A DNA stretch of 64,000 bases from Trichosphaerium sp. ATCC 40318 (Eukaryota; Protista; Tubulinea). The position numbers and the translations under genes were made by a program. The notes under the pieces were generated by a model. It worked only from the letters and a program-made list of their open reading frames with translations. It was not told the origin of the DNA and did not search any database. Location of the stretch: the NCBI GenBank assembly GCA_038496445.1, contig JALMLS010000322.1, positions 806,001 to 870,000 on the forward strand, written 5' to 3'. Shown in pieces: positions 1 through 64,000 of the stretch. Within the stretch, counting starts at the first letter, position 1; the number at the start of each line of letters is the position of its first letter.

Positions 1-3000
1 GGCGGTTGCGATCCATACGCAAGCGATTTGACGATTTTCACCTCAGTACCTGGTTCTCCGAGTCAAGTGAGAATGGCTTTGAATGCAGGTGAACTTGTTT
101 GGAGAAGTAGTACGTGTTTTTGTGTTTGTAGTTTGTGCAGTAAGCGTACAATCGTCTGTGTCACAAATCTTGCGTACTCGCAGCTCTCGTTCTTATTTTT
201 TATGATAGCCACTGGTGGTGATCAATCTCGATTTCGACCAGTTATATCAGAAGAACGTGGTTATAATCAACCCACAATAGACTTTGCTGAAGGAGGACAA
301 GCTACTAATACGTTCAATGAGATTTTCTTCAGTTATACCATACCCTCTCTACCTCGCACAATCAGTACGTAGACACAAGAACCATAGTTATCAGATAAAA
401 AGACCACAGTTGTTTTAAAGTCATTTGTTGTTGTGTACACCTCTTTTCTGATTATTTCCAAAAAAACCAGATTCTCTTGCTCTTAAAATCTGCCTGGCGT
501 CTGGTACCTTTAGAGGAGTACGTGACGATGATTTTAGGATAAAGACGTTTTTAACAATTGATAATGGATTTGATTGCCAACAATCATACTCTGCACCAGG
601 TAGTAGCAATCCAAATCATCCTACGTTCAATGTACGTAAACACGCACGTGAAAAACCCTAAAAAACCAATCTGTTGGATTGTGGAATGTACGCATTGCTA
701 ATACCCTTCATAGAGTACTACAATGAGGGGCTATGCATCTGGTTTAGAGTCGAGTTGCATGACATTAGAAAGTTGGACAGTAGCGGAAATAAGTTCAATC
801 AATTCACTGTCAAAGCTTGAACTACTTTTGTTGCCTTCCATATTCGATCCTTTCCATGATACCTGCAGACTGAACGGTAATTGCCAACTAGAGAATAATT
901 TTGCTGCAGACTCTTGGGATTTTACTAACCTAGATTCATGGGTACGGCACTGTCAGCGATCACGTTTTGAACAATATTTGAACTTTACTTTTTTGCAACA
1001 AAACTTTGGAGACGCAAGTCCTTTAAGGTTATTGTTAGGTTTCTTTATTGTTTATTGTTGAAATAATACTAAGCATTTTTATTAAGGAATTAACAAGAAG
1101 TCAATCAGTTCTTATCGTTGATTACAGTACGAAGTGTTTTGTGATTTTCTATATTTCTTTTTTTCGTCAATTCCTTTTATTTGGTGGATCCTTTTTTGTT
1201 TACTGAACCTAGCTTGTGATTCTGGATATGCTGGACCTGATTGTGAAGATATTAAAGAGTGTACAGATATGACAGATAAGTAAGATCTCACGGTTTAGTA
1301 GAATAACAACTAACTCAATTGTCTTTCAAAAAAATAGCTGCGATAGGGCAAAGAATGTTGTATGTATTGAAGAAGAAGGAAGCTTTAGCTGTGGAACATG
1401 TCCACCTCCTTATATACAAAATCCTGGCTTTCCAACTGGAACTAACTGCTCAGGTACTTGTCTTTAGTCAATACGTTGTTTGTAGTTAAAAAGAGTTGTA
1501 GAATGTGATAGTGGGTTCACTGGAAACGGTGTAACTTGCGAAAACATAAACGAGTGCCAAGTAGGTACTCCATGTGGATCTTTGTACGTGATCAGTTTTT
1601 TATTGTAATTTTAAGAAAATGCTTATTGTACTGGATTTAGGGCTGAGTGTTCTGATACTGATGGATCTTTTGATTGTAATTGTATCACCGGGTATACGAG
1701 AAATACTTCCGTTGTTCCGTTTAACCCAACGACATCTTGTATCAGTACGTGTTCTAGTGGTTTTTTTAAAATGTGGATTTTGTTTATTAAATTCTATTTG
1801 CGTAGATGTAAACGAGTGTGCTGCTAGTACTAGCCCTTGTCCACCTCAAAGCAACTGTACAGATACAATTGGAAGTTTTGAATGTAATTGTATTGATGGA
1901 TATGAAGCACAATCAACTGCATGTGTCAGTACGTATTGACTACCATTGTTGTACACTTATTCTCATACCATTATTTTTACAGATATCAACGAATGTTCTA
2001 CTTCACCATGTGATGCTACAGCGATTTGTGAAGGTACTGCGATTCTTGATATAATACTAAGATAACAACTATTGTTCTAGATAAAAGTCCTCATCTCGAT
2101 GGTGTTAAGTTCATTTGTGTTTGTCCAGAAGGTTGGATTGATGGTGTACCTTGTATACGTATGTCAATCAAGCTTCATTACAAGCTTTAAAATTGTATAC
2201 TCATATTGTTCTAGCTGATTCTGGATCTCTGGAATCTCTACCGAATCAACAGAACACACTGGTAAGGCTCCATTATTAAACAAACACGATTTTATTTACA
2301 AAGTTATGCTAGGAAGTTGGCAAACTTTTTGAGTATCGTATAACTGTGGCTGTAGATCCAGGTCCAATGAATACTTCATCAGCCGGTATGTGGGACTCTA
2401 TTTTTATCACTTAAAGCTCTTATTGAAGTATCTAGATGACATGGAGCTCAGTGTGTCTGGCGCAAGCTTTCTTACAATTGCCAAAGAATCGACAAAAAGA
2501 AGTGTTGAGGTATGCTTTTTGTGCTTCGCATCAACCTCACTGGAAATTAAATAGGCTCTTACAAGTCAAGCAACTTGGGTTGTATCTGGTACACCAACAG
2601 TTGGAGATGTAGGAACGTATAGCATAGCAATAACATCAAACAACACAAAAGTCACAACACCAGTTTCGACTATTCAATTTGCGCTTTTTGTAAGCCCACC
2701 AGTCATCATTACAGACGCACCTACTACACAATCTCCTACAAATGCGCCTACAACCATAGCACCTACGACTTTGGTGCCTACAGTAACTGTAGCACCTTTT
2801 GTTCCAACAGCAGCAAACGTTGGTGGAGGACCTCAAGAGTCTTCTGGAGCTACTTTGTTTATTATTATTGGAGCTGCTGCAGGAGCGTTTCTGATACTTC
2901 TTGTTCTGGTTATTATTATCATTGTCTTTGTTGTTAAGAGGCGCAACAATCATAGAGATAGTACTCTTGCTATTCCTCTTAACGTTAAATTGGATAATGT

Positions 3001-4628
3001 TGACACAACACAGTTTATAAAACTTGCTGATTTGAAACTTATCAGGGAACTTGGAAGCGGTGTACGTCTTTTGTGCTTTTGTATTTCTTTTGGCTGTTGG
3101 CTTACCACTATTGTTAGGCTTTTGGTACAGTGTTTTATGGCCGCTATAGAAATGAAGAAGTAGCTGTTAAGGTTGCTACGTCTGTTTCTGGAGCACAATT
3201 AGAGGATTTTCTTCGTGAAGCTGAAATTATGAACTCTTTACCTCCACATGAAAATCTTGTACAACTTTTCGGTATTGGTCTAAGAGAAGGCAGTCCTATA
3301 ATTGTTCTTCGCTTCTATGCAGGCGGTAAGTGATATATGATGTAGTAAGGGTTTACTAAAGTCTCTATCTATAGGTTCTCTTGACAAGATGCTTGCTGAT
3401 CCTGATGTTACAGTTCTTCACACGCAACAAGTTCAATGGGCAACAGACATAGCCATGGGTATGCACCACTTGCATAAGCATCATTTCATACACAGAGATC
3501 TAGCAACTAGAAACGTCATGGTATGTCTTACATAGCCTTCATTCTTGTTTTCTCGTCTTATTCTTTTATGTAGCTTGACCAGGATCAAAGAGCTATTGTT
3601 GCAGGTACCAACAACTAATACGTGAAACGTTTGAGTTTATTTCTTGTTAGATTTTGGCATGACACGTCAAGTCGAAGAGGTTGCTTTAACTAATGAGACC
3701 AAGAATGCCTTTGGACCAATCCCTTGGATGTCCCCCGAGAATATGACTTCAGAATATTCTGCCTTTTCGGATGTTTGGTCTTACGGAGTAACACGTGCGA
3801 TTGATTTTTATGACAAACTGTTTTTTTTTTTTTTTGGTTTGTGATGTTGCTTTATTTTTACTAACCTTGTTTTTGAAGTATGGGAGATATGTTATAGAGA
3901 ATTACCACATAGAAATGTTGATCTTACTGATTTGGCTATTGATATTAGAGATAACGTACATACTTTTTGTGGATAGCAAGAATTCTGATATTCTGTTTTT
4001 TTTTGTTCAGGGTAAAACGCTTGATATTGGTGCTCAAAATGACTGGGCTCATCCATTAGTACATATTGCTAAGGTACTAAATAATAATCACTATAAAAAA
4101 TTCTTATTCTTAAAGGCATGTTGGAGCTTTGAACCCGAAGACAGAGTCTCATTTTCAGAGGTACTTTCACAGAATTTTTTTTTGTGTTTTTGAATCTTTC
4201 GTCTTCTTTCTACAACTTATTGCTTACATCATTGCTTCCAGATTATTGCCGCATTAAAACACGCCAAATCATTCCCTACTAATGATATTAATGCATTCAT
4301 GGATACACTTAAGAAAGAGCGTTCAAGCGGACCTGTCGCTTATACAAACTTGGATGATCAATCATCTATAAATCCAACCATGAAGCTAAAGTCAAAGCCA
4401 ACGGCTAATGATGATCCTACTGTGTACACTGGTATTGGTTTAGATGGTTTAACAGCTAAGGTTCCACCTGATCTTGAGCTTCATACTAGAAATGACACTG
4501 ATGAGGAAGATGCATACGGCGATTTTGATGAACCTATGAGAGCTGTACCGTCACCTGAAGACGGTGATGCTCCACCTTCAAGAGCTGTACCAGACGTAGC
4601 TCCTAGTAGAGCACCACCACAGCTTTAA
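1..4628 (+). CDS. Multi-exon receptor protein kinase (tyrosine-kinase/TKL type): Ca-binding EGF repeats, Ig/He_PIG-like domain, Thr/Pro stalk, single TM helix, kinase domain; 5' end probably lies outside the window
   Basis: Exons encode EGF-Ca motifs (DVNECAASTSPCPPQSNCTDTIGSFECNCIDGY; NINEC; DINEC), SGTPTVGDVGTYSIAIT, TM LFIIIGAAAGAFLILLVLVIIIIVFVV-KRR, and kinase motifs LGSG|AFG, VAVK, HRDLATRN, DFG, GPIPWMSPE, SDVWSYGV, CW-x5-R. Stop at 4626-4628. Confidence 0.9.
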
Positions 4629-5185
4629 TAGATTTCTTAAAATAGTGTAGCTTTGGAAGACGCAAATAAATGTAATTTATAACAAAGTATGAGTATTAGT
4701 TTTCTCTCCGACTAAGTTAAACCAAAAAATTCAAAAAAAAAAAGCTGTGTAAGGCTTGGAGTAGTTGTTTTGTAGCAATTACACAAATTATATATGTTCG
4801 CAGTGAAACCCGACCTTTTGGACTAGCGATTCCAGAGTGCCGTCTACTTTTTTCGTCGGACTTAGAAACTAAAGTTGAAAATAGTACTTAAGTGGCTAAA
4901 AGGGTGTATTACACCAAATCAGATATGTGGCCACACATGCTAGTGACAGTGAAACTCCAAAAAATACAATTCTAGCCGCGTCTATGTAGGTTGGTTCGGC
5001 ATGTTGATGATTCCTACCTTGCTAGCTGCTACCGCTTGCTTCATCATCGTCTTCATCGCTGTTCCCGTGGACATCGACGGTCAAAAAAAAGTCGAGTTGA
5101 GTCAGACCGTTAACAGTACTAGTTGAAAATCAAAGAATAACATGTATCACAAGAGGTATTTACTGTTGCTAACGTTTATTTATAG

Positions 5186-6245
5186 CTACAGACAAAATAA
5201 CAATACTACAGTTGAAACAAGAAGAGTAATTGACTTGATATTCATCTTTCTTGACGAAGAACTTCCTGCCACAGGAGCAGTTGGTTGTATTGTTGAACTT
5301 GGCATAGTTGGTGCTACAGTTGTCGGTTGTACTGATATTGGAACTGTAGGACCTTCAGTCGTTGGTGTTGTTGTTGGAGACTCTGTTGTGGGTGAAGCTA
5401 TAGTTGGTGAAGTAGTCGTTGGTGCTGTTGTAGGAGATTCTGTTGTAGGAGAAGCTGTAGTAGGCGGAGCAGTTGATGGTGGTGGAGGAGATGGTACACT
5501 AAACACAGCTATATACGTTCCCGGAGTAAATGCATGTCCTGGATTTCTCCAACTACAACACTGCATAAGTACACTAACTGTTAATTGATTTTGTGCAAGG
5601 TACCTGAATGATGTTGGACTAATGAAAGTTATGGTATCGGGAGACGTACTAAAATTGGAAGAAACCAAAGAAAACCCTTTTGAAAACACGTGTTAGAGAT
5701 AGATGTGACAAGTAAAAACAAAAATCATAAACAAGAAGTTTGCTGTGCTATTACCTCCAATAACTGGTTGATCCAAGATACACTCCACTGTGGAAGTTAA
5801 AGTGTTGGTCGTAATAGTGGTTTGCACCACTTTGTAGGTAACTGTATTTGTGTTTAAGTCCAAAGAAACGCTTCCAACAACATACTCCGGAGATGTAGCA
5901 TTAACAATAAAGTTAGGGTTGTTTGGTTCCATTGAATTAACAAAAAAGTCTTGTCCCATAAAGTTAGTGTGATTACACCTTCCGGAATCGCCTACACCTG
6001 ATAGATATACGTTAATATTGGATACAAGCAAGATATTACGCGTGTTGCTCTATTTTTAATGTTTTTTCTTTGTTTTTGTTTGATTCTCGCTTAGAAACTA
6101 TAAAACGAAGAATAAACGAGCGTATAGACATTGCAAACGGAGTTTTAGAAACAATCAAGGCAATTGCCTCAAAGAGTCTGTTCTACGTACTCAATGCAAG
6201 CGATAGAGTAAACAAAGTGCAAAATAGAATAGTTGCTTTGATCAT
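5186..6245 (-). CDS. Secreted/cell-surface protein with Ser/Thr/Pro mucin-like stalk and hydrophobic C-terminus (probable GPI anchor)
   Basis: ATG at 6245 gives signal peptide MIKATILFCTLFTLSLAL followed by a GTACGT donor; last exon has (S/A)PTT(E/A) repeats and ends SSSRKMNIKSITLLVSTVVLLFCL*. Confidence 0.75.
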
Positions 6246-7098
6246 GGAAGTAGAATGAGTAGTAATTGTTTTGTGCGTCAGAATTTCGTTGTTGGTCTTC
6301 GGTTTTTGTGTCAACGTCAGTTATTCAGATAATTCGTAGTTTGTGCATACAAACAAGGCACAAATAGGTCTACCGGTAGCGCCCTAGAAGGTATCGCCTA
6401 GAACAGAACGTTTCGACACTCGTGGGTCAACACATTACGCAGAAAATAGAAAATCGGTTTTGTAGGATTTGAGAAACTAATTGTGTTCCCTCCATAAACG
6501 CGTAACAAGTCCACATGTATAAATAGCTGTAAGATTATAGCTATTTTGGCAATCAATTACTGTTCGGAACTAGATCATCAATTGTGCTTTTCACAGAAAG
6601 CTGAGCAACGTTCTAGTGCTCTTTTGGTATCATTATAAGTAAGTAGATGTATTTACAAGTGGTTGTTGGGTGCGGTGAGACAAGTCCAGTGAGTATCTTT
6701 GATTTGGGTTTGATTTTGGGTCAAGCAAACTATTTTTGGTTCATCTCCATTTTGCAATACCACCGTAAGGTACATGGAGAAATACACAGCTTTTTTCTCG
6801 GATCATGGCAAGAAAGTATTATGTAGCGAAAATATTGAAGATGCCGTCTCCATAATATGCTTGAAGATTGATACTTTCAAGGTGTACCATAGCGTCAAAT
6901 ACGTTCTCTGGTGCTCCTGTACATAGTTCACTGCAAACAAAAGTGTCGAAGTATGATACAAAACGGAGTATAAAAGCCATTAGGACTTTTATTCTTATGC
7001 TATACTTGCCTATTTACAATTTTAATAAGAAGTTTTACCAGAGGCAAGATCAACAACTAATTCTAATATTCTTTATTTTTTTCTTTCTACAAATAGTT

Positions 7099-8421
7099 TT
7101 AAATACCAACAACAGGTACACATGGCTTATACAATTCACAGTCATACACTAAAGTATGTGAATCAACACAGCACAAGTCAACATCATTTCCTCCGTAAAC
7201 CCTGCTTGTATCACCTCTTTCAAGTCCAACAAAATTAGCAGCGTAGACATCATCTGCATCATTACCACCTGATACACCGCTTCTTGGATATTCTGCTGAA
7301 ACTCGAGTATTGTAGTTGTTGGCACTAACTCTATCTCTACCATCACTTCCATTGACGTGAATGAACTGGTAGTCATCAACGATAACACAATCGTCACCAG
7401 CTCCGCCTATTGAACAGTCAGATTTTGATAAATAAGCAACGGAAGGCTTACCATCAATATTCTTAGCAGCACCGTATGCTATATCTATGCAATCTCTGCC
7501 ATCGCCTGCTAGTATATCTTGTACATCATTGAACCACGCATCTCGCGCCTGACGCTTTGAATTTCCGGAAATACGTTCAATAAGTGGTACACGTTCAAAG
7601 GAAGGTTCGCCTATTGTGAGATGTTTAGTACTGAGAATACTAGTGGCTGTTCAATGTACCTATGCTCTTCTTAGTGAAGCCTTCAGGCTTCATGATTATG
7701 CAATCATTACCGCTACCACTATCAATGGTACCGCTAAGCAACGTTAAGAAATAATTCGCAAATCGTGAAGTAAAACTTACTGAGAATAGAGTCCGTTCGC
7801 TTTCAAGTAATCTCTACCAGCTCCAAGGCTGATATCATTCACAAATGATTGATCAATATGAACACAATCTTTGCCATTACCTACAGAGTATTAAAAAGAT
7901 ATTCGAGATAGAAAAAGTCTTTCTACGAGCCTGTTGTAACATCATCAATTTCTACAGCATTGCCGATTGAAACAAAGTCGTTGCCGTTTCCCAAATCGAA
8001 CCTTCCAAGAATCCTCGCACGTGCCTCGATTTTAATACAATCGGCACCATCAGTACCCAGGATATCACCACCAATTACAACGTCTTCAGCAATGATCAAA
8101 CATTGTTGTCTAAACGTTACTAAACAAAATCAAGTTAGTTCATTTAACTTGTCAACTTAACAAGCGTAGGCTATTGACCTATATTACGTACAAGCTGAGC
8201 TACGAACAATAGTTAAGCATTGGGACGAATTGAAGAGCCTCTCACAAAAAAGGCTTGGAGCACAAGGGGCACTGCAGTGCTCGCACGTGGAGCATACTTC
8301 TTGAGCAGCAACAACTAGGTAAACGTAAGAACAAGATCAAGAGTTCTGTTGTCGCTGCCTATTACTACGTACAAGCTAGAATCATGAATAACACTATAGT
8401 AACTGAACGTGAAGGCGTCAT
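7099..8421 (-). CDS. Multi-exon secreted protein with Cys-rich termini and RTX/hemolysin-type Ca-binding-like GxxGxD repeats
   Basis: Signal peptide MTPSRSVTIVLFMILA; spliced exons give GTDGADCIKI, LGNGNDFVSI, GNGKDCVHI, LGAGRDYLK, GSGNDCIIM, AGDGRDCIDI, GGAGDDCVIV, GSDGRDRVSA, GGNDADDVYA, GGNDVDLCCV; stop TAA at 7099-7101. Confidence 0.7.
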
Positions 8422-9051
8422 TGTGCTAACAGGTATGAGATGATAATTCTTTGCACTTAAGGTGCTTTGAGATTAAGGTACGTACACACAGAAATTCCAC
8501 CAGATTTTCCGAAAACACCTTTAAGGTGTCATTAGTGTTTACCGTAGAAATCTCGTACCCAATCGTTGTATACCTCTAACGGTGAGGGAGATATCTCAAC
8601 TATAGCGTGATAATACTACGAAGGTTACATAGAGAAGATTGTGCTTTAACAATAAAAGGAAAGGCTACAAGAGCATTTACAGCGTGATTTTTTTATTTAC
8701 CAAAAACAGAATTCTTTGATTCCAAATTACGAGATTTATGCTATCTGAAATTCTGAGATAATTCGTGATCACAACAGTAAAAGGTAAAGGAGATTAATAT
8801 AGGATTTTAAGTGACGTCATGTTATAAAGAGGCTGTTGATTTTATCCGAAATATGAACATGTAGACATGCGTAGATCATTCTTTGGAAATCCTTGTGTCT
8901 CAAATTTCTTCGTAGGTGATCACAAAAAAGCTTTGTGATCTTTCAAGGTAAATCCCAAGCATTTTTCAGAAAATCTCAATCAACCTTTAAAATTAAAAAT
9001 CACGTGACAATAACCCTTTGTGTCCGGTCTGTAGTTTATTTGTAACAATAG

Positions 9052-9789
9052 TTAAGCCAATTTAAACTTTTTGATTACATTAACCTTATCAATACGATTG
9101 TACCAATCATTTTCAACAAACTCAACTTCATCAACAAGAACACTTCCAAAATCATAAGTTTTATACTCATCTACCTTATCCAATAATCGTTTTTTTATAT
9201 TTTCATCAAGAATAGTATTAAACCTTACTACTGTACAATGTGCCGTCTTTTGTACATAACGTTTATCAATGCTTTGTTCCAAAGAAGAATTTTTGAAGTT
9301 TTTTCTTAACTTGTTCCTCAGATTTCTTAATTTGTCATCATAGACATACCCTTTTATAAGCACAGCAGAATTAGATAATACTACACCTTTGAAATGAACA
9401 TTAATAGGCGTTGAATCTTGAAAACACGAATCGATTTTTTTCTCGTATTTCGGTATGTCGTCTTTGTTATTCATGTTAAACCCACTACGACATGATATTA
9501 TGGTTAACAGTGTCACGTGCATATCGCCCTGAGGGTAATAATACTGTTCAGGTGAGATTTTACGCAATTCGTTCAAAAACCGCTCAATACTGCTTGTTAT
9601 GGTAATATTTGGACGTAAAATTAGTGTTAATCCACGTCTATCATCTTTTTTCGCTTTAATCATTTCATCTACCTTAAAACCATTGGTATTGATGTATTCC
9701 GTAGCCTCTCTATGCATCCTGTCGTAGTGCGCTTCCATTGTGACAAAAGGGGTTGTGTTGAAAAATAACATCCTACTTTGATCAAACAT
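9052..9789 (-). CDS. Intronless 2H-phosphoesterase (2'-5' RNA ligase-like; bacterial 'mutarotase'-annotated family); true start may be Met at 9738
   Basis: Two HxT motifs (MHVTLL, AHCTVV); DDRRGLTLILRP, QYYYP and C-terminal NDWY segments as recalled for this bacterial family. Confidence 0.8.
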   Translation of the reverse strand: MFDQSRMLFFNTTPFVTMEAHYDRMHREATEYINTNGFKVDEMIKAKKDDRRGLTLILRPNITITSSIERFLNELRKISPEQYYYPQGDMHVTLLTIISCRSGFNMNNKDDIPKYEKKIDSCFQDSTPINVHFKGVVLSNSAVLIKGYVYDDKLRNLRNKLRKNFKNSSLEQSIDKRYVQKTAHCTVVRFNTILDENIKKRLLDKVDEYKTYDFGSVLVDEVEFVENDWYNRIDKVNVIKKFKLA

Positions 9790-10343
9790 TTCATTGAAAA
9801 AGATCAGCGAATCTTCAACTCGTCCTTACTGAGAATTTCAAGTCAAATTCATTGTGTAATTGCTTTTAGCGTAAGTGAAGGCAAGATGGTTACGAGAGCG
9901 CTTGCAACGCTTAGAATTACGTTCATTCTCAAACTATTTTAGCTTCCTTACAATGCAAACTGCACTAGACCTATTTTCTTATTTACTTTCATTTTTTTAA
10001 CAGGGTGCGTTTACACAATAATCGATCATCTCGCGTTGGCGTTGCTACTATTGATAACAACGAAGTTCTGGTACCACAATACTAAAATGCCAGTCGCAAC
10101 CCACGTGCTTGCGCACCCAAAAATTTCCCGGCATCATTCACCGCAACTCTAATTTTCCCTGGACCCATATGAGTTCTGTAAGCCAAACCTACTCTGAGGA
10201 GTAGGCCCTGGACTAGGCCAAAACAGGACAATATTAATTTACAGACGGTCAACCGCATTAAAAAATACACCGGAATTCCGTGAACATTACCTCTAGTTAG
10301 CCTTTCTGACTTCACTGCAAGGTTAAATACTAGCGAATAAATC

Positions 10344-13173
10344 ATGAGTAAATCAATGGAAGAACTGGGTGTTAACAAAGAGTCAAACGGAAATCCAATA
10401 CAAATAGTATACACTGATGTTGATTACAATGTCCCTAAACCTGAAACCGGGATAAAAGCGCTAGTTCCATGCTTCTCCAACAAAGCAAAGGAACGAATAA
10501 ACATTATAAACAATATTTCTGGCGTTGTAGAACCCGGTGATATGACAGCAATCCTTGGACCAAGCGGTACGCTTGCAGTTTGTAGAGTTTTCCTTCGTTG
10601 TTTTTGCTAGCCCAGGTTCGTAGTCTGACTATTTGTAAGGTTCTGGCAAAACAACAATGCTTAACATCTTATCTGGACGTATACCAAAGAAAGACTACTC
10701 GGGTTCTGTAACCTACAACGGAGTCAGAGCATCAGCACTCAAATTTAAAAGATATATTGGTTATGTTCCACAGGTACAACAGCACTTCCCTATGTGCTCT
10801 TTCGAGATGACTCTTACCCATCTAAAGATATTAATCTAGGATGATATCCTTGCTGGAGCGCTTACAGTGACCGAGACTATGCAGTTTGTAGCGGATCTTC
10901 AATTGCCTCATTTTACAAAGGCAAAACGTGATGCTATTGTAAATAACACTATAGACGAGCTTGGTCTACGAAAGTGTAGTAAAACTTATGTTGAATACGT
11001 AGGAGAAGGTTGGTTGTTACGAAAAAACGTTTTTTGATTATACTCACATCTATTTATAGATGCCCTGAACTCAGGTATCAAGCGAGGTATATCTGGTGGC
11101 GAAAGAAAAAGATTAAGCGTAGGCCTTGAACTCATTAAAAACCCTGCAGTGTTATTTCTTGATGAACCGACTACTGGTCTAGATGCTTTTTCGGCTTTAA
11201 GTGTCATCAAAACGCTACAAAGATTAGGTACTCAACAATTCGGCTTTTTTTCTTAGTATTTTTACCAATCGGCTATTTATACTTCTGTAGCACAGAAAGG
11301 AAAGACTATTGTGTTCACTATTCATCAACCTTCTTCAGAAATAATGAGTCTATTTGATAATATTTTGCTCATAAGTAGAGGTACAGGTGCCGTTTGAAAA
11401 ACAGACCACGTCTTAACCTTATCGCAGGTTATACTGTTTACAATGGTAAATACGATATGGCTCTGAGCTATTTCAAGAGTATCGGTTATGAGTGCCCTAA
11501 GCATGAAGATCCAGGGGATTATTTTTGTGCGAACCATCAAACAACTACAAGTGATACTCACCGCTTTGTCAGTAAGATGCTGCCAAGATCCTAAAGCCAA
11601 ACTAAAAAATACAATTACTGGGACTCTAGATAGCAATCAACTTACAATAGGCGAAGAAGATGACGTAACACAGAAACTAGCACATGTTCAATCTATGGGT
11701 CAATTGTTTGACCAATCTACATACGTACGTTGAACAAGTTAGGAACATGTTCGAAACATAATTCGGAATCAGAAACAGAAGAGTTTAAATAAAGAAACAA
11801 CTCCAGCGAAACTGGATACAAGTGATTCAAGTAGACAATCGAGCATATATAATCAAGTCTACAACCTCTTGAAGAAGAATTTCCGTAACTTGGCTCGAGA
11901 ACCGAACGCCACACGTGGTTCACTTATGCAGGTAACGTCTTATTTGCGTTTTTTTGGTTTCACTCAAACTTACTCTTTACTCTAGTTTGTTGTCATTGCT
12001 GTTGTAGTGGGTCTTATTTATCTTCGCATGGACTATACTAATACAACAGCTACTCAAGATCGTACTGGATCTCTTTTCTTCAGTGCTATCTTCCTAGTTA
12101 TGATGGGCTTTCTACTACCGTTTAACAGCTGTAAGTCTGCCGAAAATCCTCAGTACTAACATCTAAGCTTAGTTGCCACTGAGAGTAAGGTATTTATGAG
12201 AGACTACTTTGCGGATTTATACGGGACGCCGGCATACTACTTTGGTTGTTACTGATAAACACGTGTTATATGTTAACCTTATTGTAGGAAAAGTGATTAC
12301 TGAAAGCGTTGTGTTTGTTGCCCTGGTTATGATTTACAAGTACAACAAGATTACTCTCCGCAGTATATTTAATATTACGTTCTAGTTGTATCTTCTATTG
12401 GATGGTTGGATATAAGGCTTCAGTCGAGGCATTCTTTATATTTTGTTTGATAGCGATACTAATTAACAACGTACAATCCAATCTCATGTTTTATGAAATC
12501 ACAACCAGTAACTTAACCTAGACTTCTATCGCATTCGGTACACTTATCATTGTGGTATTTCCAAATCCAGCAGTTGCTTTAACTGTACTCCCATTGATAT
12601 TCATACCCTTAATGGTACAAAAGCTCTAAAGTAAGTTTTCGATTGTAACTTTGTTTGTTAGATGTTCTCTGGATTTTACCTTGACAATGACTCTGCTCCT
12701 GTGTATTTCATATGGGTTGAGTAAGGTTATAAATAATTCAACAATAATAACAACACATTAGACATTTATCATTCATGAAGTACGGATTCCGTGCATTTAT
12801 GAGAAATGAGGTACGCTTACACTCAAACTGAATACAACTAATCCAAACGCAGTTTAATGATCAATCGTTTTACTGTACTCAAGAGGAGATAAATAACTCG
12901 GGTGGCGTGTGCCCATTCGAAGGATCAAACGCAGGTGAACAGATTCTCGATTCGTTCAGCATGTTGGGTACAAAACTTTTCAATAAGATTTTCTGAGTTC
13001 CACGTTTTTGTTTTACGAAACTTAGAATGATACATACTACCTACTTATCAGCTGTAGGCGTATCTAGCTTATGGATAGACGTTGCCATATTGTGTGGATT
13101 CTTAGTTTTTTTCCATTCGTTGGCTCTTGTAATTCTTGTATTCAAAGCAAGGAGGCAAAATATGAGAGGATGA
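10344..13173 (+). CDS. ABCG (White-type) half transporter, multi-exon
   Basis: Walker A GPSG|SGKTT, YVPQ|DD, signature [29 protein letters not shown], followed by the ABC2 membrane domain ([20 protein letters not shown]). Confidence 0.93.
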
Positions 13174-13231
13174 AAAAGCTAAAAAATATACATACTAATC
13201 AAAAAGTATTGAAACTTCACTTTTATTCTTA

Positions 13232-14158
13232 TTATTCTATTATATTTGCACTATGCAATGCCTCGCGAATCTCTGATGTTACTAGCAAGCAATGATGTAG
13301 GTCGATAGTATGTACTCCTATCAATGCTTTTATACCTTCATATGTAATTGAGGAGCAATAAGATAAGTTGATAGTGTGTACACCTGCCAATGCCTTGATA
13401 CCTTCATCTGTTACATTTGTTTCTGATAAATTAATCTCATGTACACCTGCCAACATCTTCAAAGCTTCATCTGTTACCTTGTTCAAAGATGATAAATTAA
13501 TTTTGTGTACACCAGACAATGCTTTGATGCCCTCATCATCAATTCTGCAACTAGATAGATTGATAGTATGTACGCCTGCCAATGCCTTGATACCATCATT
13601 TGTTATCGATTTACAAGAAAATAGGTTGATAGTGTGTACGCCTGCCAATGCTTTGATTCCATCGTCTGTTATTGAGTCACAATATGATAAGTTAATAGTG
13701 TGTACACCCGCCAATACCTTCAAAGCTTCATCTGTTACATTATAAACACCTGATAAGTCAATGTTATGAACGCCTGCCAACGCCTTGATTCCATCATCTG
13801 TTATTGACTCACAATATGATATGTTGATAGTGTGTACGCCTGCAAGTAATTGCACGTGACCATCCTTCAAGTGAGTTCTAAATTTACGAAAAGATAGTTT
13901 TGTATTCTTCAGTAAAGGACTTTTAGAGAGCATCTTCACTTCGTTTTCTGAACTTACATTGATTTCGTCATACCCAATTAGGGTATGGACGATATCTCGT
14001 AATAAGTGACACGTTTGTGCTGAACGAATTGTAAATGTTCCTTGTATTAGAATATGAGCTATTACTTCAACTGGGAGTGCTACAAGCTCAGTTGCTGCGT
14101 TTTCTGGGCATTCTAATGTCATTTTGTTAAGTTGCTTTGCTGGTTGAGCGTGGTGCAT
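13232..14158 (-). CDS. Intronless F-box-like + LRR protein (LAGVHTINLS repeats), paralog 1
   Basis: N-terminal LVALPVEVIAHIL motif; about 9 tandem 22-23 aa repeats LAGVHxIxLSxCxxITDxGIKA. Confidence 0.85.
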   Translation of the reverse strand: MHHAQPAKQLNKMTLECPENAATELVALPVEVIAHILIQGTFTIRSAQTCHLLRDIVHTLIGYDEINVSSENEVKMLSKSPLLKNTKLSFRKFRTHLKDGHVQLLAGVHTINISYCESITDDGIKALAGVHNIDLSGVYNVTDEALKVLAGVHTINLSYCDSITDDGIKALAGVHTINLFSCKSITNDGIKALAGVHTINLSSCRIDDEGIKALSGVHKINLSSLNKVTDEALKMLAGVHEINLSETNVTDEGIKALAGVHTINLSYCSSITYEGIKALIGVHTIDLHHCLLVTSEIREALHSANIIE

Positions 14159-14725
14159 CTTGTTGTTGGTAATTGTAAGCTTTTGGGTAGTATGACGCTT
14201 TTAGTGTCAACCTGGTGTTAGATGCAGTTTTTGGTTGAAATATGAGTAATTTCGTTTTGTGTAACACATTAATGTTAAGGACCGTTAAGTTACTTCGTAG
14301 TTCATTGAAAATACCAAAAGACGATTTATTTTTGCAATACAGTCATAAACCTACAAAATTGGTGAAGTTTACGGAATAATACAAAAGGAGTATTAACAAA
14401 TATTTGAGAACGTGACTCGTGGATTTGACCTGAAATAGCGCTAATTTGTGTTAAGCGCTAGCCTGATTTTTCGTGATGGTTTGTGAACATACGTCGCCTC
14501 GTGCAACTTTTGCAAGCTATCGTTTAGCGTCCTTATGGATTACTGTACATGACCAAAGAACAGAAAGTCGCGTGCTTCCTACTAATCGGAGCCTTTCAAA
14601 AAGTTGGCTTAGCGGTAAAACAACGCGTTTTTTCAGGTCAAATCCCTCCAAATAACCTTCTATACTTCTGTAGAATAATACCTGTCTGCTTCTATATTTA
14701 TTGGCTTATTACAAATGTCATTATT

Positions 14726-16147
14726 TCACGAGTGTCTTACTACCCACATACAGTCAGAATACTTTGATGAAGCATAATTAAATGAAGGTCCTATTGGGTC
14801 TTTTCCTTTGACATGCAATGCCAAATACTTTTCGTTAACTTTATCATTTCCTCCATGTTCTTCTGTCCAAAGATCTAATTGTAAGTGCCTGAGGAAGCTT
14901 ATATGTGTACCTAGGCAACGGTGATGCCCAGCGCATTCTAAACAAACAAGTATTCCGAATGTAACTGAAGCACATCTAGGCGCTTGTACACTGTTATTTT
15001 AAGTTGTTTGAAGTAAGTTCTCGTACACTTTGCTGTACAGTCTGCACATACTTTATTTCCAGGTAACTCCAATAGTCTTTTAAGACGGTCTTGTTGCCAT
15101 TTTGTTCTATTATTTGCCATTTTTGTAGTAAAGTTCCACCACTACAGTAGCACCTGTCTTTACAGCATGCAGCTTAAAGGTGTGACCTTTAACAATAATT
15201 CTAGCTTTTCAAAGAAATGTCAACGTCAGCAAAGAACTGACAGGTACAAAGTGACTTATTACTTTTATTGATACTCACCATAAATGAATAAACTCGCTGC
15301 AAGATGGCTTTAGCCAAACTCTGTTAATGCCATGTAGGAGCTGGTTGTAGTTGAAAAAGGAAAGAACTGACATTGGATAGAGAAAGGGCAAACAAAACTC
15401 GTCTATATAGTTTGTTAAAGGAGAGTAATTGCTGTTATTGTATCAGGTGATAAATAGTGTGCCAAGTCACAATACAAAGTAGCTCAAAAATAGAATTACA
15501 AACTTTGGTGTTTTACGGCCTCCTTACATAGTTTTACTGCCAAAGTCAAGTGTTCAAGCCATTCTGTCCTCTACAAAGATTTAACAACCAACAATTGAGA
15601 AGGTTTAAATCCATTTTTAGCTTGCAAATGAAGAAATGTTGAGTACGCCAAGCGAAAACAAAAAATATATATATCACGTGCGTCTTCTTCCGTATCACTT
15701 TGAATGCGCACACTTCTGTTCACCCCTTCCACTAACTGTATTGCAGGAACTGGCATCTTTGTTTTCTAGATATATAACTAAGGAACACATCAAAAGATGT
15801 AACGCTCACCTTGAAAAAAGACAGTTTATCTACCCCTAAAACACAATGACAGCGCCCTTCGTACAACTTCGTTATCCAACCTTTCTTTCGTACAAGTATG
15901 TAGCGCTAGATAAATGTCACAAAAACTGAGAAAAAAAATAGTATTTGAATACGTAGAACGTAGACCTGTGTTCATGAAAAAAAGACTGTCAATTATTTCA
16001 TACCTTGTACAGTGAGTTTTTATTTATGACATCACAATAAAGTGTATTTAATGTCCTTGCGACCTCCATAAGTTTAATTGTATCAATTTTATCTACAGTT
16101 AAATAAACGAGCTCTGGAGGTAATTGAAGAGCTCCAGCACGTGACAT
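14726..16147 (-). CDS. Multi-exon protein with F-box-like N-terminus, PH-like domain and C-terminal ArfGAP domain
   Basis: MSRAGALQLPPELVYLTVDKIDTIKLMEVARTL; PH-like KKGWITKL ... SDTEED|RTEWLEHL; ArfGAP PGNKVCADC-x16-CLECAGHHRCLGTHISFLR ... LDLWT. Confidence 0.7.
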
Positions 16148-16868
16148 CCTACAAACTAACAACGGAAGCACAACGAATTAATTAACAAGTCAATGGCATT
16201 CTGCACGTGTATTTTTCAGTGGATACAAGGAGGTCAATTTGTGCTGAGGCCTAGTTGTCACGTGATAAAGTACTATTACAGGATTCTTTGTAATAATAAT
16301 AAACTTATACAAGTAGAACTATTATGCCTTTTTTTGAGATTGTTACCAATCATACATGGCCTCTCTACCTTCAAATCTACTATGTACTACATTACAGAAC
16401 TAAAAACACAAGATACAGTTGCATAAAACTTTTTATTTCGCAAATCTTGATGGTTTTTTTGTACACAAAAAAAACACTAACAAAATCTCCACACAACCGG
16501 CTGTAGCTGGTATTACGCATCTTTTTTTGAAAAATAAAACAAAGATGAGATTAGGGGGTGCGGTGAGTTTCATGCGCTATCTCTTTCCGTTGATGGGGGA
16601 TGTATTGGGTGCCAAGTGAATCTTTAAAAATCCAAGAACCCCAAAGAAAAAAAAGGTATTCGAATCCTCCCGCCCAGGACTCCACGCGCTATTTAGTTGG
16701 CCATTACTCGCATGCCATTTTAATAAGAGCACTAATATTAATATAATCAGTACTACACAAATATGAAATAAAAAAATACACAGAGTGCTGTTGATGGAAC
16801 AACGAAGAAAAAAAGACGAAAGTTAAAGAAAAACGTACCCACGCAAACACTCGTTTCGTCTGATGTTT

Positions 16869-19800
16869 TTAATATTGCTGTGTCTGCAGTTGTTGTGTCA
16901 AATAGCCACTGCCTTGCGTCTGCGTATTGAGATCACCATATCCGTCATCTTGTGACTTAAAATCCTGACTCTCAAGGTTCTGGCTTCTAAAAGACATATC
17001 ATCCATACCACTATCTTGAGATAAAGTAAAGCGGTCATCATAAGACTGAGATCCAGCTAATGATCCTGCTTGTGTTATAGGCATCTGAGACATTGTTTGA
17101 GATTGGGTTTGGAGTTGAGAGGCTTGTGTAGAAGCCTAAGAAAACGAATAAGCACAAAACAAATGAAGAACAAAAAGAAATTGTACAAAGCTTAAGATCA
17201 TACCTGCGAATATTGGGACTCTACATTGCGTCTTTGAGAACGGTAGGACATACGACCAGGTCCTCTAGGGTTATATCCTTCTGGTCCTTGTCTAGAGTAA
17301 GGTCCTTGTGATGAACCCACATAACGATGAGAAGTTGGGGCAGGCATATGTCTGTGACCACGGTTTTGGAAACTTGGTGCTCCTCCTGGTCCAGTAGAAG
17401 AACCAGTTGGCTGGTAACGGTTATACTGTTGTTGTCTTCCATAAGGATCATTGTAGTTATTCGGAGCACCATATCCTCTATCTCTACCTCTATGTCCACC
17501 TTGCTAAAGGAGATGCTTAGATAACAAAGAGAAAAACAAAAAACAGTTTTTCTTTGGATAGTGAGAATACGTACTCTCTCGTGTAATGGGAAACGTCCAG
17601 GAGCTAGAGAGGAATAACCATTGAAGTTATATCTTGCTCTAGGTTTAGGGAATGCAACCATAGATTGTTTAAGATTATTCAATGGACCTTCAACCAAACA
17701 GACATTCTCTTTAAAATAAACAAGAAGATTGTGCCATAAAGGTTGCTGTAGAAAAAGTAAGCCAACAGAAACCAATAATCAACAAAAACAAAAATTGAAC
17801 AAAAATAAAGTTATGTGGACCAACAATACTCAAAAAAAGCAAGTCTTGAAAGAAATACCTTTGAGAGAACTTTTGGATTTCCCAAAATAACTAGGCCGTA
17901 TTTTGCTCTTGTGAGTGCAACATTGAGACGTCTTGGATCATTTAAGAAACCAATACCTACGGTTTGGGTTAGTGGAAGATTTTGTGAAGAATTTTTTTGA
18001 CTTTTTTTTTTGTATTTTCTGGGTTGTGCTGTACTGGCTGGAACACTTTCTGCGTAATTACCCAGAAACTACTCCAGCGAGCGTTATTCAACGAAAGAGC
18101 GACGATAAACCGTCTAAAATTAATGATGAAAATTTTTGTTGGTCGGGATTCGAACCACTGCCGAATTCAAAAAGTCGCCTCCAAATCCCGTTGTGCCATA
18201 GTTGAAATTATTTGAGAAAAATTGCAGTTGGTCAGCGAGCCGTTAAAAAGAAACAATCTTGAGGAAAGCTTACCTTGATGTTCATTCGAACGAACACAAG
18301 AAAGGATTATAAAATCCTTTTCACGACCTTGGAAGCTGTCAACACTCGCCACTTCGATCTCTTCATATAATTCTGTTCGAAGAGAACCAGCACGACGCAT
18401 ATAACTCATAGTGAAAGCGCGTTGTCCTAAAAAGGCGTCAAACATGACCAAAAGTCGAAATAAAGAAACAAAAACAACAATCTACAAAAACTTACCTTCA
18501 TATGGTGTAATGACGCCTATTTGATCAGATCTTACACCTGCCTTGAGGAATTGTGTGACTATCTTCTCGCACATGTTAGCTTCGTCACGATTGAGGTACG
18601 ATGTTCCAGAAGAAGATATCTCCTCTTGTCCCTGACAGTTATAAAAGAACATAGGTTTGTCCGGTGATGGCCATGGGAACTTGATATTCTTTAGCAGACG
18701 TTCTCCAATGGAAACACCGTTTTGGAGTACGCCATCGTAGAATGAATTAGATGGCCATGAACTCAAGCAAGGGTGCATACGATATTGGACCTAAAACAGT
18801 GCGCGTAAATACAACATCATTCTAAAAAAGAGAAAAAAAAAAGGCAACAAGATAGATGACTAAAACAATACCTTTAGCCGAATAGGCTTAATACCAAGCA
18901 TTACTAGACGTTCGAAAAGTGACTGGCAAAGACCTGAACGAGCAGCTTTCTTGCACATGATAACTGGACCGAGCTGACAATGATCTCTAATAAAAATATG
19001 AGCAAAGCACGAAGACACGATTCTCCTACTTACCCAACAAATACGCATTGTTGAGCGCCAAGTACAAGAGGAATAATGCACTCTGGTTCAGTAGCCTGTG
19101 TAGACTCATCAATAAGCACACGCTTGAATCTGAAATGCGATAATCGCGGATCACCAGCACCAACGCAAGTACAGCAAATAACTTGCGCGTTTGCTAAAAT
19201 CTCACGTTCAGCAGCACGTTTCAAGATCTTATAGCTCTTTTCATCTTGGCTTGATAACTCTCCTTGTTGATCCTTAAGTTGTTGTAGTTTGCGTAGTTCC
19301 ATCTTATCAGGTGTTTCTAGACGCTTCACTTGGTAGTGAAGAGTCAAAAAGTCTACTGGAGACGATACAGCCTCTCGGCTTTTAGCGCATAGACGAACTA
19401 CGCGTAAACCTGTCGCATGAATCTTTTCTGTCAATTGATCCACAGCTACGTTAGATGGTGCAGCAACCAACATACGAGATTTGCTTCCCTTAACAAGATA
19501 GTATACAATAGCAGCAGACGTTACAGTTTTTCCTAACTTAAGTTAGGTTTTATAAAGCCTTAACCCATGATCATTGTACCTGTTCCAGGTGGTCCTTGAA
19601 TGAGGTTCAAAGCTGAGTTTAATACAGACTTTACAGCATCAACCTATTAACATGAGTCAGTAATTAACTATTAAAAGTATGAACGTACTTGAGATTCATT
19701 GAGTTCTGGAAGACCTGGTGGAGCAATTTCTTGTGGAACTTTTATGCGTAGTGGTTTATGTTCTACTTCATGACCGAGTAAACGGTGATACAAAAATGAA

Positions 19801-21701
19801 GATACAGCGCTTTCTAAATACACCCAATAAGACGCCATATCACTCGCACATTTACGTACCATCAACAGCAAAGCCTTTCATTGCATTTTGCATACCTAAA
19901 CAATAAATTTAAGAACCAATACAACAAGCAATAACTCCAAGAACACGTACGATCAAACGATGTAGATTTCCAAACAAAATCTACCATATAACCAATAGTA
20001 ACATCATGAGGAACAGAGGCATTACTACGAAGCTCTAAAGCAACTTCCTCATCTACAATAAAGTGTTACAAACTAATCTAGATCAAAGAACAAAAAAACT
20101 TACTGCTTAGTTTGATAACATGCCCAACGCAGCTCCAAGCATCTCTTGTAGCGCTTCCAACATATCTCAAACGTAATTCATCACCGGGTACCAAACGCAG
20201 TTCAGCATCATTTCTAGGGAATTGGAACCATGCTACACGCTTCTTATTAAGACCCATTGACCACCTGACTGTTACATCTCGCTGTGTTTGGCTTTCTTTC
20301 ATTTTTTTGTCATAATCAGCCTCAAGCTTTACAAGTGGACCGAAGATATTTTGATACTGGTATGCGTCTTCATAACTAAACAGAATAAGAACTCATTAAG
20401 AACAGCATTGAGCGCCAACAACAATTTTTTTGATCAAGAAAAAAATGAAAGAAAAAAGAAAAAAAATGTTGATTCTAATACATACATTGGGAGAACTGGA
20501 AGTGGAGCGTCATCAACCCCAGGTTTATCAATATCTTCCAAGTTAGCATCAGGATTTGACTTCCATAATTCTTCTAGCTTATTAATTTGTTGTGGTGTTA
20601 TTTGCCTTGCACGCAATTGTTCTTGCTCAGATGGTACTTTAACAAGCCAAGGTAAAAATGAACGATCCTTTGAAAAAAACCGTAAGCACTATGACTCTAT
20701 AGTAGAGCAAGCAAACATACCTGAATTAGTGGCTGCCATTGTGATAACTCCCAATCCATATTTTGCAAATCGCTACTAGTAGCACAAGGCTCACTAATTG
20801 TAATAAATACTTTGTCATTGTGTTGTTTAAAAAGTTACTAATTTTCAAGAAACAAGAAAATTCATACCGGCATAGAAGAACGACTAGTGACTCGCTCTTG
20901 GCAGGTACAAATCCAAGAACAAATGTGTTCCTACAACCGCACAAGTAGCACTCCAATACAGTCTCACCAAGTGGCGAATCACGATGTAAACAAACCTATT
21001 GTTTTATCAATAAATCTCTAAAACCAAGAATATCCTTACCTCTTTGTGCTTAGATCGGACGAGATGCTGAATTATGTGGGAGCTGTAGTGAGTTAGATCA
21101 CATACATTGAGGGTGACAAGTTGTTTTTTGACGCGTGGAGCGCAGTAGAGCTGAGGGAAACGTACCCGGATGTTCCACCCCTACCATTACAAAACCAGTT
21201 GCCTGTGGCGATACAACGCACTACACACGAAGGGTTGTGAAGGCCACAGTATCTAGTTGTGAGCGTTAACATTTAAATTAATTAATAAAAGGTTACAGGC
21301 GAAATTACACCTGACAGTGCTGTTTCTATAACGTACGTGCAACTTTCGGCAGGTATTTCTTGTACAGCTACCTCTTCCTCTTCAAAATTGTCTTGGAAGT
21401 GTAAATCTGATGTTGCTGATACTAATTCAGCCAAGGAAGTGTCGCTAACAGCTGAAGGTTGCGATGACCCTTCTTGGTTTTCATTGTTCCAAACAGCAGA
21501 TAGAGTGTTCTGGGACGCTGCTTGAGAGTTGTCGGTAAATTCGTGCTCATTATAAGCACCGTATTCTGAATCTTGTGTGTTGAACTCTAAAAACGAGAAA
21601 TCTTGGCTTCCCTCACGAAAATAATCCTCTGTGTGAGACGTTTCTGTTGTTTTTGTACTGTCTTGCGACAAGCCAGGACCGTATTGGTCTCTTGGTTCCA
21701 T
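16869..21701 (-). CDS. UPF1: Regulator of nonsense transcripts 1 (UPF1 RNA helicase), multi-exon
   Basis: CH domain ([20 protein letters not shown]), LIQGPPGT|[66 protein letters not shown]-rich tail. Confidence 0.97.
17957..18273 (-). mobile_element. 317-nt UPF1 intron carrying a tRNA-headed (SINE-like) repeat, copy A
   Basis: A box TGGCACAACGG (18198-18188), B box GGTTCGAATCC (18156-18146), hairpin 18037-18078, A-rich tail; 57-nt ungapped core 44/57 identical to 56777-56833. Confidence 0.65.
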
Positions 21702-21909
21702 GGTACGCGTACAGTGGCGTTTTATCAAGATTTAAGCCTTTTAAAAATTCACTCGCAGCGAATTCCCCAAGACCAATCATTCTCTCAAAACAATCAACTC
21801 GCATCTAAAACATTACGCATGGTGTTAATGAGTAATGAATAACATTACGAAACACATAATAAACAATTAGTAATTACCGCCGCATAATTACGCCGAGCAA
21901 TTCGCTACA
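21702..21909. promoter_or_regulatory. Short bidirectional promoter/UTR region between divergent UPF1 and RNB genes
   Basis: Predicted start codons at 21701 (-) and 21910 (+) are about 208 bp apart; TAATTAC-(C)GCCG occurs twice at about 21871-21895. Confidence 0.55.
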
Positions 21910-24900
21910 ATGAGGAGAAGTGTATTACACCCTGTAGGAAAGAATAGGGGTTACACGCCAAACAGAAGGCGAAATCATGGTAAGCAAGCAGTGTATCACT
22001 AGCTAACAAAGCACACTTACGCGTAACAGGTAAAAACCCTGTACCTTCACCGAGGAAGGCTCCACAAACTCAACCACACATGCCAATTGGAGACATTAGA
22101 AGTATTGGAAGTATACCTAAAGTAAAACCTGTCCCAGAGCAATTGCCTTATCAAAACCTTCCACAGCTCCCTAATTTTGTGCCAAACGGACCAGAGGTAT
22201 GTAGTATTCAACACTGCCAATCTACTCGCATACAATTACCTGTTTTCTTTGCGAACCCAAAATTGCTCGTTCTGGAGTCCAGTAAAAAACAATCCAAAGC
22301 GACGCGTTGATAGACGTTCGTAACACACAAAAAATATTTTACAAAAAACTAACGCGAACGCTTTTTCGTTGGGCGTGTACGCACGAAAGAACTAAGAGCG
22401 AAACTAAGCGCATTAATTCGTTTTTTTTTGTTTGATCAAAAAGTAAAATCTTTTTTTTGAAAGCTTCTAATACCCTTCAGATAAATGCGGCAGCGTATCA
22501 GAGTATAACACCATTCTCTGGTGGCGTTCCTAAGCTTTCTGGACCAGTAATAAATGTTGCACCTGTCTACTCACCACAACATTTACACCTCCAGAATGTC
22601 CGGCCCCATCCTCAAATTCCGTACCACAACCCGCAACAGCAGTTTTTCCAAGCTCACCAACAACACTACCAAAATATGAATTTGCGTCACCCCAACATGT
22701 CCAATTTGATGCATTATCAGCAAGCAGTGTTCAATGCACCAAGGAGACCTGTTCCAGCGTATAATCAACGCGTTTTTGTCCCTCAACACGCTGCTAGATT
22801 TAATCACCAACCAAGCAAAAGCGCTTATCAGCGCACGAATATTGGCCATAGATTAGATGTTCCGTACGTGTCATGAACTTTTTGTATTAATTCTCTACTC
22901 GCAAAGTAAAAAAACTAACTCTCTTAGAACGCGTTCGAACTCTGCAAGAAGGTATATCCCTGGTGACGTACAAGTAGCGAATTTTGATAACGCTGCTCTG
23001 GCACGACGACCAGTTGTAATTGAGTTTATTAACGATGACTGTCGTTGTCTTGGTTTACTCAGTACGTTATAATTTACAGCTCCACTAATTCTGCCGCGTT
23101 TCCATTAATTTTCCTCTTTGCATTATTTTTTAAATCTTCTAACAATCTATCCAGTTGAGCGTGTTGGTGATGATTCAAGGCATAAAAACACTTATTGGGT
23201 AATCACGAACAAGTCTCAGCCTGCAATAGCAGTAGAGGTTTCCCAGATAACGTTTCAATGGCCTTCTCGGCATCACTTTACAAATTACTTTTTCCAAGCA
23301 CAAGATATTCCAAACCTTCAAATTATGTGTCTGGAGCTCACTGAAAAGTACAAAGCACGTGTCCCTATTGCCTGGGGTGCATTTATCGACAAATCCGTCC
23401 ACTATGTGTCCACAGGCGATTTGGCTCAGTTTCTCTTCAAAGAACAACCAGACTCTCCAAAACCTCACGAATATTACGTAGCTCATCGTTTAATGTCAAA
23501 TGACTGTGTTTACTTTGAAGAAACATCCAGACGTCATGTATTCCGTTGCCGAACATTAAAAGAAGTATCAGAGCGTAGACGAATGGAATTGAGCAATAAT
23601 TCAGACTCTACAATTATTTTCTTGCATCGCGTAGTGGCTTGGTTGAAAAAACGTAGTTACAACATGTCAGGTGCAAAGCTTCCTTCCTTGCCAAAAATTG
23701 GAGACATAGACTTGAAATGGGATGTTGTTGCTGATAAGTCTTTCATTGATGAGATAAGCTCATACGCGCTTGTACCTCCTGGACATCAACCAAACTCGAA
23801 GATTTACTCTAAATACCTAAAGGTAAGACACAAAAGGGCTTTGCTTGAAAGTTCTTTATCTTTGTTCATTCAACCCTTTACTCATCATTATTTGTAGTAT
23901 TTGGGTGTTGGCGATATGCCTAGAGGAGCATTCGATTTGTTAGTACGTTTGGGCGTGTACAGTAAGCACCAAAACGTCAATCTGCTTCGTTACCCTCACA
24001 AACTCGACTTTACTCCACAACAAAACAAAAAATACGCTGACCTCTCGGCAATACTCGATAGACCAATAGACTTTATAGAAGATCACAGACGTACGTGTTT
24101 TCCTCATTACACAGACTTCATATTGACATGATTTCACTTCTAGAAGTCTCACGAGGACCACTTGTTGTAGATAGAGATTTTGAGGTTCGTAGGGATCTCA
24201 CACATGTCACACCTGTCCTTGCTATTGATGAAGATATAAATGGAAACGAAATCGATGATGCTATCGCCCTCCATACGAAGAACGGCAAAGAATGGGTTAT
24301 TATTCACATTGCCGACCCTACAAGAGCTATTACACCAAATACTGAGCTTGATCTTTTGGCCAGACAGCGTGCTTGCTCTACTTTCTTGCCAGAGGCTAGT
24401 TTCTCAATGTTTCCTCTTCCACTTGCGCGTAACAATTTCTCGCTACGTCAAGGAAAAACAAATTATTCCTTGTCTTATGCTGTGACTTTGGCTGAAGATG
24501 GATCGATAGATGACTACGAGATATGTCCTGCAGTTGTTGGAGCAGTAACAGCCCTCAGCTACAATGATGCAGATGGTATGCTTAATGGCGTTAAAACGTC
24601 CAAAAAGACGAGGCAGTCAGTTACAGATAGTCTTACAAGGTTGCGTGAGCTTGCTGATTTGAGAAAAGCCTACAGAGTCCGGTACGTCTACGCGTTTTTA
24701 GACTTTTCGCCCAACTTTGGGTTGGCCGCACTTTATTGTTTGTGCACCACTAACATATCCTTTAGCAAAGGTGCAGTTGTGCTTGATATGCCATCACCTC
24801 AAATTCGTGTTGCAGACGAAGATGAACCTCAAATAGACCTTGTAGTTCGTTATGACTATGATTCTCCTTCAAGATCTACTGTACAAGAGCTTATGATTAT

Positions 24901-25759
24901 GGTTGGTGAAGTATCAGCATTATTTGCAAAGAAACATAGTATCCCTATACCTTACAGAACAGTGAGTTTACTTCCCTTTTTTCTCAGTTTACAAGTAAGT
25001 TTGCTGAGTTTATTTTCTAGGTTGACCATACTCGATCCAAGTCAGATGCTTCTGATACAAAAGTGACCGCGCCTAACCCATTATTGGCTGGTTATGATAA
25101 GTTTATGAAGCTTGTTGAGCAAATTAAAAAAATGGGTCAGCTTCCACAAGCTGTGAATGAAATCAATCCTGGGAAGCACTCTGCATTAGCTTTAGATCAG
25201 TACTGTCATGCAACATCTCCTATTCGCCGTTATAGCGATTTATTGGTACATCACCAGATCAAAGCTGTTCTACGTGGAGATAAGCCTCCGTTTGATAAGA
25301 CGAAAGTAGTTTCTATAATGGTAAGTCCAAGAAACAACTGTTTTGGTGTTTTGAGCATCGCGTAGTGGTTGCTGCTTTACTCACTCTTTTGATAGGAAAG
25401 ATTGGCTGAGACTAGTTCTAGTCTATCGCGTCTTACACAGTACAGTCAACGTTACTGGATGCTAAAATATCTTGAGCAAAAAGAGGATGTAGCTCAATCA
25501 GTTTGGAAGTCTCTTGTTCTTTCTGTTAGCAAGAAGTTCTCATTTGGTGGTGCTCAGCTACAAGTAATGCTATTGGATCTAGCTTTTAGAACTACGACAT
25601 TTTTACCTAGAGTCCCTGAACAAGGTAACGACTTTTTTTCTTCAAAAGGTTGTTTTTTTTTTGATACTTACTTGTTTTTCTTCTCTAGGTGACGTTCTGT
25701 TCTTGAAAATTGGAGAAATAGATGCCTTTAATAATGTATTACGCTTTGAGGAAGTATAA
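21910..25759 (+). CDS. RNase II/RNB-family 3'-5' exoribonuclease (Dss1/RNR1-like active site) with Q/H/N-rich N-terminal extension, multi-exon
   Basis: AIDEDINGNEIDDAIAL, IHIADPT, VQELMIMVGE, IPIPYR, HATSPIRRYSDLLVHHQIK, QRYWMLKYL. Confidence 0.9.
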
Positions 25760-26598
25760 GTAAAATTAATGATTGGCTCTATTGTTCTGAATGGATAGAA
25801 GAAAAAAAACTCGAAAAAAACCCTGGAAAAAACAACGAAAAATGTGAGTTTTCTCACAAGGAAAAAAAGAAATAATGCGAAAAACGAAACCCCTAAAAAA
25901 ACCAATTTGTAATTATCTTTCTCTCTATAGATATTTGAATATGTGTAGTGGGTACTTACAAACCATTGTATATAATGACCTTTGTCCATACCAATAAAAA
26001 ACTTGTATTATTACGCTGAACTCTTTGTCCTGGTCAGCAATTAAAAAGTATTGGTGACAACGGTAAATTTGAAAAATTGTTTGACAGTTATTGTGCGTTA
26101 CAACCAAAGTACCCAAATAACTTTGATAACACGATAGTTTGCAGTTTCAATAGTTTCTACAACAGCCGCTTGTCAGGGCTTTTCATCAGTCAAAACTCTT
26201 GAGAGCGCTGTAGCAAAAGGAAACTTATCATATTTTGCATAATTTATCTATTTTGATAAATTATTTATGAAGGCTACTTGGTTGAACTGCACAATAACAT
26301 GATTACCAAAGTGTGTGCAACAATCCACAAGTCTACAAAATGTAATATGTTTGATGCTGTCAAATATTGACCTGGGGTTAAATGACTATGTGATATTGTA
26401 GGCTATCGTTATCAATAGGAGTTTTATAATGCGTAGTTTCTCGAAGAAACAACACCTGTAAAAACAAGATTTCACATATTTTAGTATTCTGAGCACAGTT
26501 TTACTGCAATGGCAAATAGTGTTGGGTTATTAATGGCAAAATATAAGTTTGATTGTTTGAATAATTGTTGTGTACACCAATCAATGATCTTACACTTA

Positions 26599-27735
26599 TT
26601 ATGCTGTAATTTTACTATAGTAGTAACTTGGTATAATTGTGTGTACACCAATCAATGATCTTATACCCGCCTCTGTTATTGCTCTACATCCATCCAAGAT
26701 GATAGTATGCACACCAACCAGAGCTTTCAGCCCTTTGTCTGTTATAGCTGTACATGCTAATTTAATTGTATGTACACCTACCAATGCTTTCAAACCTTCA
26801 TCTGTGACTCTTGTGGATGATAAATCAATCTCATGCACACCTGCCAACGCTTTTATGCCTCTATCTGTTATTGAATCACAAGCGTACAAATTGATAGTGT
26901 GTACACCAATCAGAGCTTTCAGCCCTTTGTCTGTTATAGCTGTACATGCTAATTTAATTGTATGTACACCTGTCAAAGCTATTAACCCTTCATCTGTCAC
27001 GTTTGTGTATCCTAAATTAATTGTGTGTACTCCTGCCAATGCCGCTATGCCTCTAGCTGTTACTCTATTATTTTTAAGTGAGATTGTATGGACACCAGAT
27101 AATGCCAATAAACCTTCATCTGTTACATTTGTTTGTGATAAATCAATCTTATGGACACCAGCCAATGCTCTTATGCCTTCATCTGTTACTTTATTCTGTG
27201 AAAGGTTGATAGTATGAACACCTGCCAATGCTTTGAGACCTTCATCTGTTACTTTCGTATGTTCAAGGTCGATAGTATGAACACCTGCCAATGCTTTGAG
27301 ACCTTCATCTGTTATTTGGAGGCATGCGTATATGCTGATAGTATGGACACCTGCTAGACATTTGATTCCAGCATCTGTTACATTACTACAATAGGAAAGA
27401 CTGATTTTGTGTACTCCTGAAAGCAGAGGTAAGATGTCATCAGATACTTCTTCGGCAATTCCCGTCAAAGAAATATGCGTGTTCTGAAGTAAAGGGCTTC
27501 CAGAAAGTAGGTACAGCTCACTTTTGCTTAAAACAAAAATAATATTGTATCCAACGTGCTTGTGGACAATATCTCGCAGCAAGCGACATGTTTGAGCTGA
27601 TCTCAGAGTAAATGTGCTGCATTTCAGAATGAGAACAATAATTTCAACTGGAAGAGAGATAAGGTCGATTGTATGCGGTTGGAGAGATCCGATGTCCTTT
27701 GGCTGTTTAGTAGATTGGTTTGTTCTTTCTTCCAT
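26599..27735 (-). CDS. Intronless F-box-like + LRR protein, paralog 2
   Basis: LISLPVEIIVLIL; about 12 LAGVHTIxL repeats; internal near-duplicated repeat blocks. Confidence 0.87.
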   Translation of the reverse strand: MEERTNQSTKQPKDIGSLQPHTIDLISLPVEIIVLILKCSTFTLRSAQTCRLLRDIVHKHVGYNIIFVLSKSELYLLSGSPLLQNTHISLTGIAEEVSDDILPLLSGVHKISLSYCSNVTDAGIKCLAGVHTISIYACLQITDEGLKALAGVHTIDLEHTKVTDEGLKALAGVHTINLSQNKVTDEGIRALAGVHKIDLSQTNVTDEGLLALSGVHTISLKNNRVTARGIAALAGVHTINLGYTNVTDEGLIALTGVHTIKLACTAITDKGLKALIGVHTINLYACDSITDRGIKALAGVHEIDLSSTRVTDEGLKALVGVHTIKLACTAITDKGLKALVGVHTIILDGCRAITEAGIRSLIGVHTIIPSYYYSKITA

Positions 27736-28154
27736 GTTCTAGCGTAAAGGTTGTATACACAATTAAAGCCCTCAATGGAAGGGTTTGCAGTACTGTTTGA
27801 AACTGATACGAGGTACTTTGACCAAAAATATGACACGTGACAATAAAACGTGAAAAAACTCATAACTACTACGACATTAGCGTATGCAATAAAAATGTTA
27901 ATATGACGTGAGATACGTGACATAATATAAGCTTTGTTGGGTTAAAAGTAATCTTTGCAAGTTTAGGACTGTGGTGTTCCCCGAATTTTGTTAAATTTCT
28001 GGTTATTTATGTATCATACACACTATGCTGCATGCTCTCGTGAATACCCTAAACCCGTACTTGCATCTACCACATCTAGAACGTATAGAAGCGCGGTATC
28101 AAGATTATAAAATAACAAGAAGTCACAGACCAATTTATTTAAAGCGTTATATAA

Positions 28155-30271
28155 ATGAATGGACCATTTGCGCGCGTGGTACGGTATTATAATAGGTATT
28201 AGTAATTTCTAAATGGAAATACAGAATTATGCCGCCAGAAATACCTTAAAGAAGTATTAGAAAGTCTAAAAGTGCTACCTACGAAGAGTTTGTTTCAATT
28301 CGGACAAGATAATGCGTTAAAGGTATTATATTGCTTTTAACACGATATATTCGCATGTGGAAGTATACCTCATACTCTTTAGTGCTGTTTGGCAGCTTTT
28401 CGCCAAGGAAATTTAATTGACAGCCCTGAGTCACTTGAAACGCTTGCAAACGTTATTCTTTTGATGAAAGTCGAAGTACGTTATCAATACAGACCATTTC
28501 GCTAACATATAACTCAAAAAGTACATGGAATACGGCATTCTAGAACTATTGTCCTTTTTTGGTACATAAACGACTCTCAGTACAAAACACATACTCATCA
28601 CTGACACTAGGAGAAGAAGGCTTTGACTTGACAGCAATTCCTGTATTTTTACGGATACTGTAAGTGAAAAAAACCCATCGCAACAACTTATACAAATTCA
28701 TCAATTCAAAAAAAAGCTAATTTGTTCATTCAAGGCGTTCTATTGGAGAGAATGCAAAGTTTAAGACTACCAATGCATTATTTGCGCGTCATGTTGCTGT
28801 TTCAAAGCTTACTGGACCTGCTGGTAGTGGTATTATAAAAGGGACTTTAGGCGTTTTAGAAGCAGCTGGGATTATATTAAAAAGTACTCCTACTCTCTTT
28901 TATTTGGACGTTGTGCCATCTCTCATCACGTGATTTTTAGATGATGATGAACCTGATTTTCAGTTTGCTGAAACTCAGATTCGTTATGGGCATGCCCATG
29001 ATAAGCATAGTGACTACTTTGTTGCTTGGTTGGCTGAGGTTTGTCGTTTGGTTTTTTTTTTAGACGATTACTAATATTTTTGGTTCAAGATTTTGGTCCG
29101 ACAAGGGTATCCTGAACAGGCTTTGGCTGTGTTAAAGCAATACTGGTTATCTCATCAAGCAAATCCAAACGCTTATAGGTACGTTATAATTTTTTACGCG
29201 TCACATGTGACATGACATATCGTCAATCGCTTTTTTAATGTACTCTAGACTATTTTGGACTTGTATTCATAAGACAAAAACAAGGAAAAAGTCGATGGTA
29301 CAGCTCATGAAAGTTCTATGTAAAAGATCACTGAAAATGGACCCTGGTTATCATAGACCTATGATAATGTACGTGCATAGCCAGTAAACACATTATTGGA
29401 TTTTGATTGAAAAAAAAATATGACACTTTTGTGCCTAGTGCAATCCTCTTTTTACACTGTTTTATATGTTAACATCCCTTTTATGCATGCCCATATTTTC
29501 TTGCAAGTTCCATTATATGCGCTTGTGTTTCTTATTTTTTTCTTAAAGGCGTGATGTTACTAAAATTAAGACAAAAACGACGTTCAAGAAGATTCCTGTT
29601 TTCAGCTTTAAAATGGGTACAGCGAACACAAAATTCGTTTTTTGTTACCAATGAAAACTAAATAACTTGTTCGCATAGGTCTCGATTTTAATACAGCACT
29701 GAAGATTGCTATAAGACGTGTTGAGAGTTTTCCTTTATTGTTTAAAAGATGGAATGAGTTTATCGAAGTATTACTTTGTGCTGTACAAAATGAAGACGCT
29801 GTTGTTGTCCGTACACAAAGAGTGGTACTTCATGATCATGTAAAAGAGAGATTAGATTGGTGGAAGTATAGTTTGTTCAATGCAGACAATATCTTTGATA
29901 TAGGTACGCCAAGACGAGCAACAAAATTCCTTTCAAAAAACAAACCACTTCGCGTCGTTACACACATTCACTGAGACGTGTGTAATTTTATTGGCAATAG
30001 TGGTGTATCTATCCTTGTTGAAACAAGCTTTTATTTTATTTTTCTTTGTATACATTGCCAGCAAGTACCTTGTTTTTGTTCATTTTTATTCTTGTAATGA
30101 CTTTTTTTTGCAGCTGATAAAGTTCTTGTGCTACGGTGCAATGCATATAAGTTGATTTATAATGAAGAAGGTGATTTTATAAAAGCAGTAAAGAACATTG
30201 TCGGTAAAGAAAAATATAACAACCTTTCACACAATGCATGTAAAAAATGGATAACAATAATAAATGAATAA
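28155..30271 (+). CDS. Probable TAF1A-like (RNA Pol I SL1 subunit A) helical-repeat protein, multi-exon; 5' structure uncertain
   Basis: Spliced DYFVAWLAE|ILVRQGYPEQALAVLKQY ... NPNAYR and KERLDWWKYSLF resemble recalled TAF1A segments (D.FV..YVEML...G....A..VL..Y ... NPNAH; R..WW...F). Confidence 0.5.
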
Positions 30272-30482
30272 CCTATGCTCTTTAAACATACAACACCAAG
30301 ATGTCTTTAATACTCACGCGGTCTCAAGTTCTAGAGAAGCACTTTGACTAAATCACGTGATTATTCTTTTGACAGTTTGGTACCATTCCGAGCTACACAG
30401 TGTACTACCCATCATAGTCAATACTTAGTACGTGCTTACAAACAAGAGAAGTTCCTCAACCAACGAATCACCAATACTACTA

Positions 30483-33073
30483 ATGGCAGAACCAACAACA
30501 ACAAGAGATCCTGCCAAATCTTTCCGAGTAACATTGGACATTCACAGCGCCAGTAATCTAAAACCGATTGATAAATCAGGTTCTTCGAACCCTTACATCG
30601 TTTGCTATCGCATGTCGGATAAGAGACACCAAGCTAAATCACATGTACGCACCGAACTTGAAAGATTACTACTACGTGACCCTTGGAAACCTGAAAAAAC
30701 ACACGAAGTTGTTTTGCGATGTCTAGGAATTGAAAAATCTGTAGTCTTATTTCCCTCGAAGGTTGTCGAACAATCTCTAAACCCTACATGGGATTTCAAA
30801 TGTAATATTGTCGCAAATGGACTTGATTTCATTATTCTGAGCGTGTGGTATAGCTCAATTTACTCTCTTTGATTTTTTCTTTTCTGCTTTTTTTAACATT
30901 TGTCTTTAGGCACAAATCCAAGAGCGGAAAAAAGTGTTTGGGAATATCAAGGCTCCAAACTTCCATAATTACCGAATCAGAACAGCATATGACAATAGAA
31001 CTAGAACCTCAAAGCAAGAAGGATAAAAATATAACTGGAACTGTATCATTCAAAGCGAAAAAGACACACGATGTTTTCATTATAAAATCTTCAGGAACAA
31101 AAATCGAAAAGCACGTGATAGTACCTCTTCTGACAGGAAACATTGAATCAATCTTAAACGAGCTTCATCCAGAAGGAAGGGAACTATGCTCAAGGACTGG
31201 GCTACTACATATGCGATACGTAATTTTAAAACACTATAGTGCTCTTAAAGCAGGGTCTACGATGAGAAAATTGACCATGAGTAGTAGTCAAGGAATGAAA
31301 GTAAGGAAAGAGTGTTATTCCTATAAGTTTGAGCTAAAGTCATTGATATTCACTTGCGTTTGGGTCAACAAAGAGCTAACAACTCTGAATCCTCACGCAA
31401 AAGAACTTCACTCAATGTACAACAACCCAATACCGATCGCTATATATGCAGATTTCGCTCGGGATACTCTACAACAAGCAGAAAAGGGTGAATATTCTGG
31501 GTTTATGATGGATCCAGCTGCTATTACAAAGGTAATGTCACCACTCAAGGGCATGATGTTCTCTCATAAATACAAACAAGAACAGGTCGTGAACCCACCG
31601 CCAGACCAAGGTATGCCTGGGTGCATTGTTGTTGTCAAATTGAGGGCTAGAAACGAAGAAAAGAAGAGTATGAGTGTAAATGTTTCGCTCTATTTGAAGC
31701 CTTTCACAGTTTTTATCAAGAGCTTTGAAATCGTATGAACTCTTTCTAACTTGACATGGGAAATCATTTTACAAATAAATTACGCTTATTGTTGATTGCC
31801 AGTCGTAGATAAACACCTGAGAACTTGGTAGTTTACATTATGTGACGTCATGACTTGTGACTGTTAAGTGAGTTTGGAAACAAAACCGTTAGGTAAGTAC
31901 CCGCAACATTAGGTAACAGAAAGAGCTAGGATGAACCCATTACCTTTGCTTAATACAGCGTTACTATTCGCTCGGGCTTCGCCCGAACAGTACGCTAAAA
32001 TAAATACAATGGTGGTAGAGAGTCTACAAGAAGCAACAAGAGCGATGCCTGAAATCATGGAAAGCCTCAGAGGCACGTGAAACAGCGAAACGTCTTTTTT
32101 TTTGTTTATTGTTTTTCGGTTTTACCCAAATCTATTTTTTTCTAATACTGCAAATATCCCTTTATTGCGATACTTTAGGTTATGTATTATATTAACTAAA
32201 TATTGTAGCTGTACAAAAATTAAGTGCGGAGAAAAAAATGGGCTGGCAGTTGCGTGCTGCGAGGCGCGGAAGGCATATAAAGCAGTTTATTGCTGTACGC
32301 ACGTGATACAAGCTTAAATTGATAATGATCACAGGAAAAAGATAAAATGCATGTTAAAGTATTTAAGACAATCATGAAAGAGTTAAACGTTATGCAGCGG
32401 GTGCGTTTGGAGCTCTAGGGATTTTTTAAATACTAATTGTTTTTTTGGATTTGTTTTTAGGGTAACTTCATGTTGTTTCTTGGTGCGCACGTGATTGCTT
32501 TATCAAGGGACGATATTGGTCCTGTGTCAATGATATTAAATGCTATAACTTCAGTAGAAGATCATCTAAATATGACAACAAAGCTACTCGCAAAACGAGA
32601 GACTTTCGAATCGGTAAAGCTCATTTTACCTTTTTATTTTATTTTTTTTTCTCCAATTTCGCTTTTCCTCTTGACGCTCTTTACATCACGTGAACACCAC
32701 CAAGATCATCCATACTAACGTAAAAAACTAGTCATTACGGGATCGCATGGAATCTATAGAAGTACAAGCAAAGACAATACTATTACGTCTACATACAGCA
32801 CTTATAGAGAATAATGAAAAAGAGGTTACAAAGGCAACAAAACAAATGATGGAAATTCACGATAACGTCACAGAAATCAAAACAGCTTCATTAAGAGACC
32901 TTAAAAAGACATTTGAGAGCAAAGAGCAAAGAGTATTGATATTAATGTCTTTCATAGAGCAAGAAAGAGAGTCAGAGGTCACTTTTATAAAAAGAAAAAG
33001 TGTTGATCCTGAAGAATCTTCAGAAACATCTAGCGAAGCTTCCTTTAATAGTAGAAATATTTATTTCACGTGA
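30483..33073 (+). CDS. C2-domain protein with helical/coiled-coil C-terminus, multi-exon
   Basis: VTLDIHSASNLKPIDKSGSSNPYIV ... SKVVEQSLNPTWD ... LSVW|HK ... CLG; downstream exons can be joined in frame, including a GC donor at 32073. Confidence 0.7.
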
Positions 33074-33702
33074 TAGAACAAGAAAAAGAGTATTTGTCCC
33101 CTAAGGGGTTTTAAATAAAACAGTTTAAACCTACATGAGCGGATGGACGTGAAAACAAGTATTGTTTGTTGTAAAATACATACTTTGAAGATGGCAAGAA
33201 ATAGAATGTTGCATTAAGCTTCAGAACGTGCTCTTCACCACCTTGGATTTAATGTTGCGTTCTGAGAAAAGATTGCTTAGTTTGAAATGGTAAGAGTTAC
33301 GAAAATCAATTACCGAAGATGAGCTCCAAGTGCGTGCAAGCCCCGACATTAAAAAAAAAGACAACTGTTGCTGGTGGTTTTAACGTTATTACACCCGTCT
33401 TACTGTTTGGATGCTACCAAAGTGCTTTTGTTGCGTGTGGTAGGCGCTAGTAAGCTATACACGTACCGTCAGAGGCGACATGGGGTATCTCAGATTGGCC
33501 CTCGAAGTCGACTTGTTCACAAGGCCTAATAGGTCACTGCTATTCGCAGTAACCTTGGGTTGAGATTTTGGTGGCCAACGTGTTGTTGGAGCATTGACTT
33601 GAGAAGACTTTGCAAAAACTTAACGTATTGCAATATCATATATTTCTAGTTTATTTAGCAAACTTTAGGCCTCCTTTAATTGTACAACCTATTCGCTAGA
33701 AC

Positions 33703-34670
33703 ATGGAAGAAAGAACAAACCAATCTACTAAACAGCCAAACGACATCGGATCTCTCCAACCGCATACAATCGACCTTATCTCTCTTCCAGTTGAAATTAT
33801 CGTTCTTATTTTGAAATGCGGCACATTTACTCTGAGATCAGCTCAAACATGTCGCTTGCTGCGAAATATTGTCCACAAGCATGTTGGATACAATATTATT
33901 AAAATTAAAAACAAAAGACAGCACCTACTTTCTGGAAGCCCTTTACTTCAGAACACGCATATTTCTTGCGTTTGCTTTCTGGAGTGCGCAGAATCAGTCT
34001 TGCCTTTTGTAAGAATATAACAGATAGAGGTATAAAAGAGCTAGCAGGTGTACATGATATTAATTTATCATTCACATATGTTACAGATAAAGGTTTGAAT
34101 GTGTTGGCTGGTGTACACACTATAAATTTATGGGGTTGTGATTCAATAACAGATAGAGGGATAAAGGCACTGGCAGGTGTACACACTATTAATTTAGAAA
34201 GCACAAGAGTGACAGATGAAGGTTTGAAAGCGTTGGCTGGTGTACATACCATCAACTTGACTGCATGTGATGGCATAACAGATGATGGTGTTATAGCATT
34301 GGCTGGCGTTCATACTATTAATTTAACCAACTCAATTAATGTGACAGATGAAAGTTTATGGGCATTATCTGGTGTCCATGCAATCTCACTTTCACAGAAT
34401 AAAGCAATAACAGATGTAGGTATAATAGCATTGGCAGGCGCTCACACAATCTCTTTACAAAACACAAATGTAACAGATGAAGGTTTGTTAGCATTGACTG
34501 GTGTACATACGATTAATTTAGCATGTACAGCTGTAACAGATGAGGGGTTGAGAGCTCTGGTTGGTGTGCATACTATCGACTTGTATGGATGTAAGGCAAT
34601 AACAGAGGCGGGTATAAGATCATTGATTGGTGTACACACAATTATACCAAGTACACTGCTACCAAGGTAA
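33703..34670 (+). pseudogene. F-box-like + LRR paralog 3, frameshifted by a 37-nt deletion at about 33966
   Basis: Near-identical N-terminus to 26599-27735; lacks the LTGIAEEVSDDI codons plus 1 nt, so the LRRs continue in another frame (ORFs 33703-34020 and 33966-34670). Confidence 0.8.
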
Positions 34671-35239
34671 AATAACGGCATACTACCAAATAAACCGAAA
34701 CACAGACTTGACTACAAAAATAACATGGGGAGAAACTATCCTCAATAAAACACTAGTAACGTTAATAGTTGGCGCCAACTAACTTTACAATTTGTAGCAT
34801 TTTGTGACTTTACTTAATCAGTTGGCGCTACAACATAGAGCGTTATGTGAAAAAACGACAGCCTGTTACTGTTGTGGGGCATTTTGGTTACTTGTGGGCT
34901 AATCAGGAGGCATCACTCCTTTTTTTACTCAAGGAGGTTTTGGGTTCGTTTCCGCTTTGTATAGTGGAGTACAGTATCTCACTACGCGTAGGGGATTAAA
35001 ACTACACAAAATGAGCAAAAAGTAGACGAGTTTTTAAGTTTATTTGTAGAATACTGTCTATCGTGTTTTAAGGGGTTTCCTACATAGATATTGAATGTTC
35101 GGACAATAAATTCTATACAATATAAGCCAAAAAAAGACTATTTACCCTTTCTTTACTAACAAACGCCTCAGGCAACGCGTCAAAGGCGTTTCACTCGATT
35201 TAGCGTGTTACCCTATGCAAGTCGCACTACAACTCGAAT

Positions 35240-35500
35240 GGGGCCATAGTTTTTTCCGAATTTTCCGAAAACAAAAATTCGAAAAAATAGAATTCGTAGA
35301 AAGATGCATAGCTAGGGCAGTCCACTAAACTAGAAAGCGCCTGGTTCACTTACGGTCGGGTCCTCGCTGTGCTCGGAACTAGAACCCGACCTTCGCTCAC
35401 ATATAGTGATCCATTGGTGGGTATAGGCATTCGGTTTTTGTATCGAATTCTATTTTTTCGAATTTTTTCTTTCGAAAAATTCGGAAAAAACGTGTGTCCG
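35240..35500. mobile_element. MITE (non-autonomous DNA transposon), 261 bp
   Basis: About 48-bp near-perfect inverted repeats (35249-35296 / 35444-35491), each 9 nt from the element end; exact 8-bp direct repeat ACTCGAAT at 35232-35239 and 35501-35508. Confidence 0.85.
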
Positions 35501-35675
35501 ACTCGAATTCCTCCTAAACATTACGATAACACACCAAAACACTGATAATCCTCTCAAAATGTCTGTATTAATCTTTCTCTGCCTTAATTGCACGTGATCA
35601 GACCAAAAACGTCGTGAAGCATTCAGTTTCCATTTTTATAAAATACTACAGGTTATACTTGCTTCCACTACTACC

Positions 35676-36577
35676 ATGACAGAAGCACCTTCAACAAAGC
35701 TTAGACTATCTTTTGAGGACATTGGCGCTCCTGAATATAAAGAGAAGAAGACTACAGGTACTGCAAACCACGTAAACACCTTTGGCTTACGCGATACTAT
35801 TAAGAGTGCTATCCTGTACGCTCACAACTTTGTTGCAGTAAATCTAGTGTGCGTTCCACAAGCTAGCTTGTTAAACCGTATTGACAAACCTCATTAGGAG
35901 CCAGTAAAGAAGAGACAAACGAAAAGGCGCCAAAGAAAGCAACGAAGACTTGCAGATCATAAAATAATAGTATCGCCGCTCAGGCGTAGGTCTAGTCAGT
36001 CCTTATGTAGCCCAAAAAAGGTTAAGAGGCGCGATCATGGGCCTTCTAAAGGAGGTAGCCTTCCATTAGTTAAACCATCATCACAGCAAGGTATGGTATC
36101 TACAACAACAGCCTTTTGAGTATTAAACGAACATCTAGCTAATCAGAGCAATGACGAAAAAAAAACTGGTTTAAGGAACTTGGTATCTAAAATGTCTCCA
36201 AAGAAAAAGAGATCGTCATCGTACGTTAAAACCATTTAAGTTTTCTTTTTTAGTCGCTTAAACGGCTTCGATGATTAAGTCATGTTCGCTAAAAAAAATA
36301 TGTTAGAGCACCGGCTAAAGTAGATAAAGCAATGGTCGCAAAACATGGCGATTCATTCGCTCTTCGTAAGATAAGGTCTCTATCAAGCAAAAGGCTTCGT
36401 CCAGTTCGAATAACGTCTCCAGATCAAACAAGAAAGACAAAGACAAGTCGCTCTAATAGCCCTTGTAGAAACAAACTACGTGCTTTAAGGGATTCTGGAT
36501 CAAGCTTGTCAGACGAAGAAGCATTTCAACAGTTTGCAAGAGATATCTACTCGCGTAAACAAAAAAACAAGCGTTGA
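35676..36577 (+). CDS. Small Lys/Arg/Ser-rich low-complexity protein of unknown function, multi-exon
   Basis: ATG 35676, GT-AG introns, basic exons (KKRQTKRRQRKQRRL; KTKTSRSNSPCRNK), stop at 36575-36577. Confidence 0.55.
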
Positions 36578-36821
36578 ATACTTGATACTGTAATGGGAAC
36601 TTTTTTTGTATCATTAACCCAATAAAATGTACTTTTAGATCAAACACTTATCTCCAACGCAGGTAAAGCCGTGTTTCCTCGAGTTCTCTAAGTAGCTGGT
36701 ATCACATCTTGCTTCTGGAAGGCGCTTGGTCTGAATAGTACCAGTGAACGCACATGTGCTAGAAGAGTACGATCTGTACCACAAACTGTTGCAATTGCTG
36801 TCGTTTGAGTAAAATTGTTTA

Positions 36822-38919
36822 TTATTTCTCTGCAGCTTTTGCTTTTTCTTCTTGTTCTTTCTTTATTCTTCCCGCTTGCGACCAGTGAATTGGATCTTTA
36901 TATGTGCATTTCCACCACTAGAAAGGCCAAGTTAACCGCAAACCACTAAACAACCAAAAAATAAATAACAAAAACAAACCTTATCAACATCACCATACAA
37001 CTCTTCGCTGAAGTCTACCTTTTTTTGCATAGTAATTAGCCTTCTACAATACCCACCTGATAAAACTTGCTCAGAATTTGCTATTATATCGAACATAGGA
37101 TGTGTAGGTAAATCACTGGGTTTATACCTGAACAAACATTAGCTCCAAACTCATTCAAACTTTTAAAAACGTACTCAATAGTTGTCGGTAGCCAATACAC
37201 TAAGCGACCGCCAGTAACGAGTGCATACGATGCAAAGTACAACTACAAGATGAATTAGATGACAGTTTCTCTTGTACTTTGGTACATACGAGGTCTTTGA
37301 GTACTTCAACCATGGTGTAATTGAGGAGTTGACTCATGTGATTATGACGGCTGAAAGAAAAAAAAGTAAGAAAAAATAGGTTTCGGAAGCTCAATAACTT
37401 ACTGCTCGTCTGGGATGACACCTGTGCCATTTTTCCATCCAACTTTTTTAGCACCAGCACGTACGCCATAAGGAGCTTTTGAAAAGATATAAGGGAGATG
37501 CACGTAGCGATAAAATATCAAAGAAAAGCTACATACGATCACATATAATAGCATCAAAAATCGGCCTATCATTTCTCCAACAACATCTTACAATTGTGTA
37601 AGACAAGGAAAAATACCAAAAAAAATACTAACATACCTTGTATTATCATTACGGATAATGTCACCGAAATTGTTTGTGAGTTTGTATTGTACAAAGTTAG
37701 ATTTGACATCTCCTTTTTTTTTAGTTCCTCTTAAAACACGAATATCAATATCTGTGCCAAACACCATCGCCCCAAAATGTGCGCATGGTATAAGAAGACT
37801 ACCTATTATATAATTTAAATAACATAAAACCTTGAATATTCAATCAGTATTACGAACCTGTGCCAACAAAAGGATCTAGAACCAAATCATATTTTTTTAC
37901 CTTTCAATTTGTTAGTCAACTTGATTTTTTCCGCACCCGTACCTGTCCTTGGTTTGCAGATATCAAAGATAGTTCATTATCCATAGAAGTAGTTCCAAGA
38001 TAATTTCTTTTCTTCAACGTAAAAGTCTCAACCAACCCACGTGCAGATTCTCCAATCTTCGTAAAGTTAACAAAAAAATACAAAAAAATCGATAAGCACA
38101 GTTACCTGACGTGCAAAGTAAACATATAGTATAGGATCAGTTCTTTGAGCAAGTTTTCCAACAAATTCAAGTATCCAGAAAGTCTCCTAATAACTCTTAT
38201 TAACACGACTTTGAGCAACAAACTTTCTTCATTAAGAGAAAAAAATAAGAATTACTATCAATGTACTTTTGGATTTTTCATTCTTATTTTGCCTTTCCAA
38301 CCAATCCATTTAAAACGCTTCATTATCTCTAACTGAGACGGATAATCATACTTTCTACCATAGCTATCTACTACAAACTTATACGTATTGTCAGGAGACG
38401 AACACTGTGCTGCATCTGCCTGAGAAAAAAAGTAAATGACTTGGGCTTGAAAATGTCAATGTTGTACTTCGTGGCTTGCTGTGAATGTTTTAATAGACTC
38501 CATAACATCTGGGTACGTTTTTCCATGACCCCAGACCTGGTATATGGCTCTTAAAACCAATGTAAGTAAAGTTTGTTATTTTTGAAGCAGAAGTCGTTCT
38601 TACTTTATTGTAACGCTTCTAGATGCTAATTTTTTTGCATCTTCAATGCTATGCAGGCCTAACATCATGAATGGCGACTAAACAATGTGTTATTTATCAA
38701 ATTACGTATATACGCACGAAATACATATATTTGGCGTTCCAAGGCATACCTCAGCGTCTGGCTCGTCTTTAATTTGTATTTCGACATTTAGCAGTCTAGC
38801 GACCGCTACAACCTCAGGTACGCGAAATTCAACGTGCCTAGAGCCGTTAGCGAATTATGACTCGTTTTGTAAAGAATTCTCTCGCACGTCGAGGAGAAGT
38901 ATACTAGAAACAACTCCAT
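36822..38919 (-). CDS. TRM11: tRNA (guanine-10-N2)-methyltransferase Trm11, multi-exon
   Basis: HVEFRVPE, LKKRNYLGTTSMDNELSL, VLDPFVGT|GSLL, FGAMVFGTDID, FDAIICD|xPYGVRAG, RRLITMQK. Confidence 0.92.
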
Positions 38920-39395
38920 GCCAGTACCGTTTATTATTATTAGTTGCTACAGTACGGACTTGACTTAAAGTCTACGGCAGCTAAGTAACTCATTCAAACA
39001 GTTGTTTTATTTCTCAGAAGGTATTGGTTGTGTAACATACAACACGTCATTAATTGGAGTATAGCACGCGTCAGATACTATTCAGCTAATGGTCGAACGC
39101 AACGCAGAGCTAATGCTGTATAGATAGCCTTACATGGTTCATTACCACACGTCTTTGTTATATTCCTCTTTGGCTATTTGTTGTGCAACACAGTGACACT
39201 CAGTAACTCCTAACATTACCGTTCTCATACGCTTGGCAGCTTAAATACTGGAAATCCACAGCGATAAATACTCCTTCTGGATTGTAGCTGATACTAGAGT
39301 ACGTTCTTTTCGTTAGTTAACGCATTAATAGCATCTTATCACGGAAAAGTAACAACAAAAAGATCAACTGCAAGTATTAATTTTTATTGGTGAGC

Positions 39396-40468
39396 TTACA
39401 AAAAGTTCAAGTCAACACCAACACCACAAACTGTTTTATCACCAGCATATTGCTTGATTGAAGGGCTAGTCCATCCACCGAAAGCTCTGAAGTCTGTGAA
39501 ATCTGGATAACCATCATAGTGAGCATACCTAAAAAAAAGAGTAAGAACAAAAAATCTCGTACTTTAAATAACCAGTGAAGATGTTGACTTGACGTACCAT
39601 AGAGGGAGTTCACCAAATTCAGAGTATCCAGCAGAGAAGATTGATCCCCATTGATATTCGTTTGTGTAGATACCACATGGATGTCCAGAGAGCTTACATT
39701 CAGCTACCAACTCTCTCAAAATATTTTTGTTTTGGGCGTAGCTCTGTGGCCAGTACTATTCAAAAAAACGGTGAGAAAACAATGTTGTAGGTAAAAAAGG
39801 CGAAGATTCCAAAAAAAAAGTAGAGAGTCACAACTTTTTCTCCTGATGGAGTGGGAATGTACACAAAGAGTGCACGATGTGGGTAATCAAGAAAAAACGT
39901 ACTTGTTCGCCTTCGATATCAATCCAGATGGAACCGTACGTAGCATTAAAGTCACGTAGGTACTCTACCATATGTTTCATTTGCATTCCAGGTGTGTATT
40001 CTCCTCCTTTGCATGTTGGACATGGGAACACTTAATAATGCGTATTAGACGTAAAGAACAACGATACGAAAAGTACTCGGCGTTTTTTTAACCTTATTCC
40101 GCGAGACACTTTCTAAAATCGAAAACCGCTTTAAACGCTTGTTTTCTTGCGTGTGCACTACAATAGTACGTACTGTATACATCTACGGTTTCAAAACCTC
40201 CTGCGTAAGCATTATAAATAGTATGTGGTGCATTGCTGTCTGCAGCGCCTACACTCTCCCAAGCCTTAGAAAGGGTAAGATTACGCGATTTTTAGGTATT
40301 GCAACTGTAGGCACGTACACGGACAACAGCAAATGAGTAGCCGCTTTGATTTAGACATTTAAAGTCGTTTGGCAAGATAAGTTGTGAGACATCAACACCC
40401 CTGACGGCAGATGCAGTGCCACAAAAGAATACAACAGCGAGTAGTGCTGTTAAGACGAAGGAGTTCAT
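39396..40468 (-). CDS. Secreted GH25-like amoeba-type lysozyme, multi-exon
   Basis: Signal peptide then GVDVSQ; FPCPTC, IWIDIEG, LPLW|[30 protein letters not shown]. Confidence 0.9.
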
Positions 40469-40745
40469 GTTTCGGAGTCTTTAGATCTTTGGAATTGGAA
40501 AGGGAGAAGAAAAGTAATAAGATTTCTACGACAACATTTTCGCCCAAATCAAAAAAAACACAATCAAGTGTCAAAAAAAAAAAGGTACTACGAACACAAG
40601 GCTTACTTTGGCGATAAAGTGGTATTCCTGAAATGGGAAATAAGGAATTACCAGGAAAATCTGGGGCACTACGTCGCAGTAAATTGCTTTTTAATGTACA
40701 AGAGCTTGAATAAAAAAAAACCTTCCAGAGAATTTTGCTTGATGT

Positions 40746-42031
40746 TCAGTCACTATCGCTATCAGACGAGCTACTATCACTACTATCAACACTGGAACTA
40801 TCTAGTGAACCAGGAGATCTATCAGGACGCATCTAAGGACACCATTTAGGTCGAATACTGAGAAAAAAACTCAAGACTGATTTGGAGATAAAAGTCTGAT
40901 CCGACAACCAGTAGTGAAAGTAGTACCTTTCTTTTTGGAGCTACTGGTCGCTTTGGTTTCTTTGGAGGAAGCTCTGAAGGTGTATTACGAACATCAACTT
41001 CTCCTTGAGTCATATCAAAGAGTTTATTCTATTTTAAACAAAACTCGTTAGAATGTATTGCTATAAGCTTAAAACACGTTTATATCTATTACACGCAACA
41101 CTTTTAATATTTTCTAGCTATTTTAAAAGGTGTAGAACGTCTTTTGCTTGTGGTGTTCGATTTTTTCTGCAAATCAAAAAAAAAATGACAGACGGGTTTT
41201 TTTACCTCCAACACCACAAGACTACCTTGGATTCTATCCAACTAATAAAAATTGTAGTCTTGAAGCATCAGAGACAAGAGAAACGACAAGTTTGAGTAAT
41301 CTCAACTGTAGTCAAAAAAAAAATGTCCTAAGGCGTACTTTCAGTTCTCGCACTGCGTAATCATCCATCTCGGCTTGTTCATTGTTTGATTTTGTAGGAT
41401 AAAAGTCAGGAGTTTCAATTTTTGTTTCTCTTGGTTTCTTCTGGCGTGGTTGTGGCGCAGAAACGTGTGAAGAAGCTTTACGCTTCAAGGCAGCTAAACA
41501 TTTTAGACCGACATTGTGACAGGTGTATGTAAGACAATGAGTTGTTGTAGCAATTTATCTTGGTGTTGAGCCGATTGGCGTACTTTTCGGTTCTTTATGT
41601 GTTAGGTTCACAGCGCTGCATCCTAAACGCTCTAATACAAATCTGTCTCCCTGGTAATGTGTTAGAGGTACAACTGGGACGTGAACGTTACCTCAAATAT
41701 TAAAACACATTCATTGGTCTTCGCCTGGCCCATCTTTCCTTCCAGAACAGAGGTTAGATCTCCCTATGAAAGGTTATTAACGAATCAATCACCGTGATCG
41801 TACTTCAGCGTTGTAATACTCAATATTGATTTTTTGGTCCTTCAACGATAGTTTTCCGGGTACGCTATAGTCAACAGAGCTTTTAACGAAGCTGTCTAAT
41901 CAAAAACGTTACAGTGCGTAATTAATAATGTTTTTAGTACACTGTATGTTATGATATGGCGTATCAGCATCTTCTGTAAAAGAAGAACCTAATACTACAG
42001 GATAATTCTTGTTTGGATCAGGTTTAGCCAT
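40746..42031 (-). CDS. ELL-associated factor (EAF) family transcription elongation factor, multi-exon
   Basis: YPVVLGSSF ... SSVDYSVPG ... ECVLIFE|GDRFVLERL (EAF domain); C-terminal Ser/Asp tract SSSVDSDSSSSDSDSD*. Confidence 0.75.
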
Positions 42032-42317
42032 CTCTAAGCCAAGTCAGACGCCGAACAAGCCTAAACCATCGTATAACGATAAGAGCATTGACTCAGCGAC
42101 ACCAAGCGTCAAACAAAAATCAACAGGTGAAAATGACAGCTAGAGTATTGAAAAATAGCTGGGAGAGCTTCAACTTGTACATGTGGTTTATCTCGAGGGC
42201 ATTGTTTGTTGTAAATCAAGTTTGTTTAACAGTCTGTTATGTACTGACTTAATAGCCTTCGATTCGCTCAACTACACCACTATCACGCCAATTATCTGCT
42301 TTTTGCGCACATTCCAA

Positions 42318-44468
42318 ATGAATACTCTACCAAATGAAGTGCTGGTGTTAATTGCCGAGCAATTGACGTTCAAATCCATGTACAGAGCATGTCGCGTGTC
42401 TGTACTAATGAGAGACGCCGTAACAACGTGTAATAAATTCAAAAACGGCAAACTGTTCTATACTGCTCGGGTACATGTTACATGCATTAAAGTGAAAGCT
42501 AACCAGTACACAGAGAAGAAGAACACGAGTTTTAATGAAAAAGGAGCTCAAAAGAATCTCAAACGACCCTCCAATGGATATAAGCGCTGGTCCAGATAGT
42601 AGTGATAATATGAAGTGGACTGCTACAATAATAGGACCTGTAAAAAAGCGTTACATTTCACTTAAAATCATCGAAATATCTGTATGCCTAACTATCTTAA
42701 CTGCAGGAAGATTCTCCCTACGCAGGCGGAATATTTTTTCTCGATATTAAAGTACCTTATAGTACGGTTTTGTTACATATTCCATAATGTCTGCTTCCTT
42801 GATGCAACTCTGAAAAGTTTTGTTTTTTGCAAGTACTTTCCTCACGTATCCTTAAAGCTCATTTTTTATTTAGACTACCCCTACACCTATTTAAAAATAA
42901 CGTTCAAAACAAAAATTTTTCACCCAAACGCACGTGACAACTATTTATTTCTTTGTCAAATCACAAATGATAATTTAACTCTTTACCTGTAACAAAAAAA
43001 AAAGTTACCTGTAACAAAATTGTCCCATACATATTTCTCAGCGCCCTCTTTTCAACTTTCTCTGATATGAACATAATCCGTCCCAATCATGGTTGTAAGT
43101 GTGAGGCGCACACCATAATGAATTTAGCATTTGCCAACAAAGCTGTCGAATCAATTAACTGATCCCAATTTTTCCATTTTTTTCGCTAAGTGTTTATAAT
43201 TTTAGATTTATATTCCATCTTTTGACCACACACCACTATGTTAAGCTTCTACGTGTTGTAGTGAATGACATGCAATAATAAAATCTATAAATGGAATGTT
43301 TTATAATGGTAATGGAGTTGGGTCACATTGCAAAAATTACTTAGAAATTTTTTCTTGTTTTTTTCAAATTTGTCACATGTGGTATGCTGACTCTTGAATT
43401 TAAATTGTACTAAATTCTATTTCTAGATGGTATATATAGCTCATATACAAGCTTTAAAGTTGAATTTTGAATACGAATTAGCTACCAGCACGTCCAGAAA
43501 ATGTATTTTTGTGATATTTGCATGTTTTTAAAACGCTGTTTTTGTGCTACAATTCAACACGTGTTCAAAATTTCAACTATGAACATTGACCACACACTGT
43601 ATTGTTCGTTCTCAAAAAACTTTTTTGGAGTACAAAGTACAACATTGCTGCCAAAAACTGTGTTTTTTTGTTCGCTCCAAATTTTGTTTCTGTTTGGATA
43701 AAATTATCCAACGTACTACACTTTATCAAGTGTCTAGGTAGTGTGAAGATGTACTGGCCTCGGTATTAGTGGTAAGGGGTACAATTAAACAAATATATAT
43801 CATTAAAACTCGATAAAGAACCAATGACCATGACAAGGCTTGCTATTATCTTTCCAGCGCCTAAAATTCGTGTTATGTTACTTTTAGCGTAGTTTACGCT
43901 TGTGTTAGCTTATTTTAACGGTTTTTTGTAAACCTTGCTGTAAGCGGTATTATACGTTTATTAGGCGCTAAAAAATCAGATGCTGTGCGTATTTACGCTA
44001 GTGTTAAACAGTGTATCAGATTAGGGTTTATTCTGCTTATTTGCACTTTTGCGTGGCTACAATAGGTAATTAACATTGTTTTAAGGTCATTTTAGTGGTC
44101 AATAGTGAGTTTTGTTGAAACATGTTACAGGTAATTTTTTTTTTTGTTACGGATAACGAGTTTAAATACCGAATTAGGTGATTTGTAATGATTCTAGTCA
44201 AAATCAAGGTCTAGTATGTAATTCTGTTTATCATGGACTCAGTACATATTCTATTGATAGATGTTTAATGATGATCAGTGCTCACTTGTCAAAACCTGGA
44301 ACAGGTGCGTTTGTTATTACAGCAAATTTAGGTTTTTTTTTAAACTTTACTTTTGGAATAGATTGCAAGCCATGCTTTAACTCTCATGCGAGTGAATTAC
44401 TAGAAAATAATCTTTCAGAATTTAAAAAAGTAGCTGCTGGGTGGACAAAGAGATATGCGTCATATTAA
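42318..44468 (+). CDS. F-box-ubiquitin-conjugating enzyme (E2/UBC) fusion protein, multi-exon
   Basis: Exon 1 MNTLPNEVLVLIAEQLTFKSMYRACRVS (F-box) splices in phase 0 (42470->42514) to KELKRISNDPPMDISAGP ... W.ATIIGP|EDSPYAGGIFFL ... F.TKIFHPN|VICN ... GLVC ... WTKRYA. Confidence 0.82.
42973..44167. mobile_element. Putative non-autonomous TIR element filling the 1.25-kb intron (42930-44177) of the F-box-E2 gene
   Basis: About 43-bp imperfect inverted repeats containing TTACCTGTAAC-A(10-11)-TTACCTGTAAC-like subrepeats at 42973-43015 and 44124-44167; interior has no credible ORF; no TSD recognised. Confidence 0.65.
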
Positions 44469-45017
44469 TACTTAAGCAAAGTGCCATAGAATGCAGTAGA
44501 TTCATTTTCTCTAAGAATCGCTATATGGAAGCTCAAGGACCACCACTTCCTATGAATATACTAATCACCCAATAACACCTTGTATTGAAAGCTACTATTC
44601 ACAACATAAACGCCATTTCAGACTGTCAGTAAGTAACAAAAATACAAATAAAAAAAAAACAACAAGACAAACTGATCAATTTTCGTCCTTTCTCAACTTT
44701 AAACCTATCACTTCCCACAAAAAACAAAACTTACACATTCACAACACCAATTTCATTAACATAATGTGATCTGGAGGTCAGTCAAAAAACACAGTAGTAG
44801 TTCTAAATTAAGAAGCTGTTTCACAGAACCAAAGGTCTTTTTCTATTCAGCCATGTAGTGCGTTTTCTTCAAAACAGTTACTACGCTAACAAATGTGAGC
44901 GAGTGCACTATGGGGACAACGAATTCATTCTTGACAGAAATGAATTCATGTAGTAATTCGTAGCTGTCACTAATCTTTAAAGTCATACTTTCTCTAACAC
45001 TACCAAATCAACACCAC

Positions 45018-46018
45018 ATGACTACTATAGCTACAATAAGCTCTCTAATACTTTTTTGTGCAGTATTGAGTATAAACGGACGTTGCAGTACGTAATAATT
45101 GTTCCGATACGTCGTTAACACTTTCTCATAGTTGAGTACGGCCCTATCGCCTCGTACGATCCATATTGGACGCTTTCTGATCCTTCTTTTCCTAAATGCG
45201 TTAATAACACCGAACAACTTCTTCAAGAGGGTAAAATGCATGCCTCTCTAACACAGCACATTTACGATATCCCGTTTGATGTATTTACGGACTATTTCGC
45301 CCAACCTCAACTTTGGCCTACGTGGAATATGCTCTTTGATGTGGTAGACTCAACTCCTGAATCGTTTAAAGTTTGCAAGTACGAACAAAGGATTCCGAAA
45401 AAAACCACAAAACAACTTCACAAGAAATCACGTGATCAAAACTAAAAACGTAAAATTGAACTGAAGCAAATCTAAACAAGCTTAATTTGTCTTCAAACTT
45501 TTCTTGTGTGATAGCACTAGCTTCATATAGTGCTTTTTCTCAAATTTATTTGTTACCAAGCCAGACTCTAACTTTTGTTTTTTAGTTCACTACAAGGGAG
45601 CTTCCATATTGTACCTGAAATCAGTACAGATGCAATTCTCGGATACCCTACTATCGTACTCACAGAAAGAACATCAACAAAACTACACTATTCGTGGTCA
45701 TACTCGTTTCAAAATCTGGCTGGAGAAACTCCAATTTTTGGAAGACATGACTATGTCTTAGCACCAAGTGTTTGCAATAAGAACAAGACTTTTTTCTTGT
45801 CTTGGGAAAAAGCATCAGGAACTGCTGTTGAAAATAACATAAAAGAAGAAGAACATACATTGAACGTTGCAACATTAGCTGCCATGGACGGTGCTGATTG
45901 TCTTGCACGTGTATATGAACTGTTCGGTGAATTTGACCCAACTATTGTACAAAAAGAGTGTGGTAATGATCCTCGTGCTTCTTGGAGTGCGCTTATCACT
46001 GGAGGTAAATATATTTAA
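45018..46018 (+). CDS. Secreted SRPBCC/START-fold (polyketide-cyclase-like) protein
   Basis: Signal peptide MTTIATISSLILFCAVLSING; FAQPQLWPTWN and FGRHDYVL ... TFFLSWEKASG match the SRPBCC pattern. Confidence 0.6.
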
Positions 46019-46755
46019 AAACCCCTTGCTAAAGATTTACAAACCGCAAAATGTACACGTGATCTTAAAGAAAGAAACGTGCAATAAAAGTATTACGCCA
46101 AAATAGTTGTACATTTAACTTTAGTTCAGTTCACTCATCATGTTGTTATATTGGCTTGTGAAAGATCTAGTACATTAAACTGTCTAGAAGCTATTTTAGA
46201 AATTACTAATAGTGAACAGATTGACGCTACAATTGAAATCAAAATGAAATCCACTTGAACATCAATAACGACACACCCAGCAATTCCACTAGACGGACAA
46301 CTAGCACATTATTTAGGTTCACATATAGTGGACCCACTGCCGTTGTGAGACAACGAAGAACTTCTCACTTAAGGGCTTGCTCTAACTGCTACATTAAAAA
46401 CCTTGTGCAACCGTACTGGAAGCCTAGTCACTACTGTTTATTGTTTTGGCTGGGGTACATAACGTTCCTATATCTCTTTTTTTCCTGATGAAGCATGTTT
46501 AGCGAAAAAGAAGGTAACAAGTATTTCTGTTACGAATTTTTTTTACCTGTCAAACTCTGATCATGCGATCAAAATTTCGTTCTGCTGATACTCCTATTTT
46601 AACTGTTTCGTCTCAATTACGGCAATACCTCATCAAGCTACAAAAACTATCGTTGTACTACACTCTCACATGATGCAGTATAATCGAAAATCAATGCTAC
46701 CACGACAAGTCCGCAGCAACAGTTTGTATGTCAGTAATCTCAGAAATTGCCACAA

Positions 46756-48786
46756 CTATTTGTGGCTAAACTTTTCATGCTAAGCACATGATATCAAACA
46801 TCACGTCATTACAGTACTTGGTATTACTTTAGTTTATTGATTTGTAATCATAGGCATGAGTCTGTATACGGTAGCAATACCACATAAGGACCACACAAAC
46901 TAGTAAGATATTAGAAAAAAAAAACTACAATAGCAACTTACGTATGATCAGTACAGCTACACCTACACCAACAAAAATGAAAGGGCTAATAAGTTTTTGG
47001 CAAAAGGTGTTATCATGTGATCCATATGCTTGAGCTGCTTGATGTCCATCAGGACAATTTATACAATTGGAAAGCCCTACTTTATCACTATAGGTGTTAC
47101 CTACACTTGCTTCACATGTACCAACCGAAGTACTAATTCATATTACAACAGCAACCTTGAATATTATACATACCCGCCCGTACCAATCACACATGGTTCA
47201 CATTCGAAAGAATTTAAATACTCACCACGTGGACAATATGAGCACAATGTTTGGTTCTCAGGATTTTGATGCTTGTTTTTAGGACAAACAAAACAAACAA
47301 CAGAGCCAAACTTGTAGAATTGTGTTGAACAATTTACTAGGAGAAATCATTAGAGCTTGTGTGCTTGGTGAGGGAAAAAAATACCTTGGCATTCGGCACT
47401 GTTTTGTCTAAGGACTGGTTTGTGTACAGTGTCAGAAAAAAAGATAGCTCCAAAACTACTCCTCACCTAAGAGTGTTAAAAGAACTGCTAAGAGACTCTT
47501 GTTCAAGAAAAAAACTGTACCGGACACCCAAACTGGTTATCAGCTACAAGCACATTTGAAGATTCTGAAACAGGAGTCTGTGTTTCAACAGCAAAATAAG
47601 CGTTTGCTCCATTGAATGTGTTGTTTGTGACTTCGAGTGTGAGTGCAACTGAAGGAGAATAAAAAGAGATACAAACAGGATTGGGCTTGTCTTTTGAATC
47701 AAAGTCACAACCATATACAGCGTTCCTTACAAATTCTATGTTGTTACTCACAACACGTATAGAACGGTCATATAGGCCGGTGAGATCAAACGAGCTATCC
47801 ACAAAGCTTACAAAACTACCTTTAGTTTTTTTAGCTAAAGTGAACAATGAACAGTTTGGCTGACCTCTAAATACATGTTCTGCATATGGTTGGTTTGCAA
47901 AAGAGCAATTATCCAGTTGTATTGCAATGACGGACGAATTGTCAGCAACAATGTTTAAAGAGCGTTGTATATCAGTCCTACATAAGGTTACACTGCCAAT
48001 GTTCTCTGCACTACCCGGTGACAAATTTATTTCTAGTTTAGATGTCAAACACGTGGTATGTTGTATGTAGTATTAACGTACCACGAACAGATGTAAGTAT
48101 TGTATTATCAATTGTTAGATTGATTGTAGAATTATCCTCTTTAAACTTGAAGTACCATTCAGGATCTGTTAGTCCGTCAATAGTAAATCCAAACCCTTTA
48201 TCAAACTCAAACTAATACAGGATTAGAACTGTGACTGATCACGCATGAAAAGCATACCATCACTTTAACTCCGGTTGCTGCCGTCATGTTTTTCCATGGC
48301 TGGTATGATATTACTCTTTTACCATTGGCTGTTTTATACTCAGCGATGCTTTCTGTTTGGCTATACTCACCACCTTTAAACGACAATAAGAACACATAGT
48401 CAATTCTACTAAAAACATATGCTGTCTACGTGCAACATATCAAACTATCTGTATTTGGCATGGGACACATGTACAAACAGTAACACAAAAATAAAGTACA
48501 TACCATCCAGGCATATTGCTCTCTTAACATTTTCAACTGTATTTTCAAGAGCTTGAGATACTGTCCTTAATGTAGAAGTCCTGTTTAAACCAGACTAACA
48601 ATATGTTATTAAAAGCCTACTATAGTACACTCTGTCTTTTGCAGTTGGGCAAAGTGTAATTGGATTTTGTTTAAAGTTTCACTTACACTGCTATCATTAC
48701 CCCAAGGTGCTACAAACACATCGCAAGCTGCTTATGGTATTATTATGACAAATATTGTAATTTTACATACCAATGGCTTGCTTCAT
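46756..48786 (-). CDS. Type I membrane protein: right-handed beta-helix/pectin-lyase-like ectodomain, CxxCPxG repeats, TM helix; 3' end uncertain
   Basis: VFVAPWGNDS ... LRTVSQAL start motif; Asn-rich beta strands (NNTF, NNIEF); CSYCPRG and CINCPDG; TM FIFVGVGVAVLI|xLVCVVLMWY. Confidence 0.6.
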
Positions 48787-49436
48787 TGCACTTGATTGTG
48801 ATACTGTGTTATGTGATTGCGCACCTACTATACATGCTATCGATACTACTACCAGCGTAATCATAAAATAGAAATGTTGCTGCATGACGCTGTATTCCCA
48901 GAAACTAATAAAAGTGCAAAGAACCCACGTAAATTCAACGCAAAATTTGAGAAAGTCGGAAATACTCTTTCACCGCTTTTTTGCTCTTCAATGTTTGGGA
49001 TTTAAATTAAATTTTGTATTGTTGTTGTCTACGCTACAAGTTGGCATCAGGTTTGAGTCAAACGGGTGTTGTTTTCCTTTTTGAAATGTGATTTCTTTGA
49101 ATTACACAAACAAGTCGACCTCCAGTTTTGCTTTCGAAAAGAAACAAATTTCTGGATAACAAATGGGACCCTGCCACTCCGCGCTTCAATATTCTAACTT
49201 CTAAGTCTTGTTACTATACTGTTGGTAAAACAAGTCTTATTGAACTTGCACTTGTCTACCATAATTAACCAATCGCGATGGCAGATGCAAGTTGGTATCA
49301 ATAAATAAATATAGCATACAAGTGCCCACCGATTTAATCAATACAAATATCATAGAAGCTAGAAGCTAGAAGACACTACTGAGTCGTAAACCAAGGCCAT
49401 TTATTCTGTCGTTTTTACTAGTACAACCCAACTGTA

Positions 49437-49748
49437 TTACATTCCGCCTTGAGGTGTAAGCCCAGGATTGCCGCCTCCACCATGCACCCTAAAATACTTT
49501 ACACGCTCTGCTACAGAATTCAAACGACGATAAAGAATCAGTTTGTAGTCTAAGTTGTCTATTTGATCAATTGAGTGTAGGCATTCATATCTAGTCTTAT
49601 AAATATCTCTCCATAGTCTATTACAATCCAAGAAATGCTTCATACAAACATTGGTAGCCACCAATTTGCTTAATATAACCCACGGATGTTCTGGTGCTAA
49701 AAGGATTATATACCGTACTATTTCAAGAGGTAGATCGTTAACTGACAT
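49437..49748 (-). CDS. F-box protein (first exon; further 3' exons possible)
   Basis: MSVNDLPLEIVRYII ... NRLWRDIY ... DYKLILY, typical of an F-box plus the following helix. Confidence 0.65.
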   Translation of the reverse strand: MSVNDLPLEIVRYIILLAPEHPWVILSKLVATNVCMKHFLDCNRLWRDIYKTRYECLHSIDQIDNLDYKLILYRRLNSVAERVKYFRVHGGGGNPGLTPQGGM

Positions 49749-50376
49749 GAAAACACTGTTAAATAAAAAAAACTGTAGTGAGACTTTCTTCAAAATAAGC
49801 CGAATTTTATGAGAAAGAGAAGAGAAGCTGCGTGGACCTATGTATTATTTCCTGTGCTCTATTACCATTACTCAAATTATAGTATAACGTTACAGTACTG
49901 AGTGTGAGGTTACGGACAGGTAACGAACAAACTATAGAAAGCACTTCAAGACATGTACATAGCCTGGCACGGCGAACAATGTTCAAACTTAAATAGCTAA
50001 ATTATGTGCTGTGGTCAATTGTACCTAAATTCCGGAGAGCAAGAAAATGATACATTGGTTCTGTAAGGACTTGTTATAGTTGGACAATAAGTAACGGCGA
50101 CGAAGTTGATAAGGTGTAATTATGGAAAAGTTGCGAAAACGACCCTATGTTCTTTGAGTGCACCCAAAAAAAACGTTTGAATGCAATTAAACTTGTTATT
50201 TGTTTTGAGGTAAATAAACTCTTTTTGGTGTTTGTTTATTTCTTTCTTTTATACAATTACTACAGTTACCACTAATGCACACCACCATGTATTATTTTTT
50301 GTTAACTTTGGCACCGGCTTAAAATCAAGGTCTTGGTTCAAAAATATACTATCCAGGTAGTGGCTTTTTTTTGTTT

Positions 50377-52235
50377 TTATAAAAAGTAGTCTGGTGTTGG
50401 TCGCTTTGCAGGTACACCACGTGCTTCCTAAAAACAACAATTAATACAAGTATGTGGCAATCAAAAGACGGATAAAAAAGCTCAGTTGAGTTGATTGAAG
50501 ATGAGAAGTGCAAGACGAAATAAAAAGGAAAATGATTTTTTTACAAGCGAAAAAAAAAAAAATTCAAGCACGTACTGCAGGGGCGGCAGAAAAAATCTTA
50601 AAGTCTTGTTTCAAGTTTTCATTGAGTTCTAAAATTGCTGCTACATTGGCACACCTAATAATCACATCAGATAAAAAGATACAAACAGAGAAATTAAGTC
50701 CTCAGAGATCGAAACAACAAAAAAAACTTTTTTTTTGTTTTTTCTTCTAATACTTCAGCAATTTAATTAGATTCTTCGATTTGGAAAGATATCAGCACAT
50801 TAACTCTGACGGCTCTTCCACAAACATCATTGTATTGGAAAATGTGAAAAGGAAAAAAGATCCAAAGAAAAAAAAAAAGAAAACTAGCTTACCTGTAACA
50901 GTAGTTTGGTGCTGACCAAACAGTAACAAGTGTTTCGTTGAACATATACTTATATCCTTCCATAACCAATTGATGAGCACGTGCAATCAAATTAAGACTA
51001 AAGAAAGAAATAAGCAAAAGACGTAAGAAAAAACAACGTAAGAACTTTTTGTTGCAAAGTCTCGCTCGCTTGGAGAAGCAAAGTTCATACCTATTAGTAG
51101 TGTTCCATTTCTGGACTACATCATCACCAAACAAGTAGCCGGCACCACGAGGAGATAAACCCCAACCTAATTAAACGATGAATAAGGGTTAAAAAAAGTG
51201 AAACAAAAAATGACGTTCACGAAGCGACAATGAAATACCACATGACACAAACGACGTACCATCAATATCCTCAGGATCAGACCACATTAAATCACACATA
51301 GGACCATCATGCGGTACTTCTTGTTTCCTATCAATAGCACGAATCTAAAACGAAACGTCAGGCTGGCTTTCAAACAATGAAGAGGAATAAAGTAGAACTG
51401 TAAATACTCAGCGATAAAATACGTACTTGATCAAGCGTACTAATTGAAGGACTAAGACCACCATGTACACAAAATATACGGTCTTCAATTATAGCTGAAA
51501 GAGACAAGTAATCGAATATTTCTGTGCAATAACGCCAAACATTAACAGATCCATATTTACGTAGACATTCATCATAAAACCCGTATACTTGAGTAATTTG
51601 TCGACTTTCATGATTTCCACGTATCAAAGTAATTCTATCTGGGTAACGCACCTATGTAATAGTGTTATACATTGTACAGGGTCTTTGATGACTTGGATTA
51701 CCAGAAGACGGAATTTAAAAAAAGCATTCTGTTTTTCGCTGTAAAAATGGAAAGGTTTCGTAGGTGTGGTTTGGAATTTCAGAGTAAACGCGTTTTGATG
51801 AGAATTTTAAAAACAGGTTTCAAGTGTACGCAACACCTATGAACATCATTTTTTGCTTTTTTACGCCTGTATAACCTCGTTTTATGTACCTTGAGTGCCA
51901 ATAGCAATAAAAATGTCTCTACACTGTAAAATCCACGGTCTACAAAATCGCCCATGAATAAATAATTAGTGTCTGGGCATTCGCCCCCAATTTTAAATAG
52001 CTCTTTAAGATCGTAGAACTGGCCGTGTATGTCACCGCATATCTTTAAAGTACGTCAATTATACATACCAATACTCAATAAGTTGTACCGTGACAGGTGG
52101 GTCGACTCTCTGCACATTACTTTCCTCCACCAAAATCTCTCTAGCTTTAGCGCAAAGCTCTTGAACTTCCCTCTCCTTTATTATTTCGCATCTTTTTAAC
52201 TGCTCTATCTGCCTGTCGAGGTCAGAAGTGGACAT
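50377..52235 (-). CDS. PPP4C: Ser/Thr protein phosphatase 4 catalytic subunit, multi-exon
   Basis: [66 protein letters not shown]-terminal DYFL*. Confidence 0.95.
50749..50836 (-). ncRNA. Intronic box C/D snoRNA, U49/SNORD49-like
   Basis: Terminal stem AATAC/GTATT; box C ATGATG; guide GGAAGAGCCG-T before D' CAGA; C'-like TGCTGA; box D CTGA. The guide is complementary to the conserved LSU rRNA sequence CGGCUCUUCC. Confidence 0.85.
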
Positions 52236-52552
52236 GGCGCTAATGTATTATTTTTATGATCAAAATGGCTTAATTGCGACAAATTTTTGTTCTGGAATAC
52301 ACAACGAAAAGCGCCATGTGTCATGGAATACATTTACACCATTGAATGCTCAATAACAGATAATGCAACAAATTTTTGCGCTTTTTTTTGCGCCTAAATG
52401 ACTTTTGCTGCTGTATAAAGCAGAAACTACGCGTGAATAGCCAATTACGAGTGTTTTAGCGGTACATACACTATTTGTCATTTGGATATTGTTTATGAAC
52501 GCAAACGCAACTTCGCCATCAAAATGCCTTTATTTTAGTGTGTACAAAGTTT

Positions 52553-52925
52553 TTAGATCTCCTTACGCGTCAAACCTACACAATTGTTAAATTATTATCG
52601 CAATTGAATTTTTTTGCTTGTTCGTTTGAATTAGCGCTACGTACCAGGAGGAAGCGATTGTTTAAGCTTATCAACTTTGCTTGGCTCATCAACAACCAAA
52701 GTGTACAAGTAGCGGCTGCATCTTACTTTAAACTTTGTGGTGTTGGTTTTTTTGTTTGTTTTGATGATAACGGCTATCGTGGGCGTCAGGGCGTATATTA
52801 GAGAGCTTCAAAAGCCGTACCAGTGGCATCTTTTCTCCTTGCTGTTAAAAGAAACTGTTTTACCTGATTAATTTGCTTTGGCTAGGACTAGTGAGCGAAT
52901 TGGGGACAAGAGGATGTCGTACCAT
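52553..52925 (-). CDS. RPL38: 60S ribosomal protein L38 (eL38), 4 exons
   Basis: M|[20 protein letters not shown]|AVIIK ... [30 protein letters not shown]|GLTRKEI*; missed by the ORF track. Confidence 0.95.
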
Positions 52926-53259
52926 GATAAAAAGTTTGGAAGAAATACAGAATAATGCGCAATACGTTTAGTCAACTGAAATCCTAACACGTAAAATTCA
53001 AGCCCGTTGTATCTACGGCTTAGCAATGCTATGACGCCCTTTTCGTTCATGTCAATTATCAGGGAGACAGTAATATCGTTTTGAACCGTTAATGATTACT
53101 GCAGAGAACGGTATTAGGCCCATTCGCTTCGCTTTCGCGTGGTGTTATTTAATTCGGCGTTTATATCGAGCTTCCAAGTCGGACCTCGAATTGATAAATA
53201 GCAGCGCGTGTAGCATCTAGTACAAGTAACCAACGCACAAATAGGTGTTTAACAATTTA

Positions 53260-54624
53260 TTAAAATACAATCGTACAAATCAAGACAAAGAAGCAAACCA
53301 ACGCTGCAAACGCGTCGTATAGTAGCGCCGTAACATAAAGTGATCCCATACAACGGCCAGCAGCAAAATGAGAGCGATAACAATGCTTACAATTAGAAAA
53401 TTCAACGTCCTAAAGGTAAGAAAATTAGCGCTGTTTTCAAGCAAACAAGTGTCATTCTACAAGCTCGGCTAGATCGTTTTAAATCTGTTTACGTACATTG
53501 GGTGTGATAAAACGTCGATAACATATCCAACATTTGAGTGTCCCCATTGCTTGTACTTACGCATACGTATCCATTTTGTCATACAAAATTTTACACCACT
53601 TTTGACAGGTAGACTTGCGTGCAAACTCATGTCATCAGTACTCATGTTTGGCTTGTAATCCCAGAATAGTATAGCATCTCCCTTTTATTTAATAGTAAGA
53701 TCTCGTTGCTAATAGCTTATTATTACTTACTGCTGAGGCGTTAACTGTCACTTGTGCTTTTGGAAATGTTGTTTGGCCACCCTAAAAATGATCAATGTTC
53801 TATTCTTGTGGGTGGACTGGCACTTGAAATTACCTCTTCAGGAAGCTTTAAATAAATTAGCGCTGTTGCTATTCGGTTTCCGTATGATCCTAACCATGAC
53901 TTGCCTTTCCTCTAACGTATTTTTAGACAACAAATAACGTAGTTCCATTCACAGTTTGACGTACCTCTGCGAAGTAGTCGTGATGTGATTTGTACTCTTG
54001 TGATTTATCATAGCGCAGCAGGTATAGTGTTTCACCGTTTTCAGGCGGTGTTTGGGACCATGCAGCCAAGCGTGCCTTGTAAAAGATGTCAGTTCCAATA
54101 TCTGTTAAGGTGCAAGATGTACAGTACCTCAATGTCCAAAATGACAGGATCATTTGTCATGTACGATAGAAAAGTACCCTTTGACGTTCTACTTGATGAC
54201 TTGCGATCCTATTACAACGTGTTAAAGGGTTTTTATAGTTGTACTGTAATTGACAGTGATGCTTACTTCACCTTTATCTCCCACGACTTTGGAATCAACC
54301 ACGTATGCGCTTGCTGTCGTTGATTAGATGCCACTGGATTTTGTATTCTTTTTTGTACCAGTGTCTATTATGTGTTGACATGCTTCTGGTGATGCAAATC
54401 CGCGATAAATCTGTACTCTAGGCCTCCAAGACAACGTTTCAATAGGTGTAGGATTTAACGCAGCCAAAGTCGTGCTTTGAGCAGGTTTATGCACTGATAA
54501 CGCCCCTTTGTTGTACTTCAGCGTTTGTAGTTAGTTAACGCGTACCGAGTTTGTAAGTACCCAACAAGGCAAGTACAACTATTGAAACGATGAATACAAT
54601 GGTTTGGGTGCTCCAGTAACGCAT
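53260..54624 (-). CDS. Prolyl 4-hydroxylase (2OG-Fe(II) dioxygenase, plant/algal type), multi-exon
   Basis: N-terminal signal anchor; ETLSWRPR, ENGETLYLLRY ... EYKSHHDYF, NRIATALIYL, GGQTTFP, GDAILFW, SLHASLPVKSGVKFCMTKWIR. Confidence 0.88.
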
Positions 54625-54805
54625 TTTGGTGCATACAACACGTTTACCCTAAAAGGAGCACTCTCTGCTTCAAGGGTTGCCTTCCAAATTATTTTTGATT
54701 GATTTTTCAAGCCGGCTTAGCCACATACACTCAAGTCGCGTTGTTTTATCAGTCTACACGTAGTAGTTTAGTATAACATCTCTCCATCATTGAAGAGTGT
54801 AGAAG

Positions 54806-57278
54806 ATGGAAAAACTGGATAAAATTCTATCTTCTAACTCTGCTCTTCTCCCGAGGCTAATCCGCTTCACTGCAGCACGAGATAAGCGTTCTTATACGCG
54901 TAGCGAGTCATGGTTAAATGGTAAAATATCAGACAATTTTGTAATCATTCGCTTAGAGGAGGTGAGATGCTACCTTTGAATTGTGTACAACTTATACTCG
55001 TTTGCAGGAACAAAAACCACAAACGCAAGAAAAATCAACAAAAAAGAACAAAACAGCAAAGAAGGACACTGAAGACCCAAGCGCTCCGCCTACAACACCT
55101 CCAGAGTGTCCCGCTTCCCTGACATGGCAAAAGGCAATATCTGTTGGTCCAGGCCTTATAAACCTCGGTAAGAGCTCCCTACATCATAACCGAATACCAT
55201 AAAATCGTACAGCTTGCTGTTGCCTTTCGCCTTTCTAAAACTGGTTTAAACCGTCCAAAATATCTTGTACGTGCTCATGCTAACTTGTTCTAGGCAACAC
55301 GTGCTTCCTAAACGCCGTTTTGCAATGCTTGACCTATTCTCCCGCATTTACGAATACTTTGCTCCAAAGGATTCATTCTCGCTCTTGTACTAGAAAAGGA
55401 TTTTGCATGATGTGTGTACTCGAAGGGCACTTCCAAAAAGCACTTGGGTACGATAAATGGCGGAGGAATCACCTAAAAAGCCGTCGCGATTGACATTTTT
55501 TTATAGCAATAACAAGTATCATAAACACGCCCTGAGGCCTTCCTCAATTGCAGGAAACTTAAAAGCTATCGGGAAACAGTTTAAGATATACAGACAAGAA
55601 GATTCGCATGAGTTTTTGAGGTGTTTAGTTGATGCTCTGAGCGGAAAGAAGATGAAGAATCAATATAAACCAGATCTTAATTCTTTGGCTTTCAAATGCT
55701 TTGGTGGTCATTTATGTAGTCGTGTATCATGCTCTAGTTGTAAGCGTGATTCTAATACATATGATCCCGTAATGGACATATCTATAGATATTTTGAAATC
55801 GAACACAGTCAACAAGGTACCCAAGAAACTTTCTGTGAACCAAAAGAAAAACTGACAGTTTTTTTTTTAAACGGTTCTTTCTCTTTAACTCATTTGTTTA
55901 AGGCTCTGCAACAGTTTTTTGGAAAAGATGTTTTAGAGAGAGATAACTCATACAAATGTGAAGGATGTAAGAAGAAAGTGAGGGCTGTTAAGCAGTTCTT
56001 TTTGCACCAACACCCAAATCTGTTGACGATTCAGCTCAAGAGATTTGACTTTATGGGTAAAAAGCTATCTAAAAAGGTAGCATATCCGCCAGTACTAGAT
56101 CTTAAAAGGTTCCTTACTGATAAATCTAAATCAGTGCGTAGCCGTCTCTCATCTACGTGTTGATTTTTTGACTTAAACAAAACTTAGGCACTCTACAAAC
56201 TTCACGCTGTATTGGTTCATGATGGGTATACATCACGATCTGGTCATTATTATGCTTATATAAAGGCGCCTAATCAAACTTGGTACTTGATGGATGATTC
56301 CACTGTACGTGCGGTAGGAAAGCAAGAGGCTATGAGGCAACAAGCTTACTTACTGTTTTACTCCCGAGTGTCTGATGTACGTCTACTTACTTGCGTCAAG
56401 TCTTAATATTTGCTAGGGAGAGCATGTACCTGCACCACAGCCCGATACAGACATGCCAGAAGCGCATGTAGAAACCGAGCAACCACAAGCTAGATCTGGA
56501 TTTCAGTTTAAGAAACGCCAAAAAACAGGGTTTATCAATAGAAAGATGAACAATGGCGCACATGTAGATGAACTTTTATCGAAGACACAACACATGAAAG
56601 GTACGCTAGAGCTCAAAAGATTTTTCTTTTGAGTGGGTCAACTTTTACGCCTTTTTTATTAACAAGAAACATTTTGTATCCGAGTGGGAAATGTCCCATG
56701 TCTTCGATTTTACTATCATCAGTTCAAGCCCTTCATTTTCCAAAAAAATTTTCAACAAAAAAACTTTCCTATTCCCTGAATAACACTCGCTGGTATACTT
56801 TCTGAGTAATTTAACAAAAACAATACCAGCCAGCGTACAAGGAACCAAAAATAGTAACACACGTGAAAAATCACAAAAGTCAAAAAAAGTCAATTATTTT
56901 TCTTCACTCACAACCAACATAATACAATGTCGCTAACACTGCTCTAAAGGGTTTGGTGATAAAAAGAAGCAGAGACAAATAAATAAAGTTATTGCAAAAT
57001 CAAACAGAAAAAGAAATCGCGACGAGCTTGACATTGAATATGATAAAGGCAGGCAAAGAAAAATCAAGAAATCAGTACACAACCAATTCGGTTTTCAACG
57101 TAACGGTAATGATTTCGAACGTGCTGCAAGCAGACCAAATTTTGAGCCTGTTCAATATGGAGGCGGTCGCAATGGTCGTGGTCGTGGCGGTCGCGATTTT
57201 GGCGGTGGAGGTCGTAGAAATAACAAACATAAAAACAAACGTGACAGGAAGAAGAGACGCAGATCCTCAAACTGGTAA
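54806..57278 (+). CDS. Ubiquitin carboxyl-terminal hydrolase, USP36/USP42-like (C19), multi-exon
   Basis: GLINLG|NTCFLNAVLQCL, QEDSHEFL, QLKRF, VHDGYTSRSGHYYAYIK, WYLMDDS, AYLLFY; C-terminal DIEYDKGRQRKIK plus RGG/basic tail. Confidence 0.9.
56601..56949 (+). mobile_element. 349-nt USP intron carrying the same tRNA-headed repeat, copy B
   Basis: A-box-like TATCCGAGTGG (56677), B-box-like GTTCAAGCCC (56722), hairpin 56789-56830, tail AAAGTCAAAAAA; homologous to 17957-18273. Confidence 0.6.
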
Positions 57279-57512
57279 AAAACAACAAAAAAAATCCAAA
57301 AACCCCCAAACTTCTCACTACAACAAAAACGTGGTAGAAAATGAGAAACAACAACAAACAAACAAACCAGTACCACGATACTTCTACTTGCAATAATTCT
57401 TTTTTTTTTTATTTACACGACAAAACAATACAAAAAATTGAGTGTCGAGGAGGATACTATAATTTTTTTTTGTTGGAGAAAGCGATGTTTGTTTTTTCTT
57501 CAAAGAAAAACA

Positions 57513-59970
57513 TCATCCTTTTGTAACATTATTGTTTTTGTTGTATCCAAAAAAGTAGAATGCAAAAGTCAATGCAAGACCAATATGAAGAAGAGCAATG
57601 GCAATAAGGAACAAGAAAGCTTTCGCAAGATGATCTCGTACCTAAAAAAAAACCATAAGTCCAAAAAAAAAAAAAGAGAAAAATAAAGGAAGTGTATTAT
57701 AATAACAAAAGCTGCAACAACTTTTTTCCAGTCTCTACGCTTTTGTAGAGAGAGGCTCAACCACTACTAACTAAAAATCAATACCATATATTTTTTTACC
57801 ATAGACAAACGTCATAGTAATAAATACAGGATTAAAAGTATAGTTGACAGGCGTCTTGGAGTGATTTTTTTTTTTTGAATCAAAATGGTTTTAATTTTAT
57901 TATTGCTTTGACGTACCGGCATCCATATATTAATAACAAGGAACCCAGTCGATACAGCACATGCCAACCCAATTATTGTCCACTGAGCCCAATTATAAGG
58001 GATGATACAAAGCAGCTAAGCAATGGTAAGCAACCTCAAAACGAATGCACAAAACAAAAACCTTGACAATAAAAAACTAGACAGTGCACGTACTGCTACA
58101 GGAATATAAATGAACAACGAATATCCGTAAATACATAACAGCTCTCTAAAGAGTACAAAAGTCAGCGAACAGAAACCAACATAGAAGCGCTACAGATGAA
58201 AAAAAAAAAGAAGAAAAAAAAATTCAACAAAAAAAAAAACCAACTGCAAGTCATTGTGGTGATTCAAAGCGTTTAACGTACATGAATCTAATTTCCAACG
58301 CTGCCCAACAATTCAAACCCAAGTACATGAGTAAAGGAACAGCAATAGTATAAGCATAGATAGCAATTGCGCCATAAGTGACTTTTTCAAAATCGTATTG
58401 CCAATAAAGATCAAATCCATTTTTCTTGTCAAATTCAATGTATGATGCAAAGTTACCACCAGCAGCCATCATGAAAATAACTGTAGTAGCAATCCAGAAT
58501 GGTCCCCATCTTTTAATAGAAAATTAATTAAAGGGATTTGATGAATTGAGTCAAAACAAACCAAGGAAATCTAATTTTTTTTTGTTGTTTTTGCACATGA
58601 CGTACACGTCAGGGTTGCGTTTTGCTGTTTTGATAAAGTCGCTTTTGAATGGTATGAGACTAGCCAAACACCTCTTTATAACATCTTGCGAGTCAACATC
58701 AAAGAATTGTCTGTAAAACGCCTAGAAGAAAAAACAAAGTCAGTCGACTTCATTTTTTTTTGAATACAATTTTTTCACTGCTTGTAAAACACGTACAATG
58801 GTGCACCATGCGTATTTTGATGATGGTTCTTCTTCCATACGTTCCAAGTAATTTGGGTTACTATTGTCTAGAGGTACCTAGATAACATATTAGTAAATAC
58901 AAGCAAAACAAAGCAAAAAAAAAAAAGCAATCAAAAAAGTCAAAACGAGACTCTTTTTTTTTTGTCTTTTAAAAACGCCTATATCTCTGCATTACTAAAC
59001 TCAATGTAGCATATATACATACACATACAATGAACTACTTGAATTCGAGGTATACCAGGGTTTTATTTGAAAAAAGAAAACCAGTCCGGTCACCGGACAA
59101 TCTCGTTTTATTTTTTTGAGAATCTTGTAAACGACCAAAAAAAAAAAACTGTTAAGGTAAGTATGTACCGTTGCAATATCCTCGTGTTGGTACGCATAAG
59201 GGTTTTGGGCATCACCGGCTGGTGCTGAAGGTGGTGGGTTACCTCCACTTCCATAACTGCCTCCTACGACTACAGCTGGCTTATTATCGCCACTATCCAT
59301 TACAACAGGCTCTTCGAACCCTTCATTAGTGCCTACAATATCAAAGGTTAGATTTAACCGTTGTTTAACAGAGTTTCATTCAAAATAAAATTTCTGGTTG
59401 ATGTCTTAACGTTTGCGCTTTCTATGTGTCACCAGTAATTATTTTGAAGCGTTTCGCGTATTTTGTAGACAACAACGGCGCGTAGTAGGCTAAATTGCGT
59501 AGATGGAAACAAAAAAAAATAAACAAAGTGCAGAAAGGCATTTGAGCATTAGTTTTAGTTGAAAAAAGCGTATTTTGAGGGATGGAAAATTATTTGGACG
59601 GTTCTTGAGGTGACATACCAATCACGTCGTGATAATCGGCGTTTGGAGGTGACTGTGCCTGTGGTTGTGCTATTGGTTGTGGTTGTGGCGCTACAAATGG
59701 GTCTGCAGGTTTGTTTTGCCCTGCGAACGGGTCATAATCGTCTATTCCTAAATTTATGCGTTAGGCGCTTTATGGTGCTAATAGTGTTATGTGGAGCGTT
59801 TGAAACGAAAAGGAGTAGTTTTGGTTTTAATTTATTTGGTGGGTTACCTTTAGCAAAAGGGTTTACATCTTGAGTATCAGCAAACGGGTTTAACTACAAT
59901 CTCACGTTAGATACAGTTATTCATTCACTTTGTTTTAAGATAATAATAGTAGTACTTGATCGTCGCTCAT
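57513..59970 (-). CDS. Yip1-domain (YIPF1/2-like) membrane protein with NPF/DPF-motif N-terminal extension, multi-exon
   Basis: FYRQFFDVD, NPD|xWGPFWIATT, YGYSLFIYIP; 5' exons MSDDQ|LNPFADTQDVNPFAK|GIDDYDPFAGQNKPADPF splice in frame to GTNEGFEEPVVMDSG. Confidence 0.85.
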
Positions 59971-60577
59971 ATTAGCAGTGTGGAAGTTATGTTACTTTGA
60001 TAACAGCTGCTCGTTAAATTGTAGGAAGTCAATAAAAGTAAGAGTGCGTTTTGCTTTCTCGCCCAAAAATATGCCAACAATCAATTAGAACCCTAGATAC
60101 GTCGTTTCGTGTCATGTGGTGAACGAGAGTGTAGGAATGAACGGATGTACAAACCCTGTGATAAATGAGTCTTTGGAATCCTGAAACAACAGCTAAGTAC
60201 TGTTTAAGACTAAATAATATGAAAACCTCACCAAAACGCTCCCATCGTGCTATAGGCTTTGTTAATACGATACTAGGCCATTAGCTAAAAATTGACAATC
60301 TGGTTTGCACAAAAAAGATCTGCTTGACAGGCGTTCACATTTAAAAATATAAGATTTACAAGTTCTACATCAGGGTTAGATTCCGAAGAAACTCAATGTT
60401 TGCTAATAGTCATTCTGAAGACAGCTATAGTGGAAAATCTACACATAAATTGTGAAACAAACACGTGACAGTTTCTCATTTTCGTCTACGTTTCGTACCA
60501 AGAGTCGGAATAATACAACCCATATATACCGACGTATAAAAAGATAGTTCATTGTGATGTATATACTTGCAACTTGT

Positions 60578-61254
60578 TTATTCTGCTAGCTCCACAACAG
60601 CCAAATCTACGGCAGCGATATCTATGGCATCCACATGAAATACCATGTTATTGTAACCACCTATATATCCAACATGCCTGTGATAATCACCAGAAACCCA
60701 AACACACGAAAACTCTATGCCTTGCAGCTCAAATACTTTTTTAACAGTGTCCTTTTTCCATTGTTCAGAACAAATGGAGTTCACCTCTTGCCTCGTTGTG
60801 TCCAAGCGAAGCTGCAAATATTAGGTACAACAGTGGTACTTCAACGTACATTAGCTTGTATTTCGGCTTTGACCTCTGCCAATACACTTCGGAGCACCTC
60901 AAGCTCGTTCTTAAACTGCGTCCATGCCACTCTATCACCTAAACAACTATTAGACAACAAATCTAGTTTTTGCCACGTGACCTAGTCTTTTGAATACTAT
61001 GTCTTCTATGGGTACAGTCACATGATATCTCTCCTTACAAGACAGAATAGCGGAACAAAATTCTGTCCAGTCTGTTACCTTTTCGACAACGCGCCCTTCT
61101 GTACACCAGTTCCTTTCCAAATGCTCCGTTAATAATGTCTCTCAGAGAAAAAAGCATACTTGGTTTGTCTCAATGGCTCTGTCGTTGCCCTTACAAGTAC
61201 TAACAAGGCGAAGAAGTACAATAAAGTGACATAAGATAAGTGTAGTGCCTCCAT
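60578..61254 (-). CDS. Small secreted or membrane-anchored protein of unknown function, multi-exon
   Basis: MEALHLSYVTLLYFFALLVL| hydrophobic first exon, GT-AG introns, final exon is ORF 60578-60817. Confidence 0.5.
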
Positions 61255-61698
61255 CTCTTAGGCACGAAAATATGGCAGGTGTTTAAGCCACGTGCTATTT
61301 GTACAGTTCTAAATAAGGACATTGGGCTTTAGAAGTTACTTTGGCGTCAATGAAGATGGTGTTGCTATTTCAATAGCTTTGAAGTATTATTTTGTTTCTG
61401 GTTTGAGAAATTCTACAACTAACTACTTCTTCGTTTACAAATACAACTTGGCTTAGTTTTCGTACCTGTCAGACCCGATCTTCTGGGACCCTCAATCGTA
61501 TGTAACATAGCCGTATTTGACGGTAAAGGATACATTCCTGACAGATAGTAGAGGCAGAAAGAGCTGGAGTTATTTACAATAACACAACCAGTGGCGAAAC
61601 GAGAGCTAGCTATTTTGTTCAGACTTTAACTGGTTGAGTATGTGGTTGTAAAACAGAGCTTTATTGCAAGCAAGTATTATTGATTAAACAGTACAAAA

Positions 61699-63561
61699 CT
61701 ACAGTGCTGGACGGAATGGAAAGACTGTTATTGCTGTAGTTGTAGTTCCAACTGTTGTGAGGAGTGTAGAGACACTTGTTTCTATTTCTATTTTATGTAT
61801 TCTACCATCATCACAGGAGTATGCCAGTTCAGTGTCAGAAAAGAAGGTCAATTCTATTTTATTTAATGTCAGTATCTGTAGTGTTGCTTGTTTACTTACC
61901 TTGGATGTCGCATTCAAAGTCGATGAGATTTGGACCAGTTACTCCACAAACGCCTTGTGTAAAGCGTGAATTTGGTCTGAGAAATGATTCGCTGCCAGAA
62001 AATAGTTCACCGTTACGGAGAGCTCCTGAAGTAAAGAGTTGGTGATTTTTGTTTTAAAAGGAGACTCCGTTTTCTGTACCATAATTTACATCATTCTTTA
62101 ACAGACATTGATCGGTTATGGAAGAGCATGTGTCCATATCGAACTCAGCAAACAGTTTGTTTTTAGCTGTGACAAAAACATCTCCGGTCTGTTCATCAAC
62201 CATAATGCCATCATAAATAGAAGGAACGTCACAAGATTTAACCTTGAGAAAGAGTTAAAAAATCGGCTTTACCCAAAAGCAAACGTACAATTTCACAATT
62301 GTAAGCGTTGACAGCGAACAATGATTTATCGGTCAAATACATAACACTTCTGAGTTGAGGACTGAATGACATTGCTTTTGCTGGTTCGAGAAGAGCAGTA
62401 TTTGTACATCCTACACAAAGAAAATTTAGTTAACACTTTGTTCACATCTGCACGTGATTTCATATTTTATAAAAACCTTACCTGTGACTACAGTGTCTAC
62501 ATCAAGTACAGAACGGATATCAAACCCAAAGTCATCTCTTCCGGTAGCCAAAGCGTTATCAATAAACAACATTGATGCCATTACTCTCTGACCAGGTGCT
62601 AGCTGTGGTTCTACAACAGTGATTGTCAAGTCTGGAACACTCAATTGTCTGAAACCAGCAGCAGCGTCTACAAGTATTGTACTGCTGTCAAGAGCAGTCA
62701 TGTCTAGTAGAAAGGTAAGGAGCGATCCCAAAACATAAAAAGAAATTCACAATTGTACCATCAATAAAAAACATGTTGTCAGGTGTGCCTGGTATGTTAC
62801 TTGTTATTTGTTCTGAAGATGCAGTGATTGAACAATCTTGGTTTTGGAATCCAGAGATTTCATGAAAAGTTCTGTTGTCGTCTCCAATGTACAGAATGTT
62901 ATTAACAACAACGCCTACCACAAACAAGTTAATACTTCTTCTATTATTTTTATCAAATATTCATCTCAAAGAACGAGTTAAAGGACATACCTGCTGTTGC
63001 AGTAACACCTGATAGACTGCAATGAAATTTCACTGTGCCAGCTTCAAAGTCATACAAAGATATACTGTCTTCATTCATGAGGTAGGTTTCGCCCGTGGCA
63101 GCATCAAAGAATCCACCAGCTGAGAAAAACGGAATGGTACCACCATTGCTTGCAATCTGAACAGAAATAAGTACAAAAAAAAAAGATATAACAATAAAAG
63201 AGTTATGTTCACTAACCCGAAATCTCTCACACGTGTGTGGGTCTATTATATTGATTCCAGTTTGACTCATTATGGCAACTCTATCAATAGTGGGTATGTG
63301 AAACATGTCAATGAAGGTAAACAATACATCACATTCTAAACAGTCGACTGTCAGTATTGTCTCTATGGCAAAGGAACAAATTGGAGGAGGATAACACGTA
63401 CGTTGCAAAAGTGCGCCTGAAACATCAATGATATCAATGCCACTTACTGGAGAATCTCGGGGAACTACTAAAGCATTGTTTGTTGGTTGAGCTGATACGA
63501 AAGTTACACTGAGTATTATCAAAATACATAGGTGATGATAGTAAGATGATGTTGAACGCAT
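61699..63561 (-). CDS. Secreted beta-strand-rich (possibly beta-propeller) protein of unknown function, multi-exon; 3' end uncertain
   Basis: Signal peptide MRSTSSYYHHLCILIILSVTFVSA; successive exon ORFs (62953-63561, 62688-62927, 62426-62731, 61699-61917) with short beta-strand/turn patterns. Confidence 0.55.
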
Positions 63562-64000
63562 TTGGTTTGGAATTGTTGAAGAGGTGTTGCGAAGGAGCTT
63601 GTTGTTTTGGTTTATGGTAATTTGAGATGACAGGGGAAAAAGGTTTTCCCCGTTTTCATAATGTAGGTATTCATGTGACAATTTATTAACTTTATCATAC
63701 TTTAAAAACTAATTTAATATCGCTATCACGGTACCTGTAATATACAATGAGGTTTATGAGTACTTTGTTATTGTTTTATATGTGTTTTCCCGATATGTAA
63801 ATATCTATTTTAAAAGGTGTAACGCTTGATACAACGAGAGCGTTGAATTTGTGAATATTCCTTTATTCATACGACAAACAAATAACGTGATCACGTGTGA
63901 TATTGAAAGTACATAATATGGCATGCCTCTTAATAGAAATAGAAACACAATATGTTCTGAATTACAACGTGGGTACACGAGATAAACAACACCACCTGAA

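What the first reader, a model, noticed from the sequence alone, without database searches (positions are those of the whole stretch)
17957..56949. Two unrelated genes share a homologous long intron with tRNA-like head, covarying hairpin and A-tail: candidate SINE-like introner or new intronic RNA family
Seen: the UPF1 intron 17957-18273 (317 nt, -) and the USP intron 56601-56949 (349 nt, +) are several times longer than most introns here. Read in host sense, they have the same order of parts: (i) donor-proximal GTA[A/C]GCT..CTCAA(AA)GATT(G)TTTCTTTT; (ii) Pol III A box (TGGCACAACGG / TATCCGAGTGG); (iii) B box (GGTTCGAATCC / GTTCAAGCCC); (iv) AAAAATTTTCA; (v) a 57-nt ungapped core, 44/57 identical (18034-18090 vs 56777-56833), forming a hairpin with compensatory changes (GCTGGAG/TTCCAGC vs GCTGGTA/TACCAGC); (vi) ACA just after the hairpin; (vii) AAAGTCAAAAAA..TTCTTCAC before the branch point. 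The junctions carry 5-nt repeats (AGGTA; AAAGG). Known: SINEs have tRNA-derived A/B boxes, whereas the best-characterised introners are DNA-transposon-like. Inference: similarity reaching both intron ends suggests the element is the intron, i.e. a retro-type intron generator; alternatively it is a structured Pol III or H/ACA-like RNA family.
Basis: partly seen in the sequence, partly recalled or inferred. Interest (0 to 1): 0.85.

Follow-up and report, generated by a model that had tools for sequence, protein, structure and literature searches.

The report
SINE-like repeat inside two long introns
Two unrelated genes each have an unusually long intron because both carry a diverged copy of the same short, tRNA-promoter-bearing mobile-element-like sequence with a hairpin core. 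That is ordinary biology unless a whole-genome search shows the element itself creates introns.

Summary
The observation largely holds. RNA contigs skip exactly 317 nt at the UPF1 intron, and its neighbours are 69-113 nt. The USP intron is inferred from reading frame only.

The two introns share:
- a 57-nt core, 44/57 identical (E about 7e-7 in the window), that folds as a hairpin;
- the only two A-box/B-box pairs with tRNA-gene spacing in the window, both in host sense and at the same offsets;
- an A-rich tract after the core.

The 110 nt between head and core are no more alike than background. The last 35-57 nt share only the branch point. The "covarying hairpin" rests on one double change, and 5 of 20 pairs break. 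No tRNA cloverleaf or Rfam family is found.

Imperfect direct repeats sit just outside the A box and the A-tract (UPF1 19/25, p about 0.008; USP 15/21, p about 0.07). Removing that unit leaves introns of about 85 and 105 nt.

Best reading (about 0.5): sense-oriented, diverged copies of a modular SINE-like repeat inserted into ordinary short introns. The introner reading (about 0.12) and a host-selected hairpin RNA (about 0.15) are not excluded.

The genome beyond this window could not be searched, so copy number is unknown. Other first-reader notes report about 575-nt tRNA-headed SINEs elsewhere in this genome. They have not been shown to be the same family.

The parts
17957..18273 (-). UPF1 intron, 317 nt, phase 1 in the Gly codon of ..NEHQ-G|IGFLND..
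   Evidence: RNA contigs of X1 and X3 skip exactly this stretch. Sequence with GTAAGC donor, ACTAAC branch point and TAG acceptor is shown.
56601..56949 (+). USP36-like intron, 349 nt, phase 1 (inferred, not read-tested)
   Evidence: The upstream ORF stops 10 codons into it. The downstream frame continues for 107 codons into a K/RGG-rich C-terminus. It has a GTACGC donor, GCTAAC branch point and AAG acceptor.
18188..18198 (-). A-box-like motif (2 mismatches to TRGCNNAGTGG), intron position 76
18146..18156 (-). Perfect B box GGTTCGAATCC, 42 nt after the A-box start
   Evidence: Only match in the window; expected 0.08.
56677..56687 (+). A-box-like motif (1 mismatch), intron position 77
56721..56731 (+). 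B-box-like motif (2 mismatches), 44 nt after the A-box start
18127..18142 (-). Shared A-run/T4 block just after the B box
   Evidence: Local alignment 18/19, 34/1000 shuffles.
56740..56754 (+). Shared A-run/T4 block after the B box
18034..18090 (-). 57-nt core forming a 20-pair hairpin, followed by GTACA
56777..56833 (+). 57-nt core. 15 of the 20 pairs are kept. Followed by GTACA after a 2-nt insertion.
17992..18018 (-). A-rich tract with a GTCAAAAAAA unit (tail-like), ending 35 nt before the 3' splice site
56866..56893 (+). A-rich tract with two GTCAA units (tail-like), ending 56 nt before the 3' splice site
18199..18223 (-). Upstream copy of a TSD-like direct repeat, ending exactly at the A box
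   Evidence: 19/25 to the downstream copy; fixed-position null 25/3000.
17970..17993 (-). Downstream copy of the TSD-like direct repeat. It starts at the end of the A-tract and contains the branch point.
56652..56672 (+). Candidate upstream direct repeat, ending 4 nt before the A box
   Evidence: 15/21; null 219/3000, not significant alone.
56900..56920 (+). Candidate downstream direct repeat, 7 nt after the A-tract
18246..18260 (-). Donor-proximal T-rich block shared with the USP intron (56617-56630)
   Evidence: 14/15 with one gap; 1/1000 shuffles; 0/181 T-rich donor-like 45-mers reach it, but the best of them scores 20 against 23.

Best explanation
Each intron is an ordinary short intron (about 85 nt in UPF1, about 105 nt in the USP gene). 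Each was lengthened when a roughly 207-225-nt copy of one modular, SINE-like interspersed repeat inserted in host-sense orientation.

The repeat has three modules:
- a head that keeps only a tRNA-gene-type A box and B box at tRNA spacing;
- a central 57-nt hairpin-forming domain;
- an A-rich tail built on GTCAAAAAAA-like units.

The mosaic similarity (boxes, core and tail alike; everything between at background level) is the pattern seen between SINE families that share a central domain. In those families selection acts on the mobile source copies, not on the inserted ones.

Shown: the splicing of the UPF1 intron, the core homology, the box pairs and their spacing, and the lack of similarity between head and core.

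Inferred: retroposition, the element boundaries, insertion into a pre-existing intron, and any Pol III transcription.
For: - Core homology: E 7e-7, 0/1000 shuffles.
- The only two A+B box pairs with 42-44-nt spacing in 128 kb of both strands fall in these two introns, in sense, with about 0.07 expected for each.
- Same module order and offsets: A box 76/77, B box 118/121, core 184/177, tail ending at 282/293.
- Region 69-183 scores z -0.1 while the core is 77% identical.
- Direct repeats abut the A box and the tail end: UPF1 19/25 with 25/3000 in a fixed-position null, USP 15/21 with 219/3000.
- Repeats within one intron are more alike (59%, 53%) than same-side segments between introns (42%, 39%).
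- Subtracting the unit and one repeat copy gives about 85 and 105 nt, against RNA-verified neighbours of 69-113 nt.
- The SINE head/body/tail scheme and shared central domains are established (PMC3531059, PMC4824008, PMC4758252).
- Unchecked first-reader notes report tRNA-headed SINEs with TSDs elsewhere in this genome.
Against: - Only two copies are known. Copy number and boundaries cannot be checked without the genome.
- The head is not recognisably tRNA-derived beyond the boxes.
- T4-T5 runs lie between the boxes and before the core, and one T4 block is shared by both copies. A Pol III transcript might therefore not reach the core.
- The direct repeats are imperfect, and the USP pair is not significant alone.
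- The 5' splice site to A box distance is nearly identical (75 vs 76 nt), and the donor-proximal block is alike (about 0.007-0.01 against window-derived nulls, 0.001 against shuffles). Independent insertion into unrelated introns does not predict either.
- The UPF1 intron position is absent from 4 of 4 other eukaryote UPF1 loci.
Confidence: 0.5

Rival explanations
1. Introner: the whole intron is the mobile unit. It brings its own 5' splice site, branch point and 3' splice site, and it created both introns on insertion into exons at AG|G sites.
For: - Host-sense orientation in both genes.
- The donor-proximal block is alike: 1/1000 shuffles, 0/181 real T-rich donor-like segments, and the first 68-70 nt at z 3.2.
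- Nearly equal distance from the 5' splice site to the A box.
- Both introns have a perfect CTAAC branch point, unlike the four neighbouring introns.
- Both are phase 1 in a Gly codon with 5-nt junction repeats.
- The UPF1 position is unshared with 4 of 4 other loci, whereas two neighbouring positions may be shared.
- Retroelement-derived introners are documented (PMC12130899).
Against: - Apart from the branch point, the last 35-57 nt are not similar. BLAST-level similarity is the core alone. The boundary criterion of PMC9860276 is therefore not met at the 3' end.
- The A-rich tract is internal, not terminal.
- TSD-like repeats flank an internal unit.
- The junction repeats are largely splice consensus.
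- An ordinary neighbouring intron has a similar T-rich donor-proximal motif.
- Whole-intron folding is unremarkable for UPF1, z -1.1.
Confidence: 0.12
2. The hairpin core is a host-functional intronic RNA element kept by selection after the introns diverged. It could be a miRNA-like precursor, a protein-binding hairpin, or a structure that helps splice an over-long intron.
For: - The core is 77% identical while its flanks are at background similarity.
- The hairpin is stable in both introns, z -3.7 and -3.1.
- The 5' arm is better conserved than the 3' arm.
- One compensatory pair and two G-U/A-U switches.
- Weak generic miRNA-precursor-like Rfam hits, best E 0.014.
Against: - 5 of 20 pairs are lost in USP, and covariation is no better than shuffles.
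- No Rfam family reaches threshold.
- No RNA contig covers the intron interior in four runs. This is weak evidence, because contigs drop rare or small RNAs.
- No third copy in the window.
- It does not explain the box pairs or the A-rich tract.
Confidence: 0.15
3. A one-off copying event between the two introns. This could be intron transposition by reverse splicing and recombination, or gene conversion of the core. There would be no multi-copy family.
For: Only two copies are seen, 38 kb apart, both in host sense, with some similarity near the 5' end.
Against: A single copying event predicts uniform divergence along the intron, not 77% in the core against background elsewhere. It also leaves the A/B boxes and A-rich tail unexplained. 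A gene-conversion tract limited to 57 nt between inverted loci is ad hoc.
Confidence: 0.08
4. Remnants of another kind of repeat, such as a small DNA transposon or MITE whose palindromic centre is the hairpin. The box motifs would be incidental.
For: The core is an imperfect palindrome that matches itself on the opposite strand.
Against: No terminal inverted repeats were found at the unit's ends. The box pairs with tRNA spacing at matching offsets are very unlikely to be incidental in both copies. The A-rich 3' tract and the long variable direct repeats fit retroposition better.
Confidence: 0.1

Closest known systems
tRNA-derived SINEs with a shared central domain (CORE-, V-, Deu-, Ceph- and Meta-SINE superfamilies; PMC3531059, PMC4824008, PMC4758252)
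   Same: Head with internal A and B boxes at tRNA spacing, a body with one well-conserved central segment while the rest differs, an A-rich degenerate-repeat tail, a size of about 210-225 nt, and candidate flanking direct repeats.
   Different: The head shows no detectable tRNA cloverleaf or tRNA-model match. T4-T5 runs lie inside the unit. Copy number is unknown. The central domain was not compared with published ones, because no reference sequences were available here. The host appears to be an amoeba-like protist, outside the taxa listed in SINEBase.
Introners / introner-like elements (PMC9860276, PMC12130899)
   Same: Similar introns in non-paralogous genes. They are longer than ordinary introns, lie in host sense, contain a stable hairpin, and have AG|G junctions with short repeats.
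   Different: Similarity does not reach the 3' boundary. Only two copies are known, against a minimum family size of four. The copies are highly diverged rather than near-identical. Internal TSD-like repeats point to an element smaller than the intron.
Intronic snoRNAs (H/ACA or C/D)
   Same: Located in host sense inside an intron, with a hairpin followed by ACA.
   Different: There is no second hairpin or H box at the right place, and the UPF1 hairpin has no internal pocket. There are no sense-strand C and D boxes with a terminal stem. No Rfam match.

Membership tests
SINE (SINEBase definition, PMC3531059) | Short (<1 kb), interspersed, non-tandem repeat | tested here: met
   Two copies of about 207-225 nt, 38 kb apart, in unrelated genes on opposite strands. 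Only two copies were seen.
SINE (SINEBase definition, PMC3531059) | At least about 100 copies per genome | not testable with these tools
   Only this 64-kb window is readable. All four runs that were laid held spliced RNA contigs, not DNA. Metagenome and viral scans were empty.
SINE (SINEBase definition, PMC3531059) | Head at least 60% identical to a tRNA (or 5S/7SL) over at least 60 nt | tested here: inconclusive
   No tRNA set was available for an identity test. Proxies failed: ARAGORN found nothing down to -ps70, and the Rfam tRNA model gave no hit at E<=10.
SINE (SINEBase definition, PMC3531059) | Internal Pol III promoter (A and B boxes at tRNA spacing) | tested here: met
   These are the only two such pairs in the window, with spacing 42 and 44 nt and 0.07 expected for each. 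The perfect B box is unique in the window. Transcription itself was not tested. SINEBase warns that boxes alone give false positives.
SINE (SINEBase definition, PMC3531059) | 3' tail of simple or A-rich repeats, followed by a target-site duplication | tested here: inconclusive
   An A-rich tract is present in both copies. Flanking repeats are 19/25 (p about 0.008) and 15/21 (p about 0.07).
Introner (operational definition, PMC9860276) | Intron-intron similarity at BLAST E<=1e-5 between non-paralogous genes, not low complexity | tested here: met
   Core E 7e-7. The hosts are a UPF1 helicase and a USP peptidase.
Introner (operational definition, PMC9860276) | Similarity begins within 5 exonic or 10 intronic bases of both the 5' and the 3' boundary | tested here: not met
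   At the 5' end, GTA.GCT plus a block at positions 14-28 is marginal. At the 3' end, the last shared block ends 35-56 nt before the splice site, and after it only CTAAC is shared.
Introner (operational definition, PMC9860276) | Family of at least four introns | not testable with these tools
   There are two copies in the window. nhmmer and a covariance model with filters off find no third.
H/ACA snoRNA | Two hairpins with internal pockets, an H box between them, and ACA 3 nt from the 3' end | tested here: not met
   The UPF1 hairpin is continuously paired with no pocket. No ANANNA lies directly upstream of the hairpin. No Rfam hit.
tRNA gene | Cloverleaf with acceptor, D, anticodon and T arms | tested here: not met

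The most novel reading that the evidence does not exclude
The unit that moves is the whole intron. It would be a tRNA-promoter-bearing, hairpin-centred introner in an amoeba-like protist that supplies its own donor, CTAAC branch point and acceptor, and that created both introns (UPF1 position 158.33 and the USP36 tail). The hairpin would be retained because mobility or splicing needs it.
Probability: 0.12. Interest if true: 0.7.

Novelty: new member of a known kind. Interest (0 to 1): 0.3.

Why it matters
If it is what it most likely is, it is an uncatalogued SINE-like family in a poorly sampled protist. That is useful for repeat annotation and explains why some introns there are several times the usual length, but it is not surprising. 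It would matter more if a genome-wide search showed that copies coincide with intron boundaries. That would add a SINE-type, Pol III-promoter-bearing introner to a list dominated by DNA transposons. The conserved hairpin would then be a concrete handle on how such elements stay spliceable or mobile.

Tried and rejected
- **Rfam and tRNA searches:** Rfam at gathering scores on the whole window, and at E<=10 on each intron, gave nothing credible. The only hits were generic hairpin matches and antisense C-box-like chance hits at non-homologous positions. ARAGORN at default and relaxed thresholds found no tRNA.
- **Further copies in the window:** blastn with word size 7, nhmmer --max and a covariance model with filters off all found none.
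- **Copies elsewhere:** two metagenome scans and one viral scan with core patterns gave one hit, a chance match in a bacterial-looking contig without the hairpin.
- **Sequencing runs:** all runs that were served turned out to hold spliced RNA contigs.
- **Organism identity and close relatives:**
  - The best UPF1 exon hit is 77% identical.
  - An exact look-up of a window ORF found nothing.
  - A second protein search returned bacterial relatives.
  - Only 'amoeba-like' is suggested.
- **Exon-flank similarity** (ACATCAAG|GTATTGGT vs ACATGAAAG|GGTTTGGT): by hand count 6/11 downstream, and upstream only the AAG consensus. I judged it not significant.
- **Heuristic intron predictor** for a larger null set: far too permissive, and discarded.
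- **Whole-intron folding:** UPF1 z -1.1, USP z -2.7. No shared global structure.
- **Earlier findings:** searching by sequence returned nothing.
Full report
**What is there**

The UPF1 gene lies on the minus strand. Contigs from runs X1 and X3 are spliced transcripts that skip exactly 317 nt at 17957-18273. On the + strand the skipped ends read CT..AC, with a 5-nt junction ambiguity. The four neighbouring introns that the same contigs skip are 69, 71, 81 and 113 nt. The intron is therefore real and three to four and a half times the local norm. No contig from any of the four runs covers its interior. That is weak evidence against an abundant stable RNA from it.

The upstream reading frame stops ten codons into it. 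The downstream frame runs for 107 codons through a K- and RGG-rich C-terminus. The gaps between the USP exon ORFs suggest its other introns are only some tens of nt.

**How alike the two introns are**

The 57-nt core (18034-18090 minus strand, 56777-56833 plus strand) is 44/57 identical without gaps. blastn gives E 7e-7 against the window, and none of 1000 dinucleotide shuffles reaches its score. Outside the core I tested each region against segments drawn from the window at matched G+C.

| Region of the intron | Result |
|---|---|
| First 68-70 nt | z 3.2 (10/1500) |
| Head to core, positions 69-183 | z -0.1, no similarity |
| After the core | z 3.3-3.6 |

The part after the core owes its score to an A-rich block built on AAAAGTCAAAAAAA.

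The donor-proximal block beats 1000 shuffles (1 reaches it) and 181 real T-rich donor-like 45-mers (0 reach it). However, the best of those, an ordinary 69-nt UPF1 intron next door, scores 20 against the observed 23. Part of this signal is therefore the usual T-rich make-up of intron 5' regions here. The last 35-57 nt share only the CTAAC branch point. nhmmer and a covariance model with filters off find no third copy in the 64 kb.

**The 'tRNA-like head'**

A scan for an A box and a B box at 33-50-nt spacing finds one pair with a perfect B box, in the UPF1 intron. At the next stringency it finds one pair, in the USP intron. Both are in host sense, and about 0.07 is expected for each in shuffled sequence. 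GGTTCGANNCC occurs once in the whole window.

| Module | Position in UPF1 intron | Position in USP intron |
|---|---|---|
| A box | 76 | 77 |
| B box | 118 | 121 |
| Core start | 184 | 177 |
| A-tract end | 282 | 293 |

The boxes are therefore real shared features.

Nothing else about the head is tRNA-like. ARAGORN finds no cloverleaf down to 70% of its thresholds, and the Rfam tRNA model gives no hit at E<=10. Runs of four or five T lie between the boxes and between the B box and the core, and one such block is shared by both copies. These copies, and perhaps their ancestor, may not give a Pol III transcript that reaches the core.

**The hairpin**

The core folds at -28.1 kcal/mol (z -3.7) in UPF1 and at -16.1 kcal/mol (z -3.1) in USP. 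Of the 20 UPF1 pairs:
- 12 are invariant;
- one changes on both sides (A-U to U-A);
- two change on one side (G-U to A-U, and U-G to U-A);
- five are broken in USP.

Shuffled partners do as well. 'Covarying' is too strong a word for two sequences. The 5' arm is better conserved than the 3' arm.

There is no H box directly upstream, and the UPF1 hairpin has no pocket. There are no sense-strand C and D boxes with a terminal stem. No Rfam family reaches its gathering score; the best sub-threshold hit is a generic miRNA-precursor match at E 0.014.

**Where the unit ends**

Immediately upstream of the A box and immediately downstream of the A-tract lie imperfect direct repeats.

| Intron | Repeat coordinates | Identity | Fixed-position null |
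|---|---|---|---|
| UPF1 | 18199-18223 vs 17970-17993 | 19/25 | 25/3000 |
| USP | 56652-56672 vs 56900-56920 | 15/21 | 219/3000 |

The two repeats within one intron resemble each other (59%, 53%) more than the same-side segments of the two introns do (42%, 39%). That is the signature of target-site duplications rather than of element sequence.

Taken at face value, the unit is about 207 nt in UPF1 and about 220-225 nt in USP. Removing it with one repeat copy leaves introns of about 85 and 105 nt, inside the RNA-verified local range of 69-113 nt. In UPF1 the downstream repeat copy supplies the ACTAAC branch point.

**Intron position**

I spliced the verified UPF1 exons and compared the product with four other eukaryote UPF1 loci fetched through the protein search. 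All four are contiguous across the long intron's site (aa 158, phase 1). The neighbouring sites at about aa 107 and 191 may each be shared with one locus. This leans towards a lineage-specific intron. The nearest relative found is only 77% identical in the helicase core, so it says little.

**Interpretation**

The combination matches the modular SINE plan and the 'shared central domain' pattern of SINE superfamilies (PMC3531059, PMC4824008, PMC4758252). The features are box pair, conserved central segment, A-rich degenerate tail, candidate flanking duplications and a size near 220 nt. In such families, selection on source copies conserves the promoter, central domain and tail while everything else drifts or is swapped. 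That accounts for the mosaic similarity without any host function. I put this at about 0.5, including the inference that the copies landed in existing short introns.

The introner reading keeps some support, at about 0.12. In its favour are sense orientation, donor-proximal similarity, the nearly equal distance from the splice donor to the A box, perfect CTAAC in both introns, and an unshared UPF1 position. Against it:
- it fails the published boundary criterion at the 3' end (PMC9860276);
- its A-tract is internal;
- the flanking repeats point to a smaller unit.

Retroelement-derived introners are in any case already documented (PMC12130899).

A host-selected hairpin RNA gets about 0.15. It would explain the uneven conservation, but not the boxes or the tail. 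A one-off intron-to-intron copy (0.08) and another kind of repeat (0.1) remain possible. Pure chance is excluded for the core and the boxes.

**Limits**

The genome outside this window could not be read.
- The runs on offer held only RNA contigs.
- The organism's proteins are not in the protein collection at exon length.
- The metagenome and viral scans were empty.

Copy number, consensus boundaries and orientation bias are the decisive facts, and they are unknown. The host is probably an amoeba-like protist. Its F-box/LRR ORF resembles families from giant viruses, and another first-reader note says the same. That note and three others report about 575-nt tRNA-headed SINEs with TSDs elsewhere in this genome. 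I could not compare sequences, so they count only as a lead that SINE retroposition operates here.

Noticed in passing
window 9052-9789 (-): An intronless 245-aa ORF of the 2H phosphoesterase / 2'-5' RNA ligase superfamily. Its best relatives are Bacteroidota proteins annotated 'mutarotase' or '2'-5' RNA ligase family' at 42-46% identity over about 90% of its length. It is a candidate bacterial gene transfer into this eukaryote.
   Followed up: partly
window 26599-27735 (-) and 13232-14158 (-): F-box/LRR_6 ORFs. Their nearest Atlas clusters by sequence features are from Nucleocytoviricota, and a Chlamydiota LRR family tops the structure matches of the best hit. This is typical of amoeba-associated gene families and a hint to the host's identity.
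   Followed up: partly
window 17869-18334 (reads of runs X3, X4): Runs labelled organism C also hold UPF1 transcript contigs only about 80-87% identical to the window. A related organism or a diverged allele is present in those samples.
   Followed up: no
window 56952-57272 (+): The last USP36-like exon encodes a K-rich stretch with DELDIEYDKGRQRKIKK, followed by an RGG-rich tail. This looks like a nucleolar-type C-terminus.
   Followed up: no
window 18427-18495 (-): An ordinary 69-nt UPF1 intron carries AGATTGTTGTTTTTGTTTCTTT close to its donor. This resembles the 'shared' donor-proximal block of the two long introns, so T-rich GATTGTT-type sequence may be a general feature of intron 5' regions here.
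   Followed up: partly
window 23118-25066 (+): Two adjacent exon ORFs with an RNase II winged-helix domain and an RNB domain, probably a Dis3/Rrp44-like exoribonuclease gene. This gives a third RNA-surveillance gene near UPF1.
   Followed up: no

Follow-up and report, generated by a model that had tools for sequence, protein, structure and literature searches.

The window that we analysed, a stretch of 64,000 nucleotides from the genome of Trichosphaerium sp. ATCC 40318 (G000:C2:806001-870000 in a 70.3-Mb assembly of 642 contigs), carries on its plus strand, at 42318-44468, a gene that joins an F-box to a fold of the ubiquitin-conjugating (E2, UBC) type. A base-by-base check shows six exons that are all open and all in phase, with a coding sum of 624 nt, that is 207 codons and a TAA stop. 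The gene is intact and present in a single copy, and no relatives of it were found in the genome and database searches described below. Its features, in positions of the window, are the following:

42318-42470, plus strand: exon 1, which opens with the start codon and encodes the F-box, LPNEVLVLIAEQL...CRVSVLMRDAV, 51 codons, ending in phase 0
42471-42513, plus strand: intron 1, 43 nt, GTACAT...ACAG, containing the branch-like motif CTAAC
42514-42639, plus strand: exon 2, the linker RRRTRVL followed by helix alpha1 and strand beta1 of the E2 fold, MKKELKRISNDPPMDISAGP...TATIIGP
42640-42706, plus strand: intron 2, 67 nt, GTAAAA...GCAG
42707-42761, plus strand: exon 3, EDSPYAGGIFFLDIKVPY, ending in phase 1, UQ_con positions 38-54
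42762-42873, plus strand: intron 3, 112 nt, GTACGG...TTAG
42874-42929, plus strand: exon 4, YPYTYLKITFKTKIFHPN, stopping right after HPN in phase 0
42930-44177, plus strand: intron 4, 1248 nt, GC-AG, donor GCACGTG
42979-44161, no strand assigned: transposon within intron 4, 1183 nt, non-autonomous, piggyBac-type, whose terminal inverted repeats measure about 40 nt
44178-44304, plus strand: exon 5, a divergent region at the catalytic loop, VICNDSSQNQGLVCNSVYHGLSTY, followed by helix alpha2, SIDRCLMMISAHLSKP, ending in phase 1
44305-44361, plus strand: intron 5, 57 nt, GTGCGT...ATAG
44362-44468, plus strand: exon 6, C-terminal helices DCKPCFNSHASELLENNLSEFKKVAAGWTKRYASY, closed by the stop codon TAA

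The splicing of this six-exon model is predicted from the signals at its borders. The five donors are, in order, GTACAT, GTAAAA, GTACGG, GCACGTG and GTGCGT, and the acceptors are all of the form YAG; the in-frame model from 42318 to 44468 that the initial annotation had put forward proved to be the best one, with exons, phases and splice signals in agreement. Exon 1 is a plausible first exon because 42318 is the earliest ATG in its open frame and because the upstream neighbour is divergent, lying on the minus strand with its start at 42031. Pfam scans of the neighbouring ORFs were uninformative. Intron 5 is in frame and stop-free, and its retention would leave the frame open as a 96-codon ORF at 44178-44468; we rejected it as coding, since its removal brings back the canonical spacing of helix 2 and helix 3.

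Intron 4 is 1248 nt long only because the 1183-nt element landed in an intron of 61 nt, a length which is normal for this gene. Comparison of the ends between copies places the TTAA target-site duplication at 42975-42978 and 44162-44165. Other copies of the transposon are present on C193 (99% identical), on C13 (93%) and elsewhere, and its 3.1-kb relatives contain a 690-aa ORF in which a DDE_Tnp_1_7 domain of the piggyBac type is accompanied by a PHD finger. Judging from the 99% identity to another copy the insertion is recent. It left the donor and acceptor of the intron untouched, as well as the intron's last 12 nt, and the presence of the element there might impair splicing.

The initial annotation had joined exons 4 and 5 at 42929/44178. 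Since an intron directly after HPN is shared with three E2 paralogues of this genome, this junction stands at an ancestral intron site; the intron is of the GC-AG and not of the GT-AG type. Such introns appear to be no rarity here. In the UBE2G-like gene on C42 a GC-AG intron of 42 nt (donor GCATGT) is confirmed by homology, its removal being needed to restore the canonical HPNVYSSGKVC, and the window holds 26 copies of the heptamer GCACGTG where 4.1 would be expected, a count that none of 100 shuffles reached. The GCACGTG donor of intron 4 fits into this GC-AG class, frequent in the genome. A GT donor lying 4 nt downstream (GCAC/GTGACA) was rejected, as each in-frame acceptor leads to a stop. 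Successive open exons were also observed at 32073, 32299 and 32487, and GCACGTG ends each of them.

All Pfam, PDB and genome searches with the gene were run exon by exon. The claim that the 51-codon exon 1 encodes an F-box was borne out by both Pfam profiles, F-box-like PF12937 (26.3 bits, cut-off 24.3) and F-box PF00646 (24.6 bits, cut-off 20.5), and the exon follows the pattern LPxE[IV]L..I...L...C..V..L. The protein starts with MNTLPNEV and enters the F-box at once; a zinc finger is absent, and the exon contains no Trp. The search of exon 1 against PDB chains yielded no match, as is usual for F-boxes. The genome search with exon 1 found no close paralogue of it, in a genome whose F-box repertoire is very large (at least 1809 first-look PF12937 candidates). 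When the complex of the F-box exon with a Skp1 C-terminal exon (L046:1492-1665, minus strand) was predicted, the median was 0.32 against a mark of 0.34, and the controls gave 0.01 or less, values that speak neither for binding nor against it. The Skp1 of the genome was also located at C137:79701-79844.

A basic linker of about 12 residues connects the F-box to the E2 part. Exons 2, 3 and 4 match the UQ_con profile colinearly at positions 2-37, 38-54 and 56-76, with 19.4, 12.6 and 18.6 bits, respectively; each of these scores is below the cut-off of 27 bits, their rough sum is above it, and positions 77-140 of the profile are unmatched. Among PDB chains exon 2 finds those of UBE2D and EhUbc5 (E 1e-6 to 1e-5). 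The nearest gene in the genome to exon 2 is of the UBE2D/Ubc4 type (C33, at G000:C33:185800-187200), to which exons 2-4 are 54-85% identical. Exon 2 shares 15 of its 28 compared residues with it, exon 3 shares 12 of 16, and exon 4 shares 10 of 18, a score that not one of 5000 shuffles attained; the identity of exon 3 to the E2 exons of C33 and of C7 is 75-81%. HPN lies at 42921-42929, where the residues IFHPN close exon 4. Helix alpha1 and the beta-sheet half are well kept, including the ISAGP strand; in UBE2D (UbcH5) the Ser of this strand is a backside ubiquitin contact, and E2 helix alpha1 serves E1 binding.

The C-terminal half is very different in this respect. Exon 5 alone has no Pfam match, and the identity of this half to UBE2D is only about 25%. 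What is demonstrably E2-like in it is limited to two elements in correct order, namely helix 2, where SIDRCLMMISAHLSKP aligns with TISRVLLSISSLLTEP of the C33 gene (shuffle p 0.003), and the last helix, where AAGWTKRYA aligns with ARAWTQKYA (p 0.0004). Exon 6 gives a weak match to the UBE2E C-terminus in PDB (E 0.37), and its best matches within the genome are the C-termini of the E2s on C408 and on C59. Because 77 residues follow HPN, against about 70 in canonical UBE2D, the length of this half is compatible with a UBC fold. The full Ubc4-like fold claimed in the initial annotation can be followed through exons 2-4, on UQ_con positions 2-76; past exon 4 only the two helices were detectable; taken together, the exon-wise matches suggest that the UBC fold would be intact. 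By base composition the probability of a stop-free run of 77 codons is about 0.005, and this improbable run argues that the C-terminal half may have diverged (by about 75% from UBE2D) under selection for an open frame.

At the putative active site the loop contains two Cys motifs: VICND, directly after HPN, and GLVCNS, 11 residues further on. Locally, VICND matches ICLD just as well, and 2 residues separate its Cys from HPN. We consider GLVCNS, which resembles N-x-G-x-I-C, the better candidate for the catalytic Cys. Nine canonical E2s of the genome have C[LIV]xx[LIV] after the catalytic spacing, with 7-8 residues between HPN and Cys; in place of the context G-x-[IV]-C-[LIV]-x-x-[LIV] at 7-8 residues past HPN the amoeba protein has a gap of 13 residues, then GLVC and NSVY, so that the lengthened spacing and the diverged post-Cys segment noted earlier are both real. 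As read from the sequence, the post-Cys LDIL and Trp are replaced, and so are SPA, the motif of RING contact, and the gate loop NPxD. The C-terminal half has five cysteines in its 77 residues, with a CxxC in the form of DCKPC at the gate-loop position. When the catalytic segments of seven canonical E2s from the same genome were made into an HMM, the Cys loop of exon 5 scored -0.8 bits on it, and 632 of 3000 shuffles did no worse. The retention of HPN and of a Cys at the catalytic position had been claimed: HPN and GLVC are indeed there, yet VICND rivals the latter and, because the loop does no better than shuffles, the Cys can be called catalytic by its position only.

The history of the E2 part is recorded in its introns. 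The reconstructed C33 gene has a phase-1 intron in the D of DYPF, the exact counterpart of intron 3, and a phase-0 intron directly after HPN, the counterpart of intron 4, which is also found in the E2 genes on C7 and C185. Two introns are therefore common to both genes in position and phase, which indicates that the E2 part originated from genomic duplication, and not from retroposition, of a UBE2D-type gene. The assembly of the present gene would then probably have consisted in the placing of a phase-0 F-box exon before the UBE2D-type duplicate, in a genome rich in F-boxes. Besides the intron before (D/N)YP and the one after HPN, the two genes share helix 2 and the WT.(K/R)YA helix. What sets the fusion gene apart is its N-terminal F-box, a stretch before the Cys that is longer by 6 residues and one after it that is shorter by 2, the loss of LDIL, Trp, SPA and the NPxD loop, and the positions of the remaining introns.

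Genome searches with exons 1, 2 and 5 did not find a close paralogue of the whole gene, exon 5 being present in one copy only. The 96-codon ORF of the C-terminal half, searched against 1.84 billion representatives, retrieved four repetitive unrelated proteins, none with UQ_con; no orthologue candidate emerged when the F-box region was used in a word search, and a search of the ESM Atlas gave no usable match. Among the 37 E2-like loci of the genome that were scanned for F-box motifs no F-box fusion was seen. The gene pair on C408 and C29, considered as an F-box-E2 fusion, was discarded, as it encodes a Ser/Thr-rich protein that ends in a Cys-less E2 fold and the F-box is absent; an F-box 1.3 kb downstream of the E2 exon on C100 is a separate reading unit.

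The combination of an F-box with an E2 fold is unusual, but a precedent exists in Morgue. This Drosophila protein consists of a zinc finger, an F-box and a UEV domain and binds SkpA and K48 polyubiquitin in vivo; its family, confined to invertebrates, is characterised by an N-terminal C4 zinc finger (CX2CX12CX2C), an F-box rich in Trp and, where the catalytic Cys would stand, an invariant Gly (PMC3787007). Both proteins have the F-box N-terminal to the UBC fold in one chain and an atypical active site. The amoeba protein, however, is 207 residues long, has neither the zinc finger nor a Trp in its F-box, keeps HPN and Cys, and is derived from an amoebal UBE2D-type gene. Because the defining features of Morgue are absent and the descent is from UBE2D, we regard it as an independent, convergent analogue rather than a member of the Morgue family.

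Other known proteins resemble it in part. The UEVs (Mms2/Uev1 and the UEV domain of Tsg101) have a UBC fold that serves non-covalent ubiquitin binding and a degenerate active site, which is how our protein may work as well. They lack the Cys by definition, and most of them also lack HPN, in contrast to the amoeba protein with its loop Cys and HPN. UBE2O and BIRC6 likewise combine an E2 fold with an E3-type targeting module in one chain; they are giant and cullin-independent, have canonical active sites and are devoid of an F-box.

From this point of view we tentatively favour, with a confidence approaching an even call, a Morgue-like SCF adaptor whose UBC fold binds ubiquitin non-covalently and is probably non-catalytic. 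The F-box would dock on Skp1-Cul1-Rbx1, and the UBC fold would take the place usually occupied by a substrate-binding domain. There it may act, through alpha1 and the beta-sheet half, as a UEV-like receptor of ubiquitin or of ubiquitylated proteins, and not as a RING-served, thioester-forming E2. The SCF complex might in this way act on already ubiquitylated proteins, extending or editing their chains, or might retain polyubiquitin, as has reportedly been proposed for Drosophila Morgue. We prefer the adaptor role because the divergence is sharply asymmetric, with alpha1 and the beta-sheet kept and the catalytic, SPA and gate loops remodelled. What counts against it is that HPN and two Cys motifs are kept, though pure ubiquitin binding needs neither.

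The same motifs invite the opposite interpretation, an active E2 tethered to the SCF complex that would be charged by E1 on the Cys of GLVC (or of VIC), would release its ubiquitin on the substrate-receptor side of the cullin and would prime the complex itself, with no need to contact Rbx1. HPN is kept and the Cys stands in an N-x-G-x-V-C context like that of NGSIC, the E1-binding helix alpha1 is preserved, the ORF is maintained, and the loss of SPA would be understandable if the F-box had taken over from docking on Rbx1. We nevertheless consider such an enzyme unlikely, given an HPN-Cys gap outside the range of all canonical E2s examined in this genome, the replacement of LDIL, of the Trp after the Cys and of the gate-loop Asp, a catalytic loop that does not differ statistically from shuffled sequences and the lack of a Pfam match for exon 5. 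The initial annotation had suggested that the gene places an E2 at the substrate-receptor site, as a self-priming SCF, a decoy or a ubiquitin-binding adaptor; of these the adaptor fits better, and the self-priming catalytic E2 found no support in the loop, in the spacing or in what became of LDIL, Trp, SPA and NPxD. Quite unlikely, in our estimation, is a functional E2 of a new kind docked on the cullin, in which a thioester-competent UBC at the substrate-receptor position, or a metal- or redox-sensitive cluster in the remodelled active site, would let ubiquitin come from the F-box side independently of Rbx1; to our knowledge, no CRL delivers ubiquitin in this manner.

The gene may also have no function at all, being a young, decaying chimera, a by-product of F-box exon shuffling with a fresh transposon in a non-GT intron. 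Its single copy, the searches that found no orthologue, the strong divergence of the C-terminal half and a transposon 99% identical to another copy are all compatible with such a fate, which we hold to be a serious possibility, if an unlikely one. Decay is difficult to reconcile with 207 codons free of stops and frameshifts despite the deep divergence (P of about 0.005 for the C-terminal half), with usable signals kept in five introns of five, with a transposon that lies cleanly within the intron and leaves donor, last 12 nt and acceptor intact, or with helix 2 and the last helix, which are recognisable and correctly ordered. It is very unlikely, in turn, that the locus yields two separate products, for instance a 93-residue F-box-only protein and an E2-like one starting from Met 42535, or that intron 4 is spliced at other junctions. 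Met 42535 in exon 2 is near the ancestral E2 start, and retention of intron 1 gives an open product of 93 codons from the ATG; but the F-box and E2 exons are 43 nt apart, leaving no room for a separate promoter, they join in frame across a consensus GTAC...CAG intron, and E2 homology begins ahead of that Met (RVLMKKEL against RRLQAEL). For intron 4 two in-frame options exist. One, from 42988/GT to 44198, is borne by the transposon sequence; the other, from 42954/GT to 44209, would produce a near-canonical HPN+8+Cys at the price of a poor GTCAAA donor with an AAG acceptor. On sequence grounds we rank the GC-AG junction 42929/44178, at its conserved intron position, above both.

E2 folds are seldom combined with E3-type modules. 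A eukaryote-wide survey found that the E1 and E2 families use accessory domains of their own and have few ties to other parts of the ubiquitin domain network (PMC4327156). If this chimera arose apart from Morgue, the positioning of a UBC fold at SCF's receptor end would be a recurrent solution. The small size of the system, 207 residues, makes it convenient for asking whether a UBC fold reads or transfers ubiquitin at SCF, and the catalytic question is directly testable because HPN and cysteines are kept, unlike in Morgue. Even if it is merely a neutral by-product of F-box shuffling, the gene still documents the birth of such chimeras.

The genome of Trichosphaerium sp. holds a very large F-box repertoire, with first-look candidates numbering at least 1809 for the F-box-like family PF12937 and at least 1398 for the F-box family PF00646 genome-wide; among the hits scored (150 per family), 150 of 150 exceeded the cut-off in each. 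A canonical Skp1 gene (L046, G000:C137:78201-81344, minus strand) comprises three exons and carries the whole PF01466 domain within its C-terminal exon of 58 residues, and additional Skp1-like copies lie on contigs C57, C88/C430 and C51.

When the genome was searched with exon 6 of the F-box–E2 gene, the top match was the C-terminal helix of the E2 fold in a gene present in two copies:

L052, G000:C408:22000-24800, minus strand: E2-fold gene, first copy
L053, G000:C29:71000-73900, minus strand: E2-fold gene, second copy

In both, the E2 fold is preceded by a long Ser/Thr/Lys-rich N-terminal region, which appears to be spliced to it in frame. The fold retains HPN and has Ser at the position of the catalytic Cys (HPNIHNSSGHFSHSL).

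The heptamer GCACGTG, the donor of intron 4 in the F-box–E2 gene, occurs 26 times across the window versus 4.1 expected, a 6.4-fold over-representation. In one plus-strand gene three consecutive open exons end exactly at GCACGTG (window 32073, 32299 and 32487), as would be expected if the heptamer forms a GC-AG donor class. A UBE2G-like E2 gene (L026, G000:C42:203100-204200) contains a 42-nt GC-AG intron with the donor GCATGT at locus positions 424-465; it keeps the reading frame and has no stop codon, six-frame searches run through it, and HPNVYSSGKVC is restored only once this intron is taken out.

Further features in and around intron 4 and elsewhere are as follows:

window 39407-40468, minus strand: multi-exon gene for a secreted protein, N-terminal signal-like peptide
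window 42957-42964 and 44178-44185: 8-nt inverted repeat, CAAATCAC and GTGATTTG
window 42979-44161; L004 (C193:29140-30338); L005 (C13); L060 and L061 (C397, C135): piggyBac-type transposon family with TTAA duplications

The secreted protein may resemble GH25/amoeba-type lysozymes, but its exons, scanned one by one against Pfam, gave no match. The two arms of the inverted repeat lie in the 5' part of intron 4 and over the opening codons of exon 5; their pairing may be due to chance or may draw the splice sites together.

Identity among the non-autonomous 1.2-kb copies of the piggyBac-type family reaches 99%, pointing to recent activity; the family's 3.1-kb relatives contain an intact ORF of 690 residues with DDE_Tnp_1_7 and a PHD-finger.
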